Shown here: positions 1 through 64,000 of the stretch, piece by piece | How the letters are laid out: each line of letters opens with the position of its first letter | Position numbering within the stretch: the stretch's first letter is position 1 | Assembly: GCA_041658665.1 (NCBI GenBank) | Contig: JBAZZR010000001.1 | Coordinates: forward strand, 384,576 to 448,575 | Source of the DNA: Patescibacteria group bacterium | GTDB taxonomy: Bacteria; Patescibacteriota; Patescibacteriia; Patescibacteriales; UBA12465 | Direction: 5' to 3' | DNA: 64,000 bases | Notes under the pieces: generated by a model | Database searches by the model: none | Seen by the model: the letters and a program-made list of their open reading frames with translations, nothing else | What the model was told of the DNA's origin: nothing | Program-made: the position numbers and the translations under genes

Positions 1-57
1 TGGCTATTAGCGAAAATGGTCCTCAGATTTTAACTAACTAATTTTTAAATTAATATT

Positions 58-468
58 ATGGCCGATAAGATAAAAAATTATTTAGGCGTTGACTGGGGAG
101 AGAAAAGAATTGGTTTAGCGACCGCCGATAGTGAAGTAAAATTAGCGTTGCCTCTTAAAACTGTCAGTACTTTAGCGGAGCTTTTAGGAGTTATTAAGGA
201 GGATGAAATTAATGTCATTGTGCTTGGTGATCCTCGAAAAATGACCGGCGCCGAGGCTAATAGCGAGTTATGGTTAAATTTTTTAGAGCAGCTGCGTAAA
301 CGAAGCGGTTGTGCGGTCGAACTACTTGATGAACGTTTAAGTAGTCTAGCCGCTGATGCCTTAGGCGGTACGGATGAAGAAAAAGCTAGTCGGGACGAAA
401 TCGCCGCGACTCTTATTTTACAAGATTATTTAGATAAACAACCGAATCTAGCCTATGGAAGCGACTAA
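58..468 (+). CDS. ruvX: Holliday-junction resolvase-like nuclease RuvX/YqgF
   Basis: 136-aa ORF. N-terminal LGVDWGEKRIGLA motif and size are typical of the YqgF/RuvX family. Overlaps the next ORF by 14 nt. Confidence 0.85.
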   Translation: MADKIKNYLGVDWGEKRIGLATADSEVKLALPLKTVSTLAELLGVIKEDEINVIVLGDPRKMTGAEANSELWLNFLEQLRKRSGCAVELLDERLSSLAADALGGTDEEKASRDEIAATLILQDYLDKQPNLAYGSD

Positions 469-1228
469 AAATTCTTTAGCGATTATTTTGAAGCGTCAGG
501 CCTATCGGGAGAAAGATTCGTTAGTGAGTGTTTATACGGCCGCTTGGGGAAAATTAAGTTTACTAGCGCGAGGTACTCAACGATTAGGTTCTAAGCTAGC
601 CGGTCATATTGAACCGCTTAGTTTAGTAAATTTAATGATTGTCCGCGGTAAAGGTTTAGATTATGTTGGTAGTGCGATTAATAGTAAGGTTTTTTTAAGT
701 ATTCGTCAGGATCTCAATAAGCTCTATTACGCGGGTGAAGCGATTAGTATATTTAATCGTCTCGTTAAAGATAATCAGGCCGATAGTGACCTATTTTATT
801 TATTAGAAGAATATTTAGAAGCTTTAGATATTTTCCCCGAAGCGATATTAACTAATTGTCTTCCGGCTAATTTACCGAAAGATAAGGGGGAGTTATTTTT
901 AGCGGGATTTGTTTGGCGTTTATTAAAACTTTTAGGTTATCAGCCGGAATTAAGATTTTGCTTAGCTTGTCGAGCGCCTCTAGCGCCTGGGTTAAATTAT
1001 TTTGATTTTCTGAGCGGTGGGGTCGTCTGTACTAATTGTTTAGAAAATCAACGAAAAATTATGACTTTTTCGGCGGCTAATTTTTTAGTCGTTTCTGATA
1101 ATTGTTTAAAGGCGGTGCGTTTTTTAATCGCTAATGAGCCGCGAACCTTCGCTAAATTAGTCTTAAGCCTTAAAGTGACTAAGGAGCTCAGTCTGCTAAC
1201 CAAAAGCTTCTTAAAATTTTGTGATTAA
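455..1228 (+). CDS. recO: DNA repair protein RecO
   Basis: 257-aa ORF. N-terminal OB-like region (ILKRQAYREKDSLVSVYT) and a C-terminal CxxC...CxxC zinc module (CLACRA...CTNC), as in RecO. Confidence 0.8.
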   Translation: MEATKNSLAIILKRQAYREKDSLVSVYTAAWGKLSLLARGTQRLGSKLAGHIEPLSLVNLMIVRGKGLDYVGSAINSKVFLSIRQDLNKLYYAGEAISIFNRLVKDNQADSDLFYLLEEYLEALDIFPEAILTNCLPANLPKDKGELFLAGFVWRLLKLLGYQPELRFCLACRAPLAPGLNYFDFLSGGVVCTNCLENQRKIMTFSAANFLVVSDNCLKAVRFLIANEPRTFAKLVLSLKVTKELSLLTKSFLKFCD

Positions 1229-1339
1229 ATTTATTGGTTTTTCTTGCTAAACTAGCATATATAATGTAAAATTTAAACAGTTAAAAATGTTTTTATTTGT
1301 TTTTTAATTTTAAATTAAGTTTGAAATATTTTTTATTTT

Positions 1340-2644
1340 ATGTCAAGACTACTTATTACTGAAGCTAAAAAAATTGGTACCGGCGTTGTCACCGTTTCGG
1401 GTTGGGTGCGTAATCTGAGGGTACACAAGGGGGTTATTTTCGTAGATTTATGTGATATTTCTGGCACAATGCAAATAGTGTTTCTAAGCGGAGACGATAA
1501 TTATAAATTGGCGGAAGGACTTAGTTTAGAGAGTGTTATTGAAGTCTCTGGAGTCTTACAAGAAAGGCCGGCCAAAAAAACAGAAGTTAACCCGGTTAAA
1601 GATTATGAATTAGGGGTTAAAACGGCTAAATTAATTTCCCTAGCCGATAGTAATTTGCCTATTCCGGTTTTGCAAAAAGGTGATAGCGAAGTCAATCTCG
1701 ATAATCGTTTAGACTGGCGCTGGTTAGATTTACGGCGCGAAGAGAACCAATTAATTTTTAAAGTTTGGACAAAATTAGAAGAAGGTTTCAGGGATTATTT
1801 CAGCGCTAATAATTTTATTCAAATTTATACGCCTTGTCTGATGAACACCGCTTCCGAAACCGGTTCGGAAGTGTTTGAGGTTAAATATTTTGAGCGGAAA
1901 GCTTATTTATCTCAGTCGCCACAGTTTTATAAACAAATGGCGATTGCTTCCGGTTTAGAAAAAGTTTTTATGGTCGGACCGGTGTTCCGAGCCGAATTGT
2001 CTTTTACTACTCGTCATGTCTCGGAGTTTACGGGTTGGGATTTTGAACTCTCTTTTATTGACTCGCACGCCGCTTTAATGGATATTGAAGAAGATCTTTT
2101 AATTTCTGGTTTTAAAAAAGTAAAGGAACAATTAGGTCTTGATTTGGAAATACCCGCTAAACCTTTTCCTAAAATTACTTTGGCTGAGGCTAAAATAAAA
2201 TTACAGGCGGCGGGTATTAAGAGCGAGAAGGATTTTGATTTTTCTACAGAAGAGGAGAAGGAACTGGGAGAAATTATTAAAAAAGAATTTGGTCATGATT
2301 TTGTTTTCGTGACCGACTACCCGATTGCTGCTCGACCTTTTTATCATATGCGACACAGCGATCAGCCAAATTTAACTAAAAGCTTCGATTTATTATATCG
2401 CGGTTTAGAGATTACGACGGGAGCGCAACGAGAACACCGAGTAGATATTTTAGAAAGACAAGCCTTAGAAAAAAATATGAATCTCGAAGAATTGAAAGAT
2501 TATCTAAATTTTTTTCGTTACGGCTGTCCTAGCCATGGCGGTGTCGGGATTGGACCGGGTCGGATTATCATGAAGATGCTGAATCTTAATAGTATTAAAG
2601 AAGCTTGCTTCTTACCGCGCGATGTTAAGCGTTTAACTCCCTAG
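1340..2644 (+). CDS. aspS: Aspartyl-tRNA synthetase, short archaeal/eukaryal-type class IIb
   Basis: 434 aa. N-terminal OB anticodon-binding region. Class II motifs [15 protein letters not shown] and C-terminal GGVGIGPGR. No bacterial-type insertion domain. Confidence 0.9.
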
Positions 2645-2664
2645 TTATAAAAATAATTGATTAT

Positions 2665-4056
2665 ATGGCTCAGATTTTAATAAAATCATTATATCGGTCA
2701 ACCGCTGAATATTTAAATAAAGAAATAAGCGTATCGGGCTGGGTGCGAACGGTTCGCAGTTCTAAAGATTTTGGTTTTATTGAGATTAATGATGGCTCAT
2801 TTTTTAAGGGGCTGCAGGTGGTTTTTTCTAGTGATCTAAATAATTTTGCTGAAATAGAGAAAGCTAGCGTCGGTTCGTCGCTGGTAGTCAAGGGGACACT
2901 AGTTGAGTCGCCCGCCGCCGGACAAACTTTCGAGCTTAAAGCTAAAGAAATTACGGTTTTGAGTTTAGCGGCGGCTGATTATCCGCTACAAAAGAAGAAA
3001 CATAGTTTCGAATTTTTACGGACGATTTCTCATCTCCGGGTGCGCAGTAATACTTTTTCGGCAGTTTTTCGCTTACGTTCCGTTTTAAGTTTTGCTATTC
3101 ATAAATTTTTTCAAGAGGAAGGATTTGCTTATATCCAAACGCCGATAATTTCCACTAGCGACTGCGAAGGAGCAGGGGAGATGTTCCAAGTAACAACGCT
3201 TGATTTAAAGAAACCGATTCTAAATGATCAGGGAGAGATAAATTATACTGAAGATTTTTTTGGTAAGAAGACGGGGCTAAGCGTTAGCGGCCAGCTTAAT
3301 GCGGAGGCTCTCGTTATGGGGTTGAATAAAGTTTATACTTTTGGGCCGACTTTTCGGGCAGAAAATTCTAATACGACGCGGCATGCGTCGGAATTTTGGA
3401 TGATGGAGCCTGAAATGGCTTTTGCCGATTTGGCCGATGACATGGCTCTCGCTGAAAAAATGTTGAAATATTTAGTAGCCGAGGTGCTGAAGGAATTGCC
3501 GGAAGAAATGGAATTCTTTAATAAATTTATTGATCCGGGAATTTCTGAACGCCTAAATAATATTATTAATTCCGATTTTGGTCGGATAAGCTATACGGAG
3601 GCCATTCAGATTCTAGAGACATCGGCTGAGAAATTTATTTATCCGGTTAAATGGGGAATTGATTTACAAACCGAACACGAAAGATATTTAACGGATAAAG
3701 TTTTTAAAAAACCAGTTTTCGTTATAGATTATCCTAAAGATATTAAGGCTTTTTATATGCGTTTAAATGACGACGAAAAAACCGTGGCGGCTATGGATTT
3801 ACTGGTTCCGGGCGTTGGAGAAATAATCGGGGGGAGTCAAAGAGAAGAACGATTAACTAATTTAGAGAAAAGGATGACTGAGATGGGTTTAAATAAAGAA
3901 GATTACGCCTGGTATTTAGATTTGCGAAAATACGGATCGGTTAAGCACGCGGGTTTTGGTTTAGGTTTTGAACGCTTAATTATGTATATTTCCGGTATGG
4001 CGAATATTCGTGATGTTATTCCGTTCCCGCGGACGCCGAAAAACGCGGAATTTTAA
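2665..4056 (+). CDS. asnS: Asparaginyl-tRNA synthetase
   Basis: 463 aa. [27 protein letters not shown] and C-terminal GFGLGFERL signatures are typical of AsnRS. Confidence 0.9.
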
Positions 4057-4064
4057 AAAATAAG

Positions 4065-5093
4065 TTGTCGACCATGGGTTTTATTAGTTTTTTTATTTTT
4101 TTACCTCTTCTGGCCCTGCTAATATTTTTAATTGTTTTAGCTACCCAGAAAGGAAATAATAATATGAATAATAAGTATGACGCTAAGTATGTGTTTTATT
4201 ATCTCTTGTCGCTAGTGGCTCTTATTTTCACGGCCTTTTCGGTTGGTCTAGTAGTCTTTAGTATTATCGACAAGACTATTCCGGACGCTTTAAACGCCTA
4301 TTATAACGGTAATGTTGATGGTTCTTTGAAGTTCGCAATTTCGGCCTTATTTATCGCCGCACCAATTTTTTACCTTATTTCCAGCCTGATAGCCAAAGGG
4401 TTACGTAAGGGGGAATTAGAGAAAGAGTCGGGTTTGCGTCGTTGGTTGACTTACTTTATTCTTCTAGTTTCTTCTTTAGTAATTTTAGGGGTCTTTATTA
4501 GTGTTATTAATAATTTTTTATCTGGTGAATTAAGTTCCCGTTTTGCTTTAAAAGCTTTAACCGTTTTTATCCTCTCCGCGTTGCCTTTTTCTTTCTATTT
4601 TTATGATATTAGGCGCGCTAACCCGGAACAGCCGGATAAGATTGTTAAGATTTTTTTCTACGTTACGTTAGTCCTAGTTCTCGTCGCTTTTATTGCCGCT
4701 TGGTTTTTCGTCGAATCGCCGAAAACTGCGCGCGCTCGTCGCTTAGATCAAAACTTAATTCAGAATATCGCTAATATTGAGAATGCGGTTAATAATTATT
4801 ACGAGCGGAATAAAAAATTACCGGATAGTTTAAATGATTTACAAGCTGGTCAAGGGATATATTTAGATAAGAACTCCTTGAGTGATCCAGAAACCAAGGT
4901 CTTAATAGTTTATCAGAAATCCGGCGACAAAGACTTCTCTCTGTGTGCGACTTTTAGAGTTAGTTCTTTGGCAAGTGATCAGGGTAAGTCCGTTCCTTAC
5001 GGCGGTGATATGTATAGTCGCGAACACGAAGCGGGTTATCAATGTTTGCCGGGCAATCTTTATACCGCGATTAAAGCCGCGCCTCTGCAATAA
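4065..5093 (+). CDS. Multi-pass membrane protein with C-terminal extracytoplasmic domain (function unknown)
   Basis: 342-aa ORF with about 6 hydrophobic helices followed by a soluble tail containing Cys residues. TTG start in the track; an in-frame ATG lies at 4074. Confidence 0.6.
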   Translation: MSTMGFISFFIFLPLLALLIFLIVLATQKGNNNMNNKYDAKYVFYYLLSLVALIFTAFSVGLVVFSIIDKTIPDALNAYYNGNVDGSLKFAISALFIAAPIFYLISSLIAKGLRKGELEKESGLRRWLTYFILLVSSLVILGVFISVINNFLSGELSSRFALKALTVFILSALPFSFYFYDIRRANPEQPDKIVKIFFYVTLVLVLVAFIAAWFFVESPKTARARRLDQNLIQNIANIENAVNNYYERNKKLPDSLNDLQAGQGIYLDKNSLSDPETKVLIVYQKSGDKDFSLCATFRVSSLASDQGKSVPYGGDMYSREHEAGYQCLPGNLYTAIKAAPLQ

Positions 5094-5099
5094 TTAATT

Positions 5100-5843
5100 A
5101 TGATGGATTTTACTACGGAAAAATTTTCTGGCCCCCTTGGTCTTCTGTTAAGCCTAATTGAAAGCGAAGAGATGGATATTACCGAAATCGCTTTGGCTAA
5201 AATAGCGGATGATTATGTCGGCTATATTCGGTCGGCCAAGAATATTAATCCCGAGGAATTGGCGGATTTTTTGCTTATTGCCGCCAAGCTACTGTTTATA
5301 AAATCTAAAGCCCTCTTACCTTATCTTTATTCCGCAGCCGAGGAGGAGGAGATAAACGATTTAGAACATCAGCTAAAGATGTATAGAGAATTTGTGGCGG
5401 CTAGTCGGCAGGTAAAAGAAATAATAAATACTAGACATTGGTTATATCTACCCCCTTTTAGTAACGCTCGTAACCGGCGGAGCCAGTTTAATCTGCCAGT
5501 GTTTGCGCCGCCCGCTAAAATAAATACCGGTCTCTTGCATGAGCGTTTTTTAGAGATTTTAGGCGGTCTAGAGAAACAGCTGGAAAAAAATAAAGAAGAA
5601 AAATTATTAGAAGAAACTTGGGAAACTAAAATTAGTATTGATGATCAAATTGTTATTATTAAGCAAATGCTAGTTGATAAGATTAAAGTAAATTTTTCTC
5701 GACTTTTGGCCGCGGCTAAGACAAAAACGGAAATTATTGTAAATTTTTTAGCGGTTTTAGAGCTCGCCAAACAACAAGAATTAATTTTTGAACAAAGCGA
5801 ATTATTCAGCGAGATTCATATTAGTCGGCTGGTGGAGAAATAA
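5100..5843 (+). CDS. scpA: Segregation and condensation protein A
   Basis: 247 aa. N-terminal F.GPLGLLLSLIE..EMDITEI..A.I.D.Y motif is typical of ScpA. Followed by scpB. Confidence 0.8.
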   Translation: MMDFTTEKFSGPLGLLLSLIESEEMDITEIALAKIADDYVGYIRSAKNINPEELADFLLIAAKLLFIKSKALLPYLYSAAEEEEINDLEHQLKMYREFVAASRQVKEIINTRHWLYLPPFSNARNRRSQFNLPVFAPPAKINTGLLHERFLEILGGLEKQLEKNKEEKLLEETWETKISIDDQIVIIKQMLVDKIKVNFSRLLAAAKTKTEIIVNFLAVLELAKQQELIFEQSELFSEIHISRLVEK

Positions 5844-5884
5844 TAATCTCTCGATTCGGCCAATATTAAAATTTCTATAATATT

Positions 5885-6451
5885 ATGTCCCTGAAATCAC
5901 AATTAGAATCCTTACTCTTCGTTTCTTTAAAGCCCCTAACTTTAAAAGATTTAGCGTCTTTGACCGACACAAAAATTAAGGAAGTAGAAGCGGCTGCTAA
6001 TGAATTATTTTTAGACTATCAGGCGGGTGATCGAGGTTTAACCTTAATTAAGAATAATCAACAATACCAACTAACTACTAGTGCCGCTAATTCGGCGGTA
6101 GTCCAGAAGTTATTGAAAGATGAAACGAGCGGTGAATTGTCTCAGCCTAGCTTAGAAGCGTTAACGATAATTGCTTATCGCGGTCCGATTGCTAAATTAG
6201 AGTTAGATCGTATCCGCGGCGTAAATTGTAGTCTGATTATTCGTAATTTACTCCTGCGTGGTTTAATTGAAGAAAGTTTTGATAAGACAAAAAATGAAAA
6301 TTTTTATACAATTACCAATGATTTTATTCGTTTTTTGGGTTTGAGACAGCTGAGCGATTTGCCCGATTACGATAAATTGAGTCGGGCGGAAACGGTTGAT
6401 GAAGTTCTTAGAGCGGCGGCTAGTTTATTACCGGCTGCTTTAGAGCACTAA
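5885..6451 (+). CDS. scpB: Segregation and condensation protein B
   Basis: 188 aa. LESLLFVS..PLT...L start and tandem winged-helix layout. Directly downstream of scpA. Confidence 0.8.
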   Translation: MSLKSQLESLLFVSLKPLTLKDLASLTDTKIKEVEAAANELFLDYQAGDRGLTLIKNNQQYQLTTSAANSAVVQKLLKDETSGELSQPSLEALTIIAYRGPIAKLELDRIRGVNCSLIIRNLLLRGLIEESFDKTKNENFYTITNDFIRFLGLRQLSDLPDYDKLSRAETVDEVLRAAASLLPAALEH

Positions 6452-6460
6452 TTTTATCCC

Positions 6461-7336
6461 ATGTTGTTTTCTATTATTACTAATTTAATAGTTTGGTTGG
6501 TTCTTAATCATAATATTGAGTCAAGCGCCTGGCAATCTCCGGGGCCGATTATTTTTTTGAAACCTCAAGCGGAAATTTTGAAGTTAACTTCTCCGCGGGC
6601 CGCCGTTTTTTCGGTGAGCGATCAGCTGTTTTTATTAACTAAAAAAGCGGACGAAACTCAGCCGATTGCTAGTATTACTAAGCTCATGACCGCCTTAGTT
6701 TTTTTAGATAATAATCCCGGTTGGGATAATATTTATGAAATTAGCGCGATTGATAAAGTTTTGGGGGGGCGTCTGAATCTTTTTCCCGGCGACCGGGTTA
6801 AGCTTCGGGATTTATTTTATACTAGTTTAGTAGCGTCTGATAACGGCGCGACGCTAGCTTTAGTCCATGCGAGCGGTTTAAGCGAGAAAGAGTTTGTTTT
6901 ACGGATGAATATTAAGGCGCAAGAGCTTAATTTAGAAAAGACTAATTTTTCCGATCCGGTTGGCTTAAGTGATGATAATATTTCTAACGCCCGTGAGGTC
7001 GCACTACTGGCTAAAGCCGCTTTAGCTAGAGAAGAGATTCGGTTAGCGACGTCGAAGCGAATTTACCTTTTTAATACTCTAGGAGGCAAAGAGAAGAAAA
7101 TTGAATCGACTGACGATTTATTATTTGTCGGAAATTCTGGCACTCTACAAGTTTTAGGCGGGAAGACGGGGTATACTGAGAAAGCGGGTTATTGTTTTGT
7201 CGGACTACTTAAAAATTCGGCCGGTCGGGAATTTATTTCCGTTATTTTAAATAGCAATAGCCGCGCCGGTCGATTTGCTGAAAGCCAAAAATTAGTCGAT
7301 TGGATAATTAATAATTATGAATGGCAGAAAGATTAA
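6461..7336 (+). CDS. D-alanyl-D-alanine carboxypeptidase (peptidase S11 / PBP5-like)
   Basis: 291 aa with an N-terminal membrane anchor. SxxK (SITK), SxN (SDN) and KTG (KTGYT) active-site motifs are in the correct order. Confidence 0.8.
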   Translation: MLFSIITNLIVWLVLNHNIESSAWQSPGPIIFLKPQAEILKLTSPRAAVFSVSDQLFLLTKKADETQPIASITKLMTALVFLDNNPGWDNIYEISAIDKVLGGRLNLFPGDRVKLRDLFYTSLVASDNGATLALVHASGLSEKEFVLRMNIKAQELNLEKTNFSDPVGLSDDNISNAREVALLAKAALAREEIRLATSKRIYLFNTLGGKEKKIESTDDLLFVGNSGTLQVLGGKTGYTEKAGYCFVGLLKNSAGREFISVILNSNSRAGRFAESQKLVDWIINNYEWQKD

Positions 7337-7364
7337 CCGAGTTAGAAAATAATAATGATAATCT

Positions 7365-7829
7365 ATGCCTTTAGTTAGACGTTGGTATGATAATTTTCGT
7401 CGCTATTTTTCTTCGGCTTATCCGGAGATTTATAGCGTTTGCAATCAGCATAAATCAGTGATTAAATTTATCGTCGCTGGTTGTTCGGCCGCCGGGACCG
7501 ATTTAGTTCTTTTGTATGTTTTTTATGGCCTCTTTGGTCTCGATTTAGTGGTTTCGACTAGCTTAGCTTTTCTTATTGCTTTTTTAGTTAGTTTTTCTTT
7601 ACAAAAATTTTGGGCTTTTAGGAATTATCAGGATAAGGTCATTAGCCAGTTATTTTTGTATCTCCTCAATGCTTTACTAGGTTTATATTTGAATGGGTTT
7701 TTTATGCACCTGTTAGTCAATAAATTCCAAATTTGGTATATGTTGGCTCAGTTTGCGGTTAATCTAGTTTTGGGTTTTTGGAACTTTGTTGTTTATAAAT
7801 TTATTATTTTTAAAACCAATAAGCCATGA
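7365..7829 (+). CDS. GtrA-family membrane protein
   Basis: 154 aa with 4 TM helices. IKFIVAGCSAAGTDL and WAFRN motifs are typical of the GtrA family. ATGA overlap with the next ORF. Confidence 0.7.
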   Translation: MPLVRRWYDNFRRYFSSAYPEIYSVCNQHKSVIKFIVAGCSAAGTDLVLLYVFYGLFGLDLVVSTSLAFLIAFLVSFSLQKFWAFRNYQDKVISQLFLYLLNALLGLYLNGFFMHLLVNKFQIWYMLAQFAVNLVLGFWNFVVYKFIIFKTNKP

Positions 7830-8155
7830 AATTAACGATTAATAAAAAACGACTAGGGGATAGTCCGGAAATGTGGTTGCGTCACGCCGGTTATTCTTTT
7901 ATACCAGAAAGGGAAGACGGACAAGCGAGTTTCGCGCGACGTTTTACGCGCGATTTTTATCCGCGTTTTCATATATATTTTTTAGAATCAACGACTACCG
8001 CCGGAGAAGAATTCGTGACCTTTAATCTTCATCTTGATCAAAAAAAACCAGGTTACGTTGGTTATAGCCGCCATAATGCAGAATATGACGGTGAAATAGT
8101 CGAAGCGGAAATCGAACGCTTAAAAAAACTCTTATTGCCAGATTTCTTTATTTAG
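7826..8155 (+). CDS. Hypothetical protein
   Basis: 109-aa ORF translationally coupled to the GtrA-like gene. No motif recognised. Confidence 0.5.
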   Translation: MKLTINKKRLGDSPEMWLRHAGYSFIPEREDGQASFARRFTRDFYPRFHIYFLESTTTAGEEFVTFNLHLDQKKPGYVGYSRHNAEYDGEIVEAEIERLKKLLLPDFFI

Positions 8156-8215
8156 TCCATAATTATTAGTCAGGTCTGTTAGTCCGGTATATTATTAGCT
8201 TAAATTTTCTCGTCT

Positions 8216-10021
8216 ATGGGTCAGAGCGAAGAAATAAAATCAAAACTGGATATCGTCGAAGTTATCAGAGAATATGTCCCGGTTAAAGCCGTTGGGGCTA
8301 ATTTTCAAGCGGTTTGCCCCTTTCATAACGAGAAGACGCCGTCTTTTATTATTTCCCCAGATAAGCAGATTTGGCATTGTTTTGGTTGCAGTCGGGGCGG
8401 CGACGTTTTTGCTTTCGTGATGGAAAAAGAAAATTTAAATTTTATCGAAGCCTTGCGTCTTCTCGCTAATAAAGCAGGCGTAGTTCTAAAATATGAAAAG
8501 TCAGATAATTATGCTAAACGGAATCGAGTTTTAGATATTTTAGAATTAAGCGGTAAATATTATAATCATGTGCTTAGTACGCCGGTGGGCGGCCAGGCAC
8601 AAGACTACTTATTAAAACGCGGCTTAGAGTCAGAGACAATTAAAGAGTGGCAGTTGGGCTATAGTCCTGACGCTTGGGATAATCTTTATCGGTTTTTAAG
8701 AGAGCGTCCTTTAAGTGGCCCGAAGTATACCGATGAGGAGATTCTAGCGGCCGGACTAATTATTAAAAAAGAAGGTGGTCGTTCGTATTATGATCGTTTT
8801 CGCGATCGTCTAATGTTTCCGATTTGGGACGTTAATAATAATTTAATTGCTTTTACCGCCCGCGTTAATCCCGCCAAAGAAAAAACGGAAAAGATGGGTA
8901 AATATATCAATAGTCCGCAAACAGGAGTTTATGATAAAAGTAAAGTTCTTTTTGCTTTAAATAAAGCGAAGAATCAGATCCGCCAAGATGATTTAGCGAT
9001 CGTCGTTGAAGGGCAGATGGATGTTATTGCCTGTCATAAACATGGCTTTAAAAATGTGATTGCTTCTTCGGGGACCGCTTTAACCGTCGATCAGATTACT
9101 TTAGTTAAACGTTATACTAAAAATATTGCTTTGTTGTTTGATATGGACGACGCCGGGCAATTAGCTGCTGACCGCGGAATTAAAGAAGTATTGGCGCAAG
9201 AATTAAATTTAAAAATTATTATTTTATCGGGTTATAAAGATCCGGATGAATGTTTAAATAAAAATCCGGATGATTTTAAACGAGCCATTAGCGAAGCGAA
9301 GCCGATGTTAGATTATTATTTTGATAAAATTAGCGCTAATTTAGACTTAGAACAATTAGACAATAAGCGCTTAGTGCGCGACAAGATGTTTACCATGATT
9401 AGTCTAGTTTCTAATAAAACAGAACAAGGCTATTGGCTTAAAAAACTTAGCGAAGAGTTAAATTTTTATGAGTTAGATACTCGTGAGGAATTCGCGAAGT
9501 GGCAAGCCAAAATTAGCGTATTAAAAGATAAAGAAACTAGAAAAAATAACCAATTAGCCGGTCATAATTTACCGTCAGAATTAAGCCGCGAAGATAAATT
9601 AGCTGAGCTTTTACTGGCCATTCTCCTAAAATTTCCGGAACTTATTAATTATAGCGCTAGTAACTTAGAGCCGGATTATTTAAATACGGAATTAGCGAAG
9701 TTTTACAAGGAATTTATAATCCATTATAATAGAAGCAACACTTTAGATTATGAAAATTTTCGCTTATATTTAGAAGAAAATTATCCCGGTGATGAGAATT
9801 TTCTAGATAAACTTATTCTCCTGGGCGAAAAAGAGTTTTATAATTATGATTATACTCAAATTAAGTCGGAATTGTCAGGTATTATTAGCGAGTTAAAGAA
9901 ATATGGTAAGCAGAGAAAAATACAGCAACTACAGCGAGCGATAGCGATCGCCGAAAAAAATGGCCAGGCTGAAGAGTTAGGCTTGCTAATGAATGATTTA
10001 AAAAATTTAATGATCTCCTAA
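8216..10021 (+). CDS. dnaG: DNA primase
   Basis: 601 aa. CHC2 zinc finger ([11 protein letters not shown]...[11 protein letters not shown]) and a TOPRIM region (VVEGQMDV...DMDDAG). Classic dnaG-rpoD pairing. Confidence 0.9.
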
Positions 10022-10026
10022 TTATT

Positions 10027-11358
10027 ATGGCTAAAAAAAAGCCGGAAAAAATTAAAAAACATCAGGTTAATAAGAAGTCGGCTAAAAAGAGTCCGATTAT
10101 TAAAGCTAAAGATAATCGTGTTGTTAAGACCGAAAAATTCCGCAAGATAAAGACAACTAATAAGAAAACAAAAAAAGAAAAAAAGTCAGCGGCATTTTCC
10201 CGAACAAAGGTTCATCGATCGAAGGATTTAGTGCGGGTCAGGGAAGAACATATAGCAGTAAAACCAACGGAAGAGGCGATAAAAAAGTTAATTGATAAGG
10301 GGCGACTGCGCGGCTTCGTTACCGAAACCGAATTATTATATTTGTTTCCGGAAATTGAAGAGTATGTTTATGACTATGATGTCTTTTTAGGCGAACTGCA
10401 AAGAAGCGGCGTCAGAATTATGGAAGATTCTGGCCGAATTTTAGATACGGCAGAAAAGAAAGCTCAAGAGCCGGTTTTAACGGGTCGCGCCTTAGCTCAT
10501 CAGAACGCTCTTAATATTGATTTATCGAAATTAAGCGCTGACTCTATTCAGATGTATTTGAAAGAAATTGGCAAGGTCCCTCTTTTAAGCGGCGATGAAG
10601 AAGTCGAATTAGCGAAGCGGAAAGAGAAGGGCGATAAGGAGGCGGAGAAAAAAATAATTGAAGCGAATTTGCGTCTCGTTGTTTCTATCGCTAAGAAATT
10701 TGCCGGCGCTAAAGGCATGAGTTTACTGGACTTAATTCAAGAAGGAAATATCGGTTTATTTCGGGCGGTCGAAAAATTTGAGTATCGGAAGGGCTATAAA
10801 TTTTCTACTTATGCGACCTGGTGGATCCGCCAGGCGATTACGCGTGCTTTAGCCGATCAGTCGCGGACTATTCGTATTCCGGTTCATATGGTCGAAAATA
10901 TTAATAAATTTCAACAGGTGCAGCGTAATTTAATCCAAGAATTAGGGCGTGAACCGCTTGCTGACGAAATCGCTTCCGAAATGGGGGAGAGTATTGAAAA
11001 AGTTCGTTATATTATGAAAATATCTCAGGACACTATTTCGCTTGAGACAACTATTGGGGACGATGGCGAGGACTCGACTTTAGAAGATTTTATTGAAGAC
11101 GTTAAGAATATTACGCCGGATCGCGCCGCCGCTTTACAGCTTTTAAAAGATTACGTGAAGAATATTGTCGCTCAGCTATCCCCACGAGAACAGAAGATTT
11201 TAGAAATGCGTTTTGGTTTAATTGACGGTGTTGCCCATACTTTAGAAGAGGTCGGGCAGGAATTCGAGGTTACTCGGGAACGTATTCGTCAGATTGAGTC
11301 TAAAGCCCTAGAGAAGATTCGGAAGTTTAAGGGTTTAGAGAAGTTGAGGGATTATTAA
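10027..11358 (+). CDS. rpoD: RNA polymerase primary sigma factor (sigma-70)
   Basis: 443 aa. Lys-rich N-terminus. Conserved regions 2.x ([16 protein letters not shown]), 3 and 4.2 ([20 protein letters not shown]). Confidence 0.9.
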
Positions 11359-11400
11359 TTGATAGTAAGAAAAGTTAGATAAATTAATATTGTATATAAT

Positions 11401-11428
11401 AAAAATAGGCCAAAGTTAGCCTATTTTT
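11401..11428 (+). terminator. Intrinsic terminator after rpoD
   Basis: TAGGC-N8-GCCTA hairpin followed by a T-run. Confidence 0.6.
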
Positions 11429-11484
11429 ACTTTCAGATAATTAACCTATAAAATAGCCTATTCTTTTATTCGGTTTTTGATTAT

Positions 11485-11512
11485 TTGACATAACTCTCAT
11501 ATTTGCTAGAAT
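11485..11512 (+). promoter_or_regulatory. Sigma-70-type promoter for the tRNA gene
   Basis: TTGACA (11485-11490), 16-nt spacer, TAGAAT (11507-11512), about 50 nt upstream of the tRNA 5' end. Confidence 0.5.
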
Positions 11513-11564
11513 ATATATACAAAATGTTTTAAAACATTTTTGTTTTTTGAAAGTAATTTAATAT

Positions 11565-11867
11565 TCCCGGGTAGCGCAGCGGTAGCGCAGTTGGCTGTGA
11601 ACAATAAACGCAGCTTCCTCAGGTAACTGAGGTCGAATAACGAGGTGAATTGTCTGGAAGCCTAAATCCGTAAGGACATGGTAATCAGCAGCCAAGCCCT
11701 GACTTGTCAGGAAAGGTTCAGAGACTATCTCGAAAGAGAGTAGGTCCGTCTAGGAGACGGCCCGAAGCGCCTCGCGCCCTTATAGGGTGATGATATAGTC
11801 CACCCCATTAAGAAATTAGTGGATAAGTGTAACCAATTGGTCGTCGGTTCGAATCCGACCCCGGGAG
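11565..11867 (+). tRNA. tRNA-Asn(GUU) interrupted in the anticodon loop by a group I intron
   Basis: Exon 1 is 11565-11598 and exon 2 is 11830-11867. Together they fold into a full cloverleaf: acceptor TCCCGGG/CCCGGGA, D-arm GCGC-AGCGGTA-GCGC, anticodon stem GTTGG/CCAAT, T-arm GTCGG-TTCGAAT-CCGAC. The joined loop CTGTTAA gives anticodon GTT. U1:A72 and G73 fit bacterial tRNA-Asn. No encoded CCA. Confidence 0.8.
11599..11829 (+). ncRNA. Group I self-splicing intron (small, ORF-less, tRNA-type/IC3-like)
   Basis: P1 forms between exon GGCTGT and intron GCAGCT (11610-11615), with a U.G wobble at the splice site. Core strings GGACATGGTAATCAGCAGCCAAGCCC, GGTTCAGAGACTA and GATATAGTCC parallel the Tetrahymena/Azoarcus cores. 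GAAA and GTAA-type hairpins are present. The terminal base is G. Confidence 0.8.
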
Positions 11868-11873
11868 CTAAAT

Positions 11874-11906
11874 AAAAATAGAGGCTAATAGCCTCTATTT
11901 TTATTT
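11874..11906 (+). terminator. Intrinsic terminator after the tRNA
   Basis: ATAGAGGC-TAATA-GCCTCTAT hairpin followed by TTTTTATTT. Confidence 0.7.
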
Positions 11907-11907
11907 C

Positions 11908-12088
11908 ATCTTCAGGATTTAGGGATTCGAACAGGTCAGAAGCGAAACAAGTTCGAGACGCTATTTCGAGCGGCGAGAACGCAGGTGAGCGTCGCTAAGC
12001 CCGCCCCGGGCGGGCTTAGCGCTGACCCAGGGCAAGTGAGCGACGCGGAAGCGGAGCGAGCGCGATAATCCCTATCCCCGAGCAGTTT
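11908..12088 (+). other. GC-rich structured element (candidate small RNA or recombination site)
   Basis: No ORF, yet much more GC-rich than its surroundings. 13-bp GC hairpin CGCTAAGCCCGCC-CCG-GGCGGGCTTAGCG (11993-12021). Closing pair TAGGGATT (11920-27) / AATCCCTA (12067-74). Sits between two terminators. Confidence 0.35.
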
Positions 12089-12116
12089 TAAATAGCCCTG
12101 AAACAGGGCTATTTTT
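12089..12116 (+). terminator. Intrinsic terminator closing the GC-rich element
   Basis: ATAGCCCTG-AAA-CAGGGCTAT hairpin followed by TTTTT. Confidence 0.65.
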
Positions 12117-12161
12117 GATATGGAGTTTATTGCCTTAGAACAGTATGTTATAATTAAATAT

Positions 12162-12695
12162 ATGAATGAAGAACTATTTGATATTTATGATGAGCAGAAT
12201 AAGCCACTTGGAATGACAAAATCCAGGTCGATTGTGCATAAAGATGGCTCTTGGCACAGAGTAGTGCATATTTATGTTATTAACGACCAGGGACAATATT
12301 TGGTTCATCTCCGCTCTCCTTATAAAGATTTACACCCTAACTGTTGGGATGCCCGCCTTGGTGGTCATGTTGTTGCTGGCATGGATTACGACCAGACTGC
12401 AATTGAGGAATTAAAGCAGGAGATTGGAATTACAGTGAGCCTTAATAATCTAATTTCCAGTAAAATACACAAAAGTGATAACGGCACCAACAGAGAACAT
12501 AGTAAAATATATTTTTATAAATATAATGGCGAACTAACCGATTTACAATTTAACGATAACGAAGTGGTTGAAGTAAAATGGATGTCCCCTGACGATATCA
12601 TCAAATCCATAGAACAAAATCCACAAATTTGGACGACCACCATAAAAGGTTTCCGGGGCATAAATCTTATTCAAGATTCCTTATGGAACAGATAA
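12162..12695 (+). CDS. NUDIX hydrolase
   Basis: Nudix box GGHVVAGMDYDQTAIEELKQEIGI. The ORF opens at 12120, but that codon abuts the terminator. ATG 12162 follows an extended -10 (TGTTATAAT, 12143-12151), so the mRNA may be near-leaderless. Confidence 0.7.
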   Translation: MNEELFDIYDEQNKPLGMTKSRSIVHKDGSWHRVVHIYVINDQGQYLVHLRSPYKDLHPNCWDARLGGHVVAGMDYDQTAIEELKQEIGITVSLNNLISSKIHKSDNGTNREHSKIYFYKYNGELTDLQFNDNEVVEVKWMSPDDIIKSIEQNPQIWTTTIKGFRGINLIQDSLWNR

Positions 12696-12699
12696 ATAA

Positions 12700-12759
12700 G
12701 TTCCAACTATATCCCAACCTCGGAGCATAGAAAAGACGAGAGTAAAATCTCGTTTTTTT
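12700..12759 (+). repeat. Junction module copy: tRNA-3'-end-like segment plus terminator hairpin
   Basis: GTTCCAACTATATCCCAACCTCGGAGCA differs at 2 of 28 positions from the copy at 14966. Followed by an ACGAGA/TCTCGT hairpin and a T-run. Confidence 0.5.
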
Positions 12760-12826
12760 ATGATAAGTAATTATAGTATGATAAATAACAATAAATATTA
12801 ATGTTAAATAAGCCAAAATATAGTTA

Positions 12827-12855
12827 TTGACATTACTGCTTATATAAGCTAAAAT
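12827..12855 (+). promoter_or_regulatory. Sigma-70-type promoter for the fic gene
   Basis: TTGACA, 17-nt spacer, TAAAAT. Confidence 0.5.
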
Positions 12856-12881
12856 TTACAGTATAATGTTAAATAAATAAA

Positions 12882-14075
12882 ATGACTAATGTAAATAATG
12901 CAAAATTTAAAGATATTCCTTTAAAGCTTTATGACCCCAAATGGGGCAGTCAATTAGCTAATGCTGTTATTGAGCTTGAAAAATTAAGGGTTAAAAAGCT
13001 TGGTGGCCCTGTTCCTCCATATATCTTTTTTCAAATAAAAGATATTTTTCAGATTTTAGAGAGCTTGGGCTCAGCCAGAATTGAAGGAAATCATACTACT
13101 TTAGCTGAATTTGTGGAAAAGATTATTGATAATCCTAACAGGCAAACTAAAATAGAAAAAGATAGGGAGATTTTTAATATTGAAAGAGCAATAGATTTTA
13201 TCGAAAAAAATGTAGATAGTAAAACAAAAATTAGCCGTGCTTTCATCTCGGAAATACACAAAATTTTAGTTGATGGTTTAACCCCACCTCCCGGCGGAGA
13301 AGGTTCAAGATATCCGGGTGAAATGCGCCACGAGAATGTTGTTATTACAAAATCAAATCATATTCCGCCAGAAGCTATAAAAGTTTCTGATTATTTTAAC
13401 GAGTTGATTACATTTATTAATCAGCCTATCGAATCCCAATATCATCTTTTAGCGATAGCCATATCTCATCATCGTATGGCTTGGATACATCCTTTTGATA
13501 ATGGTAATGGACGTTTAGTGAGAATGTTTACTTATGCCCTCCTGATTAAGCAGGGTTTTCAGGTTAAAAGCGGTAGGATTTTGAATCCGACGGCCGTATT
13601 TTGCATGGATAGGGATAAGTATTATGATATGCTAGCGCTAGCTGATTCCGGGGAAGAAGAAAAAACATTGGAATGGTGCTTATACGTTCTAGAGGGACTA
13701 CGAACAGAAATAGAAAAAATTGATAAGCTTCTTAATATTTTTTATATTACCAATAACATTCTTTTACCGATGTTATCCTTTGCCTTCGAAAATCAGTATA
13801 TTACTAAACGTGAACATGAAATTCTTTCGGCACTAGTAAAAAGTAAAAAAATGATTATCAAATCTTCTGATTTAATAAAAATGATTGGGAAGGAATCCCC
13901 TGTACAGCGATCAAGAATATTAAGAAGACTAAAGGAAAAACATATGTTAATTCCTCTAGAAGATAAAGGTAGGGTATATACAATCGGATTTGCCAATAAT
14001 TATCTATTGCGTGGGATGATACATATTCTTGAAAAAAATGATTTTATTCCTTTATCTCTAAATAATAAAAATTAA
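12882..14075 (+). CDS. Fic family protein (AMPylase-type) with C-terminal winged-helix-like domain
   Basis: 397 aa. Canonical Fic motif HPFDNGNGR. N-terminal SARIEG matches the (S/T)xxxE(G/N) auto-inhibitory helix motif. Confidence 0.85.
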   Translation: MTNVNNAKFKDIPLKLYDPKWGSQLANAVIELEKLRVKKLGGPVPPYIFFQIKDIFQILESLGSARIEGNHTTLAEFVEKIIDNPNRQTKIEKDREIFNIERAIDFIEKNVDSKTKISRAFISEIHKILVDGLTPPPGGEGSRYPGEMRHENVVITKSNHIPPEAIKVSDYFNELITFINQPIESQYHLLAIAISHHRMAWIHPFDNGNGRLVRMFTYALLIKQGFQVKSGRILNPTAVFCMDRDKYYDMLALADSGEEEKTLEWCLYVLEGLRTEIEKIDKLLNIFYITNNILLPMLSFAFENQYITKREHEILSALVKSKKMIIKSSDLIKMIGKESPVQRSRILRRLKEKHMLIPLEDKGRVYTIGFANNYLLRGMIHILEKNDFIPLSLNNKN

Positions 14076-14085
14076 AATAAATTAT

Positions 14086-14277
14086 ATGGACAAAGAAACA
14101 TGTAAAAAGTGCGGTAGCGAAAACATTGTTATGGTCGAATATGAGCCAGGAAGTCCGGAGCATTATGATGGCGTTAGCGAAATCCAATGCCGAGATTGTG
14201 GAGCTCGTTTTGGTAGATGGTCAGGTAAAGAATTAGCTAAAGGGGAAATAGAAAAACGTTGGGGAAAGAGCGAATAA
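14086..14277 (+). CDS. Small zinc-ribbon protein
   Basis: 63 aa with two CxxC pairs (CKKCGS...CRDCGA). Starts 10 nt after the fic stop. Confidence 0.55.
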   Translation: MDKETCKKCGSENIVMVEYEPGSPEHYDGVSEIQCRDCGARFGRWSGKELAKGEIEKRWGKSE

Positions 14278-14308
14278 TATAATTATTTCAAATCCAATAT
14301 TGATAAAT

Positions 14309-14338
14309 AAAAAGCACCTTTAAATGAGGTGCTTTTTT
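14309..14338 (+). terminator. Intrinsic terminator
   Basis: GCACCT-N7-AGGTGC hairpin followed by TTTTTT. Confidence 0.7.
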
Positions 14339-14424
14339 GACTTTTCGCTAAAATTATGGGATTATTAAAAAAAGATAAAGAAAAGATAAAATATTTATAA
14401 TTTTTCCAATAACACTTTAGCCTC

Positions 14425-14490
14425 GCTTCGAACATCGTCAGCGACTCCGAGCAAATAGACAAAATAGCACTAATGTGCTATTTTTGTTGT
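14425..14490 (+). repeat. Junction module copy (tRNA-3'-end-like segment plus terminator) with no ORF in front
   Basis: GCTTCGAACATCGTCAGCGACTCCGAGCA, then an AAAATAGCAC-TAAT-GTGCTATTTT hairpin. Confidence 0.5.
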
Positions 14491-14513
14491 ATAAATAAAC
14501 ATTTAATAATTTT

Positions 14514-14909
14514 ATGGATTCAAGTAATTGGTACTCACAATTAGTTAAACCATCTTGGGCGCCACCATCATGGTTATTTGGCCCAGTATGGTCATTCCTG
14601 TACGTTCTTATATTAGTTTCTTTTAGTAAGGTTGTTTTAATGTTTATTGAAAAGAAGATATCATTTCTAGTGTTTTTGCCGTTTATTCTTAATATTATTT
14701 TTAATTTATCTTTTACCTATTTCCAGTTTGGCCTTAAAAGTAATATATTAGCAGCTATAGATATATTGTTTGTATTAGGAACATTAATTTGGGCGATTAT
14801 AGTTATTTATCCTCACTCACACTGGGTGTCTTATGCTCAAATTCCATATCTTCTTTGGGTCGCTTTTGCGACTGTGCTTCAATTAACTATTACATACTTA
14901 AATAAATAA
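14514..14909 (+). CDS. tspO: TspO/MBR family tryptophan-rich sensory protein
   Basis: 131 aa, multi-TM. N-terminal WYSQLVKPSWAPPSWLFGPVWSFLY signature. Confidence 0.75.
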   Translation: MDSSNWYSQLVKPSWAPPSWLFGPVWSFLYVLILVSFSKVVLMFIEKKISFLVFLPFILNIIFNLSFTYFQFGLKSNILAAIDILFVLGTLIWAIIVIYPHSHWVSYAQIPYLLWVAFATVLQLTITYLNK

Positions 14910-14965
14910 AATTTTAATTATAATTAAGAGAATAAAAAAATATATTTCAAAGACTAGTTAAAAAT

Positions 14966-15030
14966 GTTCCAACCATATCTCAACCTCGGAGCAAGTAGAC
15001 AAAATAGCACTTTCGTGCTATTTTTGTTAT
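14966..15030 (+). repeat. Junction module copy (tRNA-3'-end-like segment plus terminator)
   Basis: GTTCCAACCATATCTCAACCTCGGAGCA, then an AAAATAGCAC-TTTC-GTGCTATTTT hairpin with the same stem as the copy at 14461. Confidence 0.5.
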
Positions 15031-15058
15031 TAATGAATTAAATAATATACAAGTTTCT

Positions 15059-15535
15059 ATGGAAGCAACATTACTTAAAATTATAGAAATACTAAAAAAA
15101 TTAAACATAAAGCCCGTAATATATGGGTCCTTTGGAGTCTCCTATTATCTTGGTGACTTTAAGCAGTTTGGCGATCTCGATCTTTTGGTAGAGGATAAGT
15201 TCATTGATAATAATTGGGAAGAATTTAAGACATTTCTTTCGTCACATAACTTTGTTGTAATTAATGAGAAAGAACATGAGTTTTTATTTGATAATTTTAA
15301 GATTGGGTTTGCTAAAAAAAGTATACTAGTAAAAGATGGGATAATTGAAGATTACACAGACCTCGCAAAGTACGGGAAAGTTGATGCCTATACTTTACGG
15401 CCCGAACATTTTTTAGCCGTCTACAGATTTAGCTTAAAGGATGGTTACAGACTCGCCAATAGATTAAAAAAAGACCAGGAGATTATTGATAAAATAATAG
15501 AATATATAAAAGTGAATAAGATAGACGCGGATTAA
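15059..15535 (+). CDS. Putative nucleotidyltransferase-fold protein
   Basis: 158 aa. The N-terminal YGSFGVS...GDLDLLV pattern resembles the GS-x-DxD minimal NTase motif. The assignment is tentative. Confidence 0.4.
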   Translation: MEATLLKIIEILKKLNIKPVIYGSFGVSYYLGDFKQFGDLDLLVEDKFIDNNWEEFKTFLSSHNFVVINEKEHEFLFDNFKIGFAKKSILVKDGIIEDYTDLAKYGKVDAYTLRPEHFLAVYRFSLKDGYRLANRLKKDQEIIDKIIEYIKVNKIDAD

Positions 15536-15679
15536 GTCTTAAATTATCACCTAATCTTAGCCACACTATACTGATAATATTGTTTCATTTGCTAAATAGT
15601 TCATGTGTCGGCTTAAGCCTTTGCTATGCTCGAACCTTTATATTTATTTTGTTATAATAAGAATATATTTGAATAAAAA

Positions 15680-17191
15680 ATGAAAAAATACGATTACGTT
15701 ATTATTGGCGCAGGTATAGGGGGCTTAACCGTGGCATCATTATTGGCTAAATCAGGTAAGTCTGTTTGTATTGTTGAGGGTAATAAAGTTTTGGGTGGTT
15801 ATGCCCATACACTTAAAAAAGGTAAATATTCTTTTTGTCACGAAGTTCAATATCTAATGGGCTGTCAGTCTGATGGGCCAATGATCCGCTTCTTTAAGCA
15901 GATCGGTATTGCCAACGATATAAAATTCAACGAGCTCAATCAGAAGGCTTTTGATTTAGTTAGTTTTGATAATTTGAAAGTAGGCATACCGCACGGCCTT
16001 GGCAGTTTTGAAAAAGAAATTATTGGGATGTATTTAAAGTATACCAAGCAGATAAAAAAGTATTTTAATGTTATTGAAACAATTTTTAACACTTCCGACG
16101 CTTATGAAAAAATCCTTGAAACGAATGATGTTTTGCTGCATCCTATAAAACATCGCTCGATTATAAAATATAAAAATTACACACTTCACGATTTTTTTGA
16201 AGAACTAAAATTGCCTCAAGAATTGAGAGCCGTGTTGGCTGGTCAGGCAGGAAATTTATGTGCCAGCCCTAAACAAGTGTCACTTTTAATGCACTCAGCT
16301 ATGCAGGTTGCTTATTGCAAGAGTGCCCATTTTCCTAAAAAAGGTATGGAGTTTGTTGTGAACAAGATCGCCGAAAAAATAACTAAGAATAAGAATAACA
16401 AGATAATTACTGATTGTCTTGTTAAAAAAATTAATTGTAATAAAGACAGAATAATCTCTATTGAAACTGTAAAGGGCACGATTTTCGGCGATAATTTTAT
16501 TTCCAATATCGACCCTAAGCAGACTTATAATTTAATTGATGATAGGAGGTTATCTTGCAAACTACATAAAAAGTTTAATTACGATTATACTAATTCGGCT
16601 TTTACGATTTATCTTGGCTTGAAAAATGTTAATTTGAAAAAATATGGTTTTGGTAAGATGAACATTTGGCATCACTCAACCTTTGATATTGATAAAGAGT
16701 TTAGGGATGAGATTAAAAAGGATGACTTTTCTCATCCTTGGCTGTTCATTTCAACGCCTTCAATGTTAACTGAAAAGGGTATAGTCTGTCCCAAAGGCCA
16801 TCATACAATGGAGATATTGACATTTGTTGATTACGATTACTTTAAAACATTGTACGATAAAGATAAAAATAAGTTTGAATACTTGAAAAATCACATCTAT
16901 AATCACATTCTTGATATTATCGATCAGCATTATCTGCCTAATATCCGAAAATATATAGATGAAAAAATTGTGCATACGCCAATCGACATAGAAAAACTGC
17001 TTCATTCCCCTAAGGGTAACGTTTATGGGTGTAGTTTAACCCCTGACAATTATAGTCTTGGTCGAATAAATTCAAATACTTATTTTGAGAATATGCACTT
17101 TGTTGGGGCAGCTTCTTCTTACCCTGGTGTAATGGGAGTTACTATCGGAGGAATGGATTTGTTTAAAAAATTAAGTAGTGAAAATAATTGA
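15680..17191 (+). CDS. FAD/NAD(P)-dependent oxidoreductase, phytoene desaturase (CrtI)-like family
   Basis: 503 aa. N-terminal dinucleotide-binding motif DYVIIGAGIGGLTVASLLAKSGKSVCIVE. Length and C-terminal GAASSYPG motif fit the CrtI-like family. Confidence 0.75.
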   Translation: MKKYDYVIIGAGIGGLTVASLLAKSGKSVCIVEGNKVLGGYAHTLKKGKYSFCHEVQYLMGCQSDGPMIRFFKQIGIANDIKFNELNQKAFDLVSFDNLKVGIPHGLGSFEKEIIGMYLKYTKQIKKYFNVIETIFNTSDAYEKILETNDVLLHPIKHRSIIKYKNYTLHDFFEELKLPQELRAVLAGQAGNLCASPKQVSLLMHSAMQVAYCKSAHFPKKGMEFVVNKIAEKITKNKNNKIITDCLVKKINCNKDRIISIETVKGTIFGDNFISNIDPKQTYNLIDDRRLSCKLHKKFNYDYTNSAFTIYLGLKNVNLKKYGFGKMNIWHHSTFDIDKEFRDEIKKDDFSHPWLFISTPSMLTEKGIVCPKGHHTMEILTFVDYDYFKTLYDKDKNKFEYLKNHIYNHILDIIDQHYLPNIRKYIDEKIVHTPIDIEKLLHSPKGNVYGCSLTPDNYSLGRINSNTYFENMHFVGAASSYPGVMGVTIGGMDLFKKLSSENN

Positions 17192-17350
17192 TATTGAAAA
17201 TATTTGTTTTTAACATCTTCGAAGAGGATTCGAAGTTATTAGGTTGACCAAAAATAATTATATTTATATTAAACATGAAAGAAATTGTGCCCTTGCTTTG
17301 TATTAGAAGCAAAGGTCGAGTAAAATAATAAATTAATAAATTTTAAGTAT

Positions 17351-17758
17351 ATGAAAAAATCTATATTAAGTTTGGGTGTTTTAGCAATCGTTATTTTGGT
17401 CGGATTATCTGCTAGTGCTGTTTTAGCTTATCAGGGAAATCCTACAATTAAAGGGCCAAACTACTCGGCTGATCGTCATGCAGCCATGGAACAAGCTTTT
17501 GAAAATCATGACTATAATGCTTGGAAAAGTCTGATGACTGGAAATGGCCGAGTTAGGCAAGTTGTAAATAGTGAAAATTTTGCTAAGTTTGCCGAAGCTC
17601 ATGAATTAACTGAACAAGGCAAAAATGCCGAAGCACAAAAAATTCGTCAAGATCTAGGTTTAGGTTTAAATAATGGTTCCGGCAACGGATGTGGCCTCGG
17701 GAATGGCAGTGGTAAGGGTGGCTGCAAAATGAACGCTGGTTGCGGTTTAAATCGCTAA
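17351..17758 (+). CDS. Secreted small protein with Gly/Cys-rich C-terminus
   Basis: 135 aa. Signal peptide (…SASAVLA/YQ), a helical middle, and a C-terminal GSGNGCGLGNGSGKGGCKMNAGCG tail. Confidence 0.55.
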   Translation: MKKSILSLGVLAIVILVGLSASAVLAYQGNPTIKGPNYSADRHAAMEQAFENHDYNAWKSLMTGNGRVRQVVNSENFAKFAEAHELTEQGKNAEAQKIRQDLGLGLNNGSGNGCGLGNGSGKGGCKMNAGCGLNR

Positions 17759-17841
17759 AACATTTTGTTTTATTATTCACTAGGCCTCGGTTAATTCGGG
17801 GCCTGGTGTATAGTTGGGTGTGATTTGTTATAATTGATACT

Positions 17842-18384
17842 ATGAGTAAAAATATTATACTTTCCGATGAAGAAATCATTGAAAGAGTCCGATCGGAAGA
17901 TCAGGAGCTTTATTCTCTTATAATTGAAAGATATCAGGATAAGCTTTTACGTTACGCGACAAATTTAATTCAAGACGAACACAACGCCGCCGATATAGTA
18001 CAAGAAGCCTTTATTAAAGCATTTATAAATTTACGAGGGTTTAATACGAAAAAGAAATTTTCTAGCTGGATTTATCGCATCGTTCATAATGAATCAATAA
18101 ATATAGCTAAAAAATATCAAAGAGAAGTGCCAATCTTAGAAAATGTAGATTTTAAAAGTGAAGAAAATATTGAACTTAATTTTGAAAAAAAGGAAATTAT
18201 GGAAAAAGTTGAAAAATGCTTTGCAAAGATGCCGTTATTATACGCTGAGCCACTTCGTTTATTTTATATTGATGAAAAATCTTATGAAGAAATAAGCGAT
18301 ATTTTAAGATTGCCAATGGGGACGGTCGCAACCCGGGTTAATAGAGCAAAAATATTAATTAAACATATATGCCAAAAGAACTAA
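17842..18384 (+). CDS. ECF-type RNA polymerase sigma factor
   Basis: 180 aa. Region 2 (DIVQEAFIKAF...WIYRIVHNE) and region 4 (SYEEISDILRLPMGTVATRVNRAK) are present. Confidence 0.8.
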   Translation: MSKNIILSDEEIIERVRSEDQELYSLIIERYQDKLLRYATNLIQDEHNAADIVQEAFIKAFINLRGFNTKKKFSSWIYRIVHNESINIAKKYQREVPILENVDFKSEENIELNFEKKEIMEKVEKCFAKMPLLYAEPLRLFYIDEKSYEEISDILRLPMGTVATRVNRAKILIKHICQKN

Positions 18385-18830
18385 AACATATAACTAATGA
18401 TATAATGGGCGAAATTCGTCATGGGAAATTAAAAATGCGTCCCAAGATTTATTTTATTGTTGGCTCGATTCTTGTTTTTATAAGTTTAATATTATCAGCG
18501 TTAAGTTCTATTTTTCTTTTTGGCTTAATAAGATTCTCCTTACGCTCTCATGGTCCAATGGAGCAGTATCGCTGGGAGCAGCTTTTAGCTAGTTTTCCTT
18601 GGTGGACAGTAATTTTTGCTTTTTTAGGACTGTTAGTGGGAATTTGGCTACTTCGTAAATATGATTTTTCTTATAAAATAGATTTTAAAATATTAATAAT
18701 CGGGTTTGTGGCGGTTATAATTATTACCGGGTACTTAGTAGATGCCATTGGTCTAAATGATATATTTTCTCGTCAGGGATGTATGAATAGAATTTATGGT
18801 AGAAATAATTGTTCTCGGATTATTAAGTAA
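18369..18830 (+). CDS. Membrane protein, possible anti-sigma partner
   Basis: 153 aa with about 4 TM helices. Overlaps the ECF sigma stop by 16 nt, suggesting translational coupling. No recognisable anti-sigma domain. Confidence 0.45.
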   Translation: MPKELKHITNDIMGEIRHGKLKMRPKIYFIVGSILVFISLILSALSSIFLFGLIRFSLRSHGPMEQYRWEQLLASFPWWTVIFAFLGLLVGIWLLRKYDFSYKIDFKILIIGFVAVIIITGYLVDAIGLNDIFSRQGCMNRIYGRNNCSRIIK

Positions 18831-18876
18831 ATTTACTAAAATATAATGAAAATTTTTTAAAAATAATATAAATATT

Positions 18877-19773
18877 ATGCATCAAAGAAATGAGGGGATA
18901 CTCGATCGACTAATTAGAATAGTATTAGCAGAGATTTTTTTTCTTTTAGCTTTTTTTTGGTTCGGAGGCATTGCACAGATAGTTTTGTATATTTTAAGTT
19001 TAATGATGATTGTAACGGCCGCTATGGGTTTTTGCGGGTTGTATAAATTAATTGGATTTAATACCAATAAGAATAATAAGAAGATATCAAGGATACTAAT
19101 TGTTGTTTTTATTACTATTTTTTTAACGATCGCTATTGCTGGAAGTTATTATAGCAGTTTCTTTACTAGAAAATTTTTTCTAGAAGATTATAATGTAATG
19201 AATAATTATTATAAACAAACATTATTTAATACTGGACAAGAAAAAAGGTCAGAATCAATTTCTAATTATGATAATTTGGTTTTAGAATATGCTAAGTTTT
19301 CGACAAAGTACTCCAATTACCATCCTCGTGTTGTTGCTAATGATAAGAATTTTAATTCCGACTTAGCCAAAGTTTCAGTGCTTATCATAAATTTAAAAGG
19401 TAAGGTTTATGTGGGTGATCTAAAGGAAGCCCATACTAATTTCGAAGAGGTTCGTCCGATTTTTCAAGATATCTTGAAGCGCAATAGTTTTTCTATGTTG
19501 GCCGTGTATTTAGTCGATTTTCATGATTCCATGGAGAAGGTAATCGCCGAGGCGGATAAACAAAATATAGCAGGAGTTATTGACACATATATTGATGCTA
19601 ATGGTAAATTAATGACCGTTGAGGAGGTGGCTAACGATGATGAAATTAAGGTAATTAGAAATAACCTGGAAGCATTGTTGAATTTAGCTAAATCAGGGGG
19701 CACTGAAAGCTTGTCCGCTAAAGCGGCTGAGTTAAAAAGCAGCTTTGTTAAAGTTTATTTGAAGCGGGGATAA
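18877..19773 (+). CDS. Membrane protein with DUF2892-like N-terminus and helical C-terminal domain
   Basis: 298 aa. The N-terminal LDRLIRIVLA... two-TM segment resembles the YgaP/DUF2892 module. The rest is unassigned. Confidence 0.5.
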   Translation: MHQRNEGILDRLIRIVLAEIFFLLAFFWFGGIAQIVLYILSLMMIVTAAMGFCGLYKLIGFNTNKNNKKISRILIVVFITIFLTIAIAGSYYSSFFTRKFFLEDYNVMNNYYKQTLFNTGQEKRSESISNYDNLVLEYAKFSTKYSNYHPRVVANDKNFNSDLAKVSVLIINLKGKVYVGDLKEAHTNFEEVRPIFQDILKRNSFSMLAVYLVDFHDSMEKVIAEADKQNIAGVIDTYIDANGKLMTVEEVANDDEIKVIRNNLEALLNLAKSGGTESLSAKAAELKSSFVKVYLKRG

Positions 19774-19801
19774 TCATGGTTTCTATTATCTCTCTTTTTT
19801 T

Positions 19802-19900
19802 GCGTCGAATCTGACCTTGGGAGCAGATAAAAATACTAGCATAAAATGCTAGTATTTTTATTTCAGCATGGCTCTAGGATTCGGACAGGTTAGAAGCGAG
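19802..19900 (+). repeat. Best-preserved direct repeat of the tRNA 3' end, terminator and downstream sequence
   Basis: About 100 nt align colinearly with 11846-11947: GTCGAATCTGACCTTGGGAGCA, then hairpin ATACTAGC/GCTAGTAT, TTTTTATTTC, then AGGATTCGGACAGGTTAGAAGCGA. The hairpin stem shows compensatory changes relative to the tRNA terminator. Confidence 0.65.
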
Positions 19901-19973
19901 CTTAGCCAAAGGTCAGTATACTAAAAGTGACTAAAGCCTATTTTGTGTTATAATAGATAGATAAACTCAAAAT

Positions 19974-20792
19974 ATGAACAGATTATTATCAATGTTGGGA
20001 CATAAAATCAAAGAATTAGTGCAGTATCCTTTATTTATCTTAGAGGATATTTTATCGATTGTGCGTAATATAACTAATATAAATTTGCAATCGGCCTTTC
20101 TTAAAACTCGGGCCGATGGCTATCGTTTGGCCGGTTATTACTGGAAAGTATTTTATCCCACTTTTGACGGCTGGGCTTTGACAAAATCTTCTTTAAGATA
20201 TTTCTGTGGCGAGTTTTTTAAAGCGCCGGCTCATACCTCTATCTTTGAATTGGGTAGTGGCGCTTCTACTATTTTTTGGAAAAATTTGATGGAGGGAAAC
20301 GACCTGGGAATAAAAGTTGTATCTTTAGAGCATGATGTCGATTGGCACAGAAAGGTAACGGCCGATCTAGGGGAAACACGCCAGGCCTCCGTCTGCCTTA
20401 GCGAGCTGAGATGTTTGCGTCAGGATAAGAGAGACTTGATTTTCGGCAATCCGGATCAGGCCGAAGCTAATTTTTATCAAAACAGTGATACGGTTCGGGC
20501 GGACGTTGCCAAGACCACACAGATTGATAATTTTTTTTATGATATTAGGGCGTTGGGTAGTAGTCTAAGTAAAATAGACGGCCTGATAGTCGATGGCCCG
20601 CACGGCGGCGGTCGCTCTCTGGCTTTTCCTTTGCTTTATAAATTCATACATGCGGGAACCGTTATTCTGATAGATGATTTTGATGACTATCCCTTTTTAT
20701 CCGACCTGAGCCGGATATTTAAGTTTAAGATTGTTAAGCAGTCTATTCCCGGTCTCAGTTTGAAACGGTGGATTATTGTGAAGATTTTATAG
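19974..20792 (+). CDS. Putative class I SAM-dependent methyltransferase-fold protein
   Basis: 272 aa. FELGSGASTIFW resembles SAM-binding motif I, and an LIVDGPHGGG / ILIDDFDD pattern follows. Tentative. Confidence 0.4.
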   Translation: MNRLLSMLGHKIKELVQYPLFILEDILSIVRNITNINLQSAFLKTRADGYRLAGYYWKVFYPTFDGWALTKSSLRYFCGEFFKAPAHTSIFELGSGASTIFWKNLMEGNDLGIKVVSLEHDVDWHRKVTADLGETRQASVCLSELRCLRQDKRDLIFGNPDQAEANFYQNSDTVRADVAKTTQIDNFFYDIRALGSSLSKIDGLIVDGPHGGGRSLAFPLLYKFIHAGTVILIDDFDDYPFLSDLSRIFKFKIVKQSIPGLSLKRWIIVKIL

Positions 20793-20960
20793 ATTTTTAG
20801 TCTATTTATTTTTCTTAATAAGATAGTTCCTTATTTACAAAAAAGAGAAGTGTTTTGCTTCTAGGTTATTCCAAGGAGTGGTTATTAAGAAGATTGTGAA
20901 GTATGTTCATATTTATCTAAAACCGTTCCAATTATTCCAAACTCCGAATTCTATAAACAT

Positions 20961-21500
20961 ATGAGTGTCAAAATAATTTATTTTGTCCATGGCACAACCA
21001 CGGACAATGAGACGGGCAAGTGCACTGGTTGGGCTGGTGGAGAATTGTCCGAATTAGGCATTATACAGGCTAAGGAGCTAAAAAATCAGATCAAAGAGAG
21101 GGATTTCCAAGTGATGTTCTGTTCCGATCTAAAAAGAGCGATTGATTCGGCTAATTTAGGTTTTCAAGGCGATTATAAGATTATTCAAGATGAAAGATTG
21201 AGAGAATGTAATTATGGCGATTTAACTCAGACTGATGAAAGTTTGGTTGATTATATGAAACAGATAAATACTCCATTTCCAGACGGCGAATCGATGAAAG
21301 ATGTCGAGAAAAGGATGAGAGATTTCATCGATTACTTGAAAAGGGAATATGACGGCAAATTTGTCGCTATTATGGCACATAAGGCACCACAATTAGCTTT
21401 GGATGTAATATTAAATGGTAAAACCTGGGAACAGGCAATTAATGAGGACTGGCGCAATAAGAAGGCTTGGCAACCGGGCTGGATTTATAATATTAATTAA
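20961..21500 (+). CDS. Histidine phosphatase (phosphoglycerate mutase-like) family protein
   Basis: 179 aa. IYFVHGTTTDNE in place of the RHG motif (the Arg is absent), then SDLKRA and a later MAHKAP His. Confidence 0.65.
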   Translation: MSVKIIYFVHGTTTDNETGKCTGWAGGELSELGIIQAKELKNQIKERDFQVMFCSDLKRAIDSANLGFQGDYKIIQDERLRECNYGDLTQTDESLVDYMKQINTPFPDGESMKDVEKRMRDFIDYLKREYDGKFVAIMAHKAPQLALDVILNGKTWEQAINEDWRNKKAWQPGWIYNIN

Positions 21501-21504
21501 ATTT

Positions 21505-22845
21505 ATGGATGCGGACATAAAAAATAATAATGACAATTTTAATACTATGAAAAAATTATTTTTTAGACACTTTTGGTGGCTTGGACTTGGTATTATAATA
21601 ATGTTGATCGTTTTCGGTATAATCATTAATGATGCCCACAAAAAAGATGAAAATAAATTTGATGACAAAAAGGGAGTAGGTCAAGAACAGAATATTGCTT
21701 TAGCCGAAAATCTTCCTGTTTGTCCGGCCGACACTTCCGGGCTTTTTACTAAGCCGTTCATGGATGGTGATAAACCGGACATGATTATCCCGCTCGGCCA
21801 TTCGAGCCTGTCCGGCCACGTTGTTCCCACCGACCATGTTTATCCAAACAACAATATTTTTGTCCCAGATATGCCGATCTATGCGCCGGGAAGAATAACT
21901 TTAATCTGGATAGAAAATAAACAAATGTACTATAAGGAAACCAATGAAAAAGTCGCCCCTGATTATCAGCTCAACTTTGCACCTTGCCGCGGTATTAATT
22001 TAACCTTTATTCATCTCACAAAATTATCAGACAAATTATCATCGGCCATCACGGAAAAAGTGGATTCCAACTGTGATGACTCTCAAAAAATGGATTTCGG
22101 TACCAGAAATGGAGCTCCAATATATTACAAAACTTGCCATCCAAAGTTTGTTCAAGTCACACTGGAACCAGGTGAACTTATAGGCTATTTCGGATTTACT
22201 GATAGGGTAGGAAAATCACAGGTCAACTTTGATATTGGTATCTATGACTTTAACAAACCAGCCTTGGCTTTTGTTAACCCTGATAGATATTATAACGAAA
22301 CTAACCATACCGCTTGTTTTACCGACTATTATGTACCGGAACTGCGAGCGAAATACGAGGCGAAGTTCGGTAGCAATGATAATAATAATGGCCAGCTATC
22401 ATTTTTACAGCGCACTACTGAACCGGTTTGCGGTCAGGTAATGTATGATATCGCCGGTACGGCGGCTGGTTCCTGGTTTAAAAATCCTCTAGAAAAATGG
22501 AACATCACCGATCAGGACGCCCTCGCGCTAATTCATGATAATTTAAAACCAGAATTAGTCAAAATGTCGATGGCTGGTATCACGAGTTATACTTTCACAC
22601 CGACTCACTCCGGCACTACCAATCGGGAATTCTCCGAAGTGAATGCCGACAATAAGATCTACTACTATCAAAGTGACGATAATTTTGATGGCTCTTATTT
22701 AGATAAAGACGGCAAGACGATTACCAAAGAGGGGTTTAAATATTTGTTGCAGTTAGTTGATGACATCCATCTCAAAGCCGAAGTTCAATCTGGCACCTGC
22801 GACACAAACGAATCATTTAAAAATCCTTATATATTTGAAAGGTAA
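21505..22845 (+). CDS. Membrane-anchored extracytoplasmic protein, function unknown
   Basis: The track ORF starts at 21415, inside the previous gene. In-frame ATG 21505 gives MDADIK... with a single N-terminal TM helix and a Cys-containing exported domain. Confidence 0.55.
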   Translation: MDADIKNNNDNFNTMKKLFFRHFWWLGLGIIIMLIVFGIIINDAHKKDENKFDDKKGVGQEQNIALAENLPVCPADTSGLFTKPFMDGDKPDMIIPLGHSSLSGHVVPTDHVYPNNNIFVPDMPIYAPGRITLIWIENKQMYYKETNEKVAPDYQLNFAPCRGINLTFIHLTKLSDKLSSAITEKVDSNCDDSQKMDFGTRNGAPIYYKTCHPKFVQVTLEPGELIGYFGFTDRVGKSQVNFDIGIYDFNKPALAFVNPDRYYNETNHTACFTDYYVPELRAKYEAKFGSNDNNNGQLSFLQRTTEPVCGQVMYDIAGTAAGSWFKNPLEKWNITDQDALALIHDNLKPELVKMSMAGITSYTFTPTHSGTTNREFSEVNADNKIYYYQSDDNFDGSYLDKDGKTITKEGFKYLLQLVDDIHLKAEVQSGTCDTNESFKNPYIFER

Positions 22846-22866
22846 ATTTATACGCTTTATTAGTAA

Positions 22867-22898
22867 GGTCGTTCTGACTATATCTCAATCTCAGCGCA
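22867..22898 (+). repeat. Degenerate junction module copy (tRNA-3'-end-like)
   Basis: GGTCGTTCTGACTATATCTCAATCTCAGCGCA keeps the tRNA variable-loop/T-stem start GGTCGT and resembles the copies at 12700 and 14966. Confidence 0.35.
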
Positions 22899-22901
22899 GC
22901 A

Positions 22902-22931
22902 TTGACAAAAAATATTCCAATGTGATATATT
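22902..22931 (+). promoter_or_regulatory. Reiterated promoter module, copy E (diverged)
   Basis: TTGACAAAAAATAT...TGTGATATATTTTTTTATTG, with TTGACA plus TATATT at an 18-nt spacer. Confidence 0.45.
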
Positions 22932-22981
22932 TTTTTATTGATCTTTAAAATTAATGTTTAATTAGAATAGGAGAAAAAGTA

Positions 22982-23047
22982 ATGGAAGAAAATAATCTTT
23001 GTTGTCTTGTTGATCATAACAATGATCACGTAACTCTAAATTCTTAG
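22982..23047 (+). CDS. Possible 21-aa micro-ORF (MEENNLCCLVDHNNDHVTLNS)
   Basis: AGGAG lies 8 nt upstream of the ATG, and the ORF is downstream of promoter copy E. Too short to assess by composition. Confidence 0.25.
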   Translation: MEENNLCCLVDHNNDHVTLNS

Positions 23048-23088
23048 TAATTGAACTTCGGAACGAGTGGTGCTAGTATTAAAATAGT

Positions 23089-23262
23089 ATGAAAAAAAAT
23101 TATAAAAAAATACTATATTTTGTTTTAGCCATATTATTTGGTGTGTTTATGTTTGTATACGGCGAATTTGATGATAGTCCTGGTGGGCAACTGATAGGGC
23201 TAATAGCGTTTATTATCGGTGTTATTGGCCTCATAATGAGCAGGCAGAAGACTTCTGATTAA
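23089..23262 (+). CDS. Possible 57-aa two-TM membrane protein
   Basis: ORF below the track cut-off: MKKNYKKILYFVLAILFGVFMFVY...LIGLIAFIIGVIGLIMSRQKTSD. Two clear hydrophobic helices. No obvious SD. Confidence 0.35.
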   Translation: MKKNYKKILYFVLAILFGVFMFVYGEFDDSPGGQLIGLIAFIIGVIGLIMSRQKTSD

Positions 23263-23284
23263 ATTACTGTTCTTTTATCGTTTG

Positions 23285-23314
23285 CAAAATAGCACTTTTT
23301 GTACTATTTTTGTT
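23285..23314 (+). terminator. Terminator hairpin of the AAAATAGCAC family
   Basis: AAAATAGCAC-TTTTT-GTACTATTTT. One mismatch relative to the copies at 14461 and 15001. Confidence 0.5.
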
Positions 23315-23329
23315 ATATAAACTAAAAAT

Positions 23330-23668
23330 ATGAATTGGCAATCCAGTTTTAAAAAAGGTAAAGAGATTATATTATCCACTTCTTCAAAAAATAATATTCC
23401 TAATGCTAATATTGTTATTTCTTTAGGTTTTATTAGAAATAAGTTGTTAATAGCGGATTGTCAAATGAAGAACACAATAAAAAATTTAAAAGCAAATAAT
23501 CATATTTGTGTTATTGGCGGATATTTTAGAATTAAAGGAAAGGTTAATATTTTTTCTTCCGGAAAATATTTTGATATTTGCGTTAAAAATAGTGCTAACT
23601 ATAAAGTTAAAAATGCTATTTTAATAACTATAAAAGAGGTCTTTGATCTAAACATATGTCAAGAATAA
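23330..23668 (+). CDS. Pyridoxamine 5'-phosphate oxidase-like (FMN-binding split barrel) family protein
   Basis: 112 aa. The pattern KEIILSTSSKNNIPNANIV...IADCQMKNTIKNLKANNHICV resembles small PNPOx-like proteins. Tentative. Confidence 0.45.
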   Translation: MNWQSSFKKGKEIILSTSSKNNIPNANIVISLGFIRNKLLIADCQMKNTIKNLKANNHICVIGGYFRIKGKVNIFSSGKYFDICVKNSANYKVKNAILITIKEVFDLNICQE

Positions 23669-23934
23669 TTACTAAAAAAGTTCTCCCTGAATATTTCCAA
23701 GATATTCTAGACGGAAAAAAGAAATATGAGCTAAGACTTAATGATTTTGAGATTGAGCCAGGTGACACTTTAATTTTAGAAGAGTATACTTCGACTGATC
23801 CAAACGTAAGACAGGCTACTGGCAGAGTAATTGAAAAACAAGTCACCTATCTAAGAAAATTTAAGTTACAAGATTTGTGGTGGAGTGAAAAAGATGTTAA
23901 AGAGAAGGGGGTTCAAATAATTTCCTTTAAATAA
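23656..23934 (+). CDS. ASCH/DUF3850-like domain protein
   Basis: 92 aa. VLPEYFQDILDGKKKYELRLNDFEIEPGDTLILEEY matches my recollection of the DUF3850 (ASCH-like) pattern. 13-nt overlap with the previous ORF. Confidence 0.55.
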   Translation: MSRIITKKVLPEYFQDILDGKKKYELRLNDFEIEPGDTLILEEYTSTDPNVRQATGRVIEKQVTYLRKFKLQDLWWSEKDVKEKGVQIISFK

Positions 23935-24028
23935 TATAACCATTTAATATTTGAGTATTATTAAACATTTTTAAATTTTTACTTATAGTTAGTCCTCCAA
24001 TCCAAAGCTATAAACACGTTTAGTATAT

Positions 24029-24074
24029 GGAGCTCCGATAAAAAATAGACTAATATTAGTTTATTTTTTATTTT
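24029..24074 (+). repeat. Junction module copy (tRNA acceptor-end-like GGAGCT plus terminator)
   Basis: GGAGCTCCGATAAAAAATAGACTAATATTAGTTTATTTTTTATTTT parallels GGGAGCTAAATAAAAATAGAGGCTAATAGCCTCTATTTTTATTTC at the true tRNA end. Confidence 0.4.
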
Positions 24075-24078
24075 ATTA

Positions 24079-24107
24079 TTGACATATATTAAATTTAGTT
24101 GTAAAAT
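24079..24107 (+). promoter_or_regulatory. Sigma-70-type promoter for the 211-aa orphan
   Basis: TTGACA, 17-nt spacer, TAAAAT. Confidence 0.5.
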
Positions 24108-24192
24108 TTTATGATGCTTAATTATATGGCATAACCTAAATCTGTCAGGTAAAGTACAGACTAATAGTAATTTAAAAAAAGAGCTGTGTGCG

Positions 24193-24828
24193 ATGGGAAA
24201 CATTGTAAGCAGTCGTAAGTTAAGTGTTCATAAAGAACACGAAGTTCTTCAGAAGTTAGAGGATGGTGGGTTGAATGATCGAATTGCTCAGTACATTATT
24301 GAGAGCAAGGAAAATAAAATTGCTAAAAAATTAATTTCTCGGGCGGAGGAATTGATCATTGAAGAAACGGTATTTAAAATAATACCTTTTGTTTCGTTTT
24401 CTTCTCTTGAAGAAGGGAAGGAATTCACAATAATCCACCCGAAAATTAAAAGCGGTGAGTTCTTGGCCCAGCTGCCTTTGATGGATGCTCATGGAATGGA
24501 CGTGATTTTACTTAAATGTAGTTATCGGCATCTTGCAAATTCTATGTATCAAAAATTTCGTTTTATTTCCGCTGCTCATTTAGTAGTTTTGGGCAAGAAT
24601 TATCCTGAAGTAGTAAAAGTATGCAGACATATTATGTCTCTTGACCCTAGTTGCCATTTAGGAGGAACCCCTAACAAACAATATGGGATGAAACATAGGG
24701 AATTCCTCACTCTTAATTATTTTGATGTTTACCAACATTTAGTAAATCCGGGTTCTACTCTTTCATTTGAAAGGGAAAAATTTGGCGATGATGCTAATGT
24801 TTGGTTCGCAGTGACTCCAATTAGTTAG
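24193..24828 (+). CDS. Hypothetical protein (orphan 1)
   Basis: 211-aa ORF with its own promoter and terminator. No motif recognised. The N-terminus is MGNIVSS. Confidence 0.6.
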   Translation: MGNIVSSRKLSVHKEHEVLQKLEDGGLNDRIAQYIIESKENKIAKKLISRAEELIIEETVFKIIPFVSFSSLEEGKEFTIIHPKIKSGEFLAQLPLMDAHGMDVILLKCSYRHLANSMYQKFRFISAAHLVVLGKNYPEVVKVCRHIMSLDPSCHLGGTPNKQYGMKHREFLTLNYFDVYQHLVNPGSTLSFEREKFGDDANVWFAVTPIS

Positions 24829-24836
24829 CCTAGAAG

Positions 24837-24870
24837 GTCCTAATCAGCGTATATGATTAGGACTTTCTTC
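24837..24870 (+). terminator. Intrinsic terminator
   Basis: GTCCTAATC-N9-GATTAGGAC hairpin followed by TTTCTTC. Confidence 0.6.
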
Positions 24871-24978
24871 AAATAACCGGACTCTCAAAACTAGCTTTAA
24901 TTAATGGATAGATATCATAAATTCGAGAAATATATGATTTTTTATTTCAACAAGTAAATTCAACACTCTCGAACCAAA

Positions 24979-25007
24979 TTGACAAAAATATAGTTCCATG
25001 CTATATT
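24979..25007 (+). promoter_or_regulatory. Reiterated promoter module, copy A
   Basis: TTGACAAAAATATAGTTCCATGCTATATT: TTGACA, 17-nt spacer, extended -10 TGCTATATT, then a T-run. Confidence 0.55.
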
Positions 25008-25142
25008 TTTTTCATTATATAGTTATTTAATAAAAAATGTCCGATTAGTTTATCGGTTAGTATTTATTGAATTATCTAAGCTCCTCTAATCTGGGCGTTT
25101 AGACAGTTCAATAAATATTAATTAAATTAATCGGAGTTAATA

Positions 25143-26738
25143 ATGGAAAATAGTGTAGTTAGTTCCTATTCGGATTTGCTTGATAAGACGAATCTGATAT
25201 TTGTTAAGCTTTTGGAGTGGGAAAGTAAGGAAGATATTGAGCCAAAATATTATATGCAGCGGCTTGAAGAGAATCCTGTCCAGACTATGAGCTTAAGAAT
25301 AGTTCCCAGCGCAGTAGTCTTTTTTCTAAAAAGATTATTTTGTATTTTAACCGGCATGATTGCCGAGAAAGCGATGTTGGAGATCGATAAAAAAACTGAG
25401 ACAAGATTATTAAAAAATATGGTCTGGGCAGGAGTTTATGCCCTAGATCTATTAAAGAGTAGTTTATCTCAGTACAGTGGCATAAAATGTTTGTCAGTAT
25501 CTAATAATAAATTGACCTGCACCTTTAAGTCTCCTTTAGACCTGGGTGCGGTTAAAGACATTCTTAGCGATCCTTATTCGAGTATTAATCAATTAGTGGT
25601 TGAAAGACGAGAGGAGAATAGAATTCTTAATTATTATTTGATGATTGACGGACGGGACGTCCTAGTAGTCTCGAATTATAGTATTAGTTTCATATATAAA
25701 GTCACGTCCGATGATTGGGAAGAATATCTACAGATGTTTGTAGAGATTATCGCTCGTGTTCATCGCGATTTACTTTATCGAGAAGGTCTTAGAAACGTAT
25801 TTATGAATACCTATAATGCCTTCTATCGTTTAATGTCTCCTGAAATGTTCAATGATAGTGAATTAACGTCATGGTTTGAAAGCGTTAGGAAACTGGTACT
25901 TGCAGGAGGAATACAGAAAGATAAGTCATTTTCTGAAACAAAAAAATCGAGACTTTATCATAAAACTGATAAACTCTATCGATTGGTACAACCACTGTCT
26001 CATCTAAACTATATAGTCGTCTGTCCGGACAAGAAGGAACTCTATATTAGTTTTAGACCATTTTTTGATTTTAAGGCGATTGGAGAATATTTAGGAAAAA
26101 CCAATTTGTCGCTAGATCAAAGAAAAGAAGACGTGGAGTACAAAAAGGTTCTAAAGAAAGGAGCCGGGCGTCGAAAATCTGAAGGGATTATACATGTTAC
26201 ATTCAATGATGTTATTAATCAGAAGAAACAAAGGATCGCTTCGTTCGACGGCCAATCGATTATTGTTTTGTATTTAGCTGATCAAGAAATTTTTGCAGAA
26301 GGACTCCAATTATTTAATTATATATACTATAATTGGATTTATTATACCTCCTGGATTCCAACCGCGGATGTTCCGCATTCTGACTTAGATAGTGTTGATA
26401 GAACAGTAATTACCAATATTGATATTTTATTTCATATTTATTCAACATTTTTGGGCGTTATCTTAAGTAAAGAATATTTTCGCTCAGATCGTATGAATAC
26501 CTTAACGACGAAAGAATGGTTGATTAATTTTTTAAGTATTGATCCCGCCCTTCGTTATGAAGAGAAAATGTTGCATTTATTACAGTTCATGAAAGACAAA
26601 ATTAATTTGCAGGAATTTTTAAGTCATACGACGGGGGATAGTTTCGAAGATGATGAAGCTAGAAAAAGGTTAATCGATTTATATGCTAAATTGTGTTCGC
26701 AATTATCGCTTACTCAGGCGTATGTAAATTCATTGTGA
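25143..26738 (+). CDS. Hypothetical protein (orphan 2)
   Basis: 531-aa ORF. No recognisable catalytic motif. Apparent internal duplication (see findings). Confidence 0.65.
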   Translation: MENSVVSSYSDLLDKTNLIFVKLLEWESKEDIEPKYYMQRLEENPVQTMSLRIVPSAVVFFLKRLFCILTGMIAEKAMLEIDKKTETRLLKNMVWAGVYALDLLKSSLSQYSGIKCLSVSNNKLTCTFKSPLDLGAVKDILSDPYSSINQLVVERREENRILNYYLMIDGRDVLVVSNYSISFIYKVTSDDWEEYLQMFVEIIARVHRDLLYREGLRNVFMNTYNAFYRLMSPEMFNDSELTSWFESVRKLVLAGGIQKDKSFSETKKSRLYHKTDKLYRLVQPLSHLNYIVVCPDKKELYISFRPFFDFKAIGEYLGKTNLSLDQRKEDVEYKKVLKKGAGRRKSEGIIHVTFNDVINQKKQRIASFDGQSIIVLYLADQEIFAEGLQLFNYIYYNWIYYTSWIPTADVPHSDLDSVDRTVITNIDILFHIYSTFLGVILSKEYFRSDRMNTLTTKEWLINFLSIDPALRYEEKMLHLLQFMKDKINLQEFLSHTTGDSFEDDEARKRLIDLYAKLCSQLSLTQAYVNSL

Positions 26739-26750
26739 GTATTTTTTATG

Positions 26751-26781
26751 GCTCCTGTCAGTTTTTTGACAGGAGTTTTTT
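26751..26781 (+). terminator. Intrinsic terminator
   Basis: CTCCTGTCA-N6-TGACAGGAG hairpin followed by TTTTTT. Confidence 0.75.
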
Positions 26782-26829
26782 AATATATGTGTATATTCCT
26801 TATTATATTTGATAGAATTTCGACGTGAT

Positions 26830-26858
26830 TTGACAGAATTATATTAGTATGATACATT
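26830..26858 (+). promoter_or_regulatory. Reiterated promoter module, copy D
   Basis: TTGACAGAATTATATTAGTATGATACATT, followed by the conserved TTATTACTTTAACAA leader. Confidence 0.5.
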
Positions 26859-26880
26859 AATTTATTACTTTAACAAACGT

Positions 26881-26928
26881 TTATAACCATCTTTTTGAGT
26901 ATTGAGATGCTTAGAAAGATGGTTATAA
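26881..26928 (+). promoter_or_regulatory. 5'-UTR hairpin (14-bp perfect stem) ahead of orphan 3
   Basis: TTATAACCATCTTT (26881-94) pairs perfectly with AAAGATGGTTATAA (26915-28). It lies between the promoter and the AAGGAG RBS. Confidence 0.45.
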
Positions 26929-26974
26929 GTTATATAAATAAAATAATTCATAAAATAATTCAAGGAGATCTAAA

Positions 26975-28168
26975 ATGAAACTAGTAGCTAATAGTGGCGC
27001 GACTGGTAATGCAACGCTAGCAATCAGATGGTGTTTGGAGGATGAGGAAATTTCGGCATTGCGTGAATTAGTAATTACTGATCCTTACATTTTATTTGTT
27101 GTTGTTCATAAGCATGAAAATGTTGATCGGAAACTGGTTCGTCTCAACGAACTAATGGTTTTTTTGCCTCTTAATAATCCAGGTGATAATACGGTGTTCG
27201 CTACGATTGTTTGGCATAAGACTAAAAAGAAATTGGACGAATGGTGTCTGGAGAGGAATAAATATGGGTGTTATAAAACTGATTTTTATGACATTGAAGA
27301 TGATTCATTACGACATGGCGATTTAGGAAAAACCCGGATGGAGGTTAATGTTTCATCGGAATTTTTTGCTAAAGAACCGCCGGCCTGGGAAAAAAAGTGG
27401 GTTAATTTATGGTTTGGTGGGAAAAGGGCGCGTAATAGTTGCGATTATGGTAAACGCCGTATGCTGGCTTATTCGGTTCAGCCGATTCCGGTTCTAGTGT
27501 TTATAGTATTTATTACCATTTTTCGTTTTTTGGCAGCGGCCTTTTGGATTTTAATTCGGACTAAGACTAAGGTTGATTTACGGCCTATTATTCACCCTTT
27601 TAAATACGAAAGCGATGATGTTTGGTTTTACGCTACATCAGCCCGGAATTTTTATGAAAAGGATAAAGATGGTAAAGATAGGGCAACAGCAGTCTGGCTT
27701 TATCACCCCGTAACTATCATCGTTATGGCAGTAGTACTTTTTTATATTACCATAGATCAACCCAGGTTATTTGTGAGTCTACATATTCCTTCGGTCTGGT
27801 GGGCATATATTCTATTAAGTCCCATCTTTACTACTCTGTTAGCTATTGGAGCCATTGTTGTCGCGGTAGTTATCGTCGGACTAGTAAAACTAGGTTTCTT
27901 GATTTTTAGCCGGTTTTTTCCCTCTAAAAGTGAAGAACAATCGCAGGAACTTCTCGAAGAAAAAACGGCTGAGCAAATAAAAGCCGAGCAGGAAGAAGCG
28001 GATCTTAAATTAAAGCTTAAATTAGTTGAAGATAATTTGACCTGGCTCGCCTGTAATCAAGAACAACCGGTTCCGAAACTCAGCGCTCTGCCTAGAGAAA
28101 AACGAACTGTGTATTTACACTTTTTAGATTTAAAATCAAAATGGTGTAAACCCTTCCCCGGAGTCTAA
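26975..28168 (+). CDS. Hypothetical membrane protein (orphan 3)
   Basis: 397 aa. Soluble N-terminal domain of about 170 aa, about 4 TM helices, and an acidic coiled-coil C-terminus. AAGGAG RBS. Confidence 0.65.
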   Translation: MKLVANSGATGNATLAIRWCLEDEEISALRELVITDPYILFVVVHKHENVDRKLVRLNELMVFLPLNNPGDNTVFATIVWHKTKKKLDEWCLERNKYGCYKTDFYDIEDDSLRHGDLGKTRMEVNVSSEFFAKEPPAWEKKWVNLWFGGKRARNSCDYGKRRMLAYSVQPIPVLVFIVFITIFRFLAAAFWILIRTKTKVDLRPIIHPFKYESDDVWFYATSARNFYEKDKDGKDRATAVWLYHPVTIIVMAVVLFYITIDQPRLFVSLHIPSVWWAYILLSPIFTTLLAIGAIVVAVVIVGLVKLGFLIFSRFFPSKSEEQSQELLEEKTAEQIKAEQEEADLKLKLKLVEDNLTWLACNQEQPVPKLSALPREKRTVYLHFLDLKSKWCKPFPGV

Positions 28169-28193
28169 TCGGAGTCAAGTGAATTCTTATCTC

Positions 28194-28227
28194 AAATCCC
28201 AGACTGATCAAAAGTCTGGGATTTTTA
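28194..28227 (+). terminator. Intrinsic terminator
   Basis: AATCCCAGACT-N7-AGTCTGGGATT hairpin followed by a T-run. Confidence 0.75.
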
Positions 28228-28284
28228 TTTGATTTATGCTATATTTAAAGTGGTTTACTAATTTAAACTAAATAGTTTTAATTC

Positions 28285-28310
28285 TTTTACAAAATGCTTT
28301 TAGGGATGGA
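28285..28310. repeat. Inverted repeat, left arm
   Basis: TTTTACAAAATGCTTTTAGGGATGGA. Its reverse complement matches 28730-28755 at 25 of 26 positions. Confidence 0.6.
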
Positions 28311-28340
28311 ATAAATAATAAACTGTACTCCAAAAAGGAG

Positions 28341-28676
28341 GTGATTATATTGGGTCTAAAGTATGAATCGATTAACATTTTTCGTTCAAATTTACCGGCC
28401 ATAATTCATCCGTACAATGTCCGCGTTATCGCCGTTCGTCCTTGGTGGCATTTCTTTTTGTTTACAAACGGCCAAACCGAGGCGATATTTCTTAAGCTGA
28501 ATTGTCTAGATAAAGAATCTGTGCTTTTAGGAATTACGGCCGCTCTTAAGAAGGAAGGAGGTATTTACGCCAAAACTTTTCTTAAATGTATTAAACACGT
28601 TACCATTTCTCAGGGACGTGAAACCAACCTAAAAATTGACTGGTCCGAAAAAGATCAGTGCCTACAACTTGAATAG
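28341..28676 (+). CDS. Hypothetical protein (orphan 4)
   Basis: 111-aa ORF (GTG in the track; in-frame TTG at 28350) preceded by a strong AAGGAGG. Bracketed by the 26-bp inverted repeats. Confidence 0.5.
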   Translation: MIILGLKYESINIFRSNLPAIIHPYNVRVIAVRPWWHFFLFTNGQTEAIFLKLNCLDKESVLLGITAALKKEGGIYAKTFLKCIKHVTISQGRETNLKIDWSEKDQCLQLE

Positions 28677-28729
28677 CGTTTCTCGTTATCAAGAATGGGA
28701 GCTTATATTTCCGTTCCATCTATAAGCTC

Positions 28730-28755
28730 TCCATCCCCAAAAGCATTTTGTAAAA
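28730..28755. repeat. Inverted repeat, right arm
   Basis: TCCATCCCCAAAAGCATTTTGTAAAA. It ends 2 nt before the -35 of promoter copy B. Confidence 0.6.
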
Positions 28756-28757
28756 AA

Positions 28758-28804
28758 TTGACAGAAATATAGCCTAATGCTATATTTTTTTATTACTTTA
28801 ACAA
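28758..28804 (+). promoter_or_regulatory. Reiterated promoter/leader module, copy B
   Basis: TTGACAGAAATATAGCCTAATGCTATATTTTTTTATTACTTTAACAA. 5 mismatches in 53 nt relative to copy C. Confidence 0.55.
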
Positions 28805-28836
28805 TCAATTTTATTTAATTAATAGAGGAGTCACTC

Positions 28837-29202
28837 ATGTTAACGATTGCTGTTATTTTTATATCTACCGCTCTTTTACTCTACTCTACGGCTATTTGGT
28901 CGGAAAGAATTATAGGGGTGTTAAAATTATGGATGATAAGAATTTTTATTTCGGCTTTTGTCTGTGACTTATTAGCGACGTCTCTGATGGCTTATCAAGC
29001 GACAACTAGGTTCGAGCTTAATGCCCATAGTCGCTCGGGTTATATAGCCTTAGGTATCATGGGGTTACATTTTATTTGGGCCATTATCGCCATAAGATGC
29101 AAAGGTCAAGCGGAAAAATATTTTCATCGTTTCTCCCTATTGGCTTGGCTCATTTGGTTAGCCGCTTTTATTAGCGGTGTGCCTAAAGTTCATTTTTTTT
29201 AA
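28837..29202 (+). CDS. Small 4-TM membrane protein (possibly TIGR03987/HsmA-like)
   Basis: 121 aa with four hydrophobic helices. The family name is from recollection only. Confidence 0.5.
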   Translation: MLTIAVIFISTALLLYSTAIWSERIIGVLKLWMIRIFISAFVCDLLATSLMAYQATTRFELNAHSRSGYIALGIMGLHFIWAIIAIRCKGQAEKYFHRFSLLAWLIWLAAFISGVPKVHFF

Positions 29203-29205
29203 CAG

Positions 29206-29237
29206 AAAATCCTCGTCAGCTGATGGGGATTTTTTTA
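29206..29237 (+). terminator. Intrinsic terminator
   Basis: ATCCTC-N12-GGGGAT hairpin (one G.U pair) followed by TTTTTTT. Confidence 0.55.
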
Positions 29238-29353
29238 TTTAGATTATTTAATTTCTAGTTTCTCAATTTAAAGTTTTTGCTTCGTCGATTAATGTCCCCG
29301 TCCTATTTTTAATCATTAGTACCTTTAAGAAATTGAAAAAAATTGAATAAAAA

Positions 29354-29400
29354 TTGACAAAAATATGGCATAATGCTATATTTTTTTATTACCTTAACAA
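29354..29400 (+). promoter_or_regulatory. Reiterated promoter/leader module, copy C
   Basis: TTGACAAAAATATGGCATAATGCTATATTTTTTTATTACCTTAACAA. Confidence 0.55.
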
Positions 29401-29438
29401 TTAATTAACCAATAAACATAAGTGTAGCAAAGGAGTTC

Positions 29439-30560
29439 ATGATGAATCAGAAAATCAAAGATTTTTTTCAGAGATTTTTAAATCCGGCTGGAATCAGAAT
29501 TAATGGGAAGCGTCCTTGGGATCTTCAAGTCCATAATGATGGTTTCTATGACCGTGTCTTAAAACAAGGTTCCTTGGGTTTAGGGGAGTCTTATATGGAT
29601 AGCTGGTGGGACTGTGAGTCTTTAGACGAATTTTTTAATCGGGTTATTAAAGCTGACTTGGGGAGCAAAATACGTTGGGATCTTAAAAGTTATCTGTTTG
29701 CTCTCAAGAACATATTAATTAATCAGCAAAGAAAGAGTAAGGCGCGTGAAGTTGGCCAAAGTCATTATGACTTAGGGAATGATTTATATGCCGCTATGCT
29801 TGACCCTTCTTTGTCTTATAGCTGTGGCTATTGGTCTAAAGCACAAAATTTAGCGCAAGCTCAAGAAGCTAAACTTGAGCTTATTTGTCGCAAGTTAAAT
29901 TTAAAAGCGGGAGATGATGTTTTAGATATCGGCGGCGGCTGGGGTAATTTTGCTAGATATGCTGCCAAAAAATACGGCGTTCATGTTGACGTCGTAACAG
30001 TTTCTCGAAAACAAGTGGAGTTAGGCAAAAAATTATGTGCCGATTTAGACGTCTGTTTTTTATTGCAAGACTACCGCGAGATTCAGGGCTTCTATAATCA
30101 TATAATCTCCGTCGGAATGATTGAACACGTAGGGTATAAAAATTATCGCACTTATATGCAGACTGTGGCCGATAGTTTAAAAGACGATGGGTTATTTCTC
30201 CTCCATACTATTGGGAGGAATAAATCTACCAGATTTAATGACCGGTGGATAGCGAAATATAGTTTTGTTAATTCTATGTTACCGTCGATGAGACAACTAT
30301 CTAAAGCTATAGAAAATTTATTCGTTCTTGAAGACCTGCATAGCTTTGGAGCGGATTACGATAGAACGCTTATGGTTTGGTTTGCTAATTTCGAAAAAAA
30401 TTGGCCGGATCTAAGAGAAAAATATGGCGATAGGTTTTATCGTCAATGGAAATATTATCTACTTTCTTGTGCGGGGGCTTTCCGGGCTCGAAAGAATCAG
30501 GTTTGGCAGATCGTTTTATCTAAAAATGGTGTGCCCGGCGGATACAGATCTGTTCGTTAA
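29439..30560 (+). CDS. cfa: Cyclopropane-fatty-acyl-phospholipid synthase
   Basis: 373 aa, colinear with E. coli Cfa. Shared strings include LGLGESYMD.WW, GQSHYDLGNDL, VLDIGGGWG, LLQDYR, GMIEHVG, LLHTIG, FGADYDRTLM.W and CAGAFRAR. Confidence 0.9.
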   Translation: MMNQKIKDFFQRFLNPAGIRINGKRPWDLQVHNDGFYDRVLKQGSLGLGESYMDSWWDCESLDEFFNRVIKADLGSKIRWDLKSYLFALKNILINQQRKSKAREVGQSHYDLGNDLYAAMLDPSLSYSCGYWSKAQNLAQAQEAKLELICRKLNLKAGDDVLDIGGGWGNFARYAAKKYGVHVDVVTVSRKQVELGKKLCADLDVCFLLQDYREIQGFYNHIISVGMIEHVGYKNYRTYMQTVADSLKDDGLFLLHTIGRNKSTRFNDRWIAKYSFVNSMLPSMRQLSKAIENLFVLEDLHSFGADYDRTLMVWFANFEKNWPDLREKYGDRFYRQWKYYLLSCAGAFRARKNQVWQIVLSKNGVPGGYRSVR

Positions 30561-30587
30561 TTATTAGTCGGTTCTTAATTATTAATC

Positions 30588-30620
30588 AGAGGCGTTTGGA
30601 TTTCCAGACGCCTTCTTTTT
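30588..30620 (+). terminator. Intrinsic terminator after cfa
   Basis: GGCGTTTGG-N5-CCAGACGCC hairpin followed by TTCTTTTT. Confidence 0.75.
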
Positions 30621-30626
30621 ATATTT

Positions 30627-30655
30627 TTGTCTTATCTAAGCAAATTTGCTATAAT
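30627..30655 (+). promoter_or_regulatory. Promoter of the efflux operon
   Basis: TTGTCT, 17-nt spacer, TATAAT. Confidence 0.5.
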
Positions 30656-30708
30656 TTTAAGGTCAGCCCGGCTATTCGCCGTTAATATTTTAGTAGATTA
30701 TTTAATTT

Positions 30709-32628
30709 ATGTCCGCCCAAAAAAATCATAAAAAGAGATGGATTATCATTATTAGTTTAGTTTTAGTGCTTGGTTTAGTTATTTTTTTCTTATTGCGGAA
30801 GAAAACGACGGTTGATTATACTACGGTCGAATTAAAGAAGGGAACTTTAATCCAAACAGTCGCTGAAGTTGGTACGGTCAAGGCGAATAAGGAATTAGAG
30901 TTGAATTTTAGTCTCAGCGGCCGGATTAATAAGATAACGACTAAAGTCGGAGAATTAGTAAAGAAGGGGCAGATTTTAATGGAACTTGATTTAAGTTCAT
31001 TACTTCTTAAAGAAAAGGAGGCGTCTTCTAATTTAGAAGTAGCTCAAGCTAATTTAAATAAATTATTAAAAGGGGCGACTCCTCAGGAATTAGCGATTTT
31101 AGATGCTCAAGTGAGCCAAGCCCGTGTAGCTTATGAATCCGCTTCGAACGATTTAGATAAGACTGAAGCAGTGGCGAAAGAAAACTTGACTCAGGCGGCG
31201 AAGAGTTTAGCTGATTTAGAGTCTAACAGTGAAATCGATGTTACGCCTCAAGAACAAGCTATTTTAACCGCTGAAAATAATTTAGCTAATGTTAAAAGTA
31301 GCTCTCAACAAACTTTGGATAATAGTCGTAATAATACTTTAATTGTCGCCGACGCGAAAATGGCTATTGCTAACACCGCGTTAGATTATGTTAGTCGTCT
31401 TTTAAATGACAATGACTTAAAAAGCACCTTTAGTGTTTTAGACGGGGCTAATTTAAATAGTACCAAAGTTTCTTATAATGCGGGGTTGGTTTTAAAAGCT
31501 CAATTAACTAGCGTTTTAGCTATTGCTAAAAAAGATCCTAGTGAAGAAAATTTACGTGCCCTGTCTAGCGGCGCTTTAGCTTATCTCAACGGTGTTTATC
31601 AGGCGGTTAGTTACTGTTTTAAAGCTTTAGAGGCGACAGTTGTTTCTTCTTATCTTTCCCAAACTACTTTAGATTTATATAAAAGTAATGTGAGCGCTAA
31701 TTTATCCGCGCTGAGCGCCGGAATTAGCGTAGTTCAAGAAGCGGACTATAGTCTGACCAACTCTTTGTTGGCTTATAAAAACAATGTGGCGACGGCTACG
31801 GATTCTTTATCAGCCGCGAAAGTTAATTTAAATAATGCTATAAAATTAGCGAGGAATTCTTATAATTCTACTAAATTAAGTGGCGAAAGCCAGGTAGCGG
31901 ATGCTAAGGCTCGGATGGCGGCGGCCCGGGAAGCTTGGAGTGTCGCCTACAAACAACTGACAAAAATTAAAACGTCTGCCCGGGTTGAAGATATTGAATT
32001 ATCGCGTGCTCAGTTAGCGCAAGCTCAGGCTAATTTAGATCTAATCAAGAAACAGGAATCAGACAGTCAGATAATTGCTCCTATTGATGGACAAGTTTCC
32101 AAAATAAATTATGAAATTGGCGAACAAGTTGGAACCCTAGCTGCTTTAACTATGTTGACCGAAAATAATTTCGAAATTGAGGTGGATATTTCCGAATCAG
32201 ATATTTCCAAAATTAAATTACAGGACCCGGTGGCCATTACTTTTGATGCTTTCGGCGAAGTTCGTCAGTTCAAGGGTCAGATTTATTTTATCGAACCGGC
32301 TTCGACGGTCATTCAAGGAGTTATTTATTATAAAGTAAAAATTCTGCTAGTCGATAGCCCGGAAAATCTTGTTGACATTAAAGCGGGCATGACCGCTAAT
32401 ACGACGATCATGACTAATAAAAAGGAGGATATTTTCATGGTGCCGGCGCGGGCGGTGATTGATAAAAATGGGGCGGGGAAATTTATTCGACTTTTAGAAA
32501 ATGGCCAAGTGCGGGAGATTTCAGTCGTCGTTGGCATATCCGGTAATGATGGTCTCTTAGAAATAAAAGGCGACGGTTTAAGCGCTGGCCAAGCGGTAAT
32601 TACTTTCGTTAATACTAAGAGTAATTAA
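30709..32628 (+). CDS. HlyD/MacA-type membrane-fusion (periplasmic adaptor) protein with very long coiled coil
   Basis: 639 aa. N-terminal TM anchor, lipoyl-like halves (GQILMELD ... IIAPIDGQVSKINYEIGEQV), a coiled coil of about 350 aa, and a beta-barrel C-terminus. Confidence 0.8.
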   Translation: MSAQKNHKKRWIIIISLVLVLGLVIFFLLRKKTTVDYTTVELKKGTLIQTVAEVGTVKANKELELNFSLSGRINKITTKVGELVKKGQILMELDLSSLLLKEKEASSNLEVAQANLNKLLKGATPQELAILDAQVSQARVAYESASNDLDKTEAVAKENLTQAAKSLADLESNSEIDVTPQEQAILTAENNLANVKSSSQQTLDNSRNNTLIVADAKMAIANTALDYVSRLLNDNDLKSTFSVLDGANLNSTKVSYNAGLVLKAQLTSVLAIAKKDPSEENLRALSSGALAYLNGVYQAVSYCFKALEATVVSSYLSQTTLDLYKSNVSANLSALSAGISVVQEADYSLTNSLLAYKNNVATATDSLSAAKVNLNNAIKLARNSYNSTKLSGESQVADAKARMAAAREAWSVAYKQLTKIKTSARVEDIELSRAQLAQAQANLDLIKKQESDSQIIAPIDGQVSKINYEIGEQVGTLAALTMLTENNFEIEVDISESDISKIKLQDPVAITFDAFGEVRQFKGQIYFIEPASTVIQGVIYYKVKILLVDSPENLVDIKAGMTANTTIMTNKKEDIFMVPARAVIDKNGAGKFIRLLENGQVREISVVVGISGNDGLLEIKGDGLSAGQAVITFVNTKSN

Positions 32629-32632
32629 ATTT

Positions 32633-33346
32633 ATGTTGATTGCCGTCAGGGATTTATTTAAGAGTTATGGCGAAGGCGAATTAATAACTGATGTTTTACG
32701 CGGTTTAAATTTTAATATTGCTAAAGGAGAATTCGTGTCGATTATGGGGCCATCGGGTTCGGGTAAATCGACCTTGATGCATATTTTAGGTCTCCTAGAT
32801 CGGCCGACTAGCGGCGAATACCTATTAGACGGTAAGAACATAGTCGACCTTAATGACGATGAATTAGCGAAACTGCGCAATAAGAAAATTGGTTTTATTT
32901 TTCAAGCCTTTAATTTATTGCCGCGGACCACGGTTTTAGAAAATGTAAAATTACCTTTAATTTATTCAGACGGCCATCACGATCCCGATAAATTAGCGCG
33001 TCAAGTTTTAGAAAGCGTTGGTTTAGCGCATCGTCTTGATTATTATACTAATCAAATTTCGGGCGGCGAAAAACAGCGTGTCGCTATTGCGCGGGCGCTC
33101 GTTAATAATCCGTCGGTTATTTTTGCGGATGAGCCGACCGGTAACTTAGATTCTCGTTCCGGAACACAGATTATGGAAATTTTACAACGGCTTAATGATG
33201 AAGGGAATACCATTATTTTAGTGACGCACGAAACTTATACAGCGGAACATGCTAAGCGAATTATTAAAATAAAAGACGGCCAAATAATCTCAGATGAGTT
33301 ACTCTCGCACCGTCGGCTGGCTAAAGACGGAGAATTTTTGAAATAA
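32633..33346 (+). CDS. ABC transporter ATP-binding protein (MacB/LolD family)
   Basis: Walker [10 protein letters not shown], signature [15 protein letters not shown], Walker [12 protein letters not shown]. Confidence 0.9.
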
Positions 33347-33352
33347 ATTGCC

Positions 33353-34600
33353 ATGCATTTGCCTATCAGACAATCAATTTTAATTTCTTTAAGGGCGCTT
33401 CTAACTAATAAAGCTAGAAGTTTTTTGACTATGCTTGGCATCATTATCGGTGTGGGCGCAGTAGTTTTAATTATGTCCTTAGGCGCGGGAGCGCAAAGTC
33501 TTATTTTAGATCAGATAAAAAGTTTGGGCAGTAATTTAATTGGCGTTCTGCCCGGTAAATCAGAAAGTAATGGTCCGCCGGCTACCGCCATGGGTATTCA
33601 AATTACTACCCTAGTAACAGACGACTTAGAAGCGATTCGTCGGCAAGTTCCTAATATTGTCGGGGCGGCTGGTTATTCTCGGGGTTTGGCAACGGCTAAT
33701 TGGGGAAATAATAGTTACGAAACTAATATTAATGGTTGTTCTATTGATTATTTAAAAGTTGAGGGTGGAGAAGTCGCGACGGGTCGTTTTTTTACCGCTG
33801 AAGAAGATCAGGGTATGGCGAAAGTCGCGGTTCTCGGATCAACTGTAAAACAAGAGTTATTTGGCGATTCTGACGCTTTGGGTCGTCAAATTAAGATTAA
33901 GAAACAAGCTTTTGAAGTTATTGGTGTAATGGTGCCGCGCGGCAAAGTAACTTTTACTGATTATGATGATCAAATTTATATTCCTCTTAAGACTACTCAG
34001 AAATTAATTAACGGCGTCAACTATTTAAGTTTTTTGCGAGCTAAAGTTAATAGTGAACAGAATATTAATCAAGCGATTGATGATGTCAGTCGTTTACTGC
34101 GCAGTCGTCATAATATTAGCGATGAGAGTGGCCAGGACGATGATTTTTCGGTTCGGAGTATGGCGCAAGCCCTAGATATGATTACTACTATTACTGACGC
34201 TTTAAAATATTTTTTAATCGCTATGGCCGCTATATCTTTAGTAGTTGGTGGAATTGGTATTATGAACATAATGTTGATTAGTGTTAGTGAACGAACGAGA
34301 GAAATTGGTTTGCGTAAAGCCGTCGGCGCTAATAATACGAATATTGTTTGGCAGTTTTTAATTGAGTCAGTCACGATTACCGTTATTGGCGGATCAATGG
34401 GTATTATCGGGGGAATTTTTATGTCTTGGCTAGTATCTTTAGTTATTAATAAACTCGGTTATAATTATGATTTTATTATTAATTTTTCGTCGGTATTTTT
34501 AGCTTTATTCGTTTCGGTTATGATTGGTGTAATTTTTGGTTTATATCCCGCGCGGAAAGCTAGTCGTTTAGAGCCCGTTGAATCCTTGAGCTATGAATAA
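33353..34600 (+). CDS. ABC transporter permease (MacB-like, FtsX domain)
   Basis: 415 aa. N-terminal TM, large periplasmic domain, C-terminal FtsX-type 3-TM bundle (ERTREIGLRKAVGA). Confidence 0.85.
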   Translation: MHLPIRQSILISLRALLTNKARSFLTMLGIIIGVGAVVLIMSLGAGAQSLILDQIKSLGSNLIGVLPGKSESNGPPATAMGIQITTLVTDDLEAIRRQVPNIVGAAGYSRGLATANWGNNSYETNINGCSIDYLKVEGGEVATGRFFTAEEDQGMAKVAVLGSTVKQELFGDSDALGRQIKIKKQAFEVIGVMVPRGKVTFTDYDDQIYIPLKTTQKLINGVNYLSFLRAKVNSEQNINQAIDDVSRLLRSRHNISDESGQDDDFSVRSMAQALDMITTITDALKYFLIAMAAISLVVGGIGIMNIMLISVSERTREIGLRKAVGANNTNIVWQFLIESVTITVIGGSMGIIGGIFMSWLVSLVINKLGYNYDFIINFSSVFLALFVSVMIGVIFGLYPARKASRLEPVESLSYE

Positions 34601-35852
34601 TTTAATTTCCGCTATAAAAATGGCTTGGCATTCTATGAACGCTAATAAAGTCAGGACTCTTCTGACTGTTTTAGGCGTCATGGTCGGTATTGCTAGTGTA
34701 ATTATAGTTTATTCCGCCGGGGAAGGGATCCGGGGTTTATTAGTCGGCCAATTAGAGGCCTTTGGTACTAATATTATTCAGACGGAAATTAAAGTGCCTA
34801 CTTCTAAAAAAGGTAGTTCGGGCGATAGTCAAAGCGCGATGGCGATTGCGTCTGGCGTTCAGGTTACTAGTATGACCTTAAAGGATTTAGAAGATATTAA
34901 AAAAATATCTAATATCACTGATGGTTACGCGGCGATTATGGCGCAAGAAAAAGCTAGCTACGCCAATGAAGCGCGTAAAGCTAATTTATTTGGCGTGAGC
35001 GTGAGTTATCTAAATATTGATAAAAGTACCATGGCAAGCGGTATTTTTTTTAGTGACGAGGATGACAAGTCTTTGAACCAAGTAGCTGTTTTAGGTAGTA
35101 AAATGAAGGATAAATTGTTTGGTGACTCTGATCCAATTGGGAGGTATATTACTTTGCGACAGACTAAATTCAAGGTTATCGGAGTTATGGAGTCGCGAGG
35201 CGCTACTTTTGGCCTTGATCTTGATGACTATATTTATGTTCCGATTCGGAGTTTACAGAAAAAAATTATGGGGACAGATTATGTCATGTATATGATTCAT
35301 AAATTTCGGGACCAAAAATTAAGCGCCGATACGGCCGAAGAAATTCGTCGTATTATGCGACAAAACCATGAGATAACTGACCCCAATAAAGACGATTTTC
35401 GCGTTTCGACTATGGACGATATGATGGCTACTTTAAATACCGTGACCGATGCTTTAACTTGGCTTTTATTGGCTATTGTCGCGATTTCTTTGTTAGTCGG
35501 CGGCGTAGGAATTCTCAATATTATGTATGTCATAGTGAGTGAAAGAACGGCGGAAATCGGTTTACGTAAGGCTGTCGGCGCCAATTATCGGGATATTATG
35601 ACGCAATTTTTAGTAGAAGCGGTACTGATTACCTTACTAGGAGCATTAGTCGGCATTGTTTTTGGTATTTTATTTTCTTGGTTAATCTCTCTTGGCGCGG
35701 GTCTGGCTGGCTTAGATTGGCAATTTAAGATTCCGTTACGGGCTTTTACTGTTTCCTTAACTTTTTCTTTTATTTGTGGTTTATTTTTTGGGGTTTATCC
35801 GGCTCGTCGAGCGGCTCGGCTTGATCCAATTGAAGCTCTGAGGAGGGAATAG
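34593..35852 (+). CDS. ABC transporter permease (MacB-like, FtsX domain), second paralog
   Basis: 419 aa with the same architecture (ERTAEIGLRKAVGA). 8-nt overlap with the previous gene. Confidence 0.85.
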   Translation: MNNLISAIKMAWHSMNANKVRTLLTVLGVMVGIASVIIVYSAGEGIRGLLVGQLEAFGTNIIQTEIKVPTSKKGSSGDSQSAMAIASGVQVTSMTLKDLEDIKKISNITDGYAAIMAQEKASYANEARKANLFGVSVSYLNIDKSTMASGIFFSDEDDKSLNQVAVLGSKMKDKLFGDSDPIGRYITLRQTKFKVIGVMESRGATFGLDLDDYIYVPIRSLQKKIMGTDYVMYMIHKFRDQKLSADTAEEIRRIMRQNHEITDPNKDDFRVSTMDDMMATLNTVTDALTWLLLAIVAISLLVGGVGILNIMYVIVSERTAEIGLRKAVGANYRDIMTQFLVEAVLITLLGALVGIVFGILFSWLISLGAGLAGLDWQFKIPLRAFTVSLTFSFICGLFFGVYPARRAARLDPIEALRRE

Positions 35853-35969
35853 GGAAAGATTAAAATACTTGACTTAATTAAATATAGGTGATTAAATAAG
35901 TGATTAAATAAGACAAATTAAATGAAACGTAACTAGTTCTTAAAAAACTAATCAAGAAGGAGAAATCAA

Positions 35970-36611
35970 ATGAGTTCCGCAGAATCTGAAAAAAAAGTCG
36001 ACAGAAGAATGGTCATCAATGGGAACGTTTACCAACGAATTATTTCCCATGAAGAAATGTTTCAGCGGGTCCAAGAGTTGGCCGCTCAAATTAAAAAAGA
36101 TTATCGGCAGTATGCTCAACCGCCGATACTTCTCTTCGTAGAGCTTGGGGCTTTATTTTTTTTATCAAATTTATCTCGAGCCTTAGATCGTTTGGCGTTT
36201 GATCATACGGTTGATTCTATCAGACTCAAGAAATTTACAAAAAATAAAGAAGCCGAACCGGTTAAAATTATTAATTTTCCGGTTGAAGACTTGGGTCGCC
36301 GCCATCTGATCGTCGTAGAGGATATTATTGACTCAGGCGAGTCTATGGATGTTTTGAATCAATATTTAAAACACTTAAAAGTTCCGCCTCAATCAGTTAA
36401 ATATTGTAGTTTACTATTAAGAAGTAAAAATAGTCATTTGCTCGGAGATGCGAATAGCCCTGTCCTAGATAAAAATGATTCACTCGATTTTAAGCTAGAT
36501 TTTAAGATAGAGTACTACGGATTTCTAGTAAAACCAGGCTGGGTTTTTGGGGAAGGAATGGATTATAACCATATTTTGCGGGGAGTGTCTGGTGTATATC
36601 AAGAAATCTAA
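35970..36611 (+). CDS. Phosphoribosyltransferase family protein (purine PRTase-like)
   Basis: 213 aa. PRPP-binding motif LIVVEDIIDSGESM. AAGGAG RBS. Confidence 0.6.
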   Translation: MSSAESEKKVDRRMVINGNVYQRIISHEEMFQRVQELAAQIKKDYRQYAQPPILLFVELGALFFLSNLSRALDRLAFDHTVDSIRLKKFTKNKEAEPVKIINFPVEDLGRRHLIVVEDIIDSGESMDVLNQYLKHLKVPPQSVKYCSLLLRSKNSHLLGDANSPVLDKNDSLDFKLDFKIEYYGFLVKPGWVFGEGMDYNHILRGVSGVYQEI

Positions 36612-36642
36612 GAAAAAAATTAGAAACTGAGAAACAAAAATT

Positions 36643-36680
36643 AAAAAACCCGGTATGGGATATACCGGGTTTGATTTTTT
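36643..36680 (+). terminator. Intrinsic terminator
   Basis: CCCGGTAT-N4-ATACCGGG hairpin followed by TTTGATTTTTT. Confidence 0.75.
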
Positions 36681-36710
36681 AAAATTTAGTTTTTAAAATT
36701 ATTGATAGTT

Positions 36711-36744
36711 AAAATGCCTGGCTTTTTTGAGTCAGGCATTTTTT
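36711..36744. terminator. Bidirectional terminator between convergent genes
   Basis: ATGCCTG-N12-CAGGCAT hairpin flanked by an A-run and a T-run. Confidence 0.6.
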
Positions 36745-36777
36745 ATAAAGTTATGGTCGTATTTTAGCCTTCTTGAG

Positions 36778-37182
36778 CTAACCGCCTTTTTTTTTCTGGC
36801 ACTTAATACAGAACCCAGTTTCTGGTATTGCCTTCAGGCGAGCGGCGCCTATTGTTTCTTGACAATCAGCACATTTTCCAGAAAATGTTCCTTCGAGTAT
36901 TCGAATAATAACATTCTGTAGTAGTAACATCTTCGTGTTATTATTCCCGGATCTTGACAGCAGGGGCGCTAAATTCTCGATCTGAGAATTGTCGCCGGGG
37001 TCAGTATGATAGCTTCGGCCGTCATCAGCCCCATCTTTTATAGATTCCTTAATATTCTGTGTAATATTTAAGGATTCTTTTAATTTTATTTGAGCCCCTT
37101 TAAATATATCCTCTAAATCTTCTTGGGAGAGTTCGCAAGCCGGATTTGTTGGAATTCTTGTAGTTTTTTGAACATTTTTCAT
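36778..37182 (-). CDS. DksA/TraR-family C4 zinc-finger protein
   Basis: 134 aa. C-terminal CADCQETIGAARLKAIPETGFCIKCQ (CxxC-x17-CxxC) is typical of the TraR/DksA family. Confidence 0.75.
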   Translation of the reverse strand: MKNVQKTTRIPTNPACELSQEDLEDIFKGAQIKLKESLNITQNIKESIKDGADDGRSYHTDPGDNSQIENLAPLLSRSGNNNTKMLLLQNVIIRILEGTFSGKCADCQETIGAARLKAIPETGFCIKCQKKKGG

Positions 37183-37551
37183 TATATTCCTTAGAAATAG
37201 TTTTAGAAATAGTTTGAGATTTGAAAAATAGTTTAAGAAATAAGTATTTTTTCGGTTTAATACCGAGTTTTGATTAGCTTGGTGCTTTTTTAGGCATCGC
37301 GTTCTCCTTGTTAATGTACGAAATATTGGTTTGTTATAGATTAATACAATTAAAAGTATTTGTCAAATATATAATTACAGATTTTTGTGAAAATTAAAAT
37401 TTATGTTAAACTAAAAATAAAGAAATTAATTTTTTATGTTTTATAATAATAAATTTTGGCTTAGTCTTGACAAAAATATTTTATTAGTATATTAGTTTTA
37501 TCAGTACATTTTTAATTAAATTAAATCTACTCAAAATATCGCGGAGTATTT

Positions 37552-37995
37552 ATGCACCCCTTTCATCTTTTCATTATTTTTTTATTTATTCGCTCGTTAG
37601 ATACAGTTTTGAATAAACTTTTGCAGTTTTCTTTACTTTTTGGTTTTCTGAGTTTATCCTTAAAAATAGCTAGTTTTCTCGGCCAATCTTTGTCACCCGA
37701 TGATTTATATGAGTTTTTAGAAATATCTATTATTTCTGGAAAGCTCGATAGAGCTCAGCAAGTAGCCCATTTATTAGGCAGTAAACTTGACCGGGGACAA
37801 GTAAAGTTAATACTCCAGGTTAATATTGAAGAGGGTAATCTTCAAGAAGCGCAAAGAGCTGTCGCTTTACTTAAGAGAAGCTTAAGCCGGGAAGAGCAAA
37901 AACAAATTATCGAGAATTGTGTTGATAAAAAGCGTTATTTAAACGCTTTTCAAGCATGTTCTCCGAGTTTGTTTTCGAGTAGTTATTCAATCTAG
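37552..37995 (+). CDS. Hypothetical protein
   Basis: 147-aa ORF with a hydrophobic N-terminus. The upstream sequence TTGACAAAAATATT... resembles the island promoter module. Confidence 0.4.
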   Translation: MHPFHLFIIFLFIRSLDTVLNKLLQFSLLFGFLSLSLKIASFLGQSLSPDDLYEFLEISIISGKLDRAQQVAHLLGSKLDRGQVKLILQVNIEEGNLQEAQRAVALLKRSLSREEQKQIIENCVDKKRYLNAFQACSPSLFSSSYSI

Positions 37996-38013
37996 CAAGA
38001 ACTAGACTTTGTT

Positions 38014-38045
38014 AGTTACAAATTACAGCTGATCTTTGGTCAGCT
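38014..38045 (+). terminator. Intrinsic terminator
   Basis: CAGCTGA-N7-TCAGCTG hairpin followed by CTTTTTTATT. Confidence 0.7.
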
Positions 38046-38079
38046 GCTTTTTTATTAATTTAAGAAAAACTCTGGCTAG

Positions 38080-38586
38080 TTATTCGATTTTCAAGATTTG
38101 GCACTGATAAGTTTTTTCTCCGAGCTTGACTTTAAATATTTCTTCTTTTTGTCGACCGATTAAGGCTTCGCCTAGTGGTGAGTTATGGGAAATAATTCCG
38201 GCGCTCGGGTTAGTTTCGCAGGAGCCTAAAATTTGATATGTTTTAATTTTTTCGTTGAGACTAATTGTCACACGACTACCTAATTCGACTCGGCCGTTAC
38301 GGTTCGGTCGAATTATTTCGGCATTTTTTAATAAATTTTCGGTATCTAAAATTTTCTGATTAAGACCGCGTAGGCGTCCTTTCGCTAGTTGATAACCGGC
38401 GTTTTCTGAAAAATCCCCCATGAGCGCTAATCGCTGGACCTCCGCACTTAGTTCTGGTCGTTTATTTTTTAATTTTTCTAATTTATTTTTAAGTTCTAAA
38501 TATTTATTTTCCGTTAGGTGAAAATCGATTTTAACTTGATTATTTTTTTCCGCTCTCCTAATAGGTACACGCATAAGTTTAATCAA
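38080..38586 (-). CDS. greA: Transcription elongation factor GreA
   Basis: 168 aa. GDFSENAGYQLAK coiled-coil tip motif and a C-terminal FKBP-like domain (ISHNSPLGEALIG). Confidence 0.9.
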   Translation of the reverse strand: MIKLMRVPIRRAEKNNQVKIDFHLTENKYLELKNKLEKLKNKRPELSAEVQRLALMGDFSENAGYQLAKGRLRGLNQKILDTENLLKNAEIIRPNRNGRVELGSRVTISLNEKIKTYQILGSCETNPSAGIISHNSPLGEALIGRQKEEIFKVKLGEKTYQCQILKIE

Positions 38587-38712
38587 TATATTTTTAGTGT
38601 AGATATTATAGCATTTTTTAAGTTTTTTAGTTAATTTATTAATTTTTTAGATATTGATAATTATCTGATTTAATCTTATAATAAGAGTATTAATAATTTA
38701 ATAATATTTTGT

Positions 38713-39141
38713 ATGGCGCAACTGCATAATAAGACTTGGCATCAGAAACATATTGCACAGTTATCTTTCGGCCAAAGAATCGCTGATTTTGTCGCTGAAA
38801 GCATGGGTTCCTGGACTTTTATTATCTCTCAGACTGTTTTTGTTTGTTTTTGGATAGCTTTCAATATAATTGCTTGGCTTAATCATTTTGATCCTTTTCC
38901 TTTTATTTTGTTAAATCTGCTTTTTTCTACCCAAGCCGCTTATGCCGCCCCGATTATTATGATGTCTCAGAATCGTCAAAGTGAACGTGATCGTTACCAA
39001 GCGAATGAAGATTATGAAACTAATATTAAAGCTAAAGAAGAAATTGAAGAATTACAGAAATCAATTGCCAGGATTGAAAATGAAAAACTTAGTGAAATTC
39101 TTATTTTAATTAAAAATCTTCAAAAGGATATTAAGAAATAA
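38713..39141 (+). CDS. DUF1003-family membrane protein
   Basis: 142 aa. FGQRIADFVAESMGSWTFII, two TM helices, then an SQNRQ..RD motif, as I recall for DUF1003. Confidence 0.65.
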   Translation: MAQLHNKTWHQKHIAQLSFGQRIADFVAESMGSWTFIISQTVFVCFWIAFNIIAWLNHFDPFPFILLNLLFSTQAAYAAPIIMMSQNRQSERDRYQANEDYETNIKAKEEIEELQKSIARIENEKLSEILILIKNLQKDIKK

Positions 39142-39176
39142 TTTTTTTAAAGTTTATTATTTTTTTTAGTAAATTA

Positions 39177-39209
39177 AAAGAGATTCTGAAGAATCTCTCT
39201 AATTTTTTT
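39177..39209. terminator. Bidirectional terminator
   Basis: AGAGATTC-TGAA-GAATCTCT hairpin with an A-run before it and a T-run after it. Confidence 0.7.
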
Positions 39210-39363
39210 ACTGAGGGACGTTAATTTGGGCTAGTAAGTCATGGATTAAAGTTAAAACTTTAATTAATATTTCGCTAGCTAAAGTAACCGCCTCTCCTGG
39301 TAATGCCCATTTTAATACGAGAATCAAGACGATGATTCCGATAAAACCGTTTAATGCTTTCAT
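39208..39363 (-). CDS. Possible 51-aa single-TM protein
   Basis: Sub-threshold ORF MKALNGFIGIIVLILVLKWALPGE... on the minus strand, ending at the bidirectional terminator. No clear SD. Confidence 0.3.
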   Translation of the reverse strand: MKALNGFIGIIVLILVLKWALPGEAVTLASEILIKVLTLIHDLLAQINVPQ

Positions 39364-39669
39364 ATAATGAATATATTAAACGACCCGAGTTACTAGTATC
39401 CCCGGGCCTCTTAGTTATTGATTAACTATTAAGCTCGTGGGCTAGTTTCTCGTCTAGGCCTTACTAATTTCAAAGAACATTATAATATATCAATAATCAT
39501 AATATATGTCAATAGATGTCATTTTTATTTATTTTAAAGCAAAAAGAGCTTAGCTATTTGACTATTTTTTTAAAAAGCGGTATCATTGAGGAACTTTGGT
39601 AAAATTACCTTTAATGCGTAATTTTTTTGTTTAGTTGAATATTATAAATTTTTTAAAAGATTATAAACT

Positions 39670-41454
39670 ATGGAGATTAGAAATATCGCGATTATCGCTC
39701 ATGTTGATCATGGCAAGACTACTTTAACCGATGCCCTAATGCGCCAAACGGGCATGACTAGTGACGGAGTTAGTATGGACTCTAATGATTTAGAGAAAGA
39801 GAGAGGTATTACTATCTATTCTAAAAATACCTCGGTCTTTTATCGAGATACAAAAATAAATATTGTTGATACTCCCGGCCACGCGGATTTTAGTTCAGAA
39901 GTTGAGCGAATTTTACGTTCCATTGATAGTGTTTTATTGTTAGTAGACGCGCAAGAAGGACCGATGCCCCAGACTAAGTTTGTTTTAAAGAAATCTTTAG
40001 AGCTTGGCCTTAAGCCGATTGTGGTAATTAATAAGATTGATAAACCGGCCGCCCGACCGGAAGTCGTCAGTGAAATGGTTTATGAGTTATTTTTAGATTT
40101 AGGCGCTAATGACGAGCAATTAGATTTTCCGGTCATTTACGCGGCTTCGAAGCAGGGAATTGCTAAACGGAATTTGGCCGACGAGTCAACTAACCTAGAT
40201 CCGCTTTTAGAGCTTATTTTAGAACATGTTAACCCGGCCTCTAGCCCAGAGCGAGAAACTAAACAGTTATTAATTCAGCCTTTTAATTTAGCTTATGATA
40301 ATTTTTTAGGTCGCTTAGCTATTTGTCGTATTTATGAAGGGAAAGTTAAGGCCGGTCAGGCAGTATTTATTGAAAATTTAAACGGGGAAACTAGGAGCGG
40401 CAAAATTGCTAAATTATTCACTTTCCATGGTATAGCCAGGAAAGAGGAGCCTGAAGCCACGGCCGGTGATATTATTATGATTGCTGGACTATCGGATATT
40501 TATATTGGAGAGACTATTGCCGAAGCGGCCGAACAAGCGCCGCTACCAGCCATTAAAATAGATGAACCAACTATCTCTCTTAATTTTTTAATTAATAATT
40601 CACCCTTTGCTGGTCGGGAAGGAAAATTTGTGACTAATCGTCAAATTCGGGAGCGTTTAGAAAAAGAATTAGAAGTTAACGTTGGTTTAAAGATTGATTT
40701 TTCTAATGCTAATTTTTATAAAGTTTTTGGCCGTGGTGAACTTCATATTGCTATTTTATTAGAAAATTTACGTCGAGAAGGATATGAACTCCAAGTTTCT
40801 CAACCACAGGTAATTATTAAGGAGGAAAATGGTCATAAGTTAGAGCCGTTCGAAGAGGTTACTATTGATATTCCGGAAAATATGACGGGTGTAATTATGG
40901 AGAAAGTTTCTAGCCGTAAGGGCTTACTGCGCGATTTAAAGACCCACAATAGTCAATCTCGTTTGATTTTTGAAATTCCGACGCGCGGACTTTTAGGCTA
41001 TCGCAACGAATTTATTGTCGATACGCGCGGCGAGGGTATTTTATGCACCCATTTCATTGGCTTTAAAGGATATGCCGGTACTATTGAAAGAGATAGTTTG
41101 GGCTCAATGGTCTCGATGATTGGTGGCAAGGCTCTCGCTTATTCTCTTTGGAATTTACAAAATCGCGGTGTTTTATATATTAGTCCTAATACGGAAGTTT
41201 ATGAAGGAATGGTTATCGGTAATGTTACTAAGGGTAATGACATGGCCGTTAATCCGATTAAAGGTAAACAGCTAACTAATGTTCGGGCGTCAGGGACTGA
41301 TGAGGCAATTATTTTAACGCCGCCTTGGAATATAAGTTTAGAGCGAGGTTTAAGTATTATGAATAATGATGAATATTTAGAGATTACTCCTAAAAATATC
41401 CGCTTGCGTAAACAGGGATTGACTGAGAATGAACGCGTGCGTTCTAAAAGATAA
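39670..41454 (+). CDS. typA: Translational GTPase TypA/BipA
   Basis: 594 aa. IRNIAIIAHVDHGKTTL, DTPGHADF and NKID G-motifs, with BipA-length C-terminal domains. Confidence 0.95.
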   Translation: MEIRNIAIIAHVDHGKTTLTDALMRQTGMTSDGVSMDSNDLEKERGITIYSKNTSVFYRDTKINIVDTPGHADFSSEVERILRSIDSVLLLVDAQEGPMPQTKFVLKKSLELGLKPIVVINKIDKPAARPEVVSEMVYELFLDLGANDEQLDFPVIYAASKQGIAKRNLADESTNLDPLLELILEHVNPASSPERETKQLLIQPFNLAYDNFLGRLAICRIYEGKVKAGQAVFIENLNGETRSGKIAKLFTFHGIARKEEPEATAGDIIMIAGLSDIYIGETIAEAAEQAPLPAIKIDEPTISLNFLINNSPFAGREGKFVTNRQIRERLEKELEVNVGLKIDFSNANFYKVFGRGELHIAILLENLRREGYELQVSQPQVIIKEENGHKLEPFEEVTIDIPENMTGVIMEKVSSRKGLLRDLKTHNSQSRLIFEIPTRGLLGYRNEFIVDTRGEGILCTHFIGFKGYAGTIERDSLGSMVSMIGGKALAYSLWNLQNRGVLYISPNTEVYEGMVIGNVTKGNDMAVNPIKGKQLTNVRASGTDEAIILTPPWNISLERGLSIMNNDEYLEITPKNIRLRKQGLTENERVRSKR

Positions 41455-41465
41455 AGTTAGTTGTT

Positions 41466-42434
41466 ATGTCGCGCCTTATTTTATCTTTTAAATTAATATT
41501 TCTAAGTTTAGCCATTGGCGCTAGTTATTCCTTATTTTATAGTCATCTGTTAGGTTTACAGAAAGAACCCATATCGCCAAATCCCTATTTACTGGCGGCG
41601 TCAGCCGCTTCCGATCAAGCCGCTTCGAATCAGACTCCGCCCGCGGCATCTCTCCCAACCGTCTTTAGTGATCAGTCTTTTAGTGGTAATAATGAGACTA
41701 CGACTGTCAAAAATAAGATATATAAGAGGGAAGAACCAAAATATTTTCAGGCGGATATTCCAATTCTAATGTATCATTATATCGAAGAGGCGCCCACTAG
41801 CACTAAAATGGCCGCTCTTTATTTATCGCCCTTAATTTTTGAGGAACAGCTGCAGGCGATTAAAGATAATAATTATAATACGATTTTTGTTTCCGAAGCG
41901 GCCGTGAGCTTGCGAGAAAAGAAAAAACTCCCGTCGCGCTCTTTAGCGTTAACATTCGACGACGGTTATGAAGATTTTTATGATAATGTTTTTCCTCTTT
42001 TAAAAAAATACGATATTAAAGCTACTCTTTACGTGATTGTTAATCGTCTTGAGCATCCGGGTTATATTAACGAGGCTGAACTTAAAGAAATGGTCATGAG
42101 TCGCTTTATCGAAATAGGTTCGCATACTTTTAATCATCCTGATTTAAAATTGTCGAGTAAACAAGCGGCGGAGTGGGAAATAGGAGAAAGCAAAAAAACC
42201 TTATCTAATATTATTGGACGTCCAGTTTTGACTATTGCTTATCCGTTCGGACGTTATAATTATGAAGATGTTACTATTGCTTCTTCGACTGGTTACTTGG
42301 GAGCAGTCAGCGTCGACCATGGTTTTAACCAAAGCGTTAATAATTTATATCTTTTGAAACGTTTACGTCCCGACGATCGTCGTGGCCCGGTTTTCGCTAA
42401 ATGGTTGAATAGGATTTTTACTGAACGATATTAA
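41466..42434 (+). CDS. Polysaccharide deacetylase (NodB homology domain), membrane anchored
   Basis: 322 aa. LTFDDGYEDF and GSHTFNHPDL motifs. Confidence 0.8.
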   Translation: MSRLILSFKLIFLSLAIGASYSLFYSHLLGLQKEPISPNPYLLAASAASDQAASNQTPPAASLPTVFSDQSFSGNNETTTVKNKIYKREEPKYFQADIPILMYHYIEEAPTSTKMAALYLSPLIFEEQLQAIKDNNYNTIFVSEAAVSLREKKKLPSRSLALTFDDGYEDFYDNVFPLLKKYDIKATLYVIVNRLEHPGYINEAELKEMVMSRFIEIGSHTFNHPDLKLSSKQAAEWEIGESKKTLSNIIGRPVLTIAYPFGRYNYEDVTIASSTGYLGAVSVDHGFNQSVNNLYLLKRLRPDDRRGPVFAKWLNRIFTERY

Positions 42435-42461
42435 CATAAATACTACAAAATAGGATTACAA

Positions 42462-42495
42462 AAAGGCTTTGTCTATTTCTAGATAAGGCCTTTTT
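42462..42495 (+). terminator. Intrinsic terminator
   Basis: Imperfect AGGCTTTGTCTA / TAGATAAGGCCT hairpin followed by TTTTT. Confidence 0.55.
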
Positions 42496-42540
42496 ATGTT
42501 ATAATAAGATTTATAAATATTTATTTAATTTTAAAAATTT

Positions 42541-43110
42541 ATGACAAAAAAAGTGTGGCTTATTATTATCGCTCTTATAGTGATATTAGGGGCTTGGTTT
42601 TGGACTTCTTATAATCGTCTAGTCTTAGCCAATGAAACAGTCGATAGCGCTTGGCAACAGGTCGAAACTCAATATCAGCGGCGTTTTGATCTTATTCCTA
42701 ATTTAGTGGCGGCTGTTAAGGGGGCTATGGGCCAAGAACAACAAGTTTTCGGTGATTTAGCTAAAGCGCGGGAAAATTATAGTGGAGCGCAGTCCGTGTC
42801 TGATAAGGCGACGGCGGCTGGTCAAGTAGAAGGCGCTTTCGGCCGATTACTAGCTATTATGGAAAATTACCCACAATTAAAATCAATCGATACTGTTCAA
42901 ACTTTAATGGCTCAGTTAGAGGGGACGGAAAACAGGATCAGCGTCGAGCGCAGTCGTTTTAATGATGAAGTTAAAAATTTTAATGTTGTAACTAAGAGAT
43001 TTCCTATGAATGTTTTAGCTAATCTCTACAATTTCTCTGATAAGAATTATTTTGCCGCTGTTTCCGGCGCCGCAGAAGCGCCTAAGGTTGATTTAGAGAT
43101 TAATAAATAA
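42541..43110 (+). CDS. lemA: LemA family protein
   Basis: 189 aa. N-terminal TM, then YNRLV...VDSAWQQVETQYQRRFDLIPNLV signature. Confidence 0.85.
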   Translation: MTKKVWLIIIALIVILGAWFWTSYNRLVLANETVDSAWQQVETQYQRRFDLIPNLVAAVKGAMGQEQQVFGDLAKARENYSGAQSVSDKATAAGQVEGAFGRLLAIMENYPQLKSIDTVQTLMAQLEGTENRISVERSRFNDEVKNFNVVTKRFPMNVLANLYNFSDKNYFAAVSGAAEAPKVDLEINK

Positions 43111-43137
43111 AAAGCGGTTGATCTAATTATTATTATC

Positions 43138-44046
43138 ATGTTTCGTCGCTTTTTCTTTATTTTCTGTTTTATTTTATTTTTAAGCGTCGCCGGAGTGACG
43201 CAGGCTTATTATAATCTCGGGAAGCCGGTCTCTCTAGTTAGTGACTTTGCTAATATATTAAGTGAAACAGAACGAATAAGTTTAGAGACTAAATTAGTTG
43301 GTTTTAGCGCTAGTTCGAGTAATCAGATAGCCATTGTGACCGTTAAAAGTTTGGCCGGTGATACGATTGATAATTTTGCTGTTAAGCTTTTTGCCGATTG
43401 GAAAATCGGCCAAGAAACAAAAGATAATGGTATTTTGATATTAATTGCTTCCGAGGATCGTCAGATGAGAATAGAAGTCGGTTACGGTTTAGAAGGAGCG
43501 TTGCCGGACGCTATCGCTAGTCAGATTATTAGAAATACTCTGCGTCCGGCCTTTCAAGCAGGGAATTATTATGTCGGCTTAGACGAAGCGACCAATGAAA
43601 TTATCGCCGCAACTAAAGGAGAATATCAGGCCGACGCCCCTTTGACTCAAAAATCAAAATTTCGATTTAGTTTTGAGTCAATAATTTGGTTGATTATTTT
43701 TGTTTGTTATTTATTATCAGCTCTTTGGCGCCATTTAGCTAAAAGTCAAAGCTGGTGGGAGGGCGGAGCGATTGGTCTTTTTTTAGGATTTTTAATCGCG
43801 GTTTTTTTCTTTAGAACTTTACTATTTTTTATTTCTCTCCCGCTCGTCTTAGGAATATTTGGCCTTATTATTGATTTTCTAGTGTCTCGGGTTTTGCCTA
43901 AGCCGAAGGACCCTAGCCGACGGCGTGGTGGATTTTGGTTTTTTGGTGGTCCGGGCGGCTTTGGCGGCGGATCTTCTAGTGGCGGGGGATTTGGTGGCTT
44001 TGGTGGCGGCTCTTCGGGCGGCGGGGGATCGAGCGGTTCTTGGTAA
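43138..44046 (+). CDS. TPM-domain protein (YgcG-like) with Gly-rich tail
   Basis: 302 aa. VSDFANILS...IAIVTVKSL...DNGILILIA..DRQMRIEVGYGLEG, TM helices, and a GGFGGG C-terminus. Classic pairing with lemA. Confidence 0.8.
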   Translation: MFRRFFFIFCFILFLSVAGVTQAYYNLGKPVSLVSDFANILSETERISLETKLVGFSASSSNQIAIVTVKSLAGDTIDNFAVKLFADWKIGQETKDNGILILIASEDRQMRIEVGYGLEGALPDAIASQIIRNTLRPAFQAGNYYVGLDEATNEIIAATKGEYQADAPLTQKSKFRFSFESIIWLIIFVCYLLSALWRHLAKSQSWWEGGAIGLFLGFLIAVFFFRTLLFFISLPLVLGIFGLIIDFLVSRVLPKPKDPSRRRGGFWFFGGPGGFGGGSSSGGGFGGFGGGSSGGGGSSGSW

Positions 44047-44085
44047 TATTATTTTAGCGGTGTTACTATTTTAACTTAGCTAAAT

Positions 44086-44118
44086 GAAAAAGCGCTAGAG
44101 TTAACCAGCGCTTTTTTT
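44086..44118. terminator. Bidirectional terminator
   Basis: AGCGCT-N10-AGCGCT hairpin flanked by an A-run and a T-run, between convergent genes. Confidence 0.7.
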
Positions 44119-44136
44119 GTTGTCCATTTTTTATTT

Positions 44137-45015
44137 TTAGATTTTCTTAATTACTATTTCAATCTTTTGTTGATCTTTTTGACCTCGATAATGAGCTAGA
44201 ATTAGACGTAAGGTTAATAGTATTAAACAGATAGTTAGATATAAACCTAAATAGATCCATAAATCCGCAGCTTCTTTACCGAAAAGACTATAATTAAGGT
44301 AGGCTAAGCACCCGCCATACATACTCATAAGTAGAGAGATCATAATACCGGCCAGAACGTCTGGTCCGAATTCTCTGTCATCGGAGGCTATATTAGGCAC
44401 AGCGACTGTTATGATAGCCGTAACAGCACCGACAAAAAGAAATATTATTATATCCAGAGCGAAATCGTTTCTTATGAAAGCGGCCAGCCAGCAGAGAAAA
44501 AATGAGATAAACATTCCTAGAATAGGAAAAATTAGTGAAGAGCCGATAAAAAAAGCGACTTTTTTATTTCTAATTTTTAGATTTAAATTAGAAAAAATAA
44601 AGAAAACTACCTGAATAATTATACAATAGATTAAAAAAGTAATAGTAACATCTATTTTACTAGCTTCCACTGTTCTCGTTAGTTTGGGCTGGATGACTCC
44701 GCTCGCTAGTTGGTAGTAGTTATTTTCATTTACTTTCTTAAATCCAAAAAAAGGAAGTTCTAAGGAAAATATATACCATAAATTTTCCTGACGGGTTATT
44801 GTCTCGCCTCGCGACAAGGCTATTTTTTCCGAGTCAGAAAAGGTAAATTCCGATATTTCCTTAGGTATTTTGAATTTTTTTAAGACAGTTTCGGTTTTTT
44901 GTTGAACGATTATTTCGATATCTCGCCCATTGCTTATAGCTAGAGTATCCTCCGTGGATTTAGCCATTAGCGCTGTTTGTAACATGACCATGAGAACAAA
45001 AAAGAGCTTTTTCAT
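44137..45015 (-). CDS. Exported/multi-pass membrane protein, function unknown
   Basis: Minus-strand ORF. The likely start is the MKKLFFVLMVML... signal-like N-terminus; the track start at 45027 adds 4 aa. About 6 TM helices in the C-terminal half. Confidence 0.55.
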   Translation of the reverse strand: MKKLFFVLMVMLQTALMAKSTEDTLAISNGRDIEIIVQQKTETVLKKFKIPKEISEFTFSDSEKIALSRGETITRQENLWYIFSLELPFFGFKKVNENNYYQLASGVIQPKLTRTVEASKIDVTITFLIYCIIIQVVFFIFSNLNLKIRNKKVAFFIGSSLIFPILGMFISFFLCWLAAFIRNDFALDIIIFLFVGAVTAIITVAVPNIASDDREFGPDVLAGIMISLLMSMYGGCLAYLNYSLFGKEAADLWIYLGLYLTICLILLTLRLILAHYRGQKDQQKIEIVIKKI

Positions 45016-45177
45016 CTGATACCTCAATTTGTTGATTATTTATTTGTTATAAGAACTTAGTGTTACTAATGTTATAGAAACCTAGATTTCTAATGGTTAA
45101 TTTTGCCATAGATAATAATTTTTGTAAAGCCCTGTTTTGTGCTATAATTATTAAATTAATATAGCTTATATCTGATT

Positions 45178-45648
45178 ATGCTAGACATTACTATTGTTGC
45201 TATCGGTCAGCTTAAAGAAAAATATTTTCAAGCGGCCTTTTTAGAATACGAGAAACGCTTGCGACCTTATGTGCGGTTAAAAGTAATAGAACTCTCGGCC
45301 CAACCATTTTTTAAGAATGAACAGGCTAAGGCCAAGGAGATAGAAGGGGCAAAGATTTTAAATTTTTTAGAGAAAAGAGTAAAAGGAGACAAACCGGCTA
45401 AGATTTATCTTTTAGCAGAACGCGGGCAAGATTTTAGTTCGTCGCAACTAGCGGCTTGGTTTCAAAAGAATGATCCGCTTATTTTAATTATTGGGGGCGC
45501 TTTGGGTTTTAGTGAAACGCTTTATAAGCGCTATCCTCAGATTTCTTTATCGCCCCTTACTTTCCCACACGAATTATCCCGGGTAATCTTAATTGAACAA
45601 ATATATCGCGCTACGACTATCTTAAGTAATAAAGCTTATCATTATTAA
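45178..45648 (+). CDS. rlmH: 23S rRNA (pseudouridine1915-N3)-methyltransferase RlmH
   Basis: 156 aa with a SPOUT fold. IVAIGQLKEKYF..A..EYEKRL and a C-terminal LSLSPLTFPHEL.RVILIEQIYRA. Confidence 0.9.
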   Translation: MLDITIVAIGQLKEKYFQAAFLEYEKRLRPYVRLKVIELSAQPFFKNEQAKAKEIEGAKILNFLEKRVKGDKPAKIYLLAERGQDFSSSQLAAWFQKNDPLILIIGGALGFSETLYKRYPQISLSPLTFPHELSRVILIEQIYRATTILSNKAYHY

Positions 45649-45654
45649 GACTAT

Positions 45655-46410
45655 ATGTCCTCTATTCAAAAATTAAAAAGGGAATTGACTAGTCTGGCTA
45701 ATAAGCCTCAGGCGGCTATTTTACAACGATTCTTTAAGACTGGTCCGGGTCAATATGGCGCCGGAGATCGATTTCTAGGCTTAAAAGTGCCCCTACAACG
45801 CCAAATCGCCCAGAAATATGGGGATTTGGACTGGAAGGGTCTTCAAGAGCTTTTAGCTAGTAAAATTCATGAATTCCGTTTAGTCGCTTTGCTAATATTA
45901 GTAGCGCAATATGAAAGAGCGCAAGATTTAAAAGATAAAAAGAATATTGTTGATTTCTATTTAAGTAATGTTAAGGGAATTAATAATTGGGATTTAGTCG
46001 ATTTGTCGGTTTATAAAATTTTAGGGGATTTTCTCTCTCGTCAAGAAGATTTTTTAGTTAAAGGGGCAAATGTTTTGTCGCTGGAAGTTAAACAGCTTTT
46101 AGATAAGTTAGCGGAATCCACTAATCTTTGGGAAAGACGGATGTCTATTGTTGCGACTTATGCTTTTATTAAAGCCGGCAGATCCGAAGAAACTTTTCGT
46201 CTAGCTGGTAAATTATTAAAAGATGAGCATGATTTAATTCATAAAGCCGTCGGTTGGATGTTACGCGAGGCAGGAAAGCGGGTTAGCGAGAAGGAGCTCT
46301 TGAATTTTTTAGATAAAAATTATTTAAAAATGCCAAAAACCGCTCTTCGGTACGCCGTTGAAAGATTGCGTCCGGCGCAAAGGGAGCGTTATTTAGTTAA
46401 TCAGAACTAG
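45655..46410 (+). CDS. DNA alkylation repair protein (AlkD-like HEAT repeat)
   Basis: 251 aa. LQRFFKTGPGQYGAGDRFLGLKVP and ..NWDLVD.. motifs. Confidence 0.8.
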   Translation: MSSIQKLKRELTSLANKPQAAILQRFFKTGPGQYGAGDRFLGLKVPLQRQIAQKYGDLDWKGLQELLASKIHEFRLVALLILVAQYERAQDLKDKKNIVDFYLSNVKGINNWDLVDLSVYKILGDFLSRQEDFLVKGANVLSLEVKQLLDKLAESTNLWERRMSIVATYAFIKAGRSEETFRLAGKLLKDEHDLIHKAVGWMLREAGKRVSEKELLNFLDKNYLKMPKTALRYAVERLRPAQRERYLVNQN

Positions 46411-46490
46411 TTTCTGCTGATAGTGATTTTTATTGTGGTTTTTGTTTAAAGTGTTATAATGTTAAATATTAAAATTTGATTTATATTTAT

Positions 46491-47264
46491 ATGGCCGAAG
46501 AAAAAAATCTGAGTGGTAATAATAATTGGTCGCGCGCCCTGGTTATGATTGTCGCCTTGATTTTATTTAGTGTCATTATTATTGTCGCTCTTGTGCGTGA
46601 TCGAATAGTGAACCAAATGTTTAAGAGCGTAACAATCACCGGGCAGGGGCGAGTGTCCTATGTTCCCGATATCGCGATTATTACTTTAGGAGTTCAGATT
46701 GATAAAGTCTCGAAACCGGCAGACGCGTTGAATCAATTAAATTTGAAAATTGATAGTATAATTAAGGCAGTCCAAGCGGCGGGGATAGAACCGGAAAATA
46801 TTCAGGCGCAGAATTATTATCTTTACCCCCAGTACGATTATAAAGACAATGTTTCGACTGTTTCCGGGTATAATGCTAACGAACAGTTAGTGATAAAAGT
46901 AAAAAAATATGATAAGGAGGCTAGCCGTTTGAATCGTGTCATCGCGGCTGCTTCTAGCGCAGGGGCTAATCAGATTAATAGTTTAGCTTTCGATTCTTCA
47001 ACTATCAATGATTTAAAGCAACAAGCGCGTCTGAAGGCGATTGCCGACGCTAAGGATAAAAGTATTTCTTTGGCGAAGGCGGCGGGCGTAGAACTTAAAG
47101 ATATTACCGGTTGGTATGAAAATTTGATCAGTCCTAACCCGGCTTATATTGCGGATTACGGTAAAGGCGGCCTGGGAGCGGGCGGGGCAATGCCGACGAC
47201 CCAAGTACCGTCCGGAGATCGCGAAGTGGTCCTAGAAATAGGTGTGACTTATAATATTAAATAA
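46491..47264 (+). CDS. SIMPL (DUF541) domain protein
   Basis: N-terminal TM, then ITGQGRVSYVPDIAIITLGV...QLVIKV signatures. ATG 46491 is preferred over the upstream TTG at 46476. Confidence 0.75.
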   Translation: MAEEKNLSGNNNWSRALVMIVALILFSVIIIVALVRDRIVNQMFKSVTITGQGRVSYVPDIAIITLGVQIDKVSKPADALNQLNLKIDSIIKAVQAAGIEPENIQAQNYYLYPQYDYKDNVSTVSGYNANEQLVIKVKKYDKEASRLNRVIAAASSAGANQINSLAFDSSTINDLKQQARLKAIADAKDKSISLAKAAGVELKDITGWYENLISPNPAYIADYGKGGLGAGGAMPTTQVPSGDREVVLEIGVTYNIK

Positions 47265-47316
47265 ATAAAATAAAACAATTTTGGTTCTGACTTATTAAAA
47301 TTAGAGCCTTGATTTC

Positions 47317-49794
47317 ATGTTTCTTATGAACGGAAACGGTAACTCCGATTCTAATCGCAACGCTTTAAGCGGCAAGACGGTTCTAATCGTTAATACGGCG
47401 GGTGCAAGCGATCCTCTCCATTCCAAAAAATTTTTTATCAAGAAAGTAAAAAATTTGGGAGTTAATATAGTGATCCTTAGTAAAGAGGCTAATACTTTTC
47501 AGCCTTACGTTGACTATTGTTTGACCGCTGATACTTCTAATTACGCCGAAGCCTTAATAATCTTAGATAGTTTTTTAAAAGAAAAGCCTAATCTTAAATT
47601 AGATGGGCTGATTACTTTTTTAGAAGACGATGTCCTTTTAACCTCTAAAATAGCCGATAAATATAAGTTAATTAATACTTCTTTTAAGGTAGCGAGCGGT
47701 ATTCGTAATAAATTTTTTCTACGAAAGTTTTGTGCGGCTAATAATTTGCCGACTATAAAATTCAAAGAATTAAAAAGTAGTCGTGATTTAGAAGAAGCGG
47801 CTAATTTTCTTAATTTTCCTTTGGTAGTTAAACCGGCTTATGGGGCAGCCAGCGCTTTTGTAGTTAAGGTTAATAATTTAGAAGAATTAAAAGAAAGCTA
47901 TAACTACATCAAAAAAGATATTTCGCCTAAAATAGAGTCCGCCTTAAATGACGGTCTGGATATTTTTGCTGAAGAATATATTGATGGTGACGAGGTCGAT
48001 ATGGATATTCTTATTCAAAATGGCAAGATAAAATTTTGTGCGATTTCTGATAACGGCAAAACTAAAGAGCCGTTTTTTATTGAGACTACGCGAATTACTC
48101 CCTCTAATTTACCGCAAAAAAACCAAGCCGAATTAGTCGTCATGGCGGATGAAACTCTAGAAAAACTCGGTATTTTAAATGGTTGTGTTCATTTTGAAGC
48201 GAAGTATACGGCGCGTGGTCCCGTTCCGTTAGAGATTAATTTACGTTTAGGCGGCGATGAAGTATATCCGAGCGTGAAAGTTGCCTGGCACGTTGATTTA
48301 ATTGAAAATCTTTTGAAAATTGCCTGCGGTATTTATATTCCGAAGTTTGAATTTCCCGTCGGTCCTTATGAGTATTTAGTGGCTAAAACTTTTTCGGCCG
48401 ATTATTCGGGAATTATTGTTAATTTAGAAATTGCTGATGATTTAAAACGACGTCCTTATGTTAAAGAATTCCAGTTTGAGAAAAAAATTGGTGATTCTGT
48501 TCTGTCGCCGCCGGAGGGTTATGAGTATCTGGGCTGGATTCTAGTTTCTGGTTCTAATCCCTTAGATGCTCAAGATAATCTGCAAGAGGCGGAAAAAGAT
48601 ATTAATTACGAAATAGCTAAGTTTCATCCGGCCTCATCCATTGGTAAGACAACTCGTCGCTCGCCTTTTTCTGTTTCGGCTATTAATGTTGATATTCTAA
48701 AGCGTCGCAGTAAGATTGAAAAGATCCGCCGTATGGAAATTTCTAATCAGCGCAACCTTCATGTCGGCATCGCCTGCAATTTATACGAAGAAGAGGCGAG
48801 TGATCAAGAGGTGGCAGTCGAGAATGATTTAACAGTCATTGGGCAGGAAATTGAAAAAACCTTACGGGCCAGAGGTTATAAAATTAGTTTTTTCGATTTT
48901 AATGATTTACCTAAGGCTTTTAATGATTTAAAAAATAGTGACGTGGATTTAGTTTTTAATGTTTGCGAGCGAATCAATAATTCTAGCTTACTCGAGCCAC
49001 ACGTTGCCTCTATTCTAGATACCCTGCAAATTCCTTATACGGGTTCGAACCCGTTTACTTTAGGCCTCTGCATTGATAAGATCCGAGTGAAAAAATTATT
49101 GTCTTATCATAAAATACCGACCCCGGAATGGGATTACGTTTATTCGCTTGATGATGATATTCGGGAGGATTTACGTTACCCGCTAATTGTTAAGCCGGCT
49201 AACACCGATAATTCTATCGGTATTACGAACGATTCGGTCGTTCGTAATAAAGAAGAATTATATCGTCAGTTAGAAAAAGTCTTGAAAGAAATCGGTCGGC
49301 CGGCTCTAATTGAAGAGTATATTGATGGCGATGAATACGATGTACCAATTATTGGCAGTGAAGAGGATGATTTAAGAATTTTGCCTCTCGCCCGTTCAAT
49401 CTTCGACGAATTACCAGCTAATCTTTGGCATATTTATCCTTTTGAAGCTAAATACGCGGATAAAAGTGAATATGATAAGATTATCCGCCAACGACCGCCG
49501 AAAAATATTGGTAAAAAGTTAGAGACGCTTTTGGGCGAAATCGCTTTAGATACTTATAATATTTTAGATTGTCATGATTATGGTCGAATTGAGATTAGAG
49601 TTGATAAGAATAATAATCCCTATGTTTTAGAACTTAACCCTAATCCGTCCTTAAATGCGGATGGCACTTTTTCTGCTTCCGCGGAGCTTATCGGTTTAGA
49701 TTATGGCGATTTCTTAGAAGAAATTATTCGTTTAGCGATTAAACGTTATAAAGATAATCCGCCTTATTATCATCTGCAGCCCAACGTCATGTAA
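47317..49794 (+). CDS. Fusion of two ATP-grasp ligase modules (L-amino-acid-ligase-like N-half, D-Ala-D-Ala-ligase-like C-half)
   Basis: 825 aa. N-half: FPLVVKPAYGAASAFVVKV...EEYIDGDEVDMD...EINLRLGG. C-half: YPLIVKPANTDNSIGI...EEYIDGDEYDVPI...ELNPNPSL. Confidence 0.75.
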   Translation: MFLMNGNGNSDSNRNALSGKTVLIVNTAGASDPLHSKKFFIKKVKNLGVNIVILSKEANTFQPYVDYCLTADTSNYAEALIILDSFLKEKPNLKLDGLITFLEDDVLLTSKIADKYKLINTSFKVASGIRNKFFLRKFCAANNLPTIKFKELKSSRDLEEAANFLNFPLVVKPAYGAASAFVVKVNNLEELKESYNYIKKDISPKIESALNDGLDIFAEEYIDGDEVDMDILIQNGKIKFCAISDNGKTKEPFFIETTRITPSNLPQKNQAELVVMADETLEKLGILNGCVHFEAKYTARGPVPLEINLRLGGDEVYPSVKVAWHVDLIENLLKIACGIYIPKFEFPVGPYEYLVAKTFSADYSGIIVNLEIADDLKRRPYVKEFQFEKKIGDSVLSPPEGYEYLGWILVSGSNPLDAQDNLQEAEKDINYEIAKFHPASSIGKTTRRSPFSVSAINVDILKRRSKIEKIRRMEISNQRNLHVGIACNLYEEEASDQEVAVENDLTVIGQEIEKTLRARGYKISFFDFNDLPKAFNDLKNSDVDLVFNVCERINNSSLLEPHVASILDTLQIPYTGSNPFTLGLCIDKIRVKKLLSYHKIPTPEWDYVYSLDDDIREDLRYPLIVKPANTDNSIGITNDSVVRNKEELYRQLEKVLKEIGRPALIEEYIDGDEYDVPIIGSEEDDLRILPLARSIFDELPANLWHIYPFEAKYADKSEYDKIIRQRPPKNIGKKLETLLGEIALDTYNILDCHDYGRIEIRVDKNNNPYVLELNPNPSLNADGTFSASAELIGLDYGDFLEEIIRLAIKRYKDNPPYYHLQPNVM

Positions 49795-49797
49795 TTT

Positions 49798-50691
49798 ATG
49801 TTGACTATTAAAATTATTACCGATCTAAAAGAGGCGGAGATTTTATGGCGAGTTTTATCGCCTCAAAAAACTATTTTTGATGAATGGGATTTTCGTTACT
49901 GTTTTTATAAATATCATTTCTATCCTTTAAATTTTATTACCGCTTATGAAGACAGTGAGCCGGTGGCTTTATTGCCGCTGGAGCATCATCCTAATTATGG
50001 TTTAAAATTTATCGCTGAAGATCCGTGCGAAGAGAACCGTCCTTTTGTTAAAACTGGTTATGAATATATTATTCCGGAGTTATATGCGGCAGTTACGGAA
50101 GCGGCTAAATGTTATGATATTTCTGGCGAGGATGAATTTACGATGAAGATGCCGCTAGAGGATTATAAATATGTTTTGCCTCTAAAGGGGCTAGGCAATT
50201 TCTCGGATTTTTTAACAACCCGCTTAAGAGCTAAACGGCGGCGGAGTTTAGAAAAAGAACTTAACTCTTTAGCCGGTCATCAGATTTTAGCGTCCACTAG
50301 TCGGCCAGAGAAAATGGCGGAAGATTTAAATTTATTATTTGAGCTTAATACTAAAAATTTTACTGAAGAGTCTTATTTATTGAAGCCGGAACAAGGCGCT
50401 TGGCTCGACCTTTTAAAGTTAAATTTTTCCTGGCGTTTGATGACTTTAGAAATAGGAGGCATTAAACAAGCAGTTTCTCTTAGTGTTTTACATAATAACG
50501 ATTGGCACTATCTTATTACGGGAGTTAATTTTAAGGCTTTTCCAGGGTTAGGTAAATATTTAGCTAAAATTAATATAGAAGCGGCGATTACTGAGGGAGC
50601 GGCCGTTTTTGATGCTGGGTTGGGGGACTGCGGTTGGAAGCATATTTGGCATTTAGATAAAATACCGCAGTATGAATTTATTAGGCCATAG
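49798..50691 (+). CDS. GNAT-fold acyl/aminoacyl-transferase, FemAB/CelD (BioF2-like) type
   Basis: 297 aa, starting 3 nt after the ATP-grasp stop. Layout and length resemble CelD/FemAB-like acetyltransferase-fold proteins. Tentative. Confidence 0.5.
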   Translation: MLTIKIITDLKEAEILWRVLSPQKTIFDEWDFRYCFYKYHFYPLNFITAYEDSEPVALLPLEHHPNYGLKFIAEDPCEENRPFVKTGYEYIIPELYAAVTEAAKCYDISGEDEFTMKMPLEDYKYVLPLKGLGNFSDFLTTRLRAKRRRSLEKELNSLAGHQILASTSRPEKMAEDLNLLFELNTKNFTEESYLLKPEQGAWLDLLKLNFSWRLMTLEIGGIKQAVSLSVLHNNDWHYLITGVNFKAFPGLGKYLAKINIEAAITEGAAVFDAGLGDCGWKHIWHLDKIPQYEFIRP

Positions 50692-50769
50692 ATTAAATTT
50701 TGTCTGGTGACGGCTACTGTCAGGATAGTAGCGGTTTGCTGTTAGAAAAAGCGGTCAGGCCTGTCTTTA

Positions 50770-50798
50770 TTGGCATATTTAAACAGCTATGCTATAAT
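50770..50798 (+). promoter_or_regulatory. Promoter for the HU gene
   Basis: TTGGCA, 17-nt spacer, TATAAT. Leaves a leader of about 150 nt. Confidence 0.6.
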
Positions 50799-50956
50799 GT
50801 ACTTATAAACATTGAGTTTTAAATCGGTGGCTTTTAAAAGCCCCGGTAAATATTCATTAAAATCGTTGTTAGTAAATTTAAATAAGAATTATTTAATTTT
50901 TGGTCATTATCATTAAACGGTTTTTACTGTTTACTGTTAATCCCCATACTACAATT

Positions 50957-51238
50957 ATGTCAAAAATGACAAAATCGCAGATGATTGCTTCTTTAGCCGA
51001 AGCAACCAGCTTGAGCAAGAAAGACACGGCTAGTTTTATGGATCAATTAGCGGAGTTTGTTTATAAAGAAGTTAAAAAGAATGGTGAATGCATTGTTCCG
51101 GGCTTTGGTAAATTAGTAAAGGCTAAGAGAAAAGCCAGAGAAGGCCGTAATCCAGCCACTGGTGAAGCGATTAAGATACCGGCAAAGACAGTAGTTAAAT
51201 TTCGTTTAGCTAAAATTGTTAAAGATACTGTTTTATAG
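50957..51238 (+). CDS. hup: DNA-binding protein HU
   Basis: 93 aa from ATG 50957. The track ORF begins further upstream at TTG 50900. GFGKLVKAKRKAREGRNPATGEAIKIPAKTVVKFR signature. Confidence 0.9.
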   Translation: MSKMTKSQMIASLAEATSLSKKDTASFMDQLAEFVYKEVKKNGECIVPGFGKLVKAKRKAREGRNPATGEAIKIPAKTVVKFRLAKIVKDTVL

Positions 51239-51265
51239 TTGATTAAGGTAAATAGGAAAAATTTT

Positions 51266-51299
51266 AAAACCATCTCGTCGGAATCCGAGATGGTTTTTA
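51266..51299 (+). terminator. Intrinsic terminator after HU
   Basis: AACCATCTCG-N8-CGAGATGGTT hairpin followed by TTTTAT. Confidence 0.8.
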
Positions 51300-51365
51300 T
51301 TTACAAAAAATCTATTGCCTTGAGTGGTAATAGATTTTTTGCTCTTAACGTTTATTATTAAATTA

Positions 51366-51632
51366 TTAAAATTTCCATTCTTTAACGTATTGTCCTAAGC
51401 CGAAATCGTGTAGTTTATTTTTTAATTTAGTATTTTTATGGCAAAAATAAAGAAGCGATCCAATTTCTATTTGATATCGATTTTTGACGATTCTATAACG
51501 AAAATTTTTATCATTTTTAATAGCGCGGCGAATGGTTTTTCCGGTTAAACCTCCGAATTCTGCCGCCCCTGAAACAGATATCCAAACAGGATAAGAAACT
51601 TCTTTATTTGTCAAATTAGCTAAATTGGGCAT
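51366..51632 (-). CDS. Small helix-turn-helix DNA-binding protein (excisionase/MerR-like HTH)
   Basis: 88 aa. WISVSGAAEFGGLTGKTIRRAIKNDK resembles Xis/AlpA-type HTH proteins. Confidence 0.55.
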   Translation of the reverse strand: MPNLANLTNKEVSYPVWISVSGAAEFGGLTGKTIRRAIKNDKNFRYRIVKNRYQIEIGSLLYFCHKNTKLKNKLHDFGLGQYVKEWKF

Positions 51633-51644
51633 GTTTAATTAATT

Positions 51645-51678
51645 ATATTTAAGTCTAATCTAATTTAGACTTAAATAT
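51645..51678. promoter_or_regulatory. Perfect palindrome 1 (candidate operator)
   Basis: ATATTTAAGTCTAA-tctaat-TTAGACTTAAATAT with 14-bp arms, 13 nt upstream of the HTH gene start. Confidence 0.5.
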
Positions 51679-51705
51679 AAAAATAAGCTAATAAAAAATA
51701 AAAAT

Positions 51706-51739
51706 TTATTTAAGTCTAATATTTATTAGACTTAAATAA
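51706..51739. promoter_or_regulatory. Perfect palindrome 2 (candidate operator, same half-site)
   Basis: TTATTTAAGTCTAAT-attt-ATTAGACTTAAATAA with 15-bp arms. Confidence 0.5.
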
Positions 51740-52087
51740 TTAATATATCTAACTTTTTAAAAAATTAATGGTCAAAAATAGTCAAAAAATTAAATAAGTA
51801 GGAATAGTCTATTACCTGATGGACTTAAGTCTTAATATCTTATACTTTATAAAAATAAAGTCAAGGATTCTACAAGAAACCTCTAATATGATAAGAAAAA
51901 TATAATTTATTAAGAAAGATATAAATAAAGATATAAATAATAAAAGAATATTATAATAAATTTATGGTTTAAAATATTTGCTCTTGGAAGCTATTTATGC
52001 TAGAATAGTTTAAGAATTTAAAAGGATAATCACGGCGGGCGATATATTTCCCGTTATTTTTTGTTAAAACCATTTAACAGTGTTTTC

Positions 52088-52675
52088 ATGTCCAATTTAG
52101 TCCAAAAATTTAAAGATCGTCAGGTTCTTAGTCGTCTAAAAAATCGCGATAAAGAGGCCTTTATTCGAGTTTATGACCAAAACGTTAAGGATATATATCG
52201 TTTTGTTTATTTTAAGATTAGTAATAGGGAAGAGGCCAATGATTTGACGTCCATGATTTTTTTAAAGACCTGGAATCATATTCAAAATAAAACCCTAGAA
52301 GACGCTAAAACTTTACGCGCCCTTTTATATAAAATAGCCCGTAACTCAATTATTGATTATTATCGAGAAAATAACGGTAAACAATTTACTTCTTTAGATA
52401 ACCAAGATAATAAACTCGAAATTATTGACGAATCACAGAACACTCCGGAGGATTTAGACAAAAAAACTAACCTAAATTTGATTAAGAGTAAATTACCGCT
52501 TCTTAAAGATGAATATCGGGAGATAATAATTATGCGTTTTATCAACGATCTTTCCTTAGAAGAAATAGCGGATATTAGCGGAAAAAATAGAGGCAATGTT
52601 CGCGTTTTGCTTCATCGTGCCCTTAATGCTTTAAGAGAATTAATAGAAAAAGATCAGGGAAGTAATAATGAGTAG
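52088..52675 (+). CDS. ECF-type RNA polymerase sigma factor
   Basis: Regions 2 and 4 are recognisable (DLTSMIFLKTWNHI; SLEEIADISGKNRGNVRVLLHRAL). ATG 52088 is preferred over TTG 52061. Confidence 0.8.
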   Translation: MSNLVQKFKDRQVLSRLKNRDKEAFIRVYDQNVKDIYRFVYFKISNREEANDLTSMIFLKTWNHIQNKTLEDAKTLRALLYKIARNSIIDYYRENNGKQFTSLDNQDNKLEIIDESQNTPEDLDKKTNLNLIKSKLPLLKDEYREIIIMRFINDLSLEEIADISGKNRGNVRVLLHRALNALRELIEKDQGSNNE

Positions 52676-52720
52676 GTTTAGACTGTAACAATTTATCGAG
52701 TTTTACGTATATTATAGTGT

Positions 52721-53614
52721 ATGGATAACCGAGAACTTATCGTTAAATTAAATAATTTGAAAACAATAAATCCGGATTCGGCTTGGCTGGCTAATAATCG
52801 GGAGCTTTTATTATCACAGATTTCTAATTCAGGAGCGGAAAATATTAGCGCTTGGAAAGCGGTTTTAATTAATTTTTCCAGTGTCGCTCGAATCGCGTCT
52901 CGTCCCGTTTTCTCTTTAGGCGTTTTTATTTTACTGCTTCTTTTTGGCAGTTTTTTTGGTCGTAGTTTATTTTTAAATGCTAAGCCTAATGATTCTTTAT
53001 ATATCGCGAAGATAATTTCCGAAAAACTAAAAGTTAATACTACCTTTAATACTCAAGAAAGAGATAAATTAGCTTTGCAGTTTGCGACTGAACACGCTCA
53101 GGCCATCACGAGCGTCTTATCTGACCCGACTTTTAATAATGAAGCCAATAAGGATCAAGTGGCTAAATTAAATGATAATTTTAAAGAAGAAGTAGCTACC
53201 GTTCAAAATAAATTTGATAAATTAGACGCTAGTAAAAAGATGACTCGCCCGGGGACTGCTAATCCGAAATTAAATTCTGATTTTACCCTTATTGATGATA
53301 ATGTCGTAATTGCCGATAGTGCTCGCGATAAGCAGGGAATTCAATTAATTGATAGCGCTGCCAGTCAAATAAAAGCAGAAGAAGTATTAGAATCAACCAA
53401 AGCTAGTAGCGCTCTTAGTTCGCTGGCCGCTAAAGAAGCTAAAATAAATTTAGCTAGTTCGACTGGAAATATTGCCTCTAGTTCTGAGTCAGCTCCCGAA
53501 GTTAATAAAAATGGCGCCAGTCAAATTTTAGACGAAGCGCAGAAGTTATTCGATCAGAAAGATTATTCTCAAGCTTCTAAAAAATTAAAAGAAGTTGAGG
53601 AAATTATTAAATAA
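52721..53614 (+). CDS. Single-pass membrane protein, probable anti-sigma factor
   Basis: 297 aa. Short cytoplasmic N-terminus, one TM helix (VFSLGVFILLLLFGSFFG), and a low-complexity exported C-terminus. Directly follows the ECF sigma. Confidence 0.45.
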   Translation: MDNRELIVKLNNLKTINPDSAWLANNRELLLSQISNSGAENISAWKAVLINFSSVARIASRPVFSLGVFILLLLFGSFFGRSLFLNAKPNDSLYIAKIISEKLKVNTTFNTQERDKLALQFATEHAQAITSVLSDPTFNNEANKDQVAKLNDNFKEEVATVQNKFDKLDASKKMTRPGTANPKLNSDFTLIDDNVVIADSARDKQGIQLIDSAASQIKAEEVLESTKASSALSSLAAKEAKINLASSTGNIASSSESAPEVNKNGASQILDEAQKLFDQKDYSQASKKLKEVEEIIK

Positions 53615-54112
53615 GATAAGGCGGTTTGAGCCGCCCAAGCGCTAATTTGTTAGTTTATCTCTGATTCTCGGTAAGACCTAATTGGAAGATCCGTCATCCC
53701 TTTTGGAAAAAGCCGAACGAGATAAATTAACAAATTCGCGTTTAAAGTTTATCTTTAGAGCGAATTGGCGAACCCCTAAAAGGTCGGGCCGCGGATAACG
53801 CGGTGGTTTGTCCCTTATAAATATCAATTCTTCAGTTCCAAGCTCGAACGATTTAGTAATTTGAATAAACAGTAAATCGGTTAAGCTTTTCTCCAGCTAG
53901 CGGGCAACACGCGCTCTGGCTGGCAGGACTTATTACTAAGATCAGCCGGCCTTCGCCTTAAGCCTTAATAAGCTGGTGAAGCGGGATTCCGACTGATTTA
54001 CCGAATTAGTAAAATTTCTGATTTAGTAAAGCGGCGAACTGAACAACTTATCATTATTAATCAGTTTAAACTACTATTGTTTAGACAATTAAAAATGATC
54101 TTAAAATTACTT
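53615..54112 (+). other. Long non-coding, relatively GC-rich structured region (leader or ncRNA) upstream of the surface-protein gene
   Basis: About 0.5 kb with no ORF. Several GC-rich hairpins: GGCGG/CCGCC at 53620, CCGCG-GATAA-CGCGG near 53790, CCAGC...GCTGG near 53895, CTTCGCC...GGTGAAG near 53950. Confidence 0.3.
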
Positions 54113-57100
54113 ATGAAAAAATTACGCAAATTCTTAGTTGTTAGCGTAATGGTATTATCAGTTCTTGGTATGAGTTTTCCTTTTGGTGCATCCGTGCAAG
54201 CGGCTGCTTCAACTGGTGATTTAATCAAGATGGCTGGTCATCCTGCCGTGTATTACATGGGCGCTAACAGCAAGATCTACGTTTTTCCTAATGAAGTTAC
54301 CTACTTCACTTGGTACAAAGATTTCAGCGGTGTTATTACTGTTCCTACAGCTGAACTCCAGAGCTACACTATGAGTGGCAATGTTACCATGAGACCGGGC
54401 ACTAAATTAGTGAAAAATACATTAAGTCCGGCTGTTTACGCAATCGAACCGAATGGAGTTGCTAAAAAGATCCAGAGCGAAGCCCAAGCAGTTGCTTTAT
54501 ATGGCTCAGCTTGGGGTAAGAGAATAGTTACTCTACCTGATTCTTTCTTTACTAACTACGCGGTTGGCGATCAATTACCATTAGGAAATATTCCGGTTGG
54601 TTCTTTAGTAAAGAATGCCGATTCAAGCGCCGTTTATTACTATGATGGTTCCAACTATCGTTTAATAAGCGAGGCGGCTATGACTGCTAATCGTTTTATC
54701 GCTTCTAATGTTTTAACCGTTTCTACTACTATTACAGCGGGCGGTTCTAATGTTACTAGCGCTGAGTTCGTTGACGTTTCTCAGAAAGGCGGTACAGTTC
54801 CGGGCCCAGTTTCTACTGGTTCTGGTTTAATGGTTTCCTTAAATTCTGCGACTCCGGCCGCTAACAATGTTCCTCAGAATACTTCAATTGAAATGTTGAA
54901 GTTAAATTTAACTGCTTCTAATGATGGTGATATCAGTATTTCTGGTATTAAGTTATCAGCGGCGGGCTTGGGTACAGCGAGTGAAATCGACCAAGTGACT
55001 GTTTACAACAACGGTGTTAAATTAGCTTCTTCTAAAGATATTGATTCTAACAAAGTTGCTCAAATCAGTTTCACTAACGCCTTGTTAGTAACTAGAGGTT
55101 CAACCGTTACCTTATCGGTTAAAGCAAAAATTACCGGAACCGGTCATTATGCTTTACAAGTTGAAAAGGCTAGCGATATCAGCGCCCCTGGCGTTAATAT
55201 TACTGGTGCTTTCCCAGTTAAAGGTAATGAAGCGACTGGCGTTAACGTCACTGTTGGTGGTTTAACCATTGATGATGATGGTTCATTGTCTGATGTTAAA
55301 TTAGGCGATCAACAAGCGACTTTAGCTAAATTTAAAGCTACGGTTGACGGGGTTGAAGACATTACTTTATCTTCAATTACTTTGAAGAAAGATTCTGTTT
55401 CTACAGCCTCTGATGCTTCTTTCGAGAACTTGAAATTATACATGGATGGCAGCGTTGTCGCTACCTCTAATGGAATTTCTAGTAGATATGTAACCTTTAA
55501 CTTCACTACTCCAGTTACTATTTTAAAGAATAATAACAAGAGATTCGTCGTTAAAGGAGACGTAGTTGATGGAGCCGCTAAAACTTTAATGTTAGTTTTA
55601 GATTCCGTCACCGATGTTAACGCGGTTGGTAGTCATTATGGCTATTCTTCTTTAGTAACGAACACCTTAGCGGGTGATTCAGTTCTTATTAATGCCGGCG
55701 CCTTTACTATCGAAAAAGTAAATGCTCCTAATGATAAGATTAAGAAGGATACAACTGATGTTGAATTTGGTACTTTCAAAGTTACTGCTAATAGCGGTAA
55801 GAACGTAGAAATGTCCAGATTTAAATTATCAGTTCTAACCACTAATGATAACCAAGGTGCCGCTTCTGCTTTCACCTACATTGAAAATCTTGAATTATAC
55901 AACAAGACTACTAATACTGTTTATGACTTAGCTTACGAATCTGGCAGTGCTACTAAGATCTATTCTAATACCAGCCTGGGCTTTGTTATGACAAGCGGTG
56001 TTACTTATGAGTTGGTTGTAAGAGCTGACGTTAAAGCTACGGCGACTGTTGAGGATTATACCCCGAGCATCGCTTCCGCTTATACTAGCTCTTCTGTTCA
56101 AGACGTGACCTTAAAGGAAACTGGTAATGACACTTTAATTAGCGACATTACTCCTAACTCAGTATCTTTGAAGAAAGTTACTGTTCAGGTTCCGGCTGTC
56201 ACTTTCTCTAAGAATGCTTTATCGGCCGCTTATAACTCAGTAGTTGGTTCTTCAGATGTTGAAATTATTAATTTCAACGTTAAGGCTGGCGAAAGCTCAG
56301 CGGTGAAGATGACTGAGTTAAAGTTTGTTGATACGGTTGCTGACAACGGCACTCCTAATTCAATTACCAATGCGGTAGTTTCTGAATTCAAATTGTGGAA
56401 AGATTCTACTTTATTAAAGACAGTTTCAGCTTCCCAATTATCGAGCGAAGAAATTACTTTCGCTGACTTAGCCGAAGTTATTCCGGCTAACACCACGGTT
56501 GTCTACAAGGTTACTACTTCTTTAGTTAAAGATTCTAATTTAAATACGAATACTCTTAACTATCGTTTAAGTGGTTATAGCGTAGAAGATACCGATAAAG
56601 GCGGCGCTGTTTACGACGCGGTGGCTGAAAATGTTTCAGCTAACGGCGTTGTCGCTGCTGGTGAAACTGGTGAAACTAGTTTAGCTTCAGCTAGAACGGT
56701 TACTTTTGTTGGTACTGGTGCTTTATATGTCTCAATGGACAATACTGACACTGCTACTAATAAAGACGTTTATAGCGTAGCTAATGCTACCACTGGTAGT
56801 GTTGCTGCTCTAAAATTAAGAGCGCAGAACGAACCGATTAAGGTTACTAAGCTGACAATTACTGGCAGCGCTGATCTTAACGGTAAAGTAACGGAATTAG
56901 CTTTATATGATGGAACCACTTTAGTTGGTTCTACCAATGTTATTTCTACTGATTCAGTTATTGATATCAGTGGTGATAACTTAGTTGTGCCGATTACTTC
57001 TAAGAACTACTACTTAAAAGCGACTTTAGCAAAAATTGGTAAAGACGCTACTGGTTCCTTAGACCAAGATATAACGTTTAAAGTTAAGTCTATTGAGGCT

Positions 57101-57802
57101 CAAGGTAATGAGTCTGGCGATACTTTAGTCGTTAATGGTGCTGATACTACATTATCATCTGGTGAAATTGGTTATGATAATGATAACGATGGCACGATTA
57201 CTTCTTCTGGTACAGAAACTGGTGTTTCTAAGAAGTTAGGTATCTTAGCTTCTAGACTATCTAGCGCTGCTTTAGTTTCTAGTGCTAGTGGTACTACTGT
57301 TGCTACTAAGATTTATAGTGGACAAGCTGCTAACGCTGCTATCATTCAGGTAACGGCCGATGCTTCTACCAACAGCCAAGCTAATGGCGATGCAATTAAG
57401 ACCTACTTAAATTCAATTAAGGTTAAGGTTTCAACTAGCACCACTGTTACCTTATTAACCGCCACTTTAGAAAGAATTGGCGGCACTGCGGTAGCGACAA
57501 GCTCGGATTCTATTACTCCTGGTGGTCCAGCTTATGTAAGATTTAGTGGTTTATCTGGTTCTGACTACGAAGTTGCTCCAGGTGCGACTGCTTCCTTCTT
57601 AGTAAAGGTTGTTCCAACCTTCACTACGGCTGTAGCTGGGGATTCCTCAATTAATGTTAGCCTTGATAAGTTAGATGGTACCGCTGGTACTACTGATGCT
57701 TCTGGCGCTAACTTTACCTTTAAGGATTCCAGCACTGCTTCCGCTAAATTCCCTCTAAGATTGAGTGGGTCTACGGTAGACGGTGTGACTATTAGTAACT
57801 AA
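54113..57802 (+). CDS. Giant secreted surface protein (S-layer/adhesin-like, Ig-like repeat rich)
   Basis: 1,229 aa from ATG 54113. Signal peptide MKKLRKFLVVSVMVLSVLGMSFPFGASVQA/AAS. Three N-terminal repeats of about 55 aa with a (P/S)AVYY motif. The long Thr/Ser/Val-rich, Cys-free beta-type remainder has recurring LKLxxxG.. domain starts. Confidence 0.75.
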   Translation: MKKLRKFLVVSVMVLSVLGMSFPFGASVQAAASTGDLIKMAGHPAVYYMGANSKIYVFPNEVTYFTWYKDFSGVITVPTAELQSYTMSGNVTMRPGTKLVKNTLSPAVYAIEPNGVAKKIQSEAQAVALYGSAWGKRIVTLPDSFFTNYAVGDQLPLGNIPVGSLVKNADSSAVYYYDGSNYRLISEAAMTANRFIASNVLTVSTTITAGGSNVTSAEFVDVSQKGGTVPGPVSTGSGLMVSLNSATPAANNVPQNTSIEMLKLNLTASNDGDISISGIKLSAAGLGTASEIDQVTVYNNGVKLASSKDIDSNKVAQISFTNALLVTRGSTVTLSVKAKITGTGHYALQVEKASDISAPGVNITGAFPVKGNEATGVNVTVGGLTIDDDGSLSDVKLGDQQATLAKFKATVDGVEDITLSSITLKKDSVSTASDASFENLKLYMDGSVVATSNGISSRYVTFNFTTPVTILKNNNKRFVVKGDVVDGAAKTLMLVLDSVTDVNAVGSHYGYSSLVTNTLAGDSVLINAGAFTIEKVNAPNDKIKKDTTDVEFGTFKVTANSGKNVEMSRFKLSVLTTNDNQGAASAFTYIENLELYNKTTNTVYDLAYESGSATKIYSNTSLGFVMTSGVTYELVVRADVKATATVEDYTPSIASAYTSSSVQDVTLKETGNDTLISDITPNSVSLKKVTVQVPAVTFSKNALSAAYNSVVGSSDVEIINFNVKAGESSAVKMTELKFVDTVADNGTPNSITNAVVSEFKLWKDSTLLKTVSASQLSSEEITFADLAEVIPANTTVVYKVTTSLVKDSNLNTNTLNYRLSGYSVEDTDKGGAVYDAVAENVSANGVVAAGETGETSLASARTVTFVGTGALYVSMDNTDTATNKDVYSVANATTGSVAALKLRAQNEPIKVTKLTITGSADLNGKVTELALYDGTTLVGSTNVISTDSVIDISGDNLVVPITSKNYYLKATLAKIGKDATGSLDQDITFKVKSIEAQGNESGDTLVVNGADTTLSSGEIGYDNDNDGTITSSGTETGVSKKLGILASRLSSAALVSSASGTTVATKIYSGQAANAAIIQVTADASTNSQANGDAIKTYLNSIKVKVSTSTTVTLLTATLERIGGTAVATSSDSITPGGPAYVRFSGLSGSDYEVAPGATASFLVKVVPTFTTAVAGDSSINVSLDKLDGTAGTTDASGANFTFKDSSTASAKFPLRLSGSTVDGVTISN

Positions 57803-57844
57803 TAGTTCCCAAACAGTTTTCTCAATTTTCTTTAATAAATTGAC

Positions 57845-57874
57845 AAAAAAGAGCCCCCGTCAGGGGGCTCTTTT
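57845..57874 (+). terminator. Strong intrinsic terminator
   Basis: AGAGCCCCC-GTCA-GGGGGCTCT hairpin followed by TTT. Confidence 0.85.
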
Positions 57875-57929
57875 AGTTTAGTTTAAAGCGGGTTTTGCAG
57901 ATAACTTTAATTATGCAACAGGGCATAAC

Positions 57930-57958
57930 TTTTCAATCGGTCAGAAAAATGCTATAAT
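57930..57958 (+). promoter_or_regulatory. Promoter for the ferritin gene
   Basis: TTTTCA, 17-nt spacer, TATAAT (with TGC in front). Confidence 0.5.
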
Positions 57959-57965
57959 AAATTAC

Positions 57966-57980
57966 CTAGCTATTAGCTAG
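57966..57980. promoter_or_regulatory. 15-bp perfect palindrome (candidate metalloregulator operator)
   Basis: CTAGCTA-T-TAGCTAG, 8 nt downstream of the -10 element. Confidence 0.4.
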
Positions 57981-58007
57981 TCTAATTTATTTAAATAAAT
58001 AAAATAT

Positions 58008-58526
58008 ATGAATGAAAAAATAAGGAATATTCTTAATGAACAGATTAAAGAAGAATTTTATTCCGCTTATTTTTATTTAGCTTTAGCGGCTAAACTAGAG
58101 AAGTTAAATTTACGCGGTATGGCCAATTGGTTATATATTCAAGCTAAGGAAGAAAATGACCATGCCTTAGGTTTATTTAAATTTCTAGTTGAACGCGGGG
58201 AAGAACCAGAGCTCTTAGCCCTCGCTCAGCCCGCCATGTCAGGCATTAAAACCGCTAGTGATATTTTCCAAGCCGGTTTGAAGCATGAGCGCTATATCAC
58301 CACCCGTATTTATGGTATTTTAGAAGCGGCACGCGAAGCTAAAGATTATGCGTTAGAGTCTTTTATTAAATGGTATATTGATGAACAAGTTGAGGAAGAG
58401 GCTCAGGCCACGGAAATTATTGAAAAACTAAAGTTAATTGGTCAAGATGGTTCCGCTCTTTATCTGTTAGATCAGGAGTTAGCTAAACGGACGTATTTGC
58501 CTTCCGGTCCTTATGCGGCGGCTTAA
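58008..58526 (+). CDS. ftn: Ferritin (non-heme, Ftn-type)
   Basis: 172 aa. EEFYSAYFYLALAA, EENDHA and ..HE.. ferroxidase-centre pattern. Confidence 0.85.
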   Translation: MNEKIRNILNEQIKEEFYSAYFYLALAAKLEKLNLRGMANWLYIQAKEENDHALGLFKFLVERGEEPELLALAQPAMSGIKTASDIFQAGLKHERYITTRIYGILEAAREAKDYALESFIKWYIDEQVEEEAQATEIIEKLKLIGQDGSALYLLDQELAKRTYLPSGPYAAA

Positions 58527-58625
58527 TTAATCTTTAATTTTTAGTGGAAACTATAAGCGTCGACAAACAATCGGCGCTTATGTTATAATTTAGGTTAATA
58601 ATTGTCTTATTTGTTTTAAAAATTT

Positions 58626-60896
58626 ATGCCAGCTAAAATTTATCGTTTAGTCTTACAAAGCGGACTAATCGTTTCGCTTTTGATTGTTTTTCTGGTTTTT
58701 AAGGATTTGCTTTTTCCTTATATAACCTCTAAGCAGTTAACTTTTAATGTCCTAATGGAGTTTTTGGGCGTAGTCTGGTTGAACTTTATCTTAGTTTACC
58801 CGGAATATCGGCCCAAGAAAAACTTGGTCACTTTTGGTTTAATCGCTTATTTCTTGGCGATATTAATGTCCTGCGCGGTGAGCGTTAATTTTACCTTGAG
58901 TTTTTGGGGAAATGCCGAGAGGATGCTTGGGCTTTTTCACCTTCTACACTTTTTAATATTTTATTTAATTCTTATTACGGTTTTTCGCAGCTGGCGAGAG
59001 TGGCGCACTCTTTTATTTTCTTCAGTCGGGGTGGCTACAGTAGTCAGTCTGATTGGTCTTTATTCGGCGGAAACTTATGCCACCATTGGTAATACCGCTT
59101 ATGTTAGTGGTTACTTGATTTTTAATTTATTTTTTCTATTAATTCTTTTTTTCCGTTCGGAAAATAAAGCGGCTCGTTGGTTTTATGCTATTCCGGTCTT
59201 AATCATGTTAATAGAATTTTGGCGTTGTCATACTTCAGGCGCGATTATTGGTTTGTTTATTAGTATTTTATTTTTTTTCTTTCTATTAGGTCTATTTCAT
59301 AAACATCGGATCTGGCGTCGAACTGCTTTAATTTTGGCGGGATCGTTAATTATTATTGTTATCGCTATCTTTTCTCAGCATCAGGCCGCTTGGTTTCAAA
59401 ATAGTTTTTTGCGAAGTTTAACTTTTCAAAAGAATACTTTTCAGACTCGCTTAATCTCCTGGAAAAGCGCCGCCGCTGATTTTAAGAGTCATCCTATTTT
59501 TGGCACCGGTTTTGGTAACTATGCGATTACTTTCGATAAGTATTTTGATCCTAAATTTTTGAATTATTCTCGTTCGGAAACTTATTTTGATCGCGCCCAT
59601 AATAATCTTATTGATATTACCTCAACTACGGGCGTAGTCGGTTTAGTGACTTATTTAAGTATTTTTATCGTTGTTTTAGGTTATCTTTGGAAAAAATTCA
59701 AAAACGGGGGAGCTTATATTGGGACAGGAGAAGAAATTGCTCTGCGTAATCTGGAAATTTTAATTGTCGTTTCTCTACTAGTTGCTTATTTTATTCAAAA
59801 TTTGGCGGTTTTTGATTCCTATGTCACCTACATAGGTTTAATGATAATTTTAGGATTTACGGTTTGGTTAGTCCAGGATAAAGCCGGGGAAGATAATAAA
59901 GAAGAGGGGGAATTAGTACCCTCAACCTTTAGACTGGCTAAAGATTGGGAGTGGTGGTCGCTCATTATTTTATTGATTATTTTTTATATTTTTACTAGCT
60001 ATGTTAACTTTCGCCCTTGGCGGATGTTCCAGGGAGTGATTTCCGGCTATGGTAGTATTGTCAACCAGCAACTCGCGACCGGAGTATTAACTTATCAGGA
60101 GGCTTTAGTCGATACTCCTTTAGACCATGATGGGCGAGTTACTTTAATTAATTTGGTGGCTTCTAATCCGGGTATGTTAGATCAATTTTCTCAAGATCAG
60201 GCTCAATTAGTTTTAGAGTACGCGATATCTTTGGCCCAAAAGAATTTAGATACTAATCCGAATGATAGTTTAATGCAGATGCAACTTGCCCAAATTTTGG
60301 ATACCGCGGCTCGATATAATTATCAGAATTTAACTAAATTTAACGAGTATTCTCGACAGGCTCTAATAGCCATTGATCGCTCGATTGAGGCTAGTCCGGG
60401 GCGACCACCAGTATACTTAATAAAAGCTCAGATGCTTTTACTGCGGGGAGAAAAAGAGGAAGCGATTAAGACGGTTGATCAAGCCATTAATTTGAATCCA
60501 GTCTTTCCTGATGGCTATTGCCGTTTAGCGCAATTTTATCTTTTTTTGAAAGAGGAAAAAAAGATTATTGAACCCTTGAATAAATGTCTTGATTTAGATG
60601 GTATTAGTAGCCTTAATTCTGGATCGTTATTAACTCAATTTATGGGTTATTATACGGGGAGTAATGATTATGCTCGCGCTCTTAAGATCGCTAAACAATT
60701 AGCGTCAGTCTATAGTTCTGAGCCGCAAATTTTATTTGATTTAGCGAAGCTTTATTTAATTTCCGGCGATGTTAAGGCGGCGCAAGAGGCCGCCGACCGA
60801 TTTATTGTTTTAGATAAGACTTTAGAGAAAGAATGGCTTAATTTTGTTAAGACGGTTGAAGGCACTAAAACTCCAACCAGTTCGGTATTGAAATAG
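58626..60896 (+). CDS. O-antigen ligase (Wzy_C)-like polytopic membrane protein fused to a C-terminal TPR domain
   Basis: 756 aa with about 12 TM helices. Loop motif HTSGAIIG... and AHNNLIDI. The C-terminal 300 aa or so are TPR-like helical repeats. Confidence 0.75.
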   Translation: MPAKIYRLVLQSGLIVSLLIVFLVFKDLLFPYITSKQLTFNVLMEFLGVVWLNFILVYPEYRPKKNLVTFGLIAYFLAILMSCAVSVNFTLSFWGNAERMLGLFHLLHFLIFYLILITVFRSWREWRTLLFSSVGVATVVSLIGLYSAETYATIGNTAYVSGYLIFNLFFLLILFFRSENKAARWFYAIPVLIMLIEFWRCHTSGAIIGLFISILFFFFLLGLFHKHRIWRRTALILAGSLIIIVIAIFSQHQAAWFQNSFLRSLTFQKNTFQTRLISWKSAAADFKSHPIFGTGFGNYAITFDKYFDPKFLNYSRSETYFDRAHNNLIDITSTTGVVGLVTYLSIFIVVLGYLWKKFKNGGAYIGTGEEIALRNLEILIVVSLLVAYFIQNLAVFDSYVTYIGLMIILGFTVWLVQDKAGEDNKEEGELVPSTFRLAKDWEWWSLIILLIIFYIFTSYVNFRPWRMFQGVISGYGSIVNQQLATGVLTYQEALVDTPLDHDGRVTLINLVASNPGMLDQFSQDQAQLVLEYAISLAQKNLDTNPNDSLMQMQLAQILDTAARYNYQNLTKFNEYSRQALIAIDRSIEASPGRPPVYLIKAQMLLLRGEKEEAIKTVDQAINLNPVFPDGYCRLAQFYLFLKEEKKIIEPLNKCLDLDGISSLNSGSLLTQFMGYYTGSNDYARALKIAKQLASVYSSEPQILFDLAKLYLISGDVKAAQEAADRFIVLDKTLEKEWLNFVKTVEGTKTPTSSVLK

Positions 60897-60954
60897 GGTT
60901 TAGGGAATTTTTTTAAAGAGTCCGCTAAAATTTATTAGCTAAATAGTTTTTAGA

Positions 60955-60987
60955 CAAAAATCAGACCTTACGGTCTGATTTTTTTAA
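60955..60987 (+). terminator. Intrinsic terminator
   Basis: ATCAGACC-TTAC-GGTCTGAT hairpin followed by TTTTTTT. Confidence 0.85.
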
Positions 60988-61125
60988 ATCGCGACTTCTC
61001 CTTTATTCATTAGGTTTTTTGTTCTTAAGCCGCTAAGAAAAGCTTAATAAAATTTTAAGTTCCCCTCAGCCTAGTTTTGCTATAGTTAAATAGTAATTCT
61101 AGATTTCGTTTATTTATTAAACCGA

Positions 61126-62055
61126 ATGTTAATTAAGTCAAATTTTATGTCGATAATCAAAGTAAAATTAACTAGGCTGATTAGTTATTTAAAAAATCTA
61201 GGGCAGAAAAATCGCCAGTTTAAAAAACGGCTAGGATATGGGTTAGGAATATTGGTTCTATTTCTGATGGCTTATTATTTATTAGCTCTCTTAGTCGTCA
61301 GTCCGGCTGAAGTTAATTTACTCCGGCTGAAAGAGGACACGACTTATCATAAAATTTGTCATGAAACTTGTCTCCTCGCTAGAACTACTTTAGAAAAAGA
61401 AATTGCGGATGAGTTAAAAAAGGGCGGTTCCTCCAATCTGCCGAGCGTTTTACAGAAATATTTTAGTGATTCTTCGCAAGATCTTAATTTTCGGCAAGAA
61501 ATACTTAAAATTTTAAGTTTAGCGCGGGGGACTGATAACCCGCCTGATTATTTGAAGATTTACTTTAATGATTCAAAAAATCCGGTAGAGTTACGAACCA
61601 AAATTTTAGAGTTATTTAGTTTAAATAGTTTAATCAAGTCGGAAACTAGTGGCGCTAATTTAAATAAAATTGAGCCGCTTAATGTCTATTTTAAATTATT
61701 AGAAAAAGAAGACAATTGGTTGTTGCAAGAAAAAGCTATTCAGGCTATTAGCAGCGACCACGATAAAGCCAATAACTTTACGGAGAGTCAACTTCTCATA
61801 ATTAAAAGAATTGTGCGGGATAGAAGTTCTGCACCGCGTTTGCGTTCGGCGCTGGCTATGCTTTTAAGTGATTATTATCCATTCTTTCCTAGTTTAACTA
61901 GAGAAATTTTAGAATTAATTTATCAAGATTTTTCTACTGATGCTATTAGTCGTTATTTTGCCGCGGATATTTTAAATCGTTTAGAAGTAGGACCAGCTAG
62001 TCGCCTGCTACCGGAAATTAGCGAAGAGGCTTGGCAAAATTATTATAATTATTAA
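61126..62055 (+). CDS. Membrane-anchored helical-repeat protein, function unknown
   Basis: 309 aa. One TM helix (GYGLGILVLFLMAYYLLALLVV), then an alpha-helical HEAT-like region. Confidence 0.5.
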   Translation: MLIKSNFMSIIKVKLTRLISYLKNLGQKNRQFKKRLGYGLGILVLFLMAYYLLALLVVSPAEVNLLRLKEDTTYHKICHETCLLARTTLEKEIADELKKGGSSNLPSVLQKYFSDSSQDLNFRQEILKILSLARGTDNPPDYLKIYFNDSKNPVELRTKILELFSLNSLIKSETSGANLNKIEPLNVYFKLLEKEDNWLLQEKAIQAISSDHDKANNFTESQLLIIKRIVRDRSSAPRLRSALAMLLSDYYPFFPSLTREILELIYQDFSTDAISRYFAADILNRLEVGPASRLLPEISEEAWQNYYNY

Positions 62056-62093
62056 AAAATTTATTATTAAATTTTTTAGATTAATTGTGTTTT

Positions 62094-64000
62094 ATGAAGG
62101 TAAAAATATCTATTAAAATTTTGTTTATTAGTGGGTTAATTGGTGGCGCGCTGATGCCTAGTTTTTGTTTAGCCATGTCGCCCGGTACGCTTTTATTTCG
62201 GACTTCGCAAGATGCTAAGATGTATGGGTATAGCGCCGATCCCTTAATTTATGCGGAGAAGGGGATTGTAAAAAATATTTATTCCGGGCATGTGGGAGTT
62301 TATATCGGGCGAGAAAACGGTGTCGACTATATTGTTGAAGCTATGGGGGGAGGGATAGTTAAGACGCCCGCTAAGTATTTTGTGAACCGCGCTGAAGGCG
62401 AAACTTTTTTAGGCGCCCGACTGCCACGAGGCGTCACCCACTCGCAACAAGCTAAAGTAGTCGCTTTAGCTAAAAGCTTGGTTAGCCATAGCTTAGCTTA
62501 TGATTTTGATTTTAAACATCAAAAAGGGCCAGGGAGCGGCGAATGGACTTGCGTCGGTTTGACGGAAAAACTTTATGAAAGCGCTAATATTTCTAACCCC
62601 AATAATCTCGCCTCCTTAGAATACGAACCAGCTTATTATGCAATTAATATTACGCCGGATGGTTTTGATAATAAAAGTGTGGTAAATGCAGCCGGTGATT
62701 GTTTTTCCCGTAATCAAGAATTTTCTAAAATCGCTCGCCGCCGCGATTTAATAATTCCCGCTCCGGAGTTATTAGGTTTTGACGTGGGTTTAGAGTATCA
62801 AGGCGACCGTTATGTCTTTTTGCCTTATACTCAGTTTTTGCAACCAAGTTTAGATAGTGTGCCGACTGATATCACTATTGCCTCTTCTTTTTCCGGTAAT
62901 GAAATTCGTGGGCCGATCAATACTAAGATGTTAGTTTTGCGCTGGAGTTTAGTTAATAATCCGATTTCTTCCTTTAAAATAATAGTGGGCGGTTTTAAAG
63001 ATCTTAGTTCAGCCCTACTAATTAAATCTAAAGAATTGGCTAATAATTTGAGCCAAAAATTTTTTAATTCGGATAAGTCTGACGTTGTTTTACTCAGCGA
63101 TGAGGAAAATGAAAAAAACGTTGCCTGGTCTGATAGTTTAGCTAAATCCCCAACAGCCACTACTAGTCCGCGCATCGCTTTGGTTAATAAAGCTGAGCCG
63201 GGGAAAAATATTGTCTCGCCAGTGAGTCAAACCATTAAAGCAACAACAACGCCAGTAGCGTCAGTAAAAATTAGTACCTCGACTGTTAAGGTCCGACCCA
63301 TTGTTAAAAATCAAGCGGCTAGTACCACTAAAATAATTAGTTCTTCTGCGGCCGCTAGTTCGTCCGCTAGCCAAGCTTCTTCTTCGATTCTTCACCGCTC
63401 TAATTCTTCGCCTAGTTCAGTTAGTAATTCGATTGGACAAAATAAGGTTAATACTAATTTGAATATTTCAACGAGCGCGGCGACTAGTCTCGAGCAACCA
63501 AATAACTTAGCTTTAATTAATAAAATCTATAGTACGGCGGATAATTATTGGGTAGAATTATATAATCCGACTGATCATGATTTTGATTTAGCCGCCGCTG
63601 GTTATCGTCTAGAAAAAACTAAAACCGCGGCCGATCCTAGTTTAATTATTCGTATTGGTAATTCTAGTGATGCTTCTTATCCGGGCGGCACAATAATTAA
63701 GGCGCATGGAAAATATTTAATTGTTGCCAGTGATGCTAAAGATTTTTATCGTAATAAGGCGGATGCTTTAGTCTCGCGCAATGATTTTTCTTGGACCGGT
63801 TCCGGTTATACTCTTTATTTAGGTAATGGAGCGATAAGCTCAAGTATCGATTCAAATATTATTGAGGCAGTTGGTTTTGGCTCCCAAGCTAATTATTTCG
63901 AAGGAACGGGTCCAGCGCCGGAAATAAAAGATAATTATATTTTAAATCGCATTGCGACTTCTGGTAACAATAATTCAGATTTTAATTTAATCGCCTCCGA
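62094..64000 (+). CDS. Secreted protein, 3'-truncated by the window end: YiiX-like permuted papain/NlpC-P60 domain, Ser/Thr-rich linker, lamin-tail (LTD)-like domain
   Basis: Open frame from ATG 62094 to the window end; absent from the track because it has no stop. Signal peptide. GHVGVYIG and GEWTCVGL (His/Cys) motifs. Low-complexity S/T region. NKIYSTADNYWVELYNPTDHDFDL is typical of LTD domains. Confidence 0.7.
   Translation, partial: MKVKISIKILFISGLIGGALMPSFCLAMSPGTLLFRTSQDAKMYGYSADPLIYAEKGIVKNIYSGHVGVYIGRENGVDYIVEAMGGGIVKTPAKYFVNRAEGETFLGARLPRGVTHSQQAKVVALAKSLVSHSLAYDFDFKHQKGPGSGEWTCVGLTEKLYESANISNPNNLASLEYEPAYYAINITPDGFDNKSVVNAAGDCFSRNQEFSKIARRRDLIIPAPELLGFDVGLEYQGDRYVFLPYTQFLQPSLDSVPTDITIASSFSGNEIRGPINTKMLVLRWSLVNNPISSFKIIVGGFKDLSSALLIKSKELANNLSQKFFNSDKSDVVLLSDEENEKNVAWSDSLAKSPTATTSPRIALVNKAEPGKNIVSPVSQTIKATTTPVASVKISTSTVKVRPIVKNQAASTTKIISSSAAASSSASQASSSILHRSNSSPSSVSNSIGQNKVNTNLNISTSAATSLEQPNNLALINKIYSTADNYWVELYNPTDHDFDLAAAGYRLEKTKTAADPSLIIRIGNSSDASYPGGTIIKAHGKYLIVASDAKDFYRNKADALVSRNDFSWTGSGYTLYLGNGAISSSIDSNIIEAVGFGSQANYFEGTGPAPEIKDNYILNRIATSGNNNSDFNLIAS

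Follow-up and report, generated by a model that had tools for sequence, protein, structure and literature searches.

We are highly confident that the 64,000-nt stretch of DNA analysed here (the window), from a Patescibacterium related to Candidatus Falkowbacteria, carries a tRNA-Asn(GUU) gene into which a 231-nt group I intron, ORF-less and of the IA type, is inserted at anticodon positions 35/36. For this copy we show the sequence and structure, its homology, the splice junction and the lineage of its host, and all of the features described below lie on the + strand. The 34-nt 5′ exon (11565-11598) ends ...GGCTGT, exactly matches the opening 34 nt of the uninterrupted syntenic genes, and contains the acceptor 5′ strand, the D arm, the anticodon stem 5′ strand and loop nucleotides C32-U33-G34-U35; its final base, U11598, is the -1 U. 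The intron (11599-11829) ends in G11829, the omega-G or terminal intron guanosine, with the 3′ splice site directly after it. The 38-nt 3′ exon (11830-11867) begins TAACC and contains U36, A37 and A38, the anticodon stem 3′ strand, the variable loop, the T arm and the acceptor 3′ strand; the discriminator is G11867 and CCA is absent from the gene. Joined, the exons form a 72-nt canonical cloverleaf with the anticodon loop CTGTTAA, and ARAGORN, given this spliced sequence, reports tRNA-Asn(gtt). The initial annotation had placed both exons, the 231-nt intron and its last base G at these same positions and had read the anticodon as GUU, and our analysis agrees throughout.

The position of the junction can be read from related genomes in which the gene is uninterrupted. 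Among 80 loci, the syntenic tRNA-Asn is intact in 29 and split in 28; species whose exons are identical differ in whether they carry the intron. The spliced product is identical, at 72/72 positions, to the uninterrupted tRNA-Asn(gtt) found at the dnaG-rpoD-tRNA position in 13 related genomes (intact allele sequence GCAGTTGGCTGTTAACCAATTGG), and this allele is reproduced only by insertion at CUGU|UAA, which is 35/36. All re-mapped split alleles have the common boundary pattern ...CTGT|G(A/G)A...GTG|TAA; nearly all syntenic introns read ...AAGTG|TAACC at the 3′ end (...ACGTG in L076), and the omega-G position is a G in 19/20 aligned sequences. In a homologue, a G-to-C mutant at the omega-G equivalent blocked exon ligation (PMC13011429).

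With introns allowed, ARAGORN instead reports Thr(tgt) i(33,231) for the window gene, as would be expected of a tRNA-Thr(UGU) with its intron at 33/34, a junction at 11596|11828 and the loop CUUGUAA. tFind also calls Thr(UGU) at 33/34, both programs doing so because the TGT...GTG|T context is ambiguous, and at the Thr junction, too, the 5′ splice site is preceded by a U and the 3′ site by a G (11827). There is, however, virtually no chance that this reading is correct: ...GGCTTGTAACC... occurs in no relative, while the intact syntenic genes read ...CTGTTAA... in 29/29 cases, 13 of them being the Asn-spliced product over 72 nt. The Thr junction would also pair U11596 with A11612 as a Watson-Crick pair, with no U·G, whereas 20/20 sequences keep the U·G at 11598. 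Furthermore, the sequenced in vitro product of a homologue is joined at 35/36, and the Thr(UGU) 33/34 miscall is documented for Patescibacteria tRNA-Asn introns (PMC13011429). Thus the 72/72 identity to intact tRNA-Asn genes, together with where the U·G wobble falls, rules out the Thr(UGU) junction, and the preference for Asn at 35/36 expressed in the initial annotation was well founded.

That the interrupting sequence is a group I intron was borne out by the Rfam check which had been named beforehand: RF00028 matches the locus at 86.3 bits (gathering score 50; E=1.4e-20), spanning the full-length model (1-253), and is the sole Rfam match in the window. The Rfam coordinates do not equal the intron boundaries, because the match begins at 11521, where the model puts P1 on an upstream A/T hairpin; we rejected this P1 (11521-11552) as a misalignment, the hairpin (z=-0.02) being no better than shuffles. 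The fold of the pre-tRNA has a z of -4.2 versus shuffles. As had been noted earlier of a homing-endonuclease ORF, none is present: we found no ORF of at least 50 aa on either strand across 11359-12119. The intron is therefore not autonomously mobile, lacking the homing endonuclease by which a mobile group I intron is recognised.

We modelled the intron as helices P1-P9 with a P3/P7 pseudoknot plus P7.1 and P7.2, and evaluated this model on 20 homologues. It paired 94.2% of cells in these 20 sequences versus 33-44% in slid controls, a contrast that is inflated because the structure was built from the window sequence. Compensatory changes, whose counts are less affected by this, are found in 60 of the 87 modelled pairs, a level reached by 0/500 shuffles. 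In P1 (11593-11615), GGCUGU(G) at 11593-11599 pairs with the guide (C)GCAGCU at 11609-11615 and places the U11598·G11610 wobble at the 5′ splice site, as in the initial annotation (exon GGCTGT with intron GCAGCT, 11610-11615); this pair is U·G in 20/20 homologues, while the neighbouring pair, 35:45, varies (GC in 13, AU in 3, CG in 3 and UG in 1). The P1 loop, L1, is 9 nt long in the window and is the position of the HNH ORF in relatives. The CCUCAG-GUAA-CUGAGG hairpin which had also been picked out earlier is P2 (11617-11632), with 6/6 pairs compensatory.

In the core, the P3 5′ strand (CGAGGUG, 11641-11647) pairs with its 3′ strand (CGCCUCG, 11768-11774) as helix 6, which is 98.6% paired with 4/7 pairs compensatory. 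The P4-P6 domain (11651-11717) comprises P4 (11651-11657/11685-11690; 99.2% paired, 5/6 pairs compensatory), P5 with P5a and a GUAA loop (11661-11681), and P6 with P6a (11691-11717; 5/5 P6a pairs compensatory). P7, which forms the pseudoknot with P3, joins GACUA (11723-11727) to UAGUC (11796-11800), the latter inside an invariant AUAGUCC; all 5 of its pairs are unchanged in 20/20 sequences and, because of this invariance, covariation neither backs nor contradicts the helix. As in group I introns generally, P7 (11723-11727/11796-11800) is the expected guanosine-binding helix. P8 (11775-11789, helix 15) is 94.9% paired with 4/5 pairs compensatory, and P9 (11805-11822, helix 17), which has a GAAA loop, shows compensatory changes at 7/7 pairs. 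The P7.1 (11728-11739; UCUC-GAAA-GAGA) and P7.2 (11743-11763) hairpins both appear in the MFE fold, follow the P7 5′ strand and precede the P3 3′ strand; they correspond to 38 nt that are inserted with respect to the Rfam consensus. P7.1 is 96.5% paired; P7.2 has 8/8 pairs compensatory but is only 74.8% paired, due to poor alignment of distant members there.

This modelled P7.1/P7.2 architecture, together with the published class of the homologues, assigns the intron to subgroup IA, of which such extra hairpins are the hallmark. The core strings quoted in the initial annotation are indeed present in the intron, and the parallel that it drew with the Tetrahymena and Azoarcus cores stands as a generic likeness; those introns are IC, though, whereas the window intron is IA-type by its P7.1/P7.2. 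For P10, inspection of the 3′ exon UAACC against the nucleotides 5′ of the guide gave no convincing pairing. At the 90 columns that are invariant in the other 19 members, the window has zero private substitutions.

The gene is flanked by candidate signals for its own expression. Upstream, a promoter-like site (11485-11512) consists of TTGACA, a 16-nt spacer and TG-TAGAAT, with 11/12 consensus matches and an extended -10 TG; judged by this consensus match, it would start transcripts ~45 nt upstream of the tRNA. Directly 3′ of the tRNA, a 17-bp hairpin with A-run/T-run flanks (11870-11906) folds at -19.7 kcal/mol (z=-7.05) and may act as a terminator; a strict terminator scan listed none, this hairpin included.

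These features also bear on the possibility that the intron has decayed into a relic with no catalytic activity, that the gene is a tRNA-Asn pseudogene, and that an intact copy outside the window decodes Asn. This would be in keeping with the disappearance of the homing endonuclease ORF, which represents a later stage of the homing cycle, and with the second, intact-looking tRNA-Asn beside the split one in relative L036. We nevertheless consider it very unlikely: the window has 0 private substitutions at the 90 family-invariant columns; the U·G, the omega-G and P7 are all preserved, and the modelled helices without exception fit the family covariation; uninterrupted genes that look functional have the very same exons; and a promoter (11/12) and terminator hairpin (z=-7) of the gene's own are predicted. 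In addition, those tRNA-count rows of Nakagawa et al. that are available mostly give a single tRNA-Asn gene for Patescibacteria genomes, and intron-bearing and intron-less copies with the same anticodon are seldom found together in one genome (PMC13011429).

For the window copy, we propose catalysis, in vivo splicing and promoter use along the following lines. The gene would be transcribed from its own promoter and the intron would fold so that P1 displays U11598, wobble-paired (U·G) to G11610. Bound at P7, an exogenous guanosine would then attack the 5′ splice site; G11829 would next occupy the G-site and the free 3′-OH of U11598 would attack after G11829, joining ...CUGU to UAACC... and restoring the GUU anticodon. 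During this the exons are probably held together by the anticodon stem, and not by a P10 helix.

Some group I introns require protein helpers in vivo. The window intron could similarly be functional but need a protein cofactor or chaperone in the cell, as some IA introns do, and tRNA-Asn supply would therefore depend on a host factor; the lack of a clear P10 and the small peripheral elements would fit with this. It is, however, extremely unlikely, as a homologue with the same core and exon context splices with GTP alone in vitro (PMC13011429), and we found no candidate cofactor gene adjoining the locus.

The host lineage was assigned through DnaG, which is 96% identical to that of a MAG labelled 'Patescibacteria group' (relative L003), further DnaG relatives (46-75%) being labelled Candidatus Falkowbacteria, Parcubacteria or Patescibacteria. 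As Falkowbacteria sit within the Patescibacteria group in NCBI, the host is, by this sequence comparison, a Patescibacterium related to Candidatus Falkowbacteria, a lineage that may belong to GTDB class ABY1. The locus context, dnaG-rpoD, is chromosomal, and we rejected both a phage origin (BLAST against phages gave core-limited matches only, at 71-82% identity and covering no more than 46% of the query) and a plasmid origin (one 56-nt match). Among viral-collection matches to the core-plus-junction pattern, 11/12 are introns in phage protein genes, and the remaining one (L094) is a host-like tRNA-Asn adjoining an integrated inovirus-like element. In L036 a second, intact-looking tRNA-Asn adjoins the split copy.

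In L003, the closest relative, the P1 loop of this intron houses an HNH endonuclease ORF, whereas the window copy is ORF-less. The long syntenic introns carry in L1 an ORF of 102-119 aa that is 72% identical (E=1e-54) to a published Paceibacteria intron ORF; the Pfam HNH matches of the relatives' ORF, at 18.9-19.9 bits versus a gathering score of 21.4, fall just under threshold. The C-terminus of the endonuclease is encoded by the P1 3′ strand and P2 of the ribozyme itself. [quoted passage not shown] The window copy has lost this ORF and would thus represent a stage of the homing cycle at which the intron is immobile but apparently remains catalytic. Across species with the same exons, the clade provides an allele series of the empty site, the intact HNH ORF (including L003), decayed ORFs (L061 and L052) and the clean ORF-less intron of the window. 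This Falkowbacteria-like clade may offer a natural snapshot, more complete than is usual, of how the homing cycle runs at a single tRNA gene that is essential and present in one copy.

If the lineage truly belongs to GTDB class ABY1, then the published family would extend to a class with only intact tRNA-Asn reported; in the available part of the tables of Nakagawa et al., two ABY1 rows have one tRNA-Asn each, already found by tRNAscan-SE (PMC13011429). The same authors raised the idea that a retained ORF-less intron, responding to GTP or Mg, could act as a gate that controls how much tRNA-Asn is supplied in regulator-poor cells (PMC13011429). A joint reading, in which the clade is a homing-cycle snapshot, the family gains a class if ABY1 is correct and, more speculatively, the ORF-less intron acts as such a gate, is one that we offer tentatively and that may well prove wrong.

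For annotation, default tRNA finders report zero tRNAs in the window and intron-aware ARAGORN reports tRNA-Thr(UGU); with the gene missed by the former and mislabelled by the latter, a pipeline would therefore score the genome as being without a tRNA-Asn. The completeness estimate would be lowered and a spurious extra tRNA-Thr could be credited, a pitfall already raised by Nakagawa et al. (PMC13011429). The locus opens no new question and its added value is modest. What is added is intron presence/absence at identical exons, and an ORF-bearing closest relative to set against the ORF-less window; the locus and its syntenic relatives offer a clean presence/absence series with which to study how an intron is gained by, and lost from, a probably essential and probably single-copy gene.

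Considering other known group I introns, those in phage protein-coding genes (for example DNA polymerase) include IA-types whose core is 73-82% similar to that of the window intron over ~90-180 nt (P3-P7), but their hosts are protein-coding, they have no tRNA exons, and the likeness is confined to the catalytic core. The classical bacterial tRNA introns, in tRNA-Leu(UAA) at 34/35 (cyanobacteria and plastids), tRNA-fMet at 33/34, Azoarcus tRNA-Ile(CAU) and Agrobacterium tRNA-Arg(CCU), are also anticodon-loop group I ribozymes with a splice-site U·G and an omega-G, and are usually ORF-less and ~200-250 nt long, as is the window intron. They are, however, IC3 introns without P7.1/P7.2, in other tRNAs and at other loop positions, in contrast to the IA-type intron at 35/36 of tRNA-Asn described here.

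The initial annotation considered the Asn(GUU) host and the 35/36 insertion to be unusual, but the arrangement had already been published. Williams (2020; bioRxiv 10.1101/2020.01.27.920355) listed 21 tRNA/intron settings, and it is from this work that Nakagawa et al. (2026, mSystems; PMC13011429) quote both 'Asn.4Ug' and the miscall of it as Thr.2Ug. The latter authors reported 15 tRNA-Asn 35/36 introns in Patescibacteria, in which phylum they are enriched, with intron-bearing Asn genes in classes WWE3, Saccharimonadia, UBA1384, Paceibacteria, Microgenomatia and Dojkabacteria; of their 35/36 introns 25/28 are IA, and the four Asn 35/36 introns in the portion of the subgroup table available are IA1. 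The window intron aligns end-to-end with the published Patescibacteria Asn 35/36 introns at 56-68% identity and is like them in host tRNA, 35/36 site, phylum and -1 U/omega-G boundaries, in a common core (GCAGC guide, GGUGAAUUG, GGUAAUC.GCAGCCAAGC, AAGGUUCAGAGACUA and GAUAUAGUCC), and in the P1-loop HNH ORF of its relatives (72% aa identity). It differs in that its Falkowbacteria-related lineage, if it is class ABY1, is outside the classes of the paper's intron-bearing table, and the supplement has no occurrence of CP066698 (L030) or 'Falkowbacteria'.

The closest functional comparison is with the intron of GCA_016700035.1 (Saccharimonadia), for which precise, GTP-only in vitro self-splicing at 35/36 was demonstrated (PMC13011429). 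That intron shares with ours an identical anticodon stem-loop exon context (GCAGTTGGCTGT | ... GTG | TAACCAATTGG), the same GCAGC P1 guide, the ORF-less state (234 nt there versus 231 nt here) and 90/90 family-invariant columns; it differs in coming from another Patescibacteria class, in an intron identity of 63%, and in its P7.1/P7.2 region, the UCUC-GAAA-GAGA hairpin of the window and the Paceibacteria members being absent from Saccharimonadia members. As this arrangement is both published and experimentally validated in Patescibacteria, the window element is not new in kind; it is one more member of a class of elements already known, and adds one lineage to the published family.

Default ARAGORN calls no tRNA in the 64-kb window, and the sole match within the whole window in an Rfam scan at the gathering threshold is to the group I intron model RF00028, on the + strand (86.3 bits, with the cut-off at 50; E=1.4e-20). 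Joining 11565-11598 to 11830-11867 gives a 72-nt cloverleaf that ARAGORN identifies as tRNA-Asn(gtt); joining 11565-11596 to 11828-11867 gives tRNA-Thr(tgt), and it is this Thr solution, i(33,231), that intron-permitting ARAGORN picks. Between the end of rpoD (11358) and the start of the next gene (12120) there is no ORF of at least 50 aa on either strand. Thus the initial annotation described the sequence at 11565-11867 correctly, as an ORF-less group I intron within a tRNA, and the only real ambiguity is the choice of junction. Correct annotation is the main practical value of the locus. In the tRNA leader (~11521-11552) a palindrome of A and T only, CAAAATGTTTTAAAACATTTTG with a T-run, is taken for P1 in the RF00028 alignment. 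Its hairpin is no more stable than those of shuffled sequences (z=-0.02) and the placement is an alignment artefact, so the start of the Rfam match is not an intron boundary.

A DnaG scan, taking one genome per species, gave 80 loci, the best match among which (96% identity) is titled ‘Patescibacteria group bacterium’; the others (46-75% identity) are mostly titled Candidatus Falkowbacteria, Parcubacteria or Patescibacteria, and Falkowbacteria are placed within the Patescibacteria group by NCBI. These relatives, and the gene order with dnaG at 8216-10021 and rpoD at 10027-11358, show that the window comes from the chromosome of a Patescibacterium. Dozens of TPA MAG records (L005, L007, L011, L012, L014 and others) are titled ‘uncultured Gammaproteobacteria’; these titles look wrong (placeholders or errors), since the MAGs have the dnaG-rpoD-tRNA-Asn order of Falkowbacteria/Patescibacteria and DnaG identities of 50-75%. 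The exact RpoD protein was found only on metagenome-assembled contigs. Window G+C is 31-40%; across 1-64000 the + strand holds 44 of 46 ORFs of at least 150 aa, and all 2-kb bins have positive GC skew, which indicates strong strand co-orientation throughout. Neighbours of the split tRNA include D-Ala-D-Ala carboxypeptidase-like and GtrA-like genes, and Nudix, Fic, TspO-like and CrtI-family genes come after it. The Fic-domain gene (12882-14075), closely 3′ of the tRNA, has a weak ‘mobile mystery protein B’ match, and gene content on this side may be variable or island-like.

The choice of junction was settled by the 80 syntenic loci: at the position 3′ of dnaG-rpoD, 29 of them carry an uninterrupted tRNA-Asn(gtt) and 27 a split gene, plus the closest relative, L003, whose split gene is cut by the contig end. 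ARAGORN labels for the 27 split genes vary (Thr(tgt) i33, Tyr(gta) i35, Ser, Asn); every one, re-mapped by motif, has the boundaries ...G(G/A)CTGT|G(A/G)A...GTG|TAA(C/T)CAAT. The Thr junction, which would place the intron at 33/34, predicts a product containing ...GGCTTGTAACC..., and this is absent from all syntenic loci; the Asn-junction product is identical, at 72/72 positions, to the intact genes of 13 loci (L004, L006, L007, L009, L028, L031, L032, L034, L039, L047, L054, L070 and L077). We therefore reject the Thr junction; the splice sites, as judged from these sequence comparisons, are fixed at 11598|11599 and 11829|11830, positions 35/36 of tRNA-Asn(GUU), which is the junction originally preferred over Thr(UGU). 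Whether CCA is encoded varies across the clade: the window gene lacks it (GGGAG|CTA, 11865-11872), and roughly half of the intact genes at the syntenic position have it (GGGAGCCA). In one locus (L036:10646-11001) a second, intact-looking tRNA-Asn(GTT), with a different anticodon stem (CAGAC/GUCUG), lies directly upstream of the split gene with an N-masked stretch between them; such adjoining of copies with and without an intron would be rare.

Introns of this kind have been described. Williams (bioRxiv 2020, 10.1101/2020.01.27.920355) surveyed 80,413 bacterial genomes and raised the intron-bearing tRNA settings from the four classical ones to 21; Nakagawa et al. (mSystems 2026, PMC13011429) quote the ‘Asn.4Ug’ of that survey and its occasional mislabelling as Thr.2Ug. 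The latter authors found group I introns at 35/36 in 15 tRNA-Asn(GUU) and 3 tRNA-Asp genes of 95 complete Patescibacteria genomes, the Asn genes often being miscalled Thr(UGU) 33/34 by ARAGORN and tFind. [quoted passage not shown]

Unconstrained minimum-free-energy folding of the 303-nt precursor (z=-4.2 relative to shuffles) yields the tRNA arms (acceptor, D and T) together with P1, P2, P3, P8, P9 and two post-P7 hairpins. Our explicit helix model, in which all pairs are canonical in the window sequence, comprises P1 (11593-11599/11609-11615), P2 (11617-11632), P3 (11641-11647/11768-11774), P4 (11651-11657/11685-11690), P5/P5a (11661-11681), P6/P6a (11691-11717), P7 (11723-11727/11796-11800, pseudoknotted with P3), P7.1 (11728-11739), P7.2 (11743-11763), P8 (11775-11789), P9 (11805-11822) and omega-G at 11829, all on the + strand. 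It was evaluated on a MAFFT alignment of the window intron with 10 ORF-less syntenic introns (76-85% identity to it) and 9 published Patescibacteria Asn introns (59-68%). Standard pairs fill 94.2% of pair cells, against 33-44% with 3′ partners slid by 1-3 columns, a measure biased in the model's favour because the model was built from the window sequence; compensatory changes are the stronger evidence, and both-sided changes occur in 60 of 87 pairs (33 ± 3 in shuffles; 0/500 shuffles as high), with a covariation score of 0.426 against 0.138 in shuffles and at most 0.09 in slid controls. The splice-site pair is U·G in 20/20 sequences, the first intron-side pair after it varies (GC 13, AU 3, CG 3, UG 1) and P7 is invariant. 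P7.1/P7.2, which lie between P7 and the P3 3′ strand and form a 38-nt insert in the alignment to the Rfam consensus, are the architectural hallmark of subgroup IA, and the modelled structure thus supports assignment to IA, not IC.

Nothing in the sequence suggests decay of the window intron: it has zero private substitutions at the columns of the family alignment that do not vary among the other 19 members (90 columns being invariant in total), and this copy is probably catalytic. With a promoter-like site on its 5′ side (11485-11512; TTGACA, 16 nt, TG-TAGAAT; 11/12 matches) and a 17-bp hairpin with T-run on its 3′ side (11870-11906; -19.7 kcal/mol, z=-7.05), the split gene looks like its own transcription unit; a separate hairpin (11400-11429) lies 3′ of rpoD.

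Four states of the site occur in species whose exons are identical: empty (29 loci); long introns of 547-620 nt with an ORF of 102-119 aa in the P1 loop; introns with truncated, decayed-looking ORF remnants (L061, L052); and ORF-less introns of 227-258 nt, the window's included. The P1-loop ORF scores 18.9-19.9 bits against Pfam HNH, below the 21.4-bit threshold, and shares 72% identity with its counterpart in a published Paceibacteria intron (GCA_023898525.1; E=1e-54). The closest relative (L003:9349-9601; DnaG 96%) has the long form, with an HNH-like ORF (MIKDKRKYADRAEYLK...) inside which its contig ends. Endonuclease presence therefore differs between very close relatives, and the window lineage has recently either lost the ORF or had its intron replaced. 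In L012, L030 and other long introns the ORF C-terminus (...TQLPQVIEVE) is encoded by the ribozyme P1 3′ strand and P2; the window (11607-11639) keeps TQLPQVTEVE-stop in the same frame, though the ORF body is gone.

In BLAST searches, similarity to phage genomes is limited to the core (71-82% identity, covering no more than 46% of the query; DNA polymerase genes are example hosts), and plasmids gave one 56-nt match. A core-plus-junction pattern matched 12 viral-collection contigs, 11 of them with introns in protein-coding genes; near-identical group I introns with the same GGTTCAGAGACTA...GATGAKATAGTCC core recur in protein-coding context in six IMG/VR contigs (L083, L086-L088, L092 and L093). 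The twelfth match (L094:1217-6038, IMGVR_UViG_3300025600_000123) carries the same split tRNA-Asn, directly flanked by a large serine recombinase with Resolvase, Recombinase and Zn-ribbon domains and by an inovirus-like module with a G2P-like replication protein and a Zot-like ATPase. Most simply, this contig would be an inovirus-like prophage integrated at or beside the tRNA-Asn of a Patescibacterium.

Falkowbacteria belong to GTDB class ABY1; if this holds, the window locus would extend the intron family to one more class. The classes in the published table of intron-bearing Asn genes are WWE3, Saccharimonadia, UBA1384, Paceibacteria, Microgenomatia and Dojkabacteria, and ‘ABY1’ appears four times in the tRNA-count table, whose rows for GCA_016699205.1 and GCA_016699775.1 give one tRNA-Asn each by tRNAscan-SE (PMC13011429). 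Since most of the Patescibacteria rows considered in that table list a single tRNA-Asn gene, it is plausible that Asn decoding in the window organism would depend wholly on splicing.

Two points of the initial annotation need revision. Its likening of the core to those of Tetrahymena and Azoarcus, which are IC introns, is only generic: P7.1/P7.2 are not their hallmark, whereas the window intron has both. Its view of the Asn(GUU) host and 35/36 position as unusual is out of date, given the 15 published Patescibacteria genes and a validated homologue. That intron, from GCA_016700035.1, self-splices precisely at 35/36 in vitro in a GTP-dependent manner, with an omega-G-to-C control (PMC13011429), and shares with the window both its exon context (GCAGTTGGCTGT | ... 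GTG | TAACCAATTGG) and the GCAGC guide. The structural and functional interpretation of the window intron is supported, and the intron belongs to a published family that has experimental support and is enriched in the phylum concerned.

Follow-up and report, generated by a model that had tools for sequence, protein, structure and literature searches.

We consider it likely that the gene array behind tRNA-Asn in the window (the whole 64,000-nt stretch of DNA analysed, from a Patescibacteria group bacterium with a small genome of 821 kb) was built by serial site-specific integration at the 3' end of that tRNA gene, a hotspot in Falkowbacteria-like Patescibacteria, and that the window holds an array of this kind without an integrase. 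This interpretation follows from the elements found at tRNA-Asn in relatives (L numbers below denote fetched loci), taken together with junctions that match those of the window. The original prediction, that pieces of the tRNA 3' end recur downstream of the gene, was confirmed as a whole: the copies are real, and matches to models built only from relatives are confined to this locus.

Results

The tRNA-Asn gene and its array

ARAGORN found no tRNA in the unspliced window. A group I intron was matched by Rfam RF00028 at 11521-11822 (86 bits), the match overlapping the tRNA exons, and with 11565-11598 joined to 11830-11868 ARAGORN identified tRNA-Asn(GTT) in the spliced sequence. The intronless tRNA-Asn of L088 is 100% identical to both exons. 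The features of this region are listed here, type 1 being one of two types of tRNA-like site described below.

11565-11868 (+): tRNA-Asn(GUU), intron-split; exon 1 11565-11598, exon 2 11830-11868
11599-11829 (+): group I intron, inserted at tRNA position 35/36
11848-11868 (+): 21-nt att core TTCGAATCCGACCCCGGGAGC, from the T-loop to the tRNA 3' end
11869-11945 (+): alpha hairpin and right-hand flank ending AGAAGCGA, colinear with 19825-19899
11869-30708 (+): variable array of about 24 accessory genes (Pfam)
11936-12065 (no strand assigned): GC-rich (about 60%) structured insert inside a type-1-like site
12066-12115 (+): 3' half of the type-1-like site (ATCCCTATCCCCGAGC) and terminator hairpin (12090-12114), from sequence comparison

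The alpha hairpin, at about 11873-11903, is the tRNA terminator (fold -19.7 kcal/mol), and the same type lies 3' of tRNA-Asn cores in L094, L099, L108 and L112. The GC-rich insert gave fold z-scores of -4.8 and -5.5, one per strand, and matched no Rfam family; L115 carries a GC-rich insert at the equivalent position. Behind it, the type-1 HMM responded weakly to 12066-12115 (E=0.64). The 16-mer ATCCCTATCCCCGAGC occurs identically within an L108 junction, and the segment from about 12076 to 12120 aligns over 47 nt, at 83% identity, with the hairpin 3' of a type-2 site in L106 (13782-13828).

The units of the array are small, mostly of one to three genes in a single orientation, and their cargo by Pfam includes NUDIX, Fic, TspO, an ECF sigma factor, a YgaP-like protein, methyltransferases and DUF3850. 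The recognisable row of junctions covers ~18 kb, from 11.9 to about 29.4 kb. Significant intergenic direct repeats of the window likewise fall at 11.8-29.4 kb, the exception being one pair of promoters (42.5 and 58.6 kb). A homolog of the operon starting at 30709 adjoins rpoD in L094 and L091. With the arrays of relatives the window shares only TspO (81-86% amino acid identity), the YgaP-like gene (78%) and DUF3850 (79%), which have other neighbours or a changed order there, a Fic-domain gene adjoining TspO in L114 as in the window; for most island genes no homologs were found in the relatives' arrays. An independent assembly from another run reproduces 11839-23431 at 100% identity, so the array is no assembly artefact. 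For this genome neither an empty site nor a circular junction nor any polymorphism between strains was observed, the sole other sample having an identical island. The prediction that no integrase is visible in the window proved correct both by tblastn (E<=10) and by the family HMM against the six-frame translation. The arm-type motif had 0 matches in the window allowing up to 3 mismatches, and the mobility of this array is thus unproven.

Junctions in the window

The junction hairpins of the window fall into four families (alpha, beta, gamma and delta), of which delta is a near-consensus promoter. The junctions are as follows.

12699-12759 (+): junction A, type-1 site (12699-12727) and beta hairpin; type-1 HMM E=1e-6
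14427-14490 (+): junction C, type-2 site (14427-14455) and gamma hairpin (14461-14484); type-2 HMM E=1.8e-4
14965-15030 (+): junction B, type-1 site (14965-14993) and gamma hairpin (15001-15024); type-1 HMM E=2.4e-5
19802-19899 (+): displaced tRNA 3' end (core, alpha hairpin, flank ending AGAAGCGA); nhmmer E=3.7e-8
20921-20947 (+): junction E, type-1 site without a hairpin; type-1 HMM E=4.4e-3
22866-22940 (+): junction D, type-1 site (22866-22898) and delta module; type-1 HMM E=0.017
23285-23331 (+): gamma hairpin alone, without a tRNA-like part; 84% identical to 15000-15048 and 14460-14502
24029-24076 (+): GGAGC and alpha-like hairpin (fold -13.1 kcal/mol), the weakest junction
24976-25017 (+): delta module with TTGACA, 17-nt spacer, TATATT and embedded hairpin; 11/12 promoter positions match
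26830-26876 (+): delta module, 79% identical to 28758-28804
28753-28810 (+): delta module, 91% identical over 58 nt to 29349-29406
29349-29406 (+): delta module, beyond which no junction element is recognisable (intergenic repeat and matches in relatives)

The displaced tRNA 3' end aligns to 11846-11945 and is colinear with it for ~100 nt; blastn gave 77% identity in 99 columns (E about 1e-12). As had been claimed, the match runs past the terminator, continuing through the hairpin into AGGATTCGGACAGGTTAGAAGCGA. The core of this copy (19804-19824) shares 17/21 bases with the tRNA core, with 4 mismatches, and direct reading of its hairpin (fold -18.3 kcal/mol) shows compensatory changes at three base pairs of the stem. 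The broader proposal that hairpin stems differ by compensatory changes holds in part: ATAGAGGC/GCCTCTAT and ATACTAGC/GCTAGTAT are homologous and both pair perfectly, but AAAATAGCAC/GTGCTATTTT is not a compensatory variant of these two, since it comes from a different hairpin family.

The weaker copies proposed for the tRNA end are also real. Type-1 and type-2 HMMs were trained exclusively on other genomes and then run on the 64-kb window, where they recovered five junctions at E 1e-6 to 2e-2, all on the + strand and all intergenic, with no further match in the rest of the 64 kb (next-best E>4). Starting from the window itself the signal is fainter. With the window tRNA alone as query the weak copies are individually not significant, iterative search seeded with the window tRNA and the best copy reached 12712-12761 at only E=0.016 and next 14964-15008 at E=8e-4, and counts of short acceptor-like motifs in the window, taken alone, show no excess over chance.

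Direct reading bore out that 12700-12727 and 14966-14993 differ at 2/28 positions. The type-1 site of junction A is identical at 28/28 positions to L096 10543-10570, and 12723-12758 is identical at 36/36 to the integrase-proximal arm of L108 and L110; the junction also matches the tRNA end and hairpin of L088 at 92% over 48 nt. Junction B is 89% identical to junction C over 44 nt and 87% identical to junction A over 38 nt. Its gamma hairpin is 92.5% identical to that of L115, and type-1 sites of the window and L115 agree at 26/28 positions. Junction C, whose HMM match spans 14427-14453, was scored terminator-like and matches a junction in L106 at 73% identity over 64 nt. The next ATG lies 14 nt downstream of junction E. 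Junction D (HMM match 22870-22897) is 66% identical to junction A, and its delta part shares 80% identity with 29353-29405. The terminator-only copy proposed at 23285-23314 is a true copy of the hairpin at 14461/15001 (E about 1e-7 to 1e-8). At 24029-24074 the GGAGC and a hairpin like that after the L094 tRNA core (87% over 30 nt, E=2e-4) were found, and nothing more of the proposed copy.

The delta module at 24976-25017 is 86% identical to the copies at 28755 and 29351, and that at 28753-28810 has matches in L093, L086 and L105. A delta module stands directly 3' of the tRNA-Asn core in L106 and of a displaced core in L088. For each of the alpha, beta and delta types, at least one relative has the hairpin immediately 3' of an intact tRNA-Asn core; in L088 and L108 a gamma-like hairpin comes after junction sites that resemble the tRNA.

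Integrase-bearing elements in relatives

Seven distinct elements adjoin tRNA-Asn in the relatives (L088, L108, L111, L112, L117/118, L120 and, by its distal end only, L093), and in all of these except the last a tyrosine integrase was seen. Counted by the enzyme, 6/7 distinct integrase-bearing loci fetched have it beside tRNA-Asn, the seventh being L116. The elements lie downstream of dnaG-rpoD wherever that flank was fetched (L088, L111, L112). The exact 21-nt core is the direct repeat bounding the elements in L088, L108, L111 and L112, and a displaced core fragment closes those in L117 and L120 (core-model matches). The order in L088 is tRNA-Asn, hairpin, a 380-aa PF00589 integrase (E=1.6e-31), restriction-modification cargo and, 7.3 kb downstream, the distal exact core. 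A search at E<=1e-20 gave 1893 homologs of this integrase family. A rolling-circle (RCR) Rep was recorded in L111, L112, L117 and L120, its Pfam RepSA match being weak or faint; L109 and L120 carry an HTH_17 gene of excisionase-like type.

In L112 tandem accretion is seen directly: the tRNA is followed by three successive junctions, two perfect cores and one decayed core, and units 2 and 3, though devoid of an integrase, retain P arms with the motif TTGTGACGCTATTGTGAC.

Discussion

Three lines of evidence support the proposal that repeated insertion at the tRNA 3' end displaced earlier att remnants, namely the seven elements at tRNA-Asn, the triple junctions of L112 and the 36/36 arm identity. 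According to our hypothesis, elements of 7-8 kb would recombine with the tRNA-Asn gene at its final 21 nt. Each carries a lambda-type tyrosine integrase, which in most is accompanied by a rolling-circle Rep and an HTH protein resembling excisionases. The incoming element would supply its own att core and hairpin, so that the tRNA would stay intact and the terminator would be kept, and at each insertion the earlier 3' flank would be displaced downstream. Repeated events, integrase-less satellite units included, would build a one-directional array in which, at each junction, the att core of the incoming unit is joined in tRNA register to the hairpin arm of the previous unit. An integrase of the L088 type would have catalysed these events, whose order we infer, and strand exchange at type-1 junctions would fall at or just after GGAGC. 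The hairpins would persist because they serve the small gene units as terminators and, in one family, as a promoter. Since the window lacks both an integrase and recognisable arm-type sites, its array would either be a fossil or depend for any movement on an integrase from elsewhere.

Units of 0.5-2 kb lack an integrase backbone, and for these the explanation needs satellites or repeated deletion.

The view that the copies form one series decaying in place did not hold for most of the weak copies. These are members of a conserved family of 27-nt tRNA-like sites that also occurs in other genomes and is probably element-borne. Run against 1.53 Mb (106 fetched loci), a combined site model gave matches confined to tRNA-Asn arrays. 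Decay of displaced tRNA ends alone is insufficient, and element-borne variant att cores are needed; the evidence for such cores comes from the single contig L116, where a type-1 site stands in register at the joint adjoining the integrase arm.

The same contig could be read in favor of an integron-like cassette system, in which the 27-nt sites are active and a trans-acting integrase captures, excises and reshuffles genes at a tRNA-Asn platform. Sites of both types are kept across genomes beside non-homologous genes (28/28 in L096, 26/28 in L115), types 1 and 2 align gap-free and share a +5/+2-nt indel pattern relative to the tRNA core, the units are small and one-way, and cargo order differs among genomes. 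Yet we regard this reading as unlikely. The integrase sits inside classical int-xis-rep elements beside attL with no fixed platform, no excised circle or presence/absence pair was seen, and scars of elements with variant-core attP account equally for the facts. The likeness to integron cassettes with attC-like ends fails in sequence as well, insofar as 0 complementary RYYYAAC...GTTRRRY pairs were found where about 2 were expected by chance, and at least five units are preceded by a near-consensus promoter.

A second alternative holds that terminator-plus-promoter modules were spread by duplication or homologous recombination, the tRNA likeness being incidental save for a segmental duplication at 19.8 kb. 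Gamma and delta repeats do continue through promoter elements to the next start codon, the delta copies at 26830, 28755 and 29351 have no recognisable upstream tRNA-like part, and the short acceptor-like motifs alone are not enriched. We nevertheless judge it most improbable, as the same sites and hairpins are joined in register to genuine tRNA-Asn cores in other genomes, HMMs built from relatives recover the window junctions, and local duplication leaves the identity to an integrase-proximal arm unexplained. That these are generic intrinsic terminators of AT-rich DNA resembling tRNA ends by chance is scarcely credible: the stems have the A-tracts and T-tracts of typical terminators and the weak copies fall short of significance from the window tRNA alone, but other window terminators are unrelated in sequence, and the confinement of the repeat families, bar the promoter pair, together with site-model matches across genomes largely refutes it.

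Serial integration at tRNA-Asn has counterparts elsewhere. CALINs, integron attC clusters without an integrase, likewise have small cassettes in one orientation with site-like ends and no integrase nearby; here, however, the sites go back to the 3' end of a tRNA, lack the R''/R' signature of attC, and the relatives' integrase is element-borne rather than a platform IntI. The pSAM2-type integrative elements of actinomycetes carry an int-xis-repSA module with a rolling-circle Rep and enter tRNA genes, as do the int, xis and Rep modules seen here, but transfer genes such as traSA were not detected and the phylum differs. Tandem islands at tRNA and tmRNA genes, the Dehalococcoides ssrA islands (PMC3146451) and Islander-type islands (PMC4383910), share an intact target RNA gene at one end, 3'-end direct repeats bounding successive islands of a variable region, an integration module beside attL on the reverse strand, and some units without that module, proposed to be cis-mobilizable. 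They differ from the present case in that Dehalococcoides uses a CcrB-like serine recombinase (PMC3146451) and not a tyrosine integrase, that the target here is tRNA-Asn in Patescibacteria, that our units are much smaller and often single-gene, and that most junctions here carry the 27-nt variant site with no exact repeat. Tycheposons of Prochlorococcus are likewise small; they combine a tyrosine recombinase (a likeness of class), a replication module and cargo, use tRNA genes in a streamlined genome as their integration sites and push older elements inward, and tRNA-flanked islands of that organism hold scattered partial tRNAs and degenerate remnants (bioRxiv 10.1101/2020.12.28.424599). Their replication module is a primase/helicase, whereas ours is an RCR Rep (PF23343/RepSA-like), and no PICI-like capsid-related genes were seen here. 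Streptococcal CIMEs and the accretion of ICEs and IMEs place att-flanked, integrase-less units in tandem with an integrase-bearing relative (PMC5704250). Units 2 and 3 of L112 are a clear CIME-like example, from which the window units differ in lacking the arm-type motif, and genes for conjugation or mobilisation were not seen here.

In conclusion, the kind of system described here is already known; the lineage in which it occurs is new.

Results

The target gene and its intron

The window belongs to a metagenomic contig of 821,845 bp, has a GC content of ∼35% and holds nearly all of its genes on the + strand; its nearest named relatives by RpoD are Candidatus Falkowbacteria and Patescibacteria bins, at 78-80% identity. 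ARAGORN called no tRNA in the window, the tRNA-Asn gene being concealed from it by an intron at position 35/36. Rfam placed a group I intron at 11521-11822 (86 bits), a match that overlaps the tRNA exons, and comparison with intronless relatives gave the tRNA boundaries listed below, with one splice point after GCUGU and the other between G and UAACC.

8216-10021, dnaG, upstream of the tRNA-Asn array
10027-11358, rpoD, upstream of the tRNA-Asn array
11565-11598, tRNA-Asn exon 1
11599-11829, group I intron of tRNA-Asn
11830-11868, tRNA-Asn exon 2

The joined exons are called as tRNA-Asn(gtt), both are identical to the intronless gene of the related locus L088, and an intact target gene stands at one boundary of the array. 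Group I fold, insertion at anticodon 35/36 and tRNA-Asn exons all agree with the Patescibacteria intron already described at this position, for which self-splicing has been demonstrated in a paper that mentions neither integrases nor islands (PMC13011429). The intron is present in 5 fetched relatives and missing from 8. Its distribution among relatives is patchy (noted at L086, L087, L089, L099, L101, L111, L114 and L120 besides the window), and in L114 the intron region extends over ∼550 nt with a called 108-aa ORF that has no Pfam match. Upstream of the tRNA, the rpoD terminator (11398-11432) is a hairpin of the same type, termed alpha, as the tRNA terminator (AAAAATAGGCC...GGCCTATTTTT-like), and is 89-93% identical to the hairpin after displaced tRNA ends in L108 and L112.

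Copies of the tRNA end in the window

The original prediction held that the tRNA end and its terminator recur downstream as a single series of decaying copies, with compensatory changes in the hairpin stems. The strongest repeat is real: tRNA 3' end, terminator and flank (11846-11945) recur at 19802-19899 (nhmmer E=3.7e-8, 77% over 99 columns), and inside this 100-nt colinear copy a same-orientation displaced core, i.e. a repeat of the last 21 nt of the tRNA, matches the tRNA end at 17/21 bases (19804-19824). Compensatory changes were confirmed for this copy: its stem differs from that of the tRNA terminator by three such pairs, and both versions fold perfectly (-19.7 and -18.3 kcal/mol). These were read directly and from per-copy folds; a covariation count on the alpha hairpins was rejected because the gapped alignment puts divergent copies out of register. 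We also rejected the inverted match at 11845-11934 as a convergent minus-strand tRNA-like gene, since it is mostly terminator palindrome plus the palindromic TTCGAA and lacks T-arm pairing.

Taken by itself, the window does not suffice to establish the weaker copies: short acceptor-stem motifs (12-13 nt, ≤3 mismatches) occur at counts equal to chance and have no value as a test, and an HMM built on the two strong copies matches 12712-12761 at no better than E=0.016 (and, on iteration, 14964-15008 at 8e-4). A single-sequence search with the tRNA module matches only the 19802 copy and the module's own palindrome. Moreover, all-against-all comparison of intergenic DNA does not support a single series: the tRNA module does recur, but the list of copies mixes several repeat families.

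Repeat families in the intergenic DNA of the window, from all-against-all comparison
tRNA module: 11849, 19805
type-1 tRNA-like site: 12690, 14956, 22861
gamma hairpin: 14445, 14985, 23285
delta module (promoter-like): 22901, 24976, 26830, 28755, 29351

Almost all significant intergenic direct repeats of the window lie at 11.8-29.4 kb, the sole other significant pair being a promoter repeat at 42.5 and 58.6 kb.

The delta module consists of TTGACA, a 17-nt spacer with an embedded hairpin, TATATT and then ATTACYTTAACAAT. It is kept across genomes (window 22901, 24976, 26830, 28755 and 29351; L086, L093, L105, L106, L108, L088 and L112) and is found immediately 3' of tRNA-Asn cores as well as, in the role of a near-consensus promoter, before several unrelated genes, which may indicate a shared regulatory element.

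Two classes of tRNA-like site, tested from other genomes

Relatives were found by searching metagenome contigs with the non-conserved N-terminus of RpoD, which gave 22 related loci, with tRNA-Asn downstream of rpoD in most of them. The window shares with the arrays of L106, L108, L096, L088 and L115 a layout of gene, tRNA-like site, hairpin and next gene, and the sites in the relatives fall into two 27-nt classes, CGTTCCAACTATATCCCAACCTCGGAGC (type 1) and GGTTCGAACATCGTCCACGACCCCGAGC (type 2). HMMs trained on the sites of these five other arrays only recovered five sites in the window, with no further match at E<0.6.

Matches in the window to HMMs trained on other genomes only
12699-12727, type 1, E=1e-6
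14965-14993, type 1, E=2.4e-5
20921-20947, type 1, E=4.4e-3
22870-22897, type 1, E=0.017
14427-14453, type 2, E=1.8e-4

Against 1.53 Mb (106 fetched loci) a combined model matches only tRNA-Asn-array sites and genuine tRNA-Asn ends, and the type-1 pattern has 0 matches in viral contigs. The weak copies are thus real sites, but their description as decaying tRNA ends fits them poorly. Both types are kept between genomes beside non-homologous genes (the site at 12699-12727 matches L096 at 28/28 positions and L115 at 26/28), and they align to each other without gaps, sharing the same +5-nt and +2-nt insertions relative to the tRNA end. At the junction formed by 12699-12727 and its beta hairpin (junction A), 9/21 positions of the core part depart from the tRNA, while the neighbouring 36 nt show 100% identity to the integrase-proximal arm of L108/L110; a diverged core beside an identical arm does not fit neutral decay in place. 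Each of the alpha, beta and delta hairpins is found in some relative directly 3' of an intact tRNA-Asn core; a gamma-like hairpin comes after tRNA-like junction sites in L088 and L108.

A GC-rich (∼60%), strongly structured insert occupies 11936-12065 inside a type-1-like site, between GGGATTCGAAC and ATCCCTATCCCCGAGC; at the matching position of L115 (∼6335-6400) a GC-rich insert is also present but shorter. As a known ncRNA it was rejected (no Rfam family at E<0.05 for 11915-12085), and a 27-nt exact search found no match to it in viral contigs; a small ncRNA and a miniature mobile insert are both possibilities.

Integrase elements beside tRNA-Asn in relatives

L088 contains an intact integrated element. 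Its tRNA-Asn is followed by ATAGAAAAGACGAGAGTAAAATCTCGTTTTTT, the same hairpin as at 12728-12759 of the window, then by a reverse-strand 380-aa tyrosine recombinase (PF00589, E=1.6e-31) and by DpnI, Dam and DpnII genes; the tRNA end recurs 7.3 kb downstream as an exact 21-nt repeat, TTCGAATCCGACCCCGGGAGC, which leads into the delta module (TTGACAAAAAACTATAC...). The same P arm, with the core, is found in L093. The integrase family is large (1893 homologs at E≤1e-20), and several members are named as Falkowbacteria or Patescibacteria integrases.

We examined seven distinct integrase-bearing loci. In 6/7 (L088, L108/109/110, L111, L112/113, L117/118 and L120) the integrase abuts tRNA-Asn inside the island, and each of these six has a displaced core further downstream; the seventh is L116. 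Where the upstream flank was fetched (L088, L111, L112), it shows the locus to be downstream of dnaG-rpoD. L111, L112, L117, L120 and L116 encode a rolling-circle Rep (PF23343/RepSA-like), and L109 and L120 have an HTH_17 excisionase-like gene; the remaining cargo varies and is often defence-related.

L112 displays accretion directly. Downstream of its tRNA come a 7.2-kb integrase element and a perfect core, then 1.9 kb without integrase (116 aa, 78 aa, TspO, Pyr_excise) and a second perfect core, then 1.7 kb (381 aa) ending in a decayed core and delta module, and all three junctions have common ∼200-nt P arms bearing TTGTGACGCTATTGTGAC. This 18-nt motif is repeated in both arms of integrated elements (L088, L093, L108, L110 and L112) and is a candidate arm-type integrase binding site. 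Site HMMs detected no internal pseudo-att sites in the integrase elements as an origin of cargo-only units.

In L117 (271-2856) the array extends past the displaced core with genes for an IstB-like ATPase and a large serine recombinase of 540 aa, and mobile elements of a second kind may share the region there.

State and cargo of the array

The 64-kb window has no integrase by Pfam, by tblastn at E≤10 or by the family HMM against its six-frame translation, as had been predicted, and TTGTGACGCTATTGTGAC is absent from it. Units between att-like junctions without recombination genes are found in the window, as they are between the cores of L112. The window's cargo comprises NUDIX, Fic, TspO, an ECF sigma/anti-sigma pair, a YgaP-like protein, methyltransferases, a histidine phosphatase and DUF3850. 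By sequence only TspO (81% identity in L112, 84% in L114, 86% in L115), the YgaP-like gene (78% in L115) and DUF3850 (79% in L088) recur in relatives' arrays, and L114 has a Fic-domain gene adjoining TspO (Pfam only). Gene order is not kept: in L115, for instance, the YgaP-like gene precedes TspO, and in the window it follows TspO. Gene content differs among relatives and synteny is interrupted, as in a tRNA island.

A homolog of the operon at 30709-35852 adjoins rpoD in L094 and L091, and the distal limit of the array is therefore taken as ∼30.7 kb; its last recognisable module ends at 29406. In the only other sample, an independent assembly of another run, 11839-23431 is 100% identical, which rules out an assembly artefact and is uninformative on polymorphism. 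Contig breaks in SRR8449812 were rejected as a sign of island polymorphism, since they flank the intron and not the island. Contigs of many relatives stop inside tRNA-Asn or within ∼150 nt of it (L003, L004, L087, L097, L108, L118), consistent with strain heterogeneity or with hotspot repeats breaking assemblies.

Two features lie elsewhere in the window. At 53615-54076, 462 nt of GC-rich intergenic DNA precede a 1241-aa gene and match no Rfam family at E≤0.1; they may form a structured RNA or leader not yet described. At 62056-62830, 775 nt of coding-like composition with no ORF of ≥50 aa in the gene map may be a pseudogene or a frameshifted gene.

Discussion

Accretion in L112, together with an integrase beside tRNA-Asn in six loci, bears out the predicted interpretation of the array as serial site-specific insertion at the tRNA 3' end. 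It is a real feature and a further case of a known kind of system. The same logic is seen in the Dehalococcoides ssrA islands, which are tandem, have 20-bp repeat boundaries and in some cases lack integration modules (PMC3146451), in CIME accretion (PMC5704250), and, likened by architecture from the paper's description, in the Prochlorococcus tycheposons, where successive integrations drive older elements into the island and scatter partial tRNAs (bioRxiv 10.1101/2020.12.28.424599). CIMEs are expected to retain integrase-binding arms and to have a cognate integrase in the same genome; TTGTGACGCTATTGTGAC has 6 copies in L112 and none within the 64-kb window. We found no literature description of a tRNA-Asn hotspot in Patescibacteria.

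It had also been proposed that the units resemble integron cassettes with attC-like ends. Our results speak against this, and the resemblance is one of layout only. Complementary RYYYAAC...GTTRRRY pairs 40-130 nt apart number 0 in 11300-31000 on both strands, against a mean of 2.0 in shuffles. An integron or CALIN would be expected to show an IntI-type integrase, attI and Pc, and the window has no integrase; in the relatives it is encoded within int-xis-rep elements that have tRNA cores at their boundaries, and does not belong to a fixed platform. Finally, integron cassettes are mostly promoterless, whereas near-consensus TTGACA-17/18-TATATT promoters (10-11/12 positions) occur in the window at 22902, 24979, 26830, 28758 and 29354, and extended -10 boxes (TGTTATAAT-like) at several other units.

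The conserved 27-nt variant sites may be read in two ways. The 7,383-nt contig L116, which carries a single int, a single xis-like gene and a single Rep, has the order cargo, type-1 site, beta hairpin and int, i.e. a P/P' joint, corresponding to either attP or a tandem junction; terminal overlap, as a sign of circular closure, is absent, and its DNA homology to other elements begins only at the xis gene. This one contig suggests that the elements bring types 1 and 2 with them as att cores, which then remain as attR scars, and that strand exchange at junction A would have occurred within or just after GGAGC. It could alternatively be hypothesized that the sites are active recombination sites and not scars, in a cassette exchange anchored at tRNA-Asn with the integrase supplied in trans by small int-xis-rep elements. 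We consider this improbable; if true, single promoter-bearing genes would be captured, shuffled and shared among Falkowbacteria-like Patescibacteria genomes by a functional analogue of integrons made of tRNA-derived sites.

Mobile elements and gene flow are poorly charted in the ultra-small, host-dependent Patescibacteria. The serial insertion described here identifies a conserved tRNA-Asn hotspot, adjoining dnaG-rpoD in most loci examined, and an integrase family, large and specific to the lineage, whose 7-8 kb elements mostly carry a rolling-circle Rep and in several cases defence genes (restriction-modification, HEPN, DndB, GmrSD, PIN). The 21-nt core, the 27-nt variant sites and the four hairpin arms provide sequence markers for such islands in metagenome bins, and since many relatives' contigs end at tRNA-Asn, the hotspot may also fragment assemblies of these organisms. 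Together with its relatives, the locus shows integrase-less satellite units, and with them a concrete route by which streamlined genomes gain and shuffle accessory genes.

Follow-up and report, generated by a model that had tools for sequence, protein, structure and literature searches.

A variable gene block at an intron-split tRNA-Asn of a Patescibacterium: probably a composite of serially inserted and exchanged units without a recombinase

Introduction

Patescibacteria (CPR) have tiny genomes and are not culturable alone; gene exchange in this group is thought to be limited, and little is understood of how its members acquire accessory and defence genes. The locus described here raises the question of how a block of accessory genes without a recombinase could have been assembled beside a tRNA gene. 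It lies in a window (the whole stretch of DNA analysed, 64,000 nt) from an 822-kb genome of a Falkowbacteria-like Patescibacterium. A sequence-only reading had described positions 11868-30620 as one integrase-less accessory island of 18.7 kb. With moderate confidence, we favour a different history, in which serial insertion and unit exchange built up a composite, additive variable region, free of recombinases, that is anchored at the 3′ end of a tRNA-Asn gene split by an intron. All comparisons were made on metagenome assemblies (loci denoted by L numbers), the sole independent support being a second assembly that reproduces 11839-23431.

Results

The tRNA-Asn anchor and its surroundings in relatives

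The left anchor of the block is a tRNA-Asn(GUU) gene (11565..11867, plus strand) split by a group I intron (Table 1). ARAGORN called no tRNAs in the unspliced window because the 231-nt intron interrupts this gene; after positions 11599-11829 were cut out, it called tRNA-Asn(GTT). The intron matches Rfam Intron_gpI at 11521-11822 (86 bits), and the orthologue in L096 is an intron-less tRNA-Asn that corresponds to exon 1 plus exon 2. Since the gene spans 11565-11867, the block starts at the tRNA 3′ end, so that the left edge proposed from the sequence alone coincides with the end of a real gene.

L003 and L004 keep the gene order of the left flank as far as rpoD. Past the tRNA, the DNA is unrelated in all three relatives that can be aligned to its final bases, these being distant relatives and not conspecific strains: the window, L096, L112, and L113 part ways directly after the tRNA-terminal ...GGGAGC. 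L096, the closest of the relatives whose downstream sequence was usable (RpoD 90% identical), has unrelated genes after tRNA-Asn. In L112 (98.4% identity across 64 nt) and L113 (82% across 448 nt), an inovirus-like element encoding a large serine recombinase, Rep (REP_ORF2-G2P), Zot, and a Laminin_G protein sits at this place, with a 12-bp flanking repeat in L113. Neither an empty site nor the right boundary of the block was seen among the relatives compared.

Table 1. Features of the block, its tRNA anchor, and its right flank (window coordinates).
Feature	Position	Strand	Basis or details
tRNA-Asn exon 1	11565-11598	+	aligned to intron-less L096 tRNA-Asn
Group I intron, 231 nt	11599-11829	+	in-silico removal
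tRNA-Asn exon 2	11830-11867	+	aligned to intron-less L096 tRNA-Asn
99-nt direct repeat, left copy	11849..11945	+	last ~20 nt of tRNA-Asn, terminator hairpin (11870-11906), start of GC-rich element
GC-rich structured element, ~175 nt	11908..12086	+	~60% GC; own hairpin 12090-12114
NUDIX hydrolase gene	12120..12695	+	Pfam NUDIX 5e-14
Box copy 1 (12700-12727) + hairpin	12700..12758	+	repeat search; box profile E=4.5e-10
Portable Fic unit	12771..14277	+	promoter TTGACA at 12827; Fic 12882-14075; zinc-ribbon 63-aa ORF 14086-14277
TspO/MBR membrane protein gene	14514..14909	+	Pfam 2e-28
Box copy 2 (14966-14993) + promoter-like hairpin	14966..15024	+	repeat search; box profile E=4.7e-8
158-aa candidate NTase-fold gene	15059-15535	+	Pfam, sub-threshold E=0.0011
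503-aa FAD amine-oxidase/CrtI-like gene	15680-17191	+	Pfam
ECF module: secreted 135-aa protein, ECF sigma, membrane anti-sigma-like, YgaP-like membrane protein	17351..19773	+	Pfam
Direct repeat, right copy	19805..19899	+	decayed tRNA-Asn 3′ end (TCGAATCTGACCTTGGGAGC), hairpin, truncated start of GC-rich element
Normal-GC segment: Methyltransf_24-like, histidine phosphatase (His_Phos_1), 467/476-aa secreted orphan	19974..22845	+	composition, Pfam
Box copy 3, degenerate (22871-22898) + TTGACA-N18-TATATT promoter/hairpin	22871..22931	+	box profile E=0.0012
Small membrane ORF, separately portable	23046-23293	+	92% to L100
PNPOx-like gene (PNPOx_N), separately portable	23286-23650	+	88% to L090
DUF3850/ASCH gene, separately portable	23654-23937	+	81% to L085
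Orphans: 211 aa, 531 aa, 397-aa membrane, 111 aa, 121-aa membrane	24193..29202	+	ORFs
58-nt TTGACA-N17-TATATT promoter, palindromic spacer, 4 copies	24974, 26825, 28753, 29349 (span 24974..29406)	+	repeat search
cfa, cyclopropane-fatty-acyl-phospholipid synthase	29439..30560	+	Pfam CMAS 2e-80
Right flank: MacA-like adaptor + MacB-type ABC efflux operon	30709..35852	+	NCBIfam; flank-like composition

Composition and codon usage

The block had been described as more AT-rich and CpG-poor than both flanks. The CpG depletion is clear (observed/expected ratio 1.11 versus 1.62 on the left and 1.41 on the right; p=2e-5 for genes of the block against the rest), and the block is the minimum of both GC and CpG among all windows of its size. 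Its AT-richness holds overall (GC 0.341 versus 0.380 in the left and 0.368 in the right flank) but is patchy: low-GC genes occupy 12882-19773 and 23330-26738, while 19974-22845 and 26975-30560 resemble the flanks. Per gene, the GC difference reaches only p=0.046, and GC3 does not differ significantly. Codon usage is shifted as well: the choice between AGR and CGN codons of Arg differs in the block (Fisher p=2e-14), and in its AT-rich parts CCG falls from 43-54% to 15-17% of Pro codons and A-ending codons increase. Low GC and CpG are also seen in a native GtrA-like membrane gene (7365-7829) of the syntenic left flank.

Gene content and transferable units

The accessory character of the block is borne out by its genes. 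Among the functions named in the sequence-only reading, Pfam supports NUDIX, Fic, TspO, CrtI-like, ECF, His_Phos_1, PNPOx_N, DUF3850/ASCH, and CMAS, as well as YgaP-like; the NTase fold stays below threshold. The orphans at 24193..29202 have no match in Pfam, PHROG, PADLOC, or PDB. The Methyltransf_24-like gene is rare, with just 24 distant homologs, and the family of the 531-aa orphan comprises five members, one of them located among housekeeping genes. The last gene of the block is probably cfa: as noted from the sequence alone, it combines an island-type promoter, which shares 91% identity with the promoter of the gene before it, with an intermediate composition (CpG ratio 1.21).

Several pieces of the block are discrete, sharp-ended units of a promoter with one or two genes, each shared with a different Patescibacteria genome at 81-92% DNA identity. 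The Fic unit matches L085 (89.5%) and L088 (84%) at the DNA level, the similarity being limited to 12771/12778-14131/14084. In L107 and L110, the pair of Fic and 63-aa genes lies inside type I R-M operons, and in L088 a 90%-identical copy of the Fic gene has a tyrosine integrase plus Rep gene on one side and a large serine recombinase on the other. Across CPR lineages, identity of the Fic protein is 70-82%, against ~56-58% for RpoD. A defence island would be a cluster of several recognised anti-phage systems; ten proteins of the block were scanned with PADLOC, giving a good match to SoFic (1e-43) and a weak one of the Nudix protein to PDC-S07 (2e-6). Residues 54-366 of the Fic protein align with positions 54-349 of 361 in the SoFic profile (PDLC03963, E=1.2e-43), a full-length match that, with the Pfam Fic domain, makes the gene a putative single-gene defence system of the SoFic type. 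Farther along, the homology ends of the small membrane ORF, the PNPOx-like, and the DUF3850/ASCH units abut.

Protein homologs of the ECF module in Moraniibacteria (L007) are 50-67% identical, and its DNA is 69-70% identical to theirs, compared with 66-71% for dnaG and rpoD. Judged by this divergence, the module appears to bear no sign of recent transfer. As it lacks excess similarity, and a homolog of the 531-aa orphan resides among housekeeping genes, some of the block may have been inherited vertically.

Gene organization

Genes of the block are all co-oriented and separated by a median gap of 164 nt, versus 62 nt outside. The claim that they are mostly single units, each with its own promoter and hairpin, largely stands, the exceptions being a few small operons: Fic with the 63-aa gene; orf135, ECF sigma, anti-sigma, and YgaP-like; HisPhos with the 467/476-aa gene; and PNPOx with ASCH. 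All ten plus-strand matches to T[TA]GACA-N16-18-TAnnnT are intergenic and fall within 12.8-29.4 kb, and sites matching 11 of the 12 promoter positions number seven in the block versus one in an equal-size control. For terminator-like hairpins, the block has 25 (11.1+/-4.1 expected) and the control 22 (16.3+/-3.9 expected). The TspO/MBR gene is preceded by a palindromic TAGACA-N17-TATTTT promoter/hairpin (14456-14484), and copies similar to the 58-nt promoter repeat occur in L085, L088, and L094.

An internal direct repeat and a GC-rich structured element

The two copies of the direct repeat are 77% identical over 99 nt (E=9e-13, blastn within the window); with identity this low, the repeat is old. 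They bracket the most deviant 7.9 kb of the block (11.87-19.8 kb). An nhmmer search of the window with the repeat found nothing beyond the copies at 11849 and 19805, and nothing near 30.6 kb. Derivation from tRNA was not significant for other tRNA-like boxes in the window, the 19.8-kb copy being the sole significant partial-tRNA repeat.

The GC-rich element overlapped by the left copy ends with 18 nt identical to a tRNA-Gln 3′ end and is predicted to be structured (fold z=-3.0; 38 consensus pairs, ten of them compensatory, across three copies). It has no match in Rfam; its homologues in L090, L097, and L100 are always preceded by the box described below plus hairpin.

Absence of mobility genes

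No recombinase, transposase, phage, or conjugation genes were found in the block by Pfam, PHROGs, PADLOC, and PDB sequence searches, in line with the sequence-only reading, and one fold search likewise revealed none, the 211-aa and 397-aa orphans being possible exceptions at the structural level. Three recombinase/Rep proteins from related elements gave no tblastn hits in the window, and traces of an integrase pseudogene were likewise absent. The mobility function had been supposed to act in trans, to be lost, or to be unrecognizable; the first two options are best supported, because the close relatives L112 and L113 carry recombinase-bearing elements at this very tRNA, and the Fic copy of L088 adjoins recombinases.

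The 28-nt junction box

The block contains three copies of a 28-nt box, GTTCCAACTATATCCCAACCTCGGAGCA, which always stands directly after a stop codon and ahead of a terminator-like hairpin. The first copy with its hairpin is 93-94% identical to sequences in L088 (3872-3930), L096, and L092; the hairpin of the second is also found in L088, L090, and L095. Fifteen metagenome loci carry the box, which is invariant, the DNA on either side being variable. Arrays of two to four co-oriented boxes are present in L090, L092, L094, L095, and L100, spaced by 0.3-1.7 kb in most loci, and in none of 16 other loci. L096 and L099 are 97.9% identical over 1016 nt, and their homology stops at the final base of the box, beyond which one has Dcm and Vsr and the other a KAP NTPase; homology between L090 and L103 likewise stops at the box edge. 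Elsewhere, the box neighbours methylases, SAVED, GmrSD, and KAP NTPase genes.

These data could be read as a dedicated cassette system, in which box plus hairpin is the site of a specific recombinase moving promoter-bearing single-gene cassettes, and the window is an array that lacks it. The invariance of the box between variable flanks, the co-oriented arrays, the exact breakpoints with alternative defence cargo at an identical junction, and the tyrosine integrase that abuts box plus hairpin in L088, a possible cognate enzyme, all speak for this. However, the Fic unit has moved in L085, L088, L107, and L110 with no box at either end, and an integrase neighbour was seen in just one of about 12 box contexts examined, with no integrase relics beside the boxes of the window (tblastn). 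Inspection of all copies of box plus hairpin showed the box to be non-palindromic, with no inverse partner, and the L088 element has no second box at its other end; moreover, 28 nt of identity could equally serve RecA-dependent exchange. We therefore regard a dedicated system as possible but doubtful. Equally tentative is its broader form, by which box plus hairpin, in some loci with the ~175-nt GC-rich element, would mark an undescribed cassette exchange of Patescibacteria: a functional analogue of attC arrays with a sequence-conserved, tRNA-acceptor-like site, self-expressed cassettes, and a recombinase provided in trans by small Rep-plus-integrase elements.

Discussion

A second alternative is that the stretch was never acquired and consists of native, weakly expressed, fast-evolving lineage-specific genes, whose low expression and membrane proteins explain AT content and codons, the motifs being ordinary regulatory sites and terminators. 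Indeed, the detectable homologs are all in Patescibacteria-type genomes, the ECF module has diverged as much as housekeeping genes, GC3 is inconspicuous, the GtrA-like gene shows that native genes may have low GC and CpG, and the box always stands between stop codon and hairpin. Yet Fic is conserved across lineages far beyond RpoD, common units end sharply in unrelated contexts, three relatives have other, unrelated DNA past the tRNA, the breakpoints of two pairs of loci coincide exactly with the box, and the shifts in Arg AGR and NCG/NCA codons are independent of GC3. Taking all this into account, we consider a purely native origin improbable.

The original proposal of one 18.7-kb island, integrated once at tRNA-Asn and later deprived of its integrase, fits the exact start at the tRNA 3′ end, the compositional minimum, the co-orientation, and the missing recombinase, but is very unlikely given an att-like repeat that is internal at 19.8 kb and has no counterpart near 30.6 kb, two segments of flank-like GC, units shared individually with different genomes at different identities, and no pseudogene traces of an integrase.

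The composite history that we prefer would involve several processes. Successive insertions beside tRNA-Asn may have enlarged the block, shifting older modules outward, and single units may also have been swapped at box/hairpin junctions. Recombination could have been catalysed in trans by recombinases of transient elements, or could have been homologous, at junction repeats after DNA uptake. The cargo (the SoFic-like Fic, Nudix, TspO, the ECF module, cfa, and orphans) would represent niche and defence equipment, self-promoted and insulated by hairpins. The locus would then be a tRNA-anchored hot spot of small promoter-bearing units, a SoFic-like gene included, exchanged between lineages. Should the box be a dedicated recombination site, it would define a novel cassette system and might serve as a genetic tool in CPR.

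Comparison with known systems

CIMEs, described for ICESt1-type elements in Streptococcus, are att-flanked segments without recombination genes, mobilised at functional att sites by the integrase of a related element. The segment at 11.87-19.8 kb resembles them in lying between att-like direct repeats and being recombinase-free, so that any movement would have to be driven in trans; it differs in that the repeats are decayed and this genome has no known cognate integrative element.

In integrons, attC sites are imperfect palindromes of 57-141 nt with RYYYAAC ... GTTRRRY cores, conserved in structure (R''-L''/L'-R'); cassettes are promoter-less and share the common promoter Pc, IntI and attI stand at the head of the array, and CALINs are clusters of attC without integrase. 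The block shares with integron arrays and CALINs co-oriented, mostly single-gene units, a recurring site right after the stop codon, the lack of an integrase, and units common to genomes in differing orders. In contrast, the box is conserved in sequence, non-palindromic, and devoid of RYYYAAC/GTTRRRY cores, and the hairpins are, on inspection, plain A-tract/T-tract stems; unlike integron cassettes, the units have their own promoters matching 11 of 12 positions, IntI and attI are absent, and the array has a tRNA as its anchor. Membership among integrons or CALINs was rejected on both counts, the form of the site and the promoters of the units.

tRNA islands as mapped by Islander (PMC4383910) share with the block an intact tRNA 3′ anchor (here functional once the intron is removed), accessory cargo, deviant composition, and site content that varies among relatives, namely L096, L112, and L113. 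A displaced partial tRNA 3′ end, the direct repeat that should close such an island, is found for the 7.9-kb sub-segment (11849 / 19805) but not for the 18.7-kb block, which has no copy near 30.6 kb. The block also differs by containing no integrase gene and by a repeat that is decayed (77%) and reaches into the terminator and downstream element; outside the 7.9 kb, it is a mosaic lacking any end derived from a tRNA.

The additive flexible islands of Alteromonas are also tRNA-adjacent, with small cassettes gained and lost, but marine islands of this type usually retain integrases or integron remnants (PMC4898812), and the evidence here comes from distant relatives, not from strains of one species.

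In the tycheposon islands of Prochlorococcus, serial integrations push older elements inward and leave partial tRNAs and degenerated elements scattered (bioRxiv 10.1101/2020.12.28.424599). The block matches this description of a tRNA-proximal island in which serial integration left partial tRNAs and degenerated elements; it likewise forms a hypervariable region in a streamlined genome, and the transient elements of L088, L112, and L113 also pair recombinase and replication genes. Tycheposons carry a tyrosine recombinase next to their replication module; the pair in L088 is a tyrosine integrase and Rep. The differences lie in the phylum, in the inovirus-like nature of the elements at tRNA-Asn (Zot, Rep), which use a large serine recombinase, and in the addition of a non-tRNA 28-nt box and a GC-rich structured element. 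Even if the box is not a dedicated site, the locus is still a clear CPR case of an additive island, an architecture already described in Prochlorococcus and marine heterotrophs.

Results

Setting of the block and its tRNA-Asn

The evidence fits a composite, tRNA-anchored, additive variable region, or hot spot, in the studied block. The sequence-only reading had proposed a single 18.7-kb island, which gives way to the composite hot spot on three grounds: an internal repeat at 19.8 kb, patchy composition, and separately shared units.

The window belongs to an 822-kb metagenome contig (ENA ERZ27247322), whose proteins carry the NCBI label "Patescibacteria group bacterium", and its nearest relatives by RpoD are the Candidatus Falkowbacteria MAG L003, contig L004, and JGI contig L096 (RpoD 90%). 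The left flank (ruvX, recO, two class II aminoacyl-tRNA synthetase genes, scpAB, PBP, dnaG, rpoD) is collinear with L003 and L004 as far as rpoD; on the right the block is flanked by an efflux operon of MacA/MacB type, and the right boundary is drawn from composition and the promoter likeness of cfa and the preceding gene only. L004 (CAZMYU010000013.1; RpoD 80%) is labelled "uncultured Gammaproteobacteria" but is collinear with the patescibacterial flank from ruvX to rpoD; mis-binning or mislabelling of a CPR contig is the probable cause. The adjacent synthetase genes (tRNA_anti-codon + tRNA-synt_2) are paralogues with ~27–29% mutual identity, kept in L003 and L004, and presumably encode AspRS and AsnRS, or a non-discriminating pair.

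ARAGORN finds no tRNA in the window, since an intron splits the tRNA-Asn gene: Rfam identifies a group I intron, its removal yields a canonical tRNA-Asn(GUU), and both exons align with the intron-less tRNA-Asn of L096. Thus, the block starts at a genuine tRNA 3' end (11867), and the tRNA-Asn placed there from sequence alone is confirmed. The intron (231 nt, without an ORF) splits the anticodon loop after U35. The gene is likewise split in the viral contigs L112 and L113, and intron-less in L003 and L004. Logan contigs from a second sample break on either side of the intron, L002 ending at ~11592 and L084 starting at 11839. A 2020 preprint gives 21 types of intron-split bacterial tRNA.

Coordinates of features in the window and in the compared loci
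Feature	Sequence	Position
Class II aminoacyl-tRNA synthetase pair	window	1340-4056
Group I intron, Rfam match	window	11521-11822
Intron as cut out	window	11599-11829
Direct repeat, tRNA copy	window	11849-11945
Intergenic region with decayed repeat copy	window	19774-19973
Block	window	11868-30620
GC-rich element	window	11908-12086
GC-rich element, truncated	window	19879-19930
28-nt box	window	12700, 14966, 22871 (degenerate)
Shared Fic DNA	window	12771-14131
Shared piece, L100 (92%)	window	23046-23293
Shared piece, L090 (88%)	window	23286-23650
Shared piece, L085 (81%)	window	23654-23937
531-aa orphan	window	25143-26738
58-nt promoter-like repeat	window	24974, 26825, 28753, 29349
58-nt promoter-like repeat	L085	17133
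58-nt promoter-like repeat	L088	21088
58-nt promoter-like repeat	L094 (oriented)	2164
Right boundary of block	window	30560-30709
Second sigma factor and DUF5667 protein	window	52061-53614
IS200-type element	L092 (oriented)	330-1010
Helicase and 531-aa homolog	L105	8629-11617
Fic pair in R-M operon	L107	4965-6357
Fic pair in R-M operon	L110	6001-7384
Inovirus-like element	L112	1-8373
Inovirus-like element	L113	1571-11063

The tRNA-Asn site in relatives

Judged from sequence comparison, relatives also have a hot spot at tRNA-Asn. In L096 the genes after the tRNA are unrelated to those of the window; in L004, rpoD and tRNA-Asn are 9.7 kb apart with unrelated genes between; the L003 contig stops at the tRNA. 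A scan of viral contigs with the tRNA 3' core returned two, L112 (98.4% identity to the window across the intron end and exon 2) and L113 (82% across promoter, split tRNA, and terminator). Directly after the tRNA both encode a large serine recombinase, a REP_ORF2-G2P Rep, a Zot-like ATPase, and a Laminin_G_3 protein, a gene set that makes up an integrated inovirus-like element, which in L113 spans 9.5 kb between copies of a 12-bp repeat, TTTTTTCTTTGA, in the terminator T-tract. In four out of four sequences (window, L096, L112, L113), divergence begins immediately past ...GGGAGC.

An att-like repeat inside the block

Near 19.8 kb, an intergenic region repeats in decayed form the final ~20 nt of tRNA-Asn together with a terminator-like hairpin and ~35 nt beyond it; its match to the tRNA copy is 77% over 99 nt (E=9e-13 within the window). 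Exact and near-exact searches (<=3 mismatches) found no second tRNA 3' end; this match took gapped blastn to recover. A profile search gives these two copies of the direct repeat and no others. The 7.9 kb between them coincides exactly with the block's most deviant stretch and carries Nudix, Fic with a 63-aa ORF, TspO, a 158-aa protein, a CrtI-like protein, and the ECF module (a secreted 135-aa protein, ECF sigma, anti-sigma-like, and YgaP-like genes). The arrangement around the repeat is the same in the second sample. Weak tRNA-like boxes, considered as further decayed tRNA-Asn copies, were dropped as not significant (best E=1.3). The first gene after the repeat, a methyltransferase used to look for an empty site, has 24 homologs only, all distant.

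Composition and gene content

GC content is 0.341 in the block versus 0.380 and 0.368 in the flanks, and CpG o/e is 1.11 versus 1.62 and 1.41. Per gene, CpG (p=2e-5) and Arg AGR/CGN usage (p=2e-14) differ from the flanks, with NCG codons rarer and NCA commoner; GC differs marginally only, and GC3 not significantly. The deviation is strong at 12.9–19.8 and 23.3–26.7 kb, while at 20.0–22.8 and 27.0–30.6 kb GC is like that of the flanks. Hence the distinct composition described earlier holds, albeit patchily. The genes' own promoters and hairpins hold up too: strong sigma-70-type promoters cluster in the block, as do long-stem hairpins, and its intergenic gaps are longer. The listed gene families are supported by Pfam, except for the NTase fold, which is sub-threshold. 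The AT-rich patches at 36–39 and 50–53 kb carry GreA, DksA-like, HU, and sigma-factor genes, and therefore were rejected as comparable islands. In an AT-rich patch outside the block, a second ECF-like factor of the sigma-70 family is followed by a DUF5667 protein, which resembles the sigma/anti-sigma layout of the ECF module.

The absence of mobility genes also stands: neither any library nor the single usable structure model picked up a recombinase, transposase, phage, or conjugation gene in the block, and no cryptic recombinase emerged from PHROGs or from PDB sequence searches with four orphans. For the 531-aa family, an AF2 model (pLDDT 59) had no PDB match in Foldseek at E<=0.001; the single-sequence model of the 211-aa orphan (pLDDT 33) was unusable.

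Repeated elements

The 58-nt promoter-like repeat consists of TTGACA-N17-TATATT with a palindromic spacer, followed by TTTTTTATTACYTTAACAAT, and is 82–91% identical across genomes; the palindrome may serve as an operator or form a terminator stem. The L094 copy comes directly after the 28-nt box, described below.

The GC-rich element at the junction next to the tRNA (~175 nt, ~60% GC in a 36% GC genome) folds better than shuffled sequences (z=-3.0) and has its own terminator. In L090, L097, and L100 its copies are always preceded by a tRNA-end-like box and a hairpin, and 38 pairs are supported by three copies, ten of them compensatory. Over its final 18 nt it is identical to the 3' end of a tRNA-Gln in L102, and a truncated copy lies within the 19.8-kb repeat. 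No Rfam family matches it even at E<=5; a new ncRNA is one candidate reading, a structured DNA or recombination site the other.

Portable units

The Fic protein, SoFic-like according to PADLOC, has 5598 homologs, including variants at 90–97%. Relatives at 70–82% occur in Falkowbacteria, Moraniibacteria, Magasanikbacteria, Paceibacterota, and Liptonbacteria, and in records labelled Nanoarchaeia and Nitrotoga; in contrast, RpoD identity to Moraniibacteria and Saccharibacteria is ~56–58%. The shared DNA covers only promoter and Fic gene (89.5% with L085, 84% with L088; rpoD DNA of L096, our yardstick for unit identities, is at 82%), with an identical start point in all three sequences. The L088 copy is bordered on one side by a tyrosine integrase plus Rep and on the other by a large serine recombinase plus a type III R-M system. 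In Falkowbacteria and Magasanikbacteria (L107, L110), Fic and a 61–63-aa zinc-ribbon ORF, weakly similar to Lar-like restriction alleviation proteins, are embedded in type I R-M operons between hsdS and hsdM/hsdR. Three further pieces of the block are shared separately (see the table).

Some parts do not look mobile. Recent transfer of the ECF module is unsupported, its divergence from L007 equalling that of dnaG and rpoD. The 531-aa orphan has a 57% homolog among housekeeping genes in L105, directly after a PIF1-family helicase gene; the two may form a two-gene system, the window copy lacking the helicase partner.

Discussion

The 28-nt box as a junction

The box, GTTCCAACTATATCCCAACCTCGGAGCA, was found by exact-pattern scan in 15 JGI metagenome loci; neither it nor the GC-rich element occurs in viral contigs. 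It is nearly invariant. The plus-strand genes before it are unrelated to one another, their stop codons 10–25 nt away, and the hairpins after it vary; the idea that it is the tail of Nudix units, or of some conserved gene preceding it, was rejected. Co-oriented arrays of two to four boxes occur in L090, L092, L094, L095, and L100; 16 other loci lack the box. L096 and L099 are 97.9% identical over 1016 nt ending at the last box base and have nothing in common beyond, where Dcm+Vsr in the former stands against a KAP NTPase in the latter; L090 and L103 break likewise. The reverse pattern, likeness 3' of the box and not 5', is seen in L090/L097 and L092/L093/L096/window.

The box may be the site of a dedicated recombinase. 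In L088, the tyrosine integrase gene has box and hairpin directly at its 3' end; no recombinase adjoins it in other contexts, no second box delimits the L088 element, and no integrase relics were found next to boxes. It may instead be a mere 28-nt anchor for homologous recombination. A new cassette-exchange system is a minority possibility; literature searches on CPR cassette arrays gave nothing relevant. Being shorter than assembly k-mers, the 28-nt repeat would make chimeric assembly an unlikely cause of the breakpoints.

Two candidates in L092 were set aside: a 387-aa ORF, considered as an integrase, is a radical SAM protein, and an IS200-like TnpA was judged an independent GC-rich insertion. 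The element of the latter, which encodes an IS200-type Y1 transposase and brings its own subterminal hairpins, GC-rich ones, sits ~200 nt 5' of a box copy and is foreign in composition to its AT-rich surroundings.

Comparison with known islands

In Prochlorococcus islands, serial integrations at the island tRNA push older elements inward, leaving partial tRNAs and degenerate elements behind (bioRxiv 10.1101/2020.12.28.424599). The block resembles them as a tRNA-anchored additive variable region. It differs from them, and is new, in its CPR host, in the inovirus-like elements with serine recombinases that relatives carry at this tRNA, and in a non-tRNA junction box at exact breakpoints.
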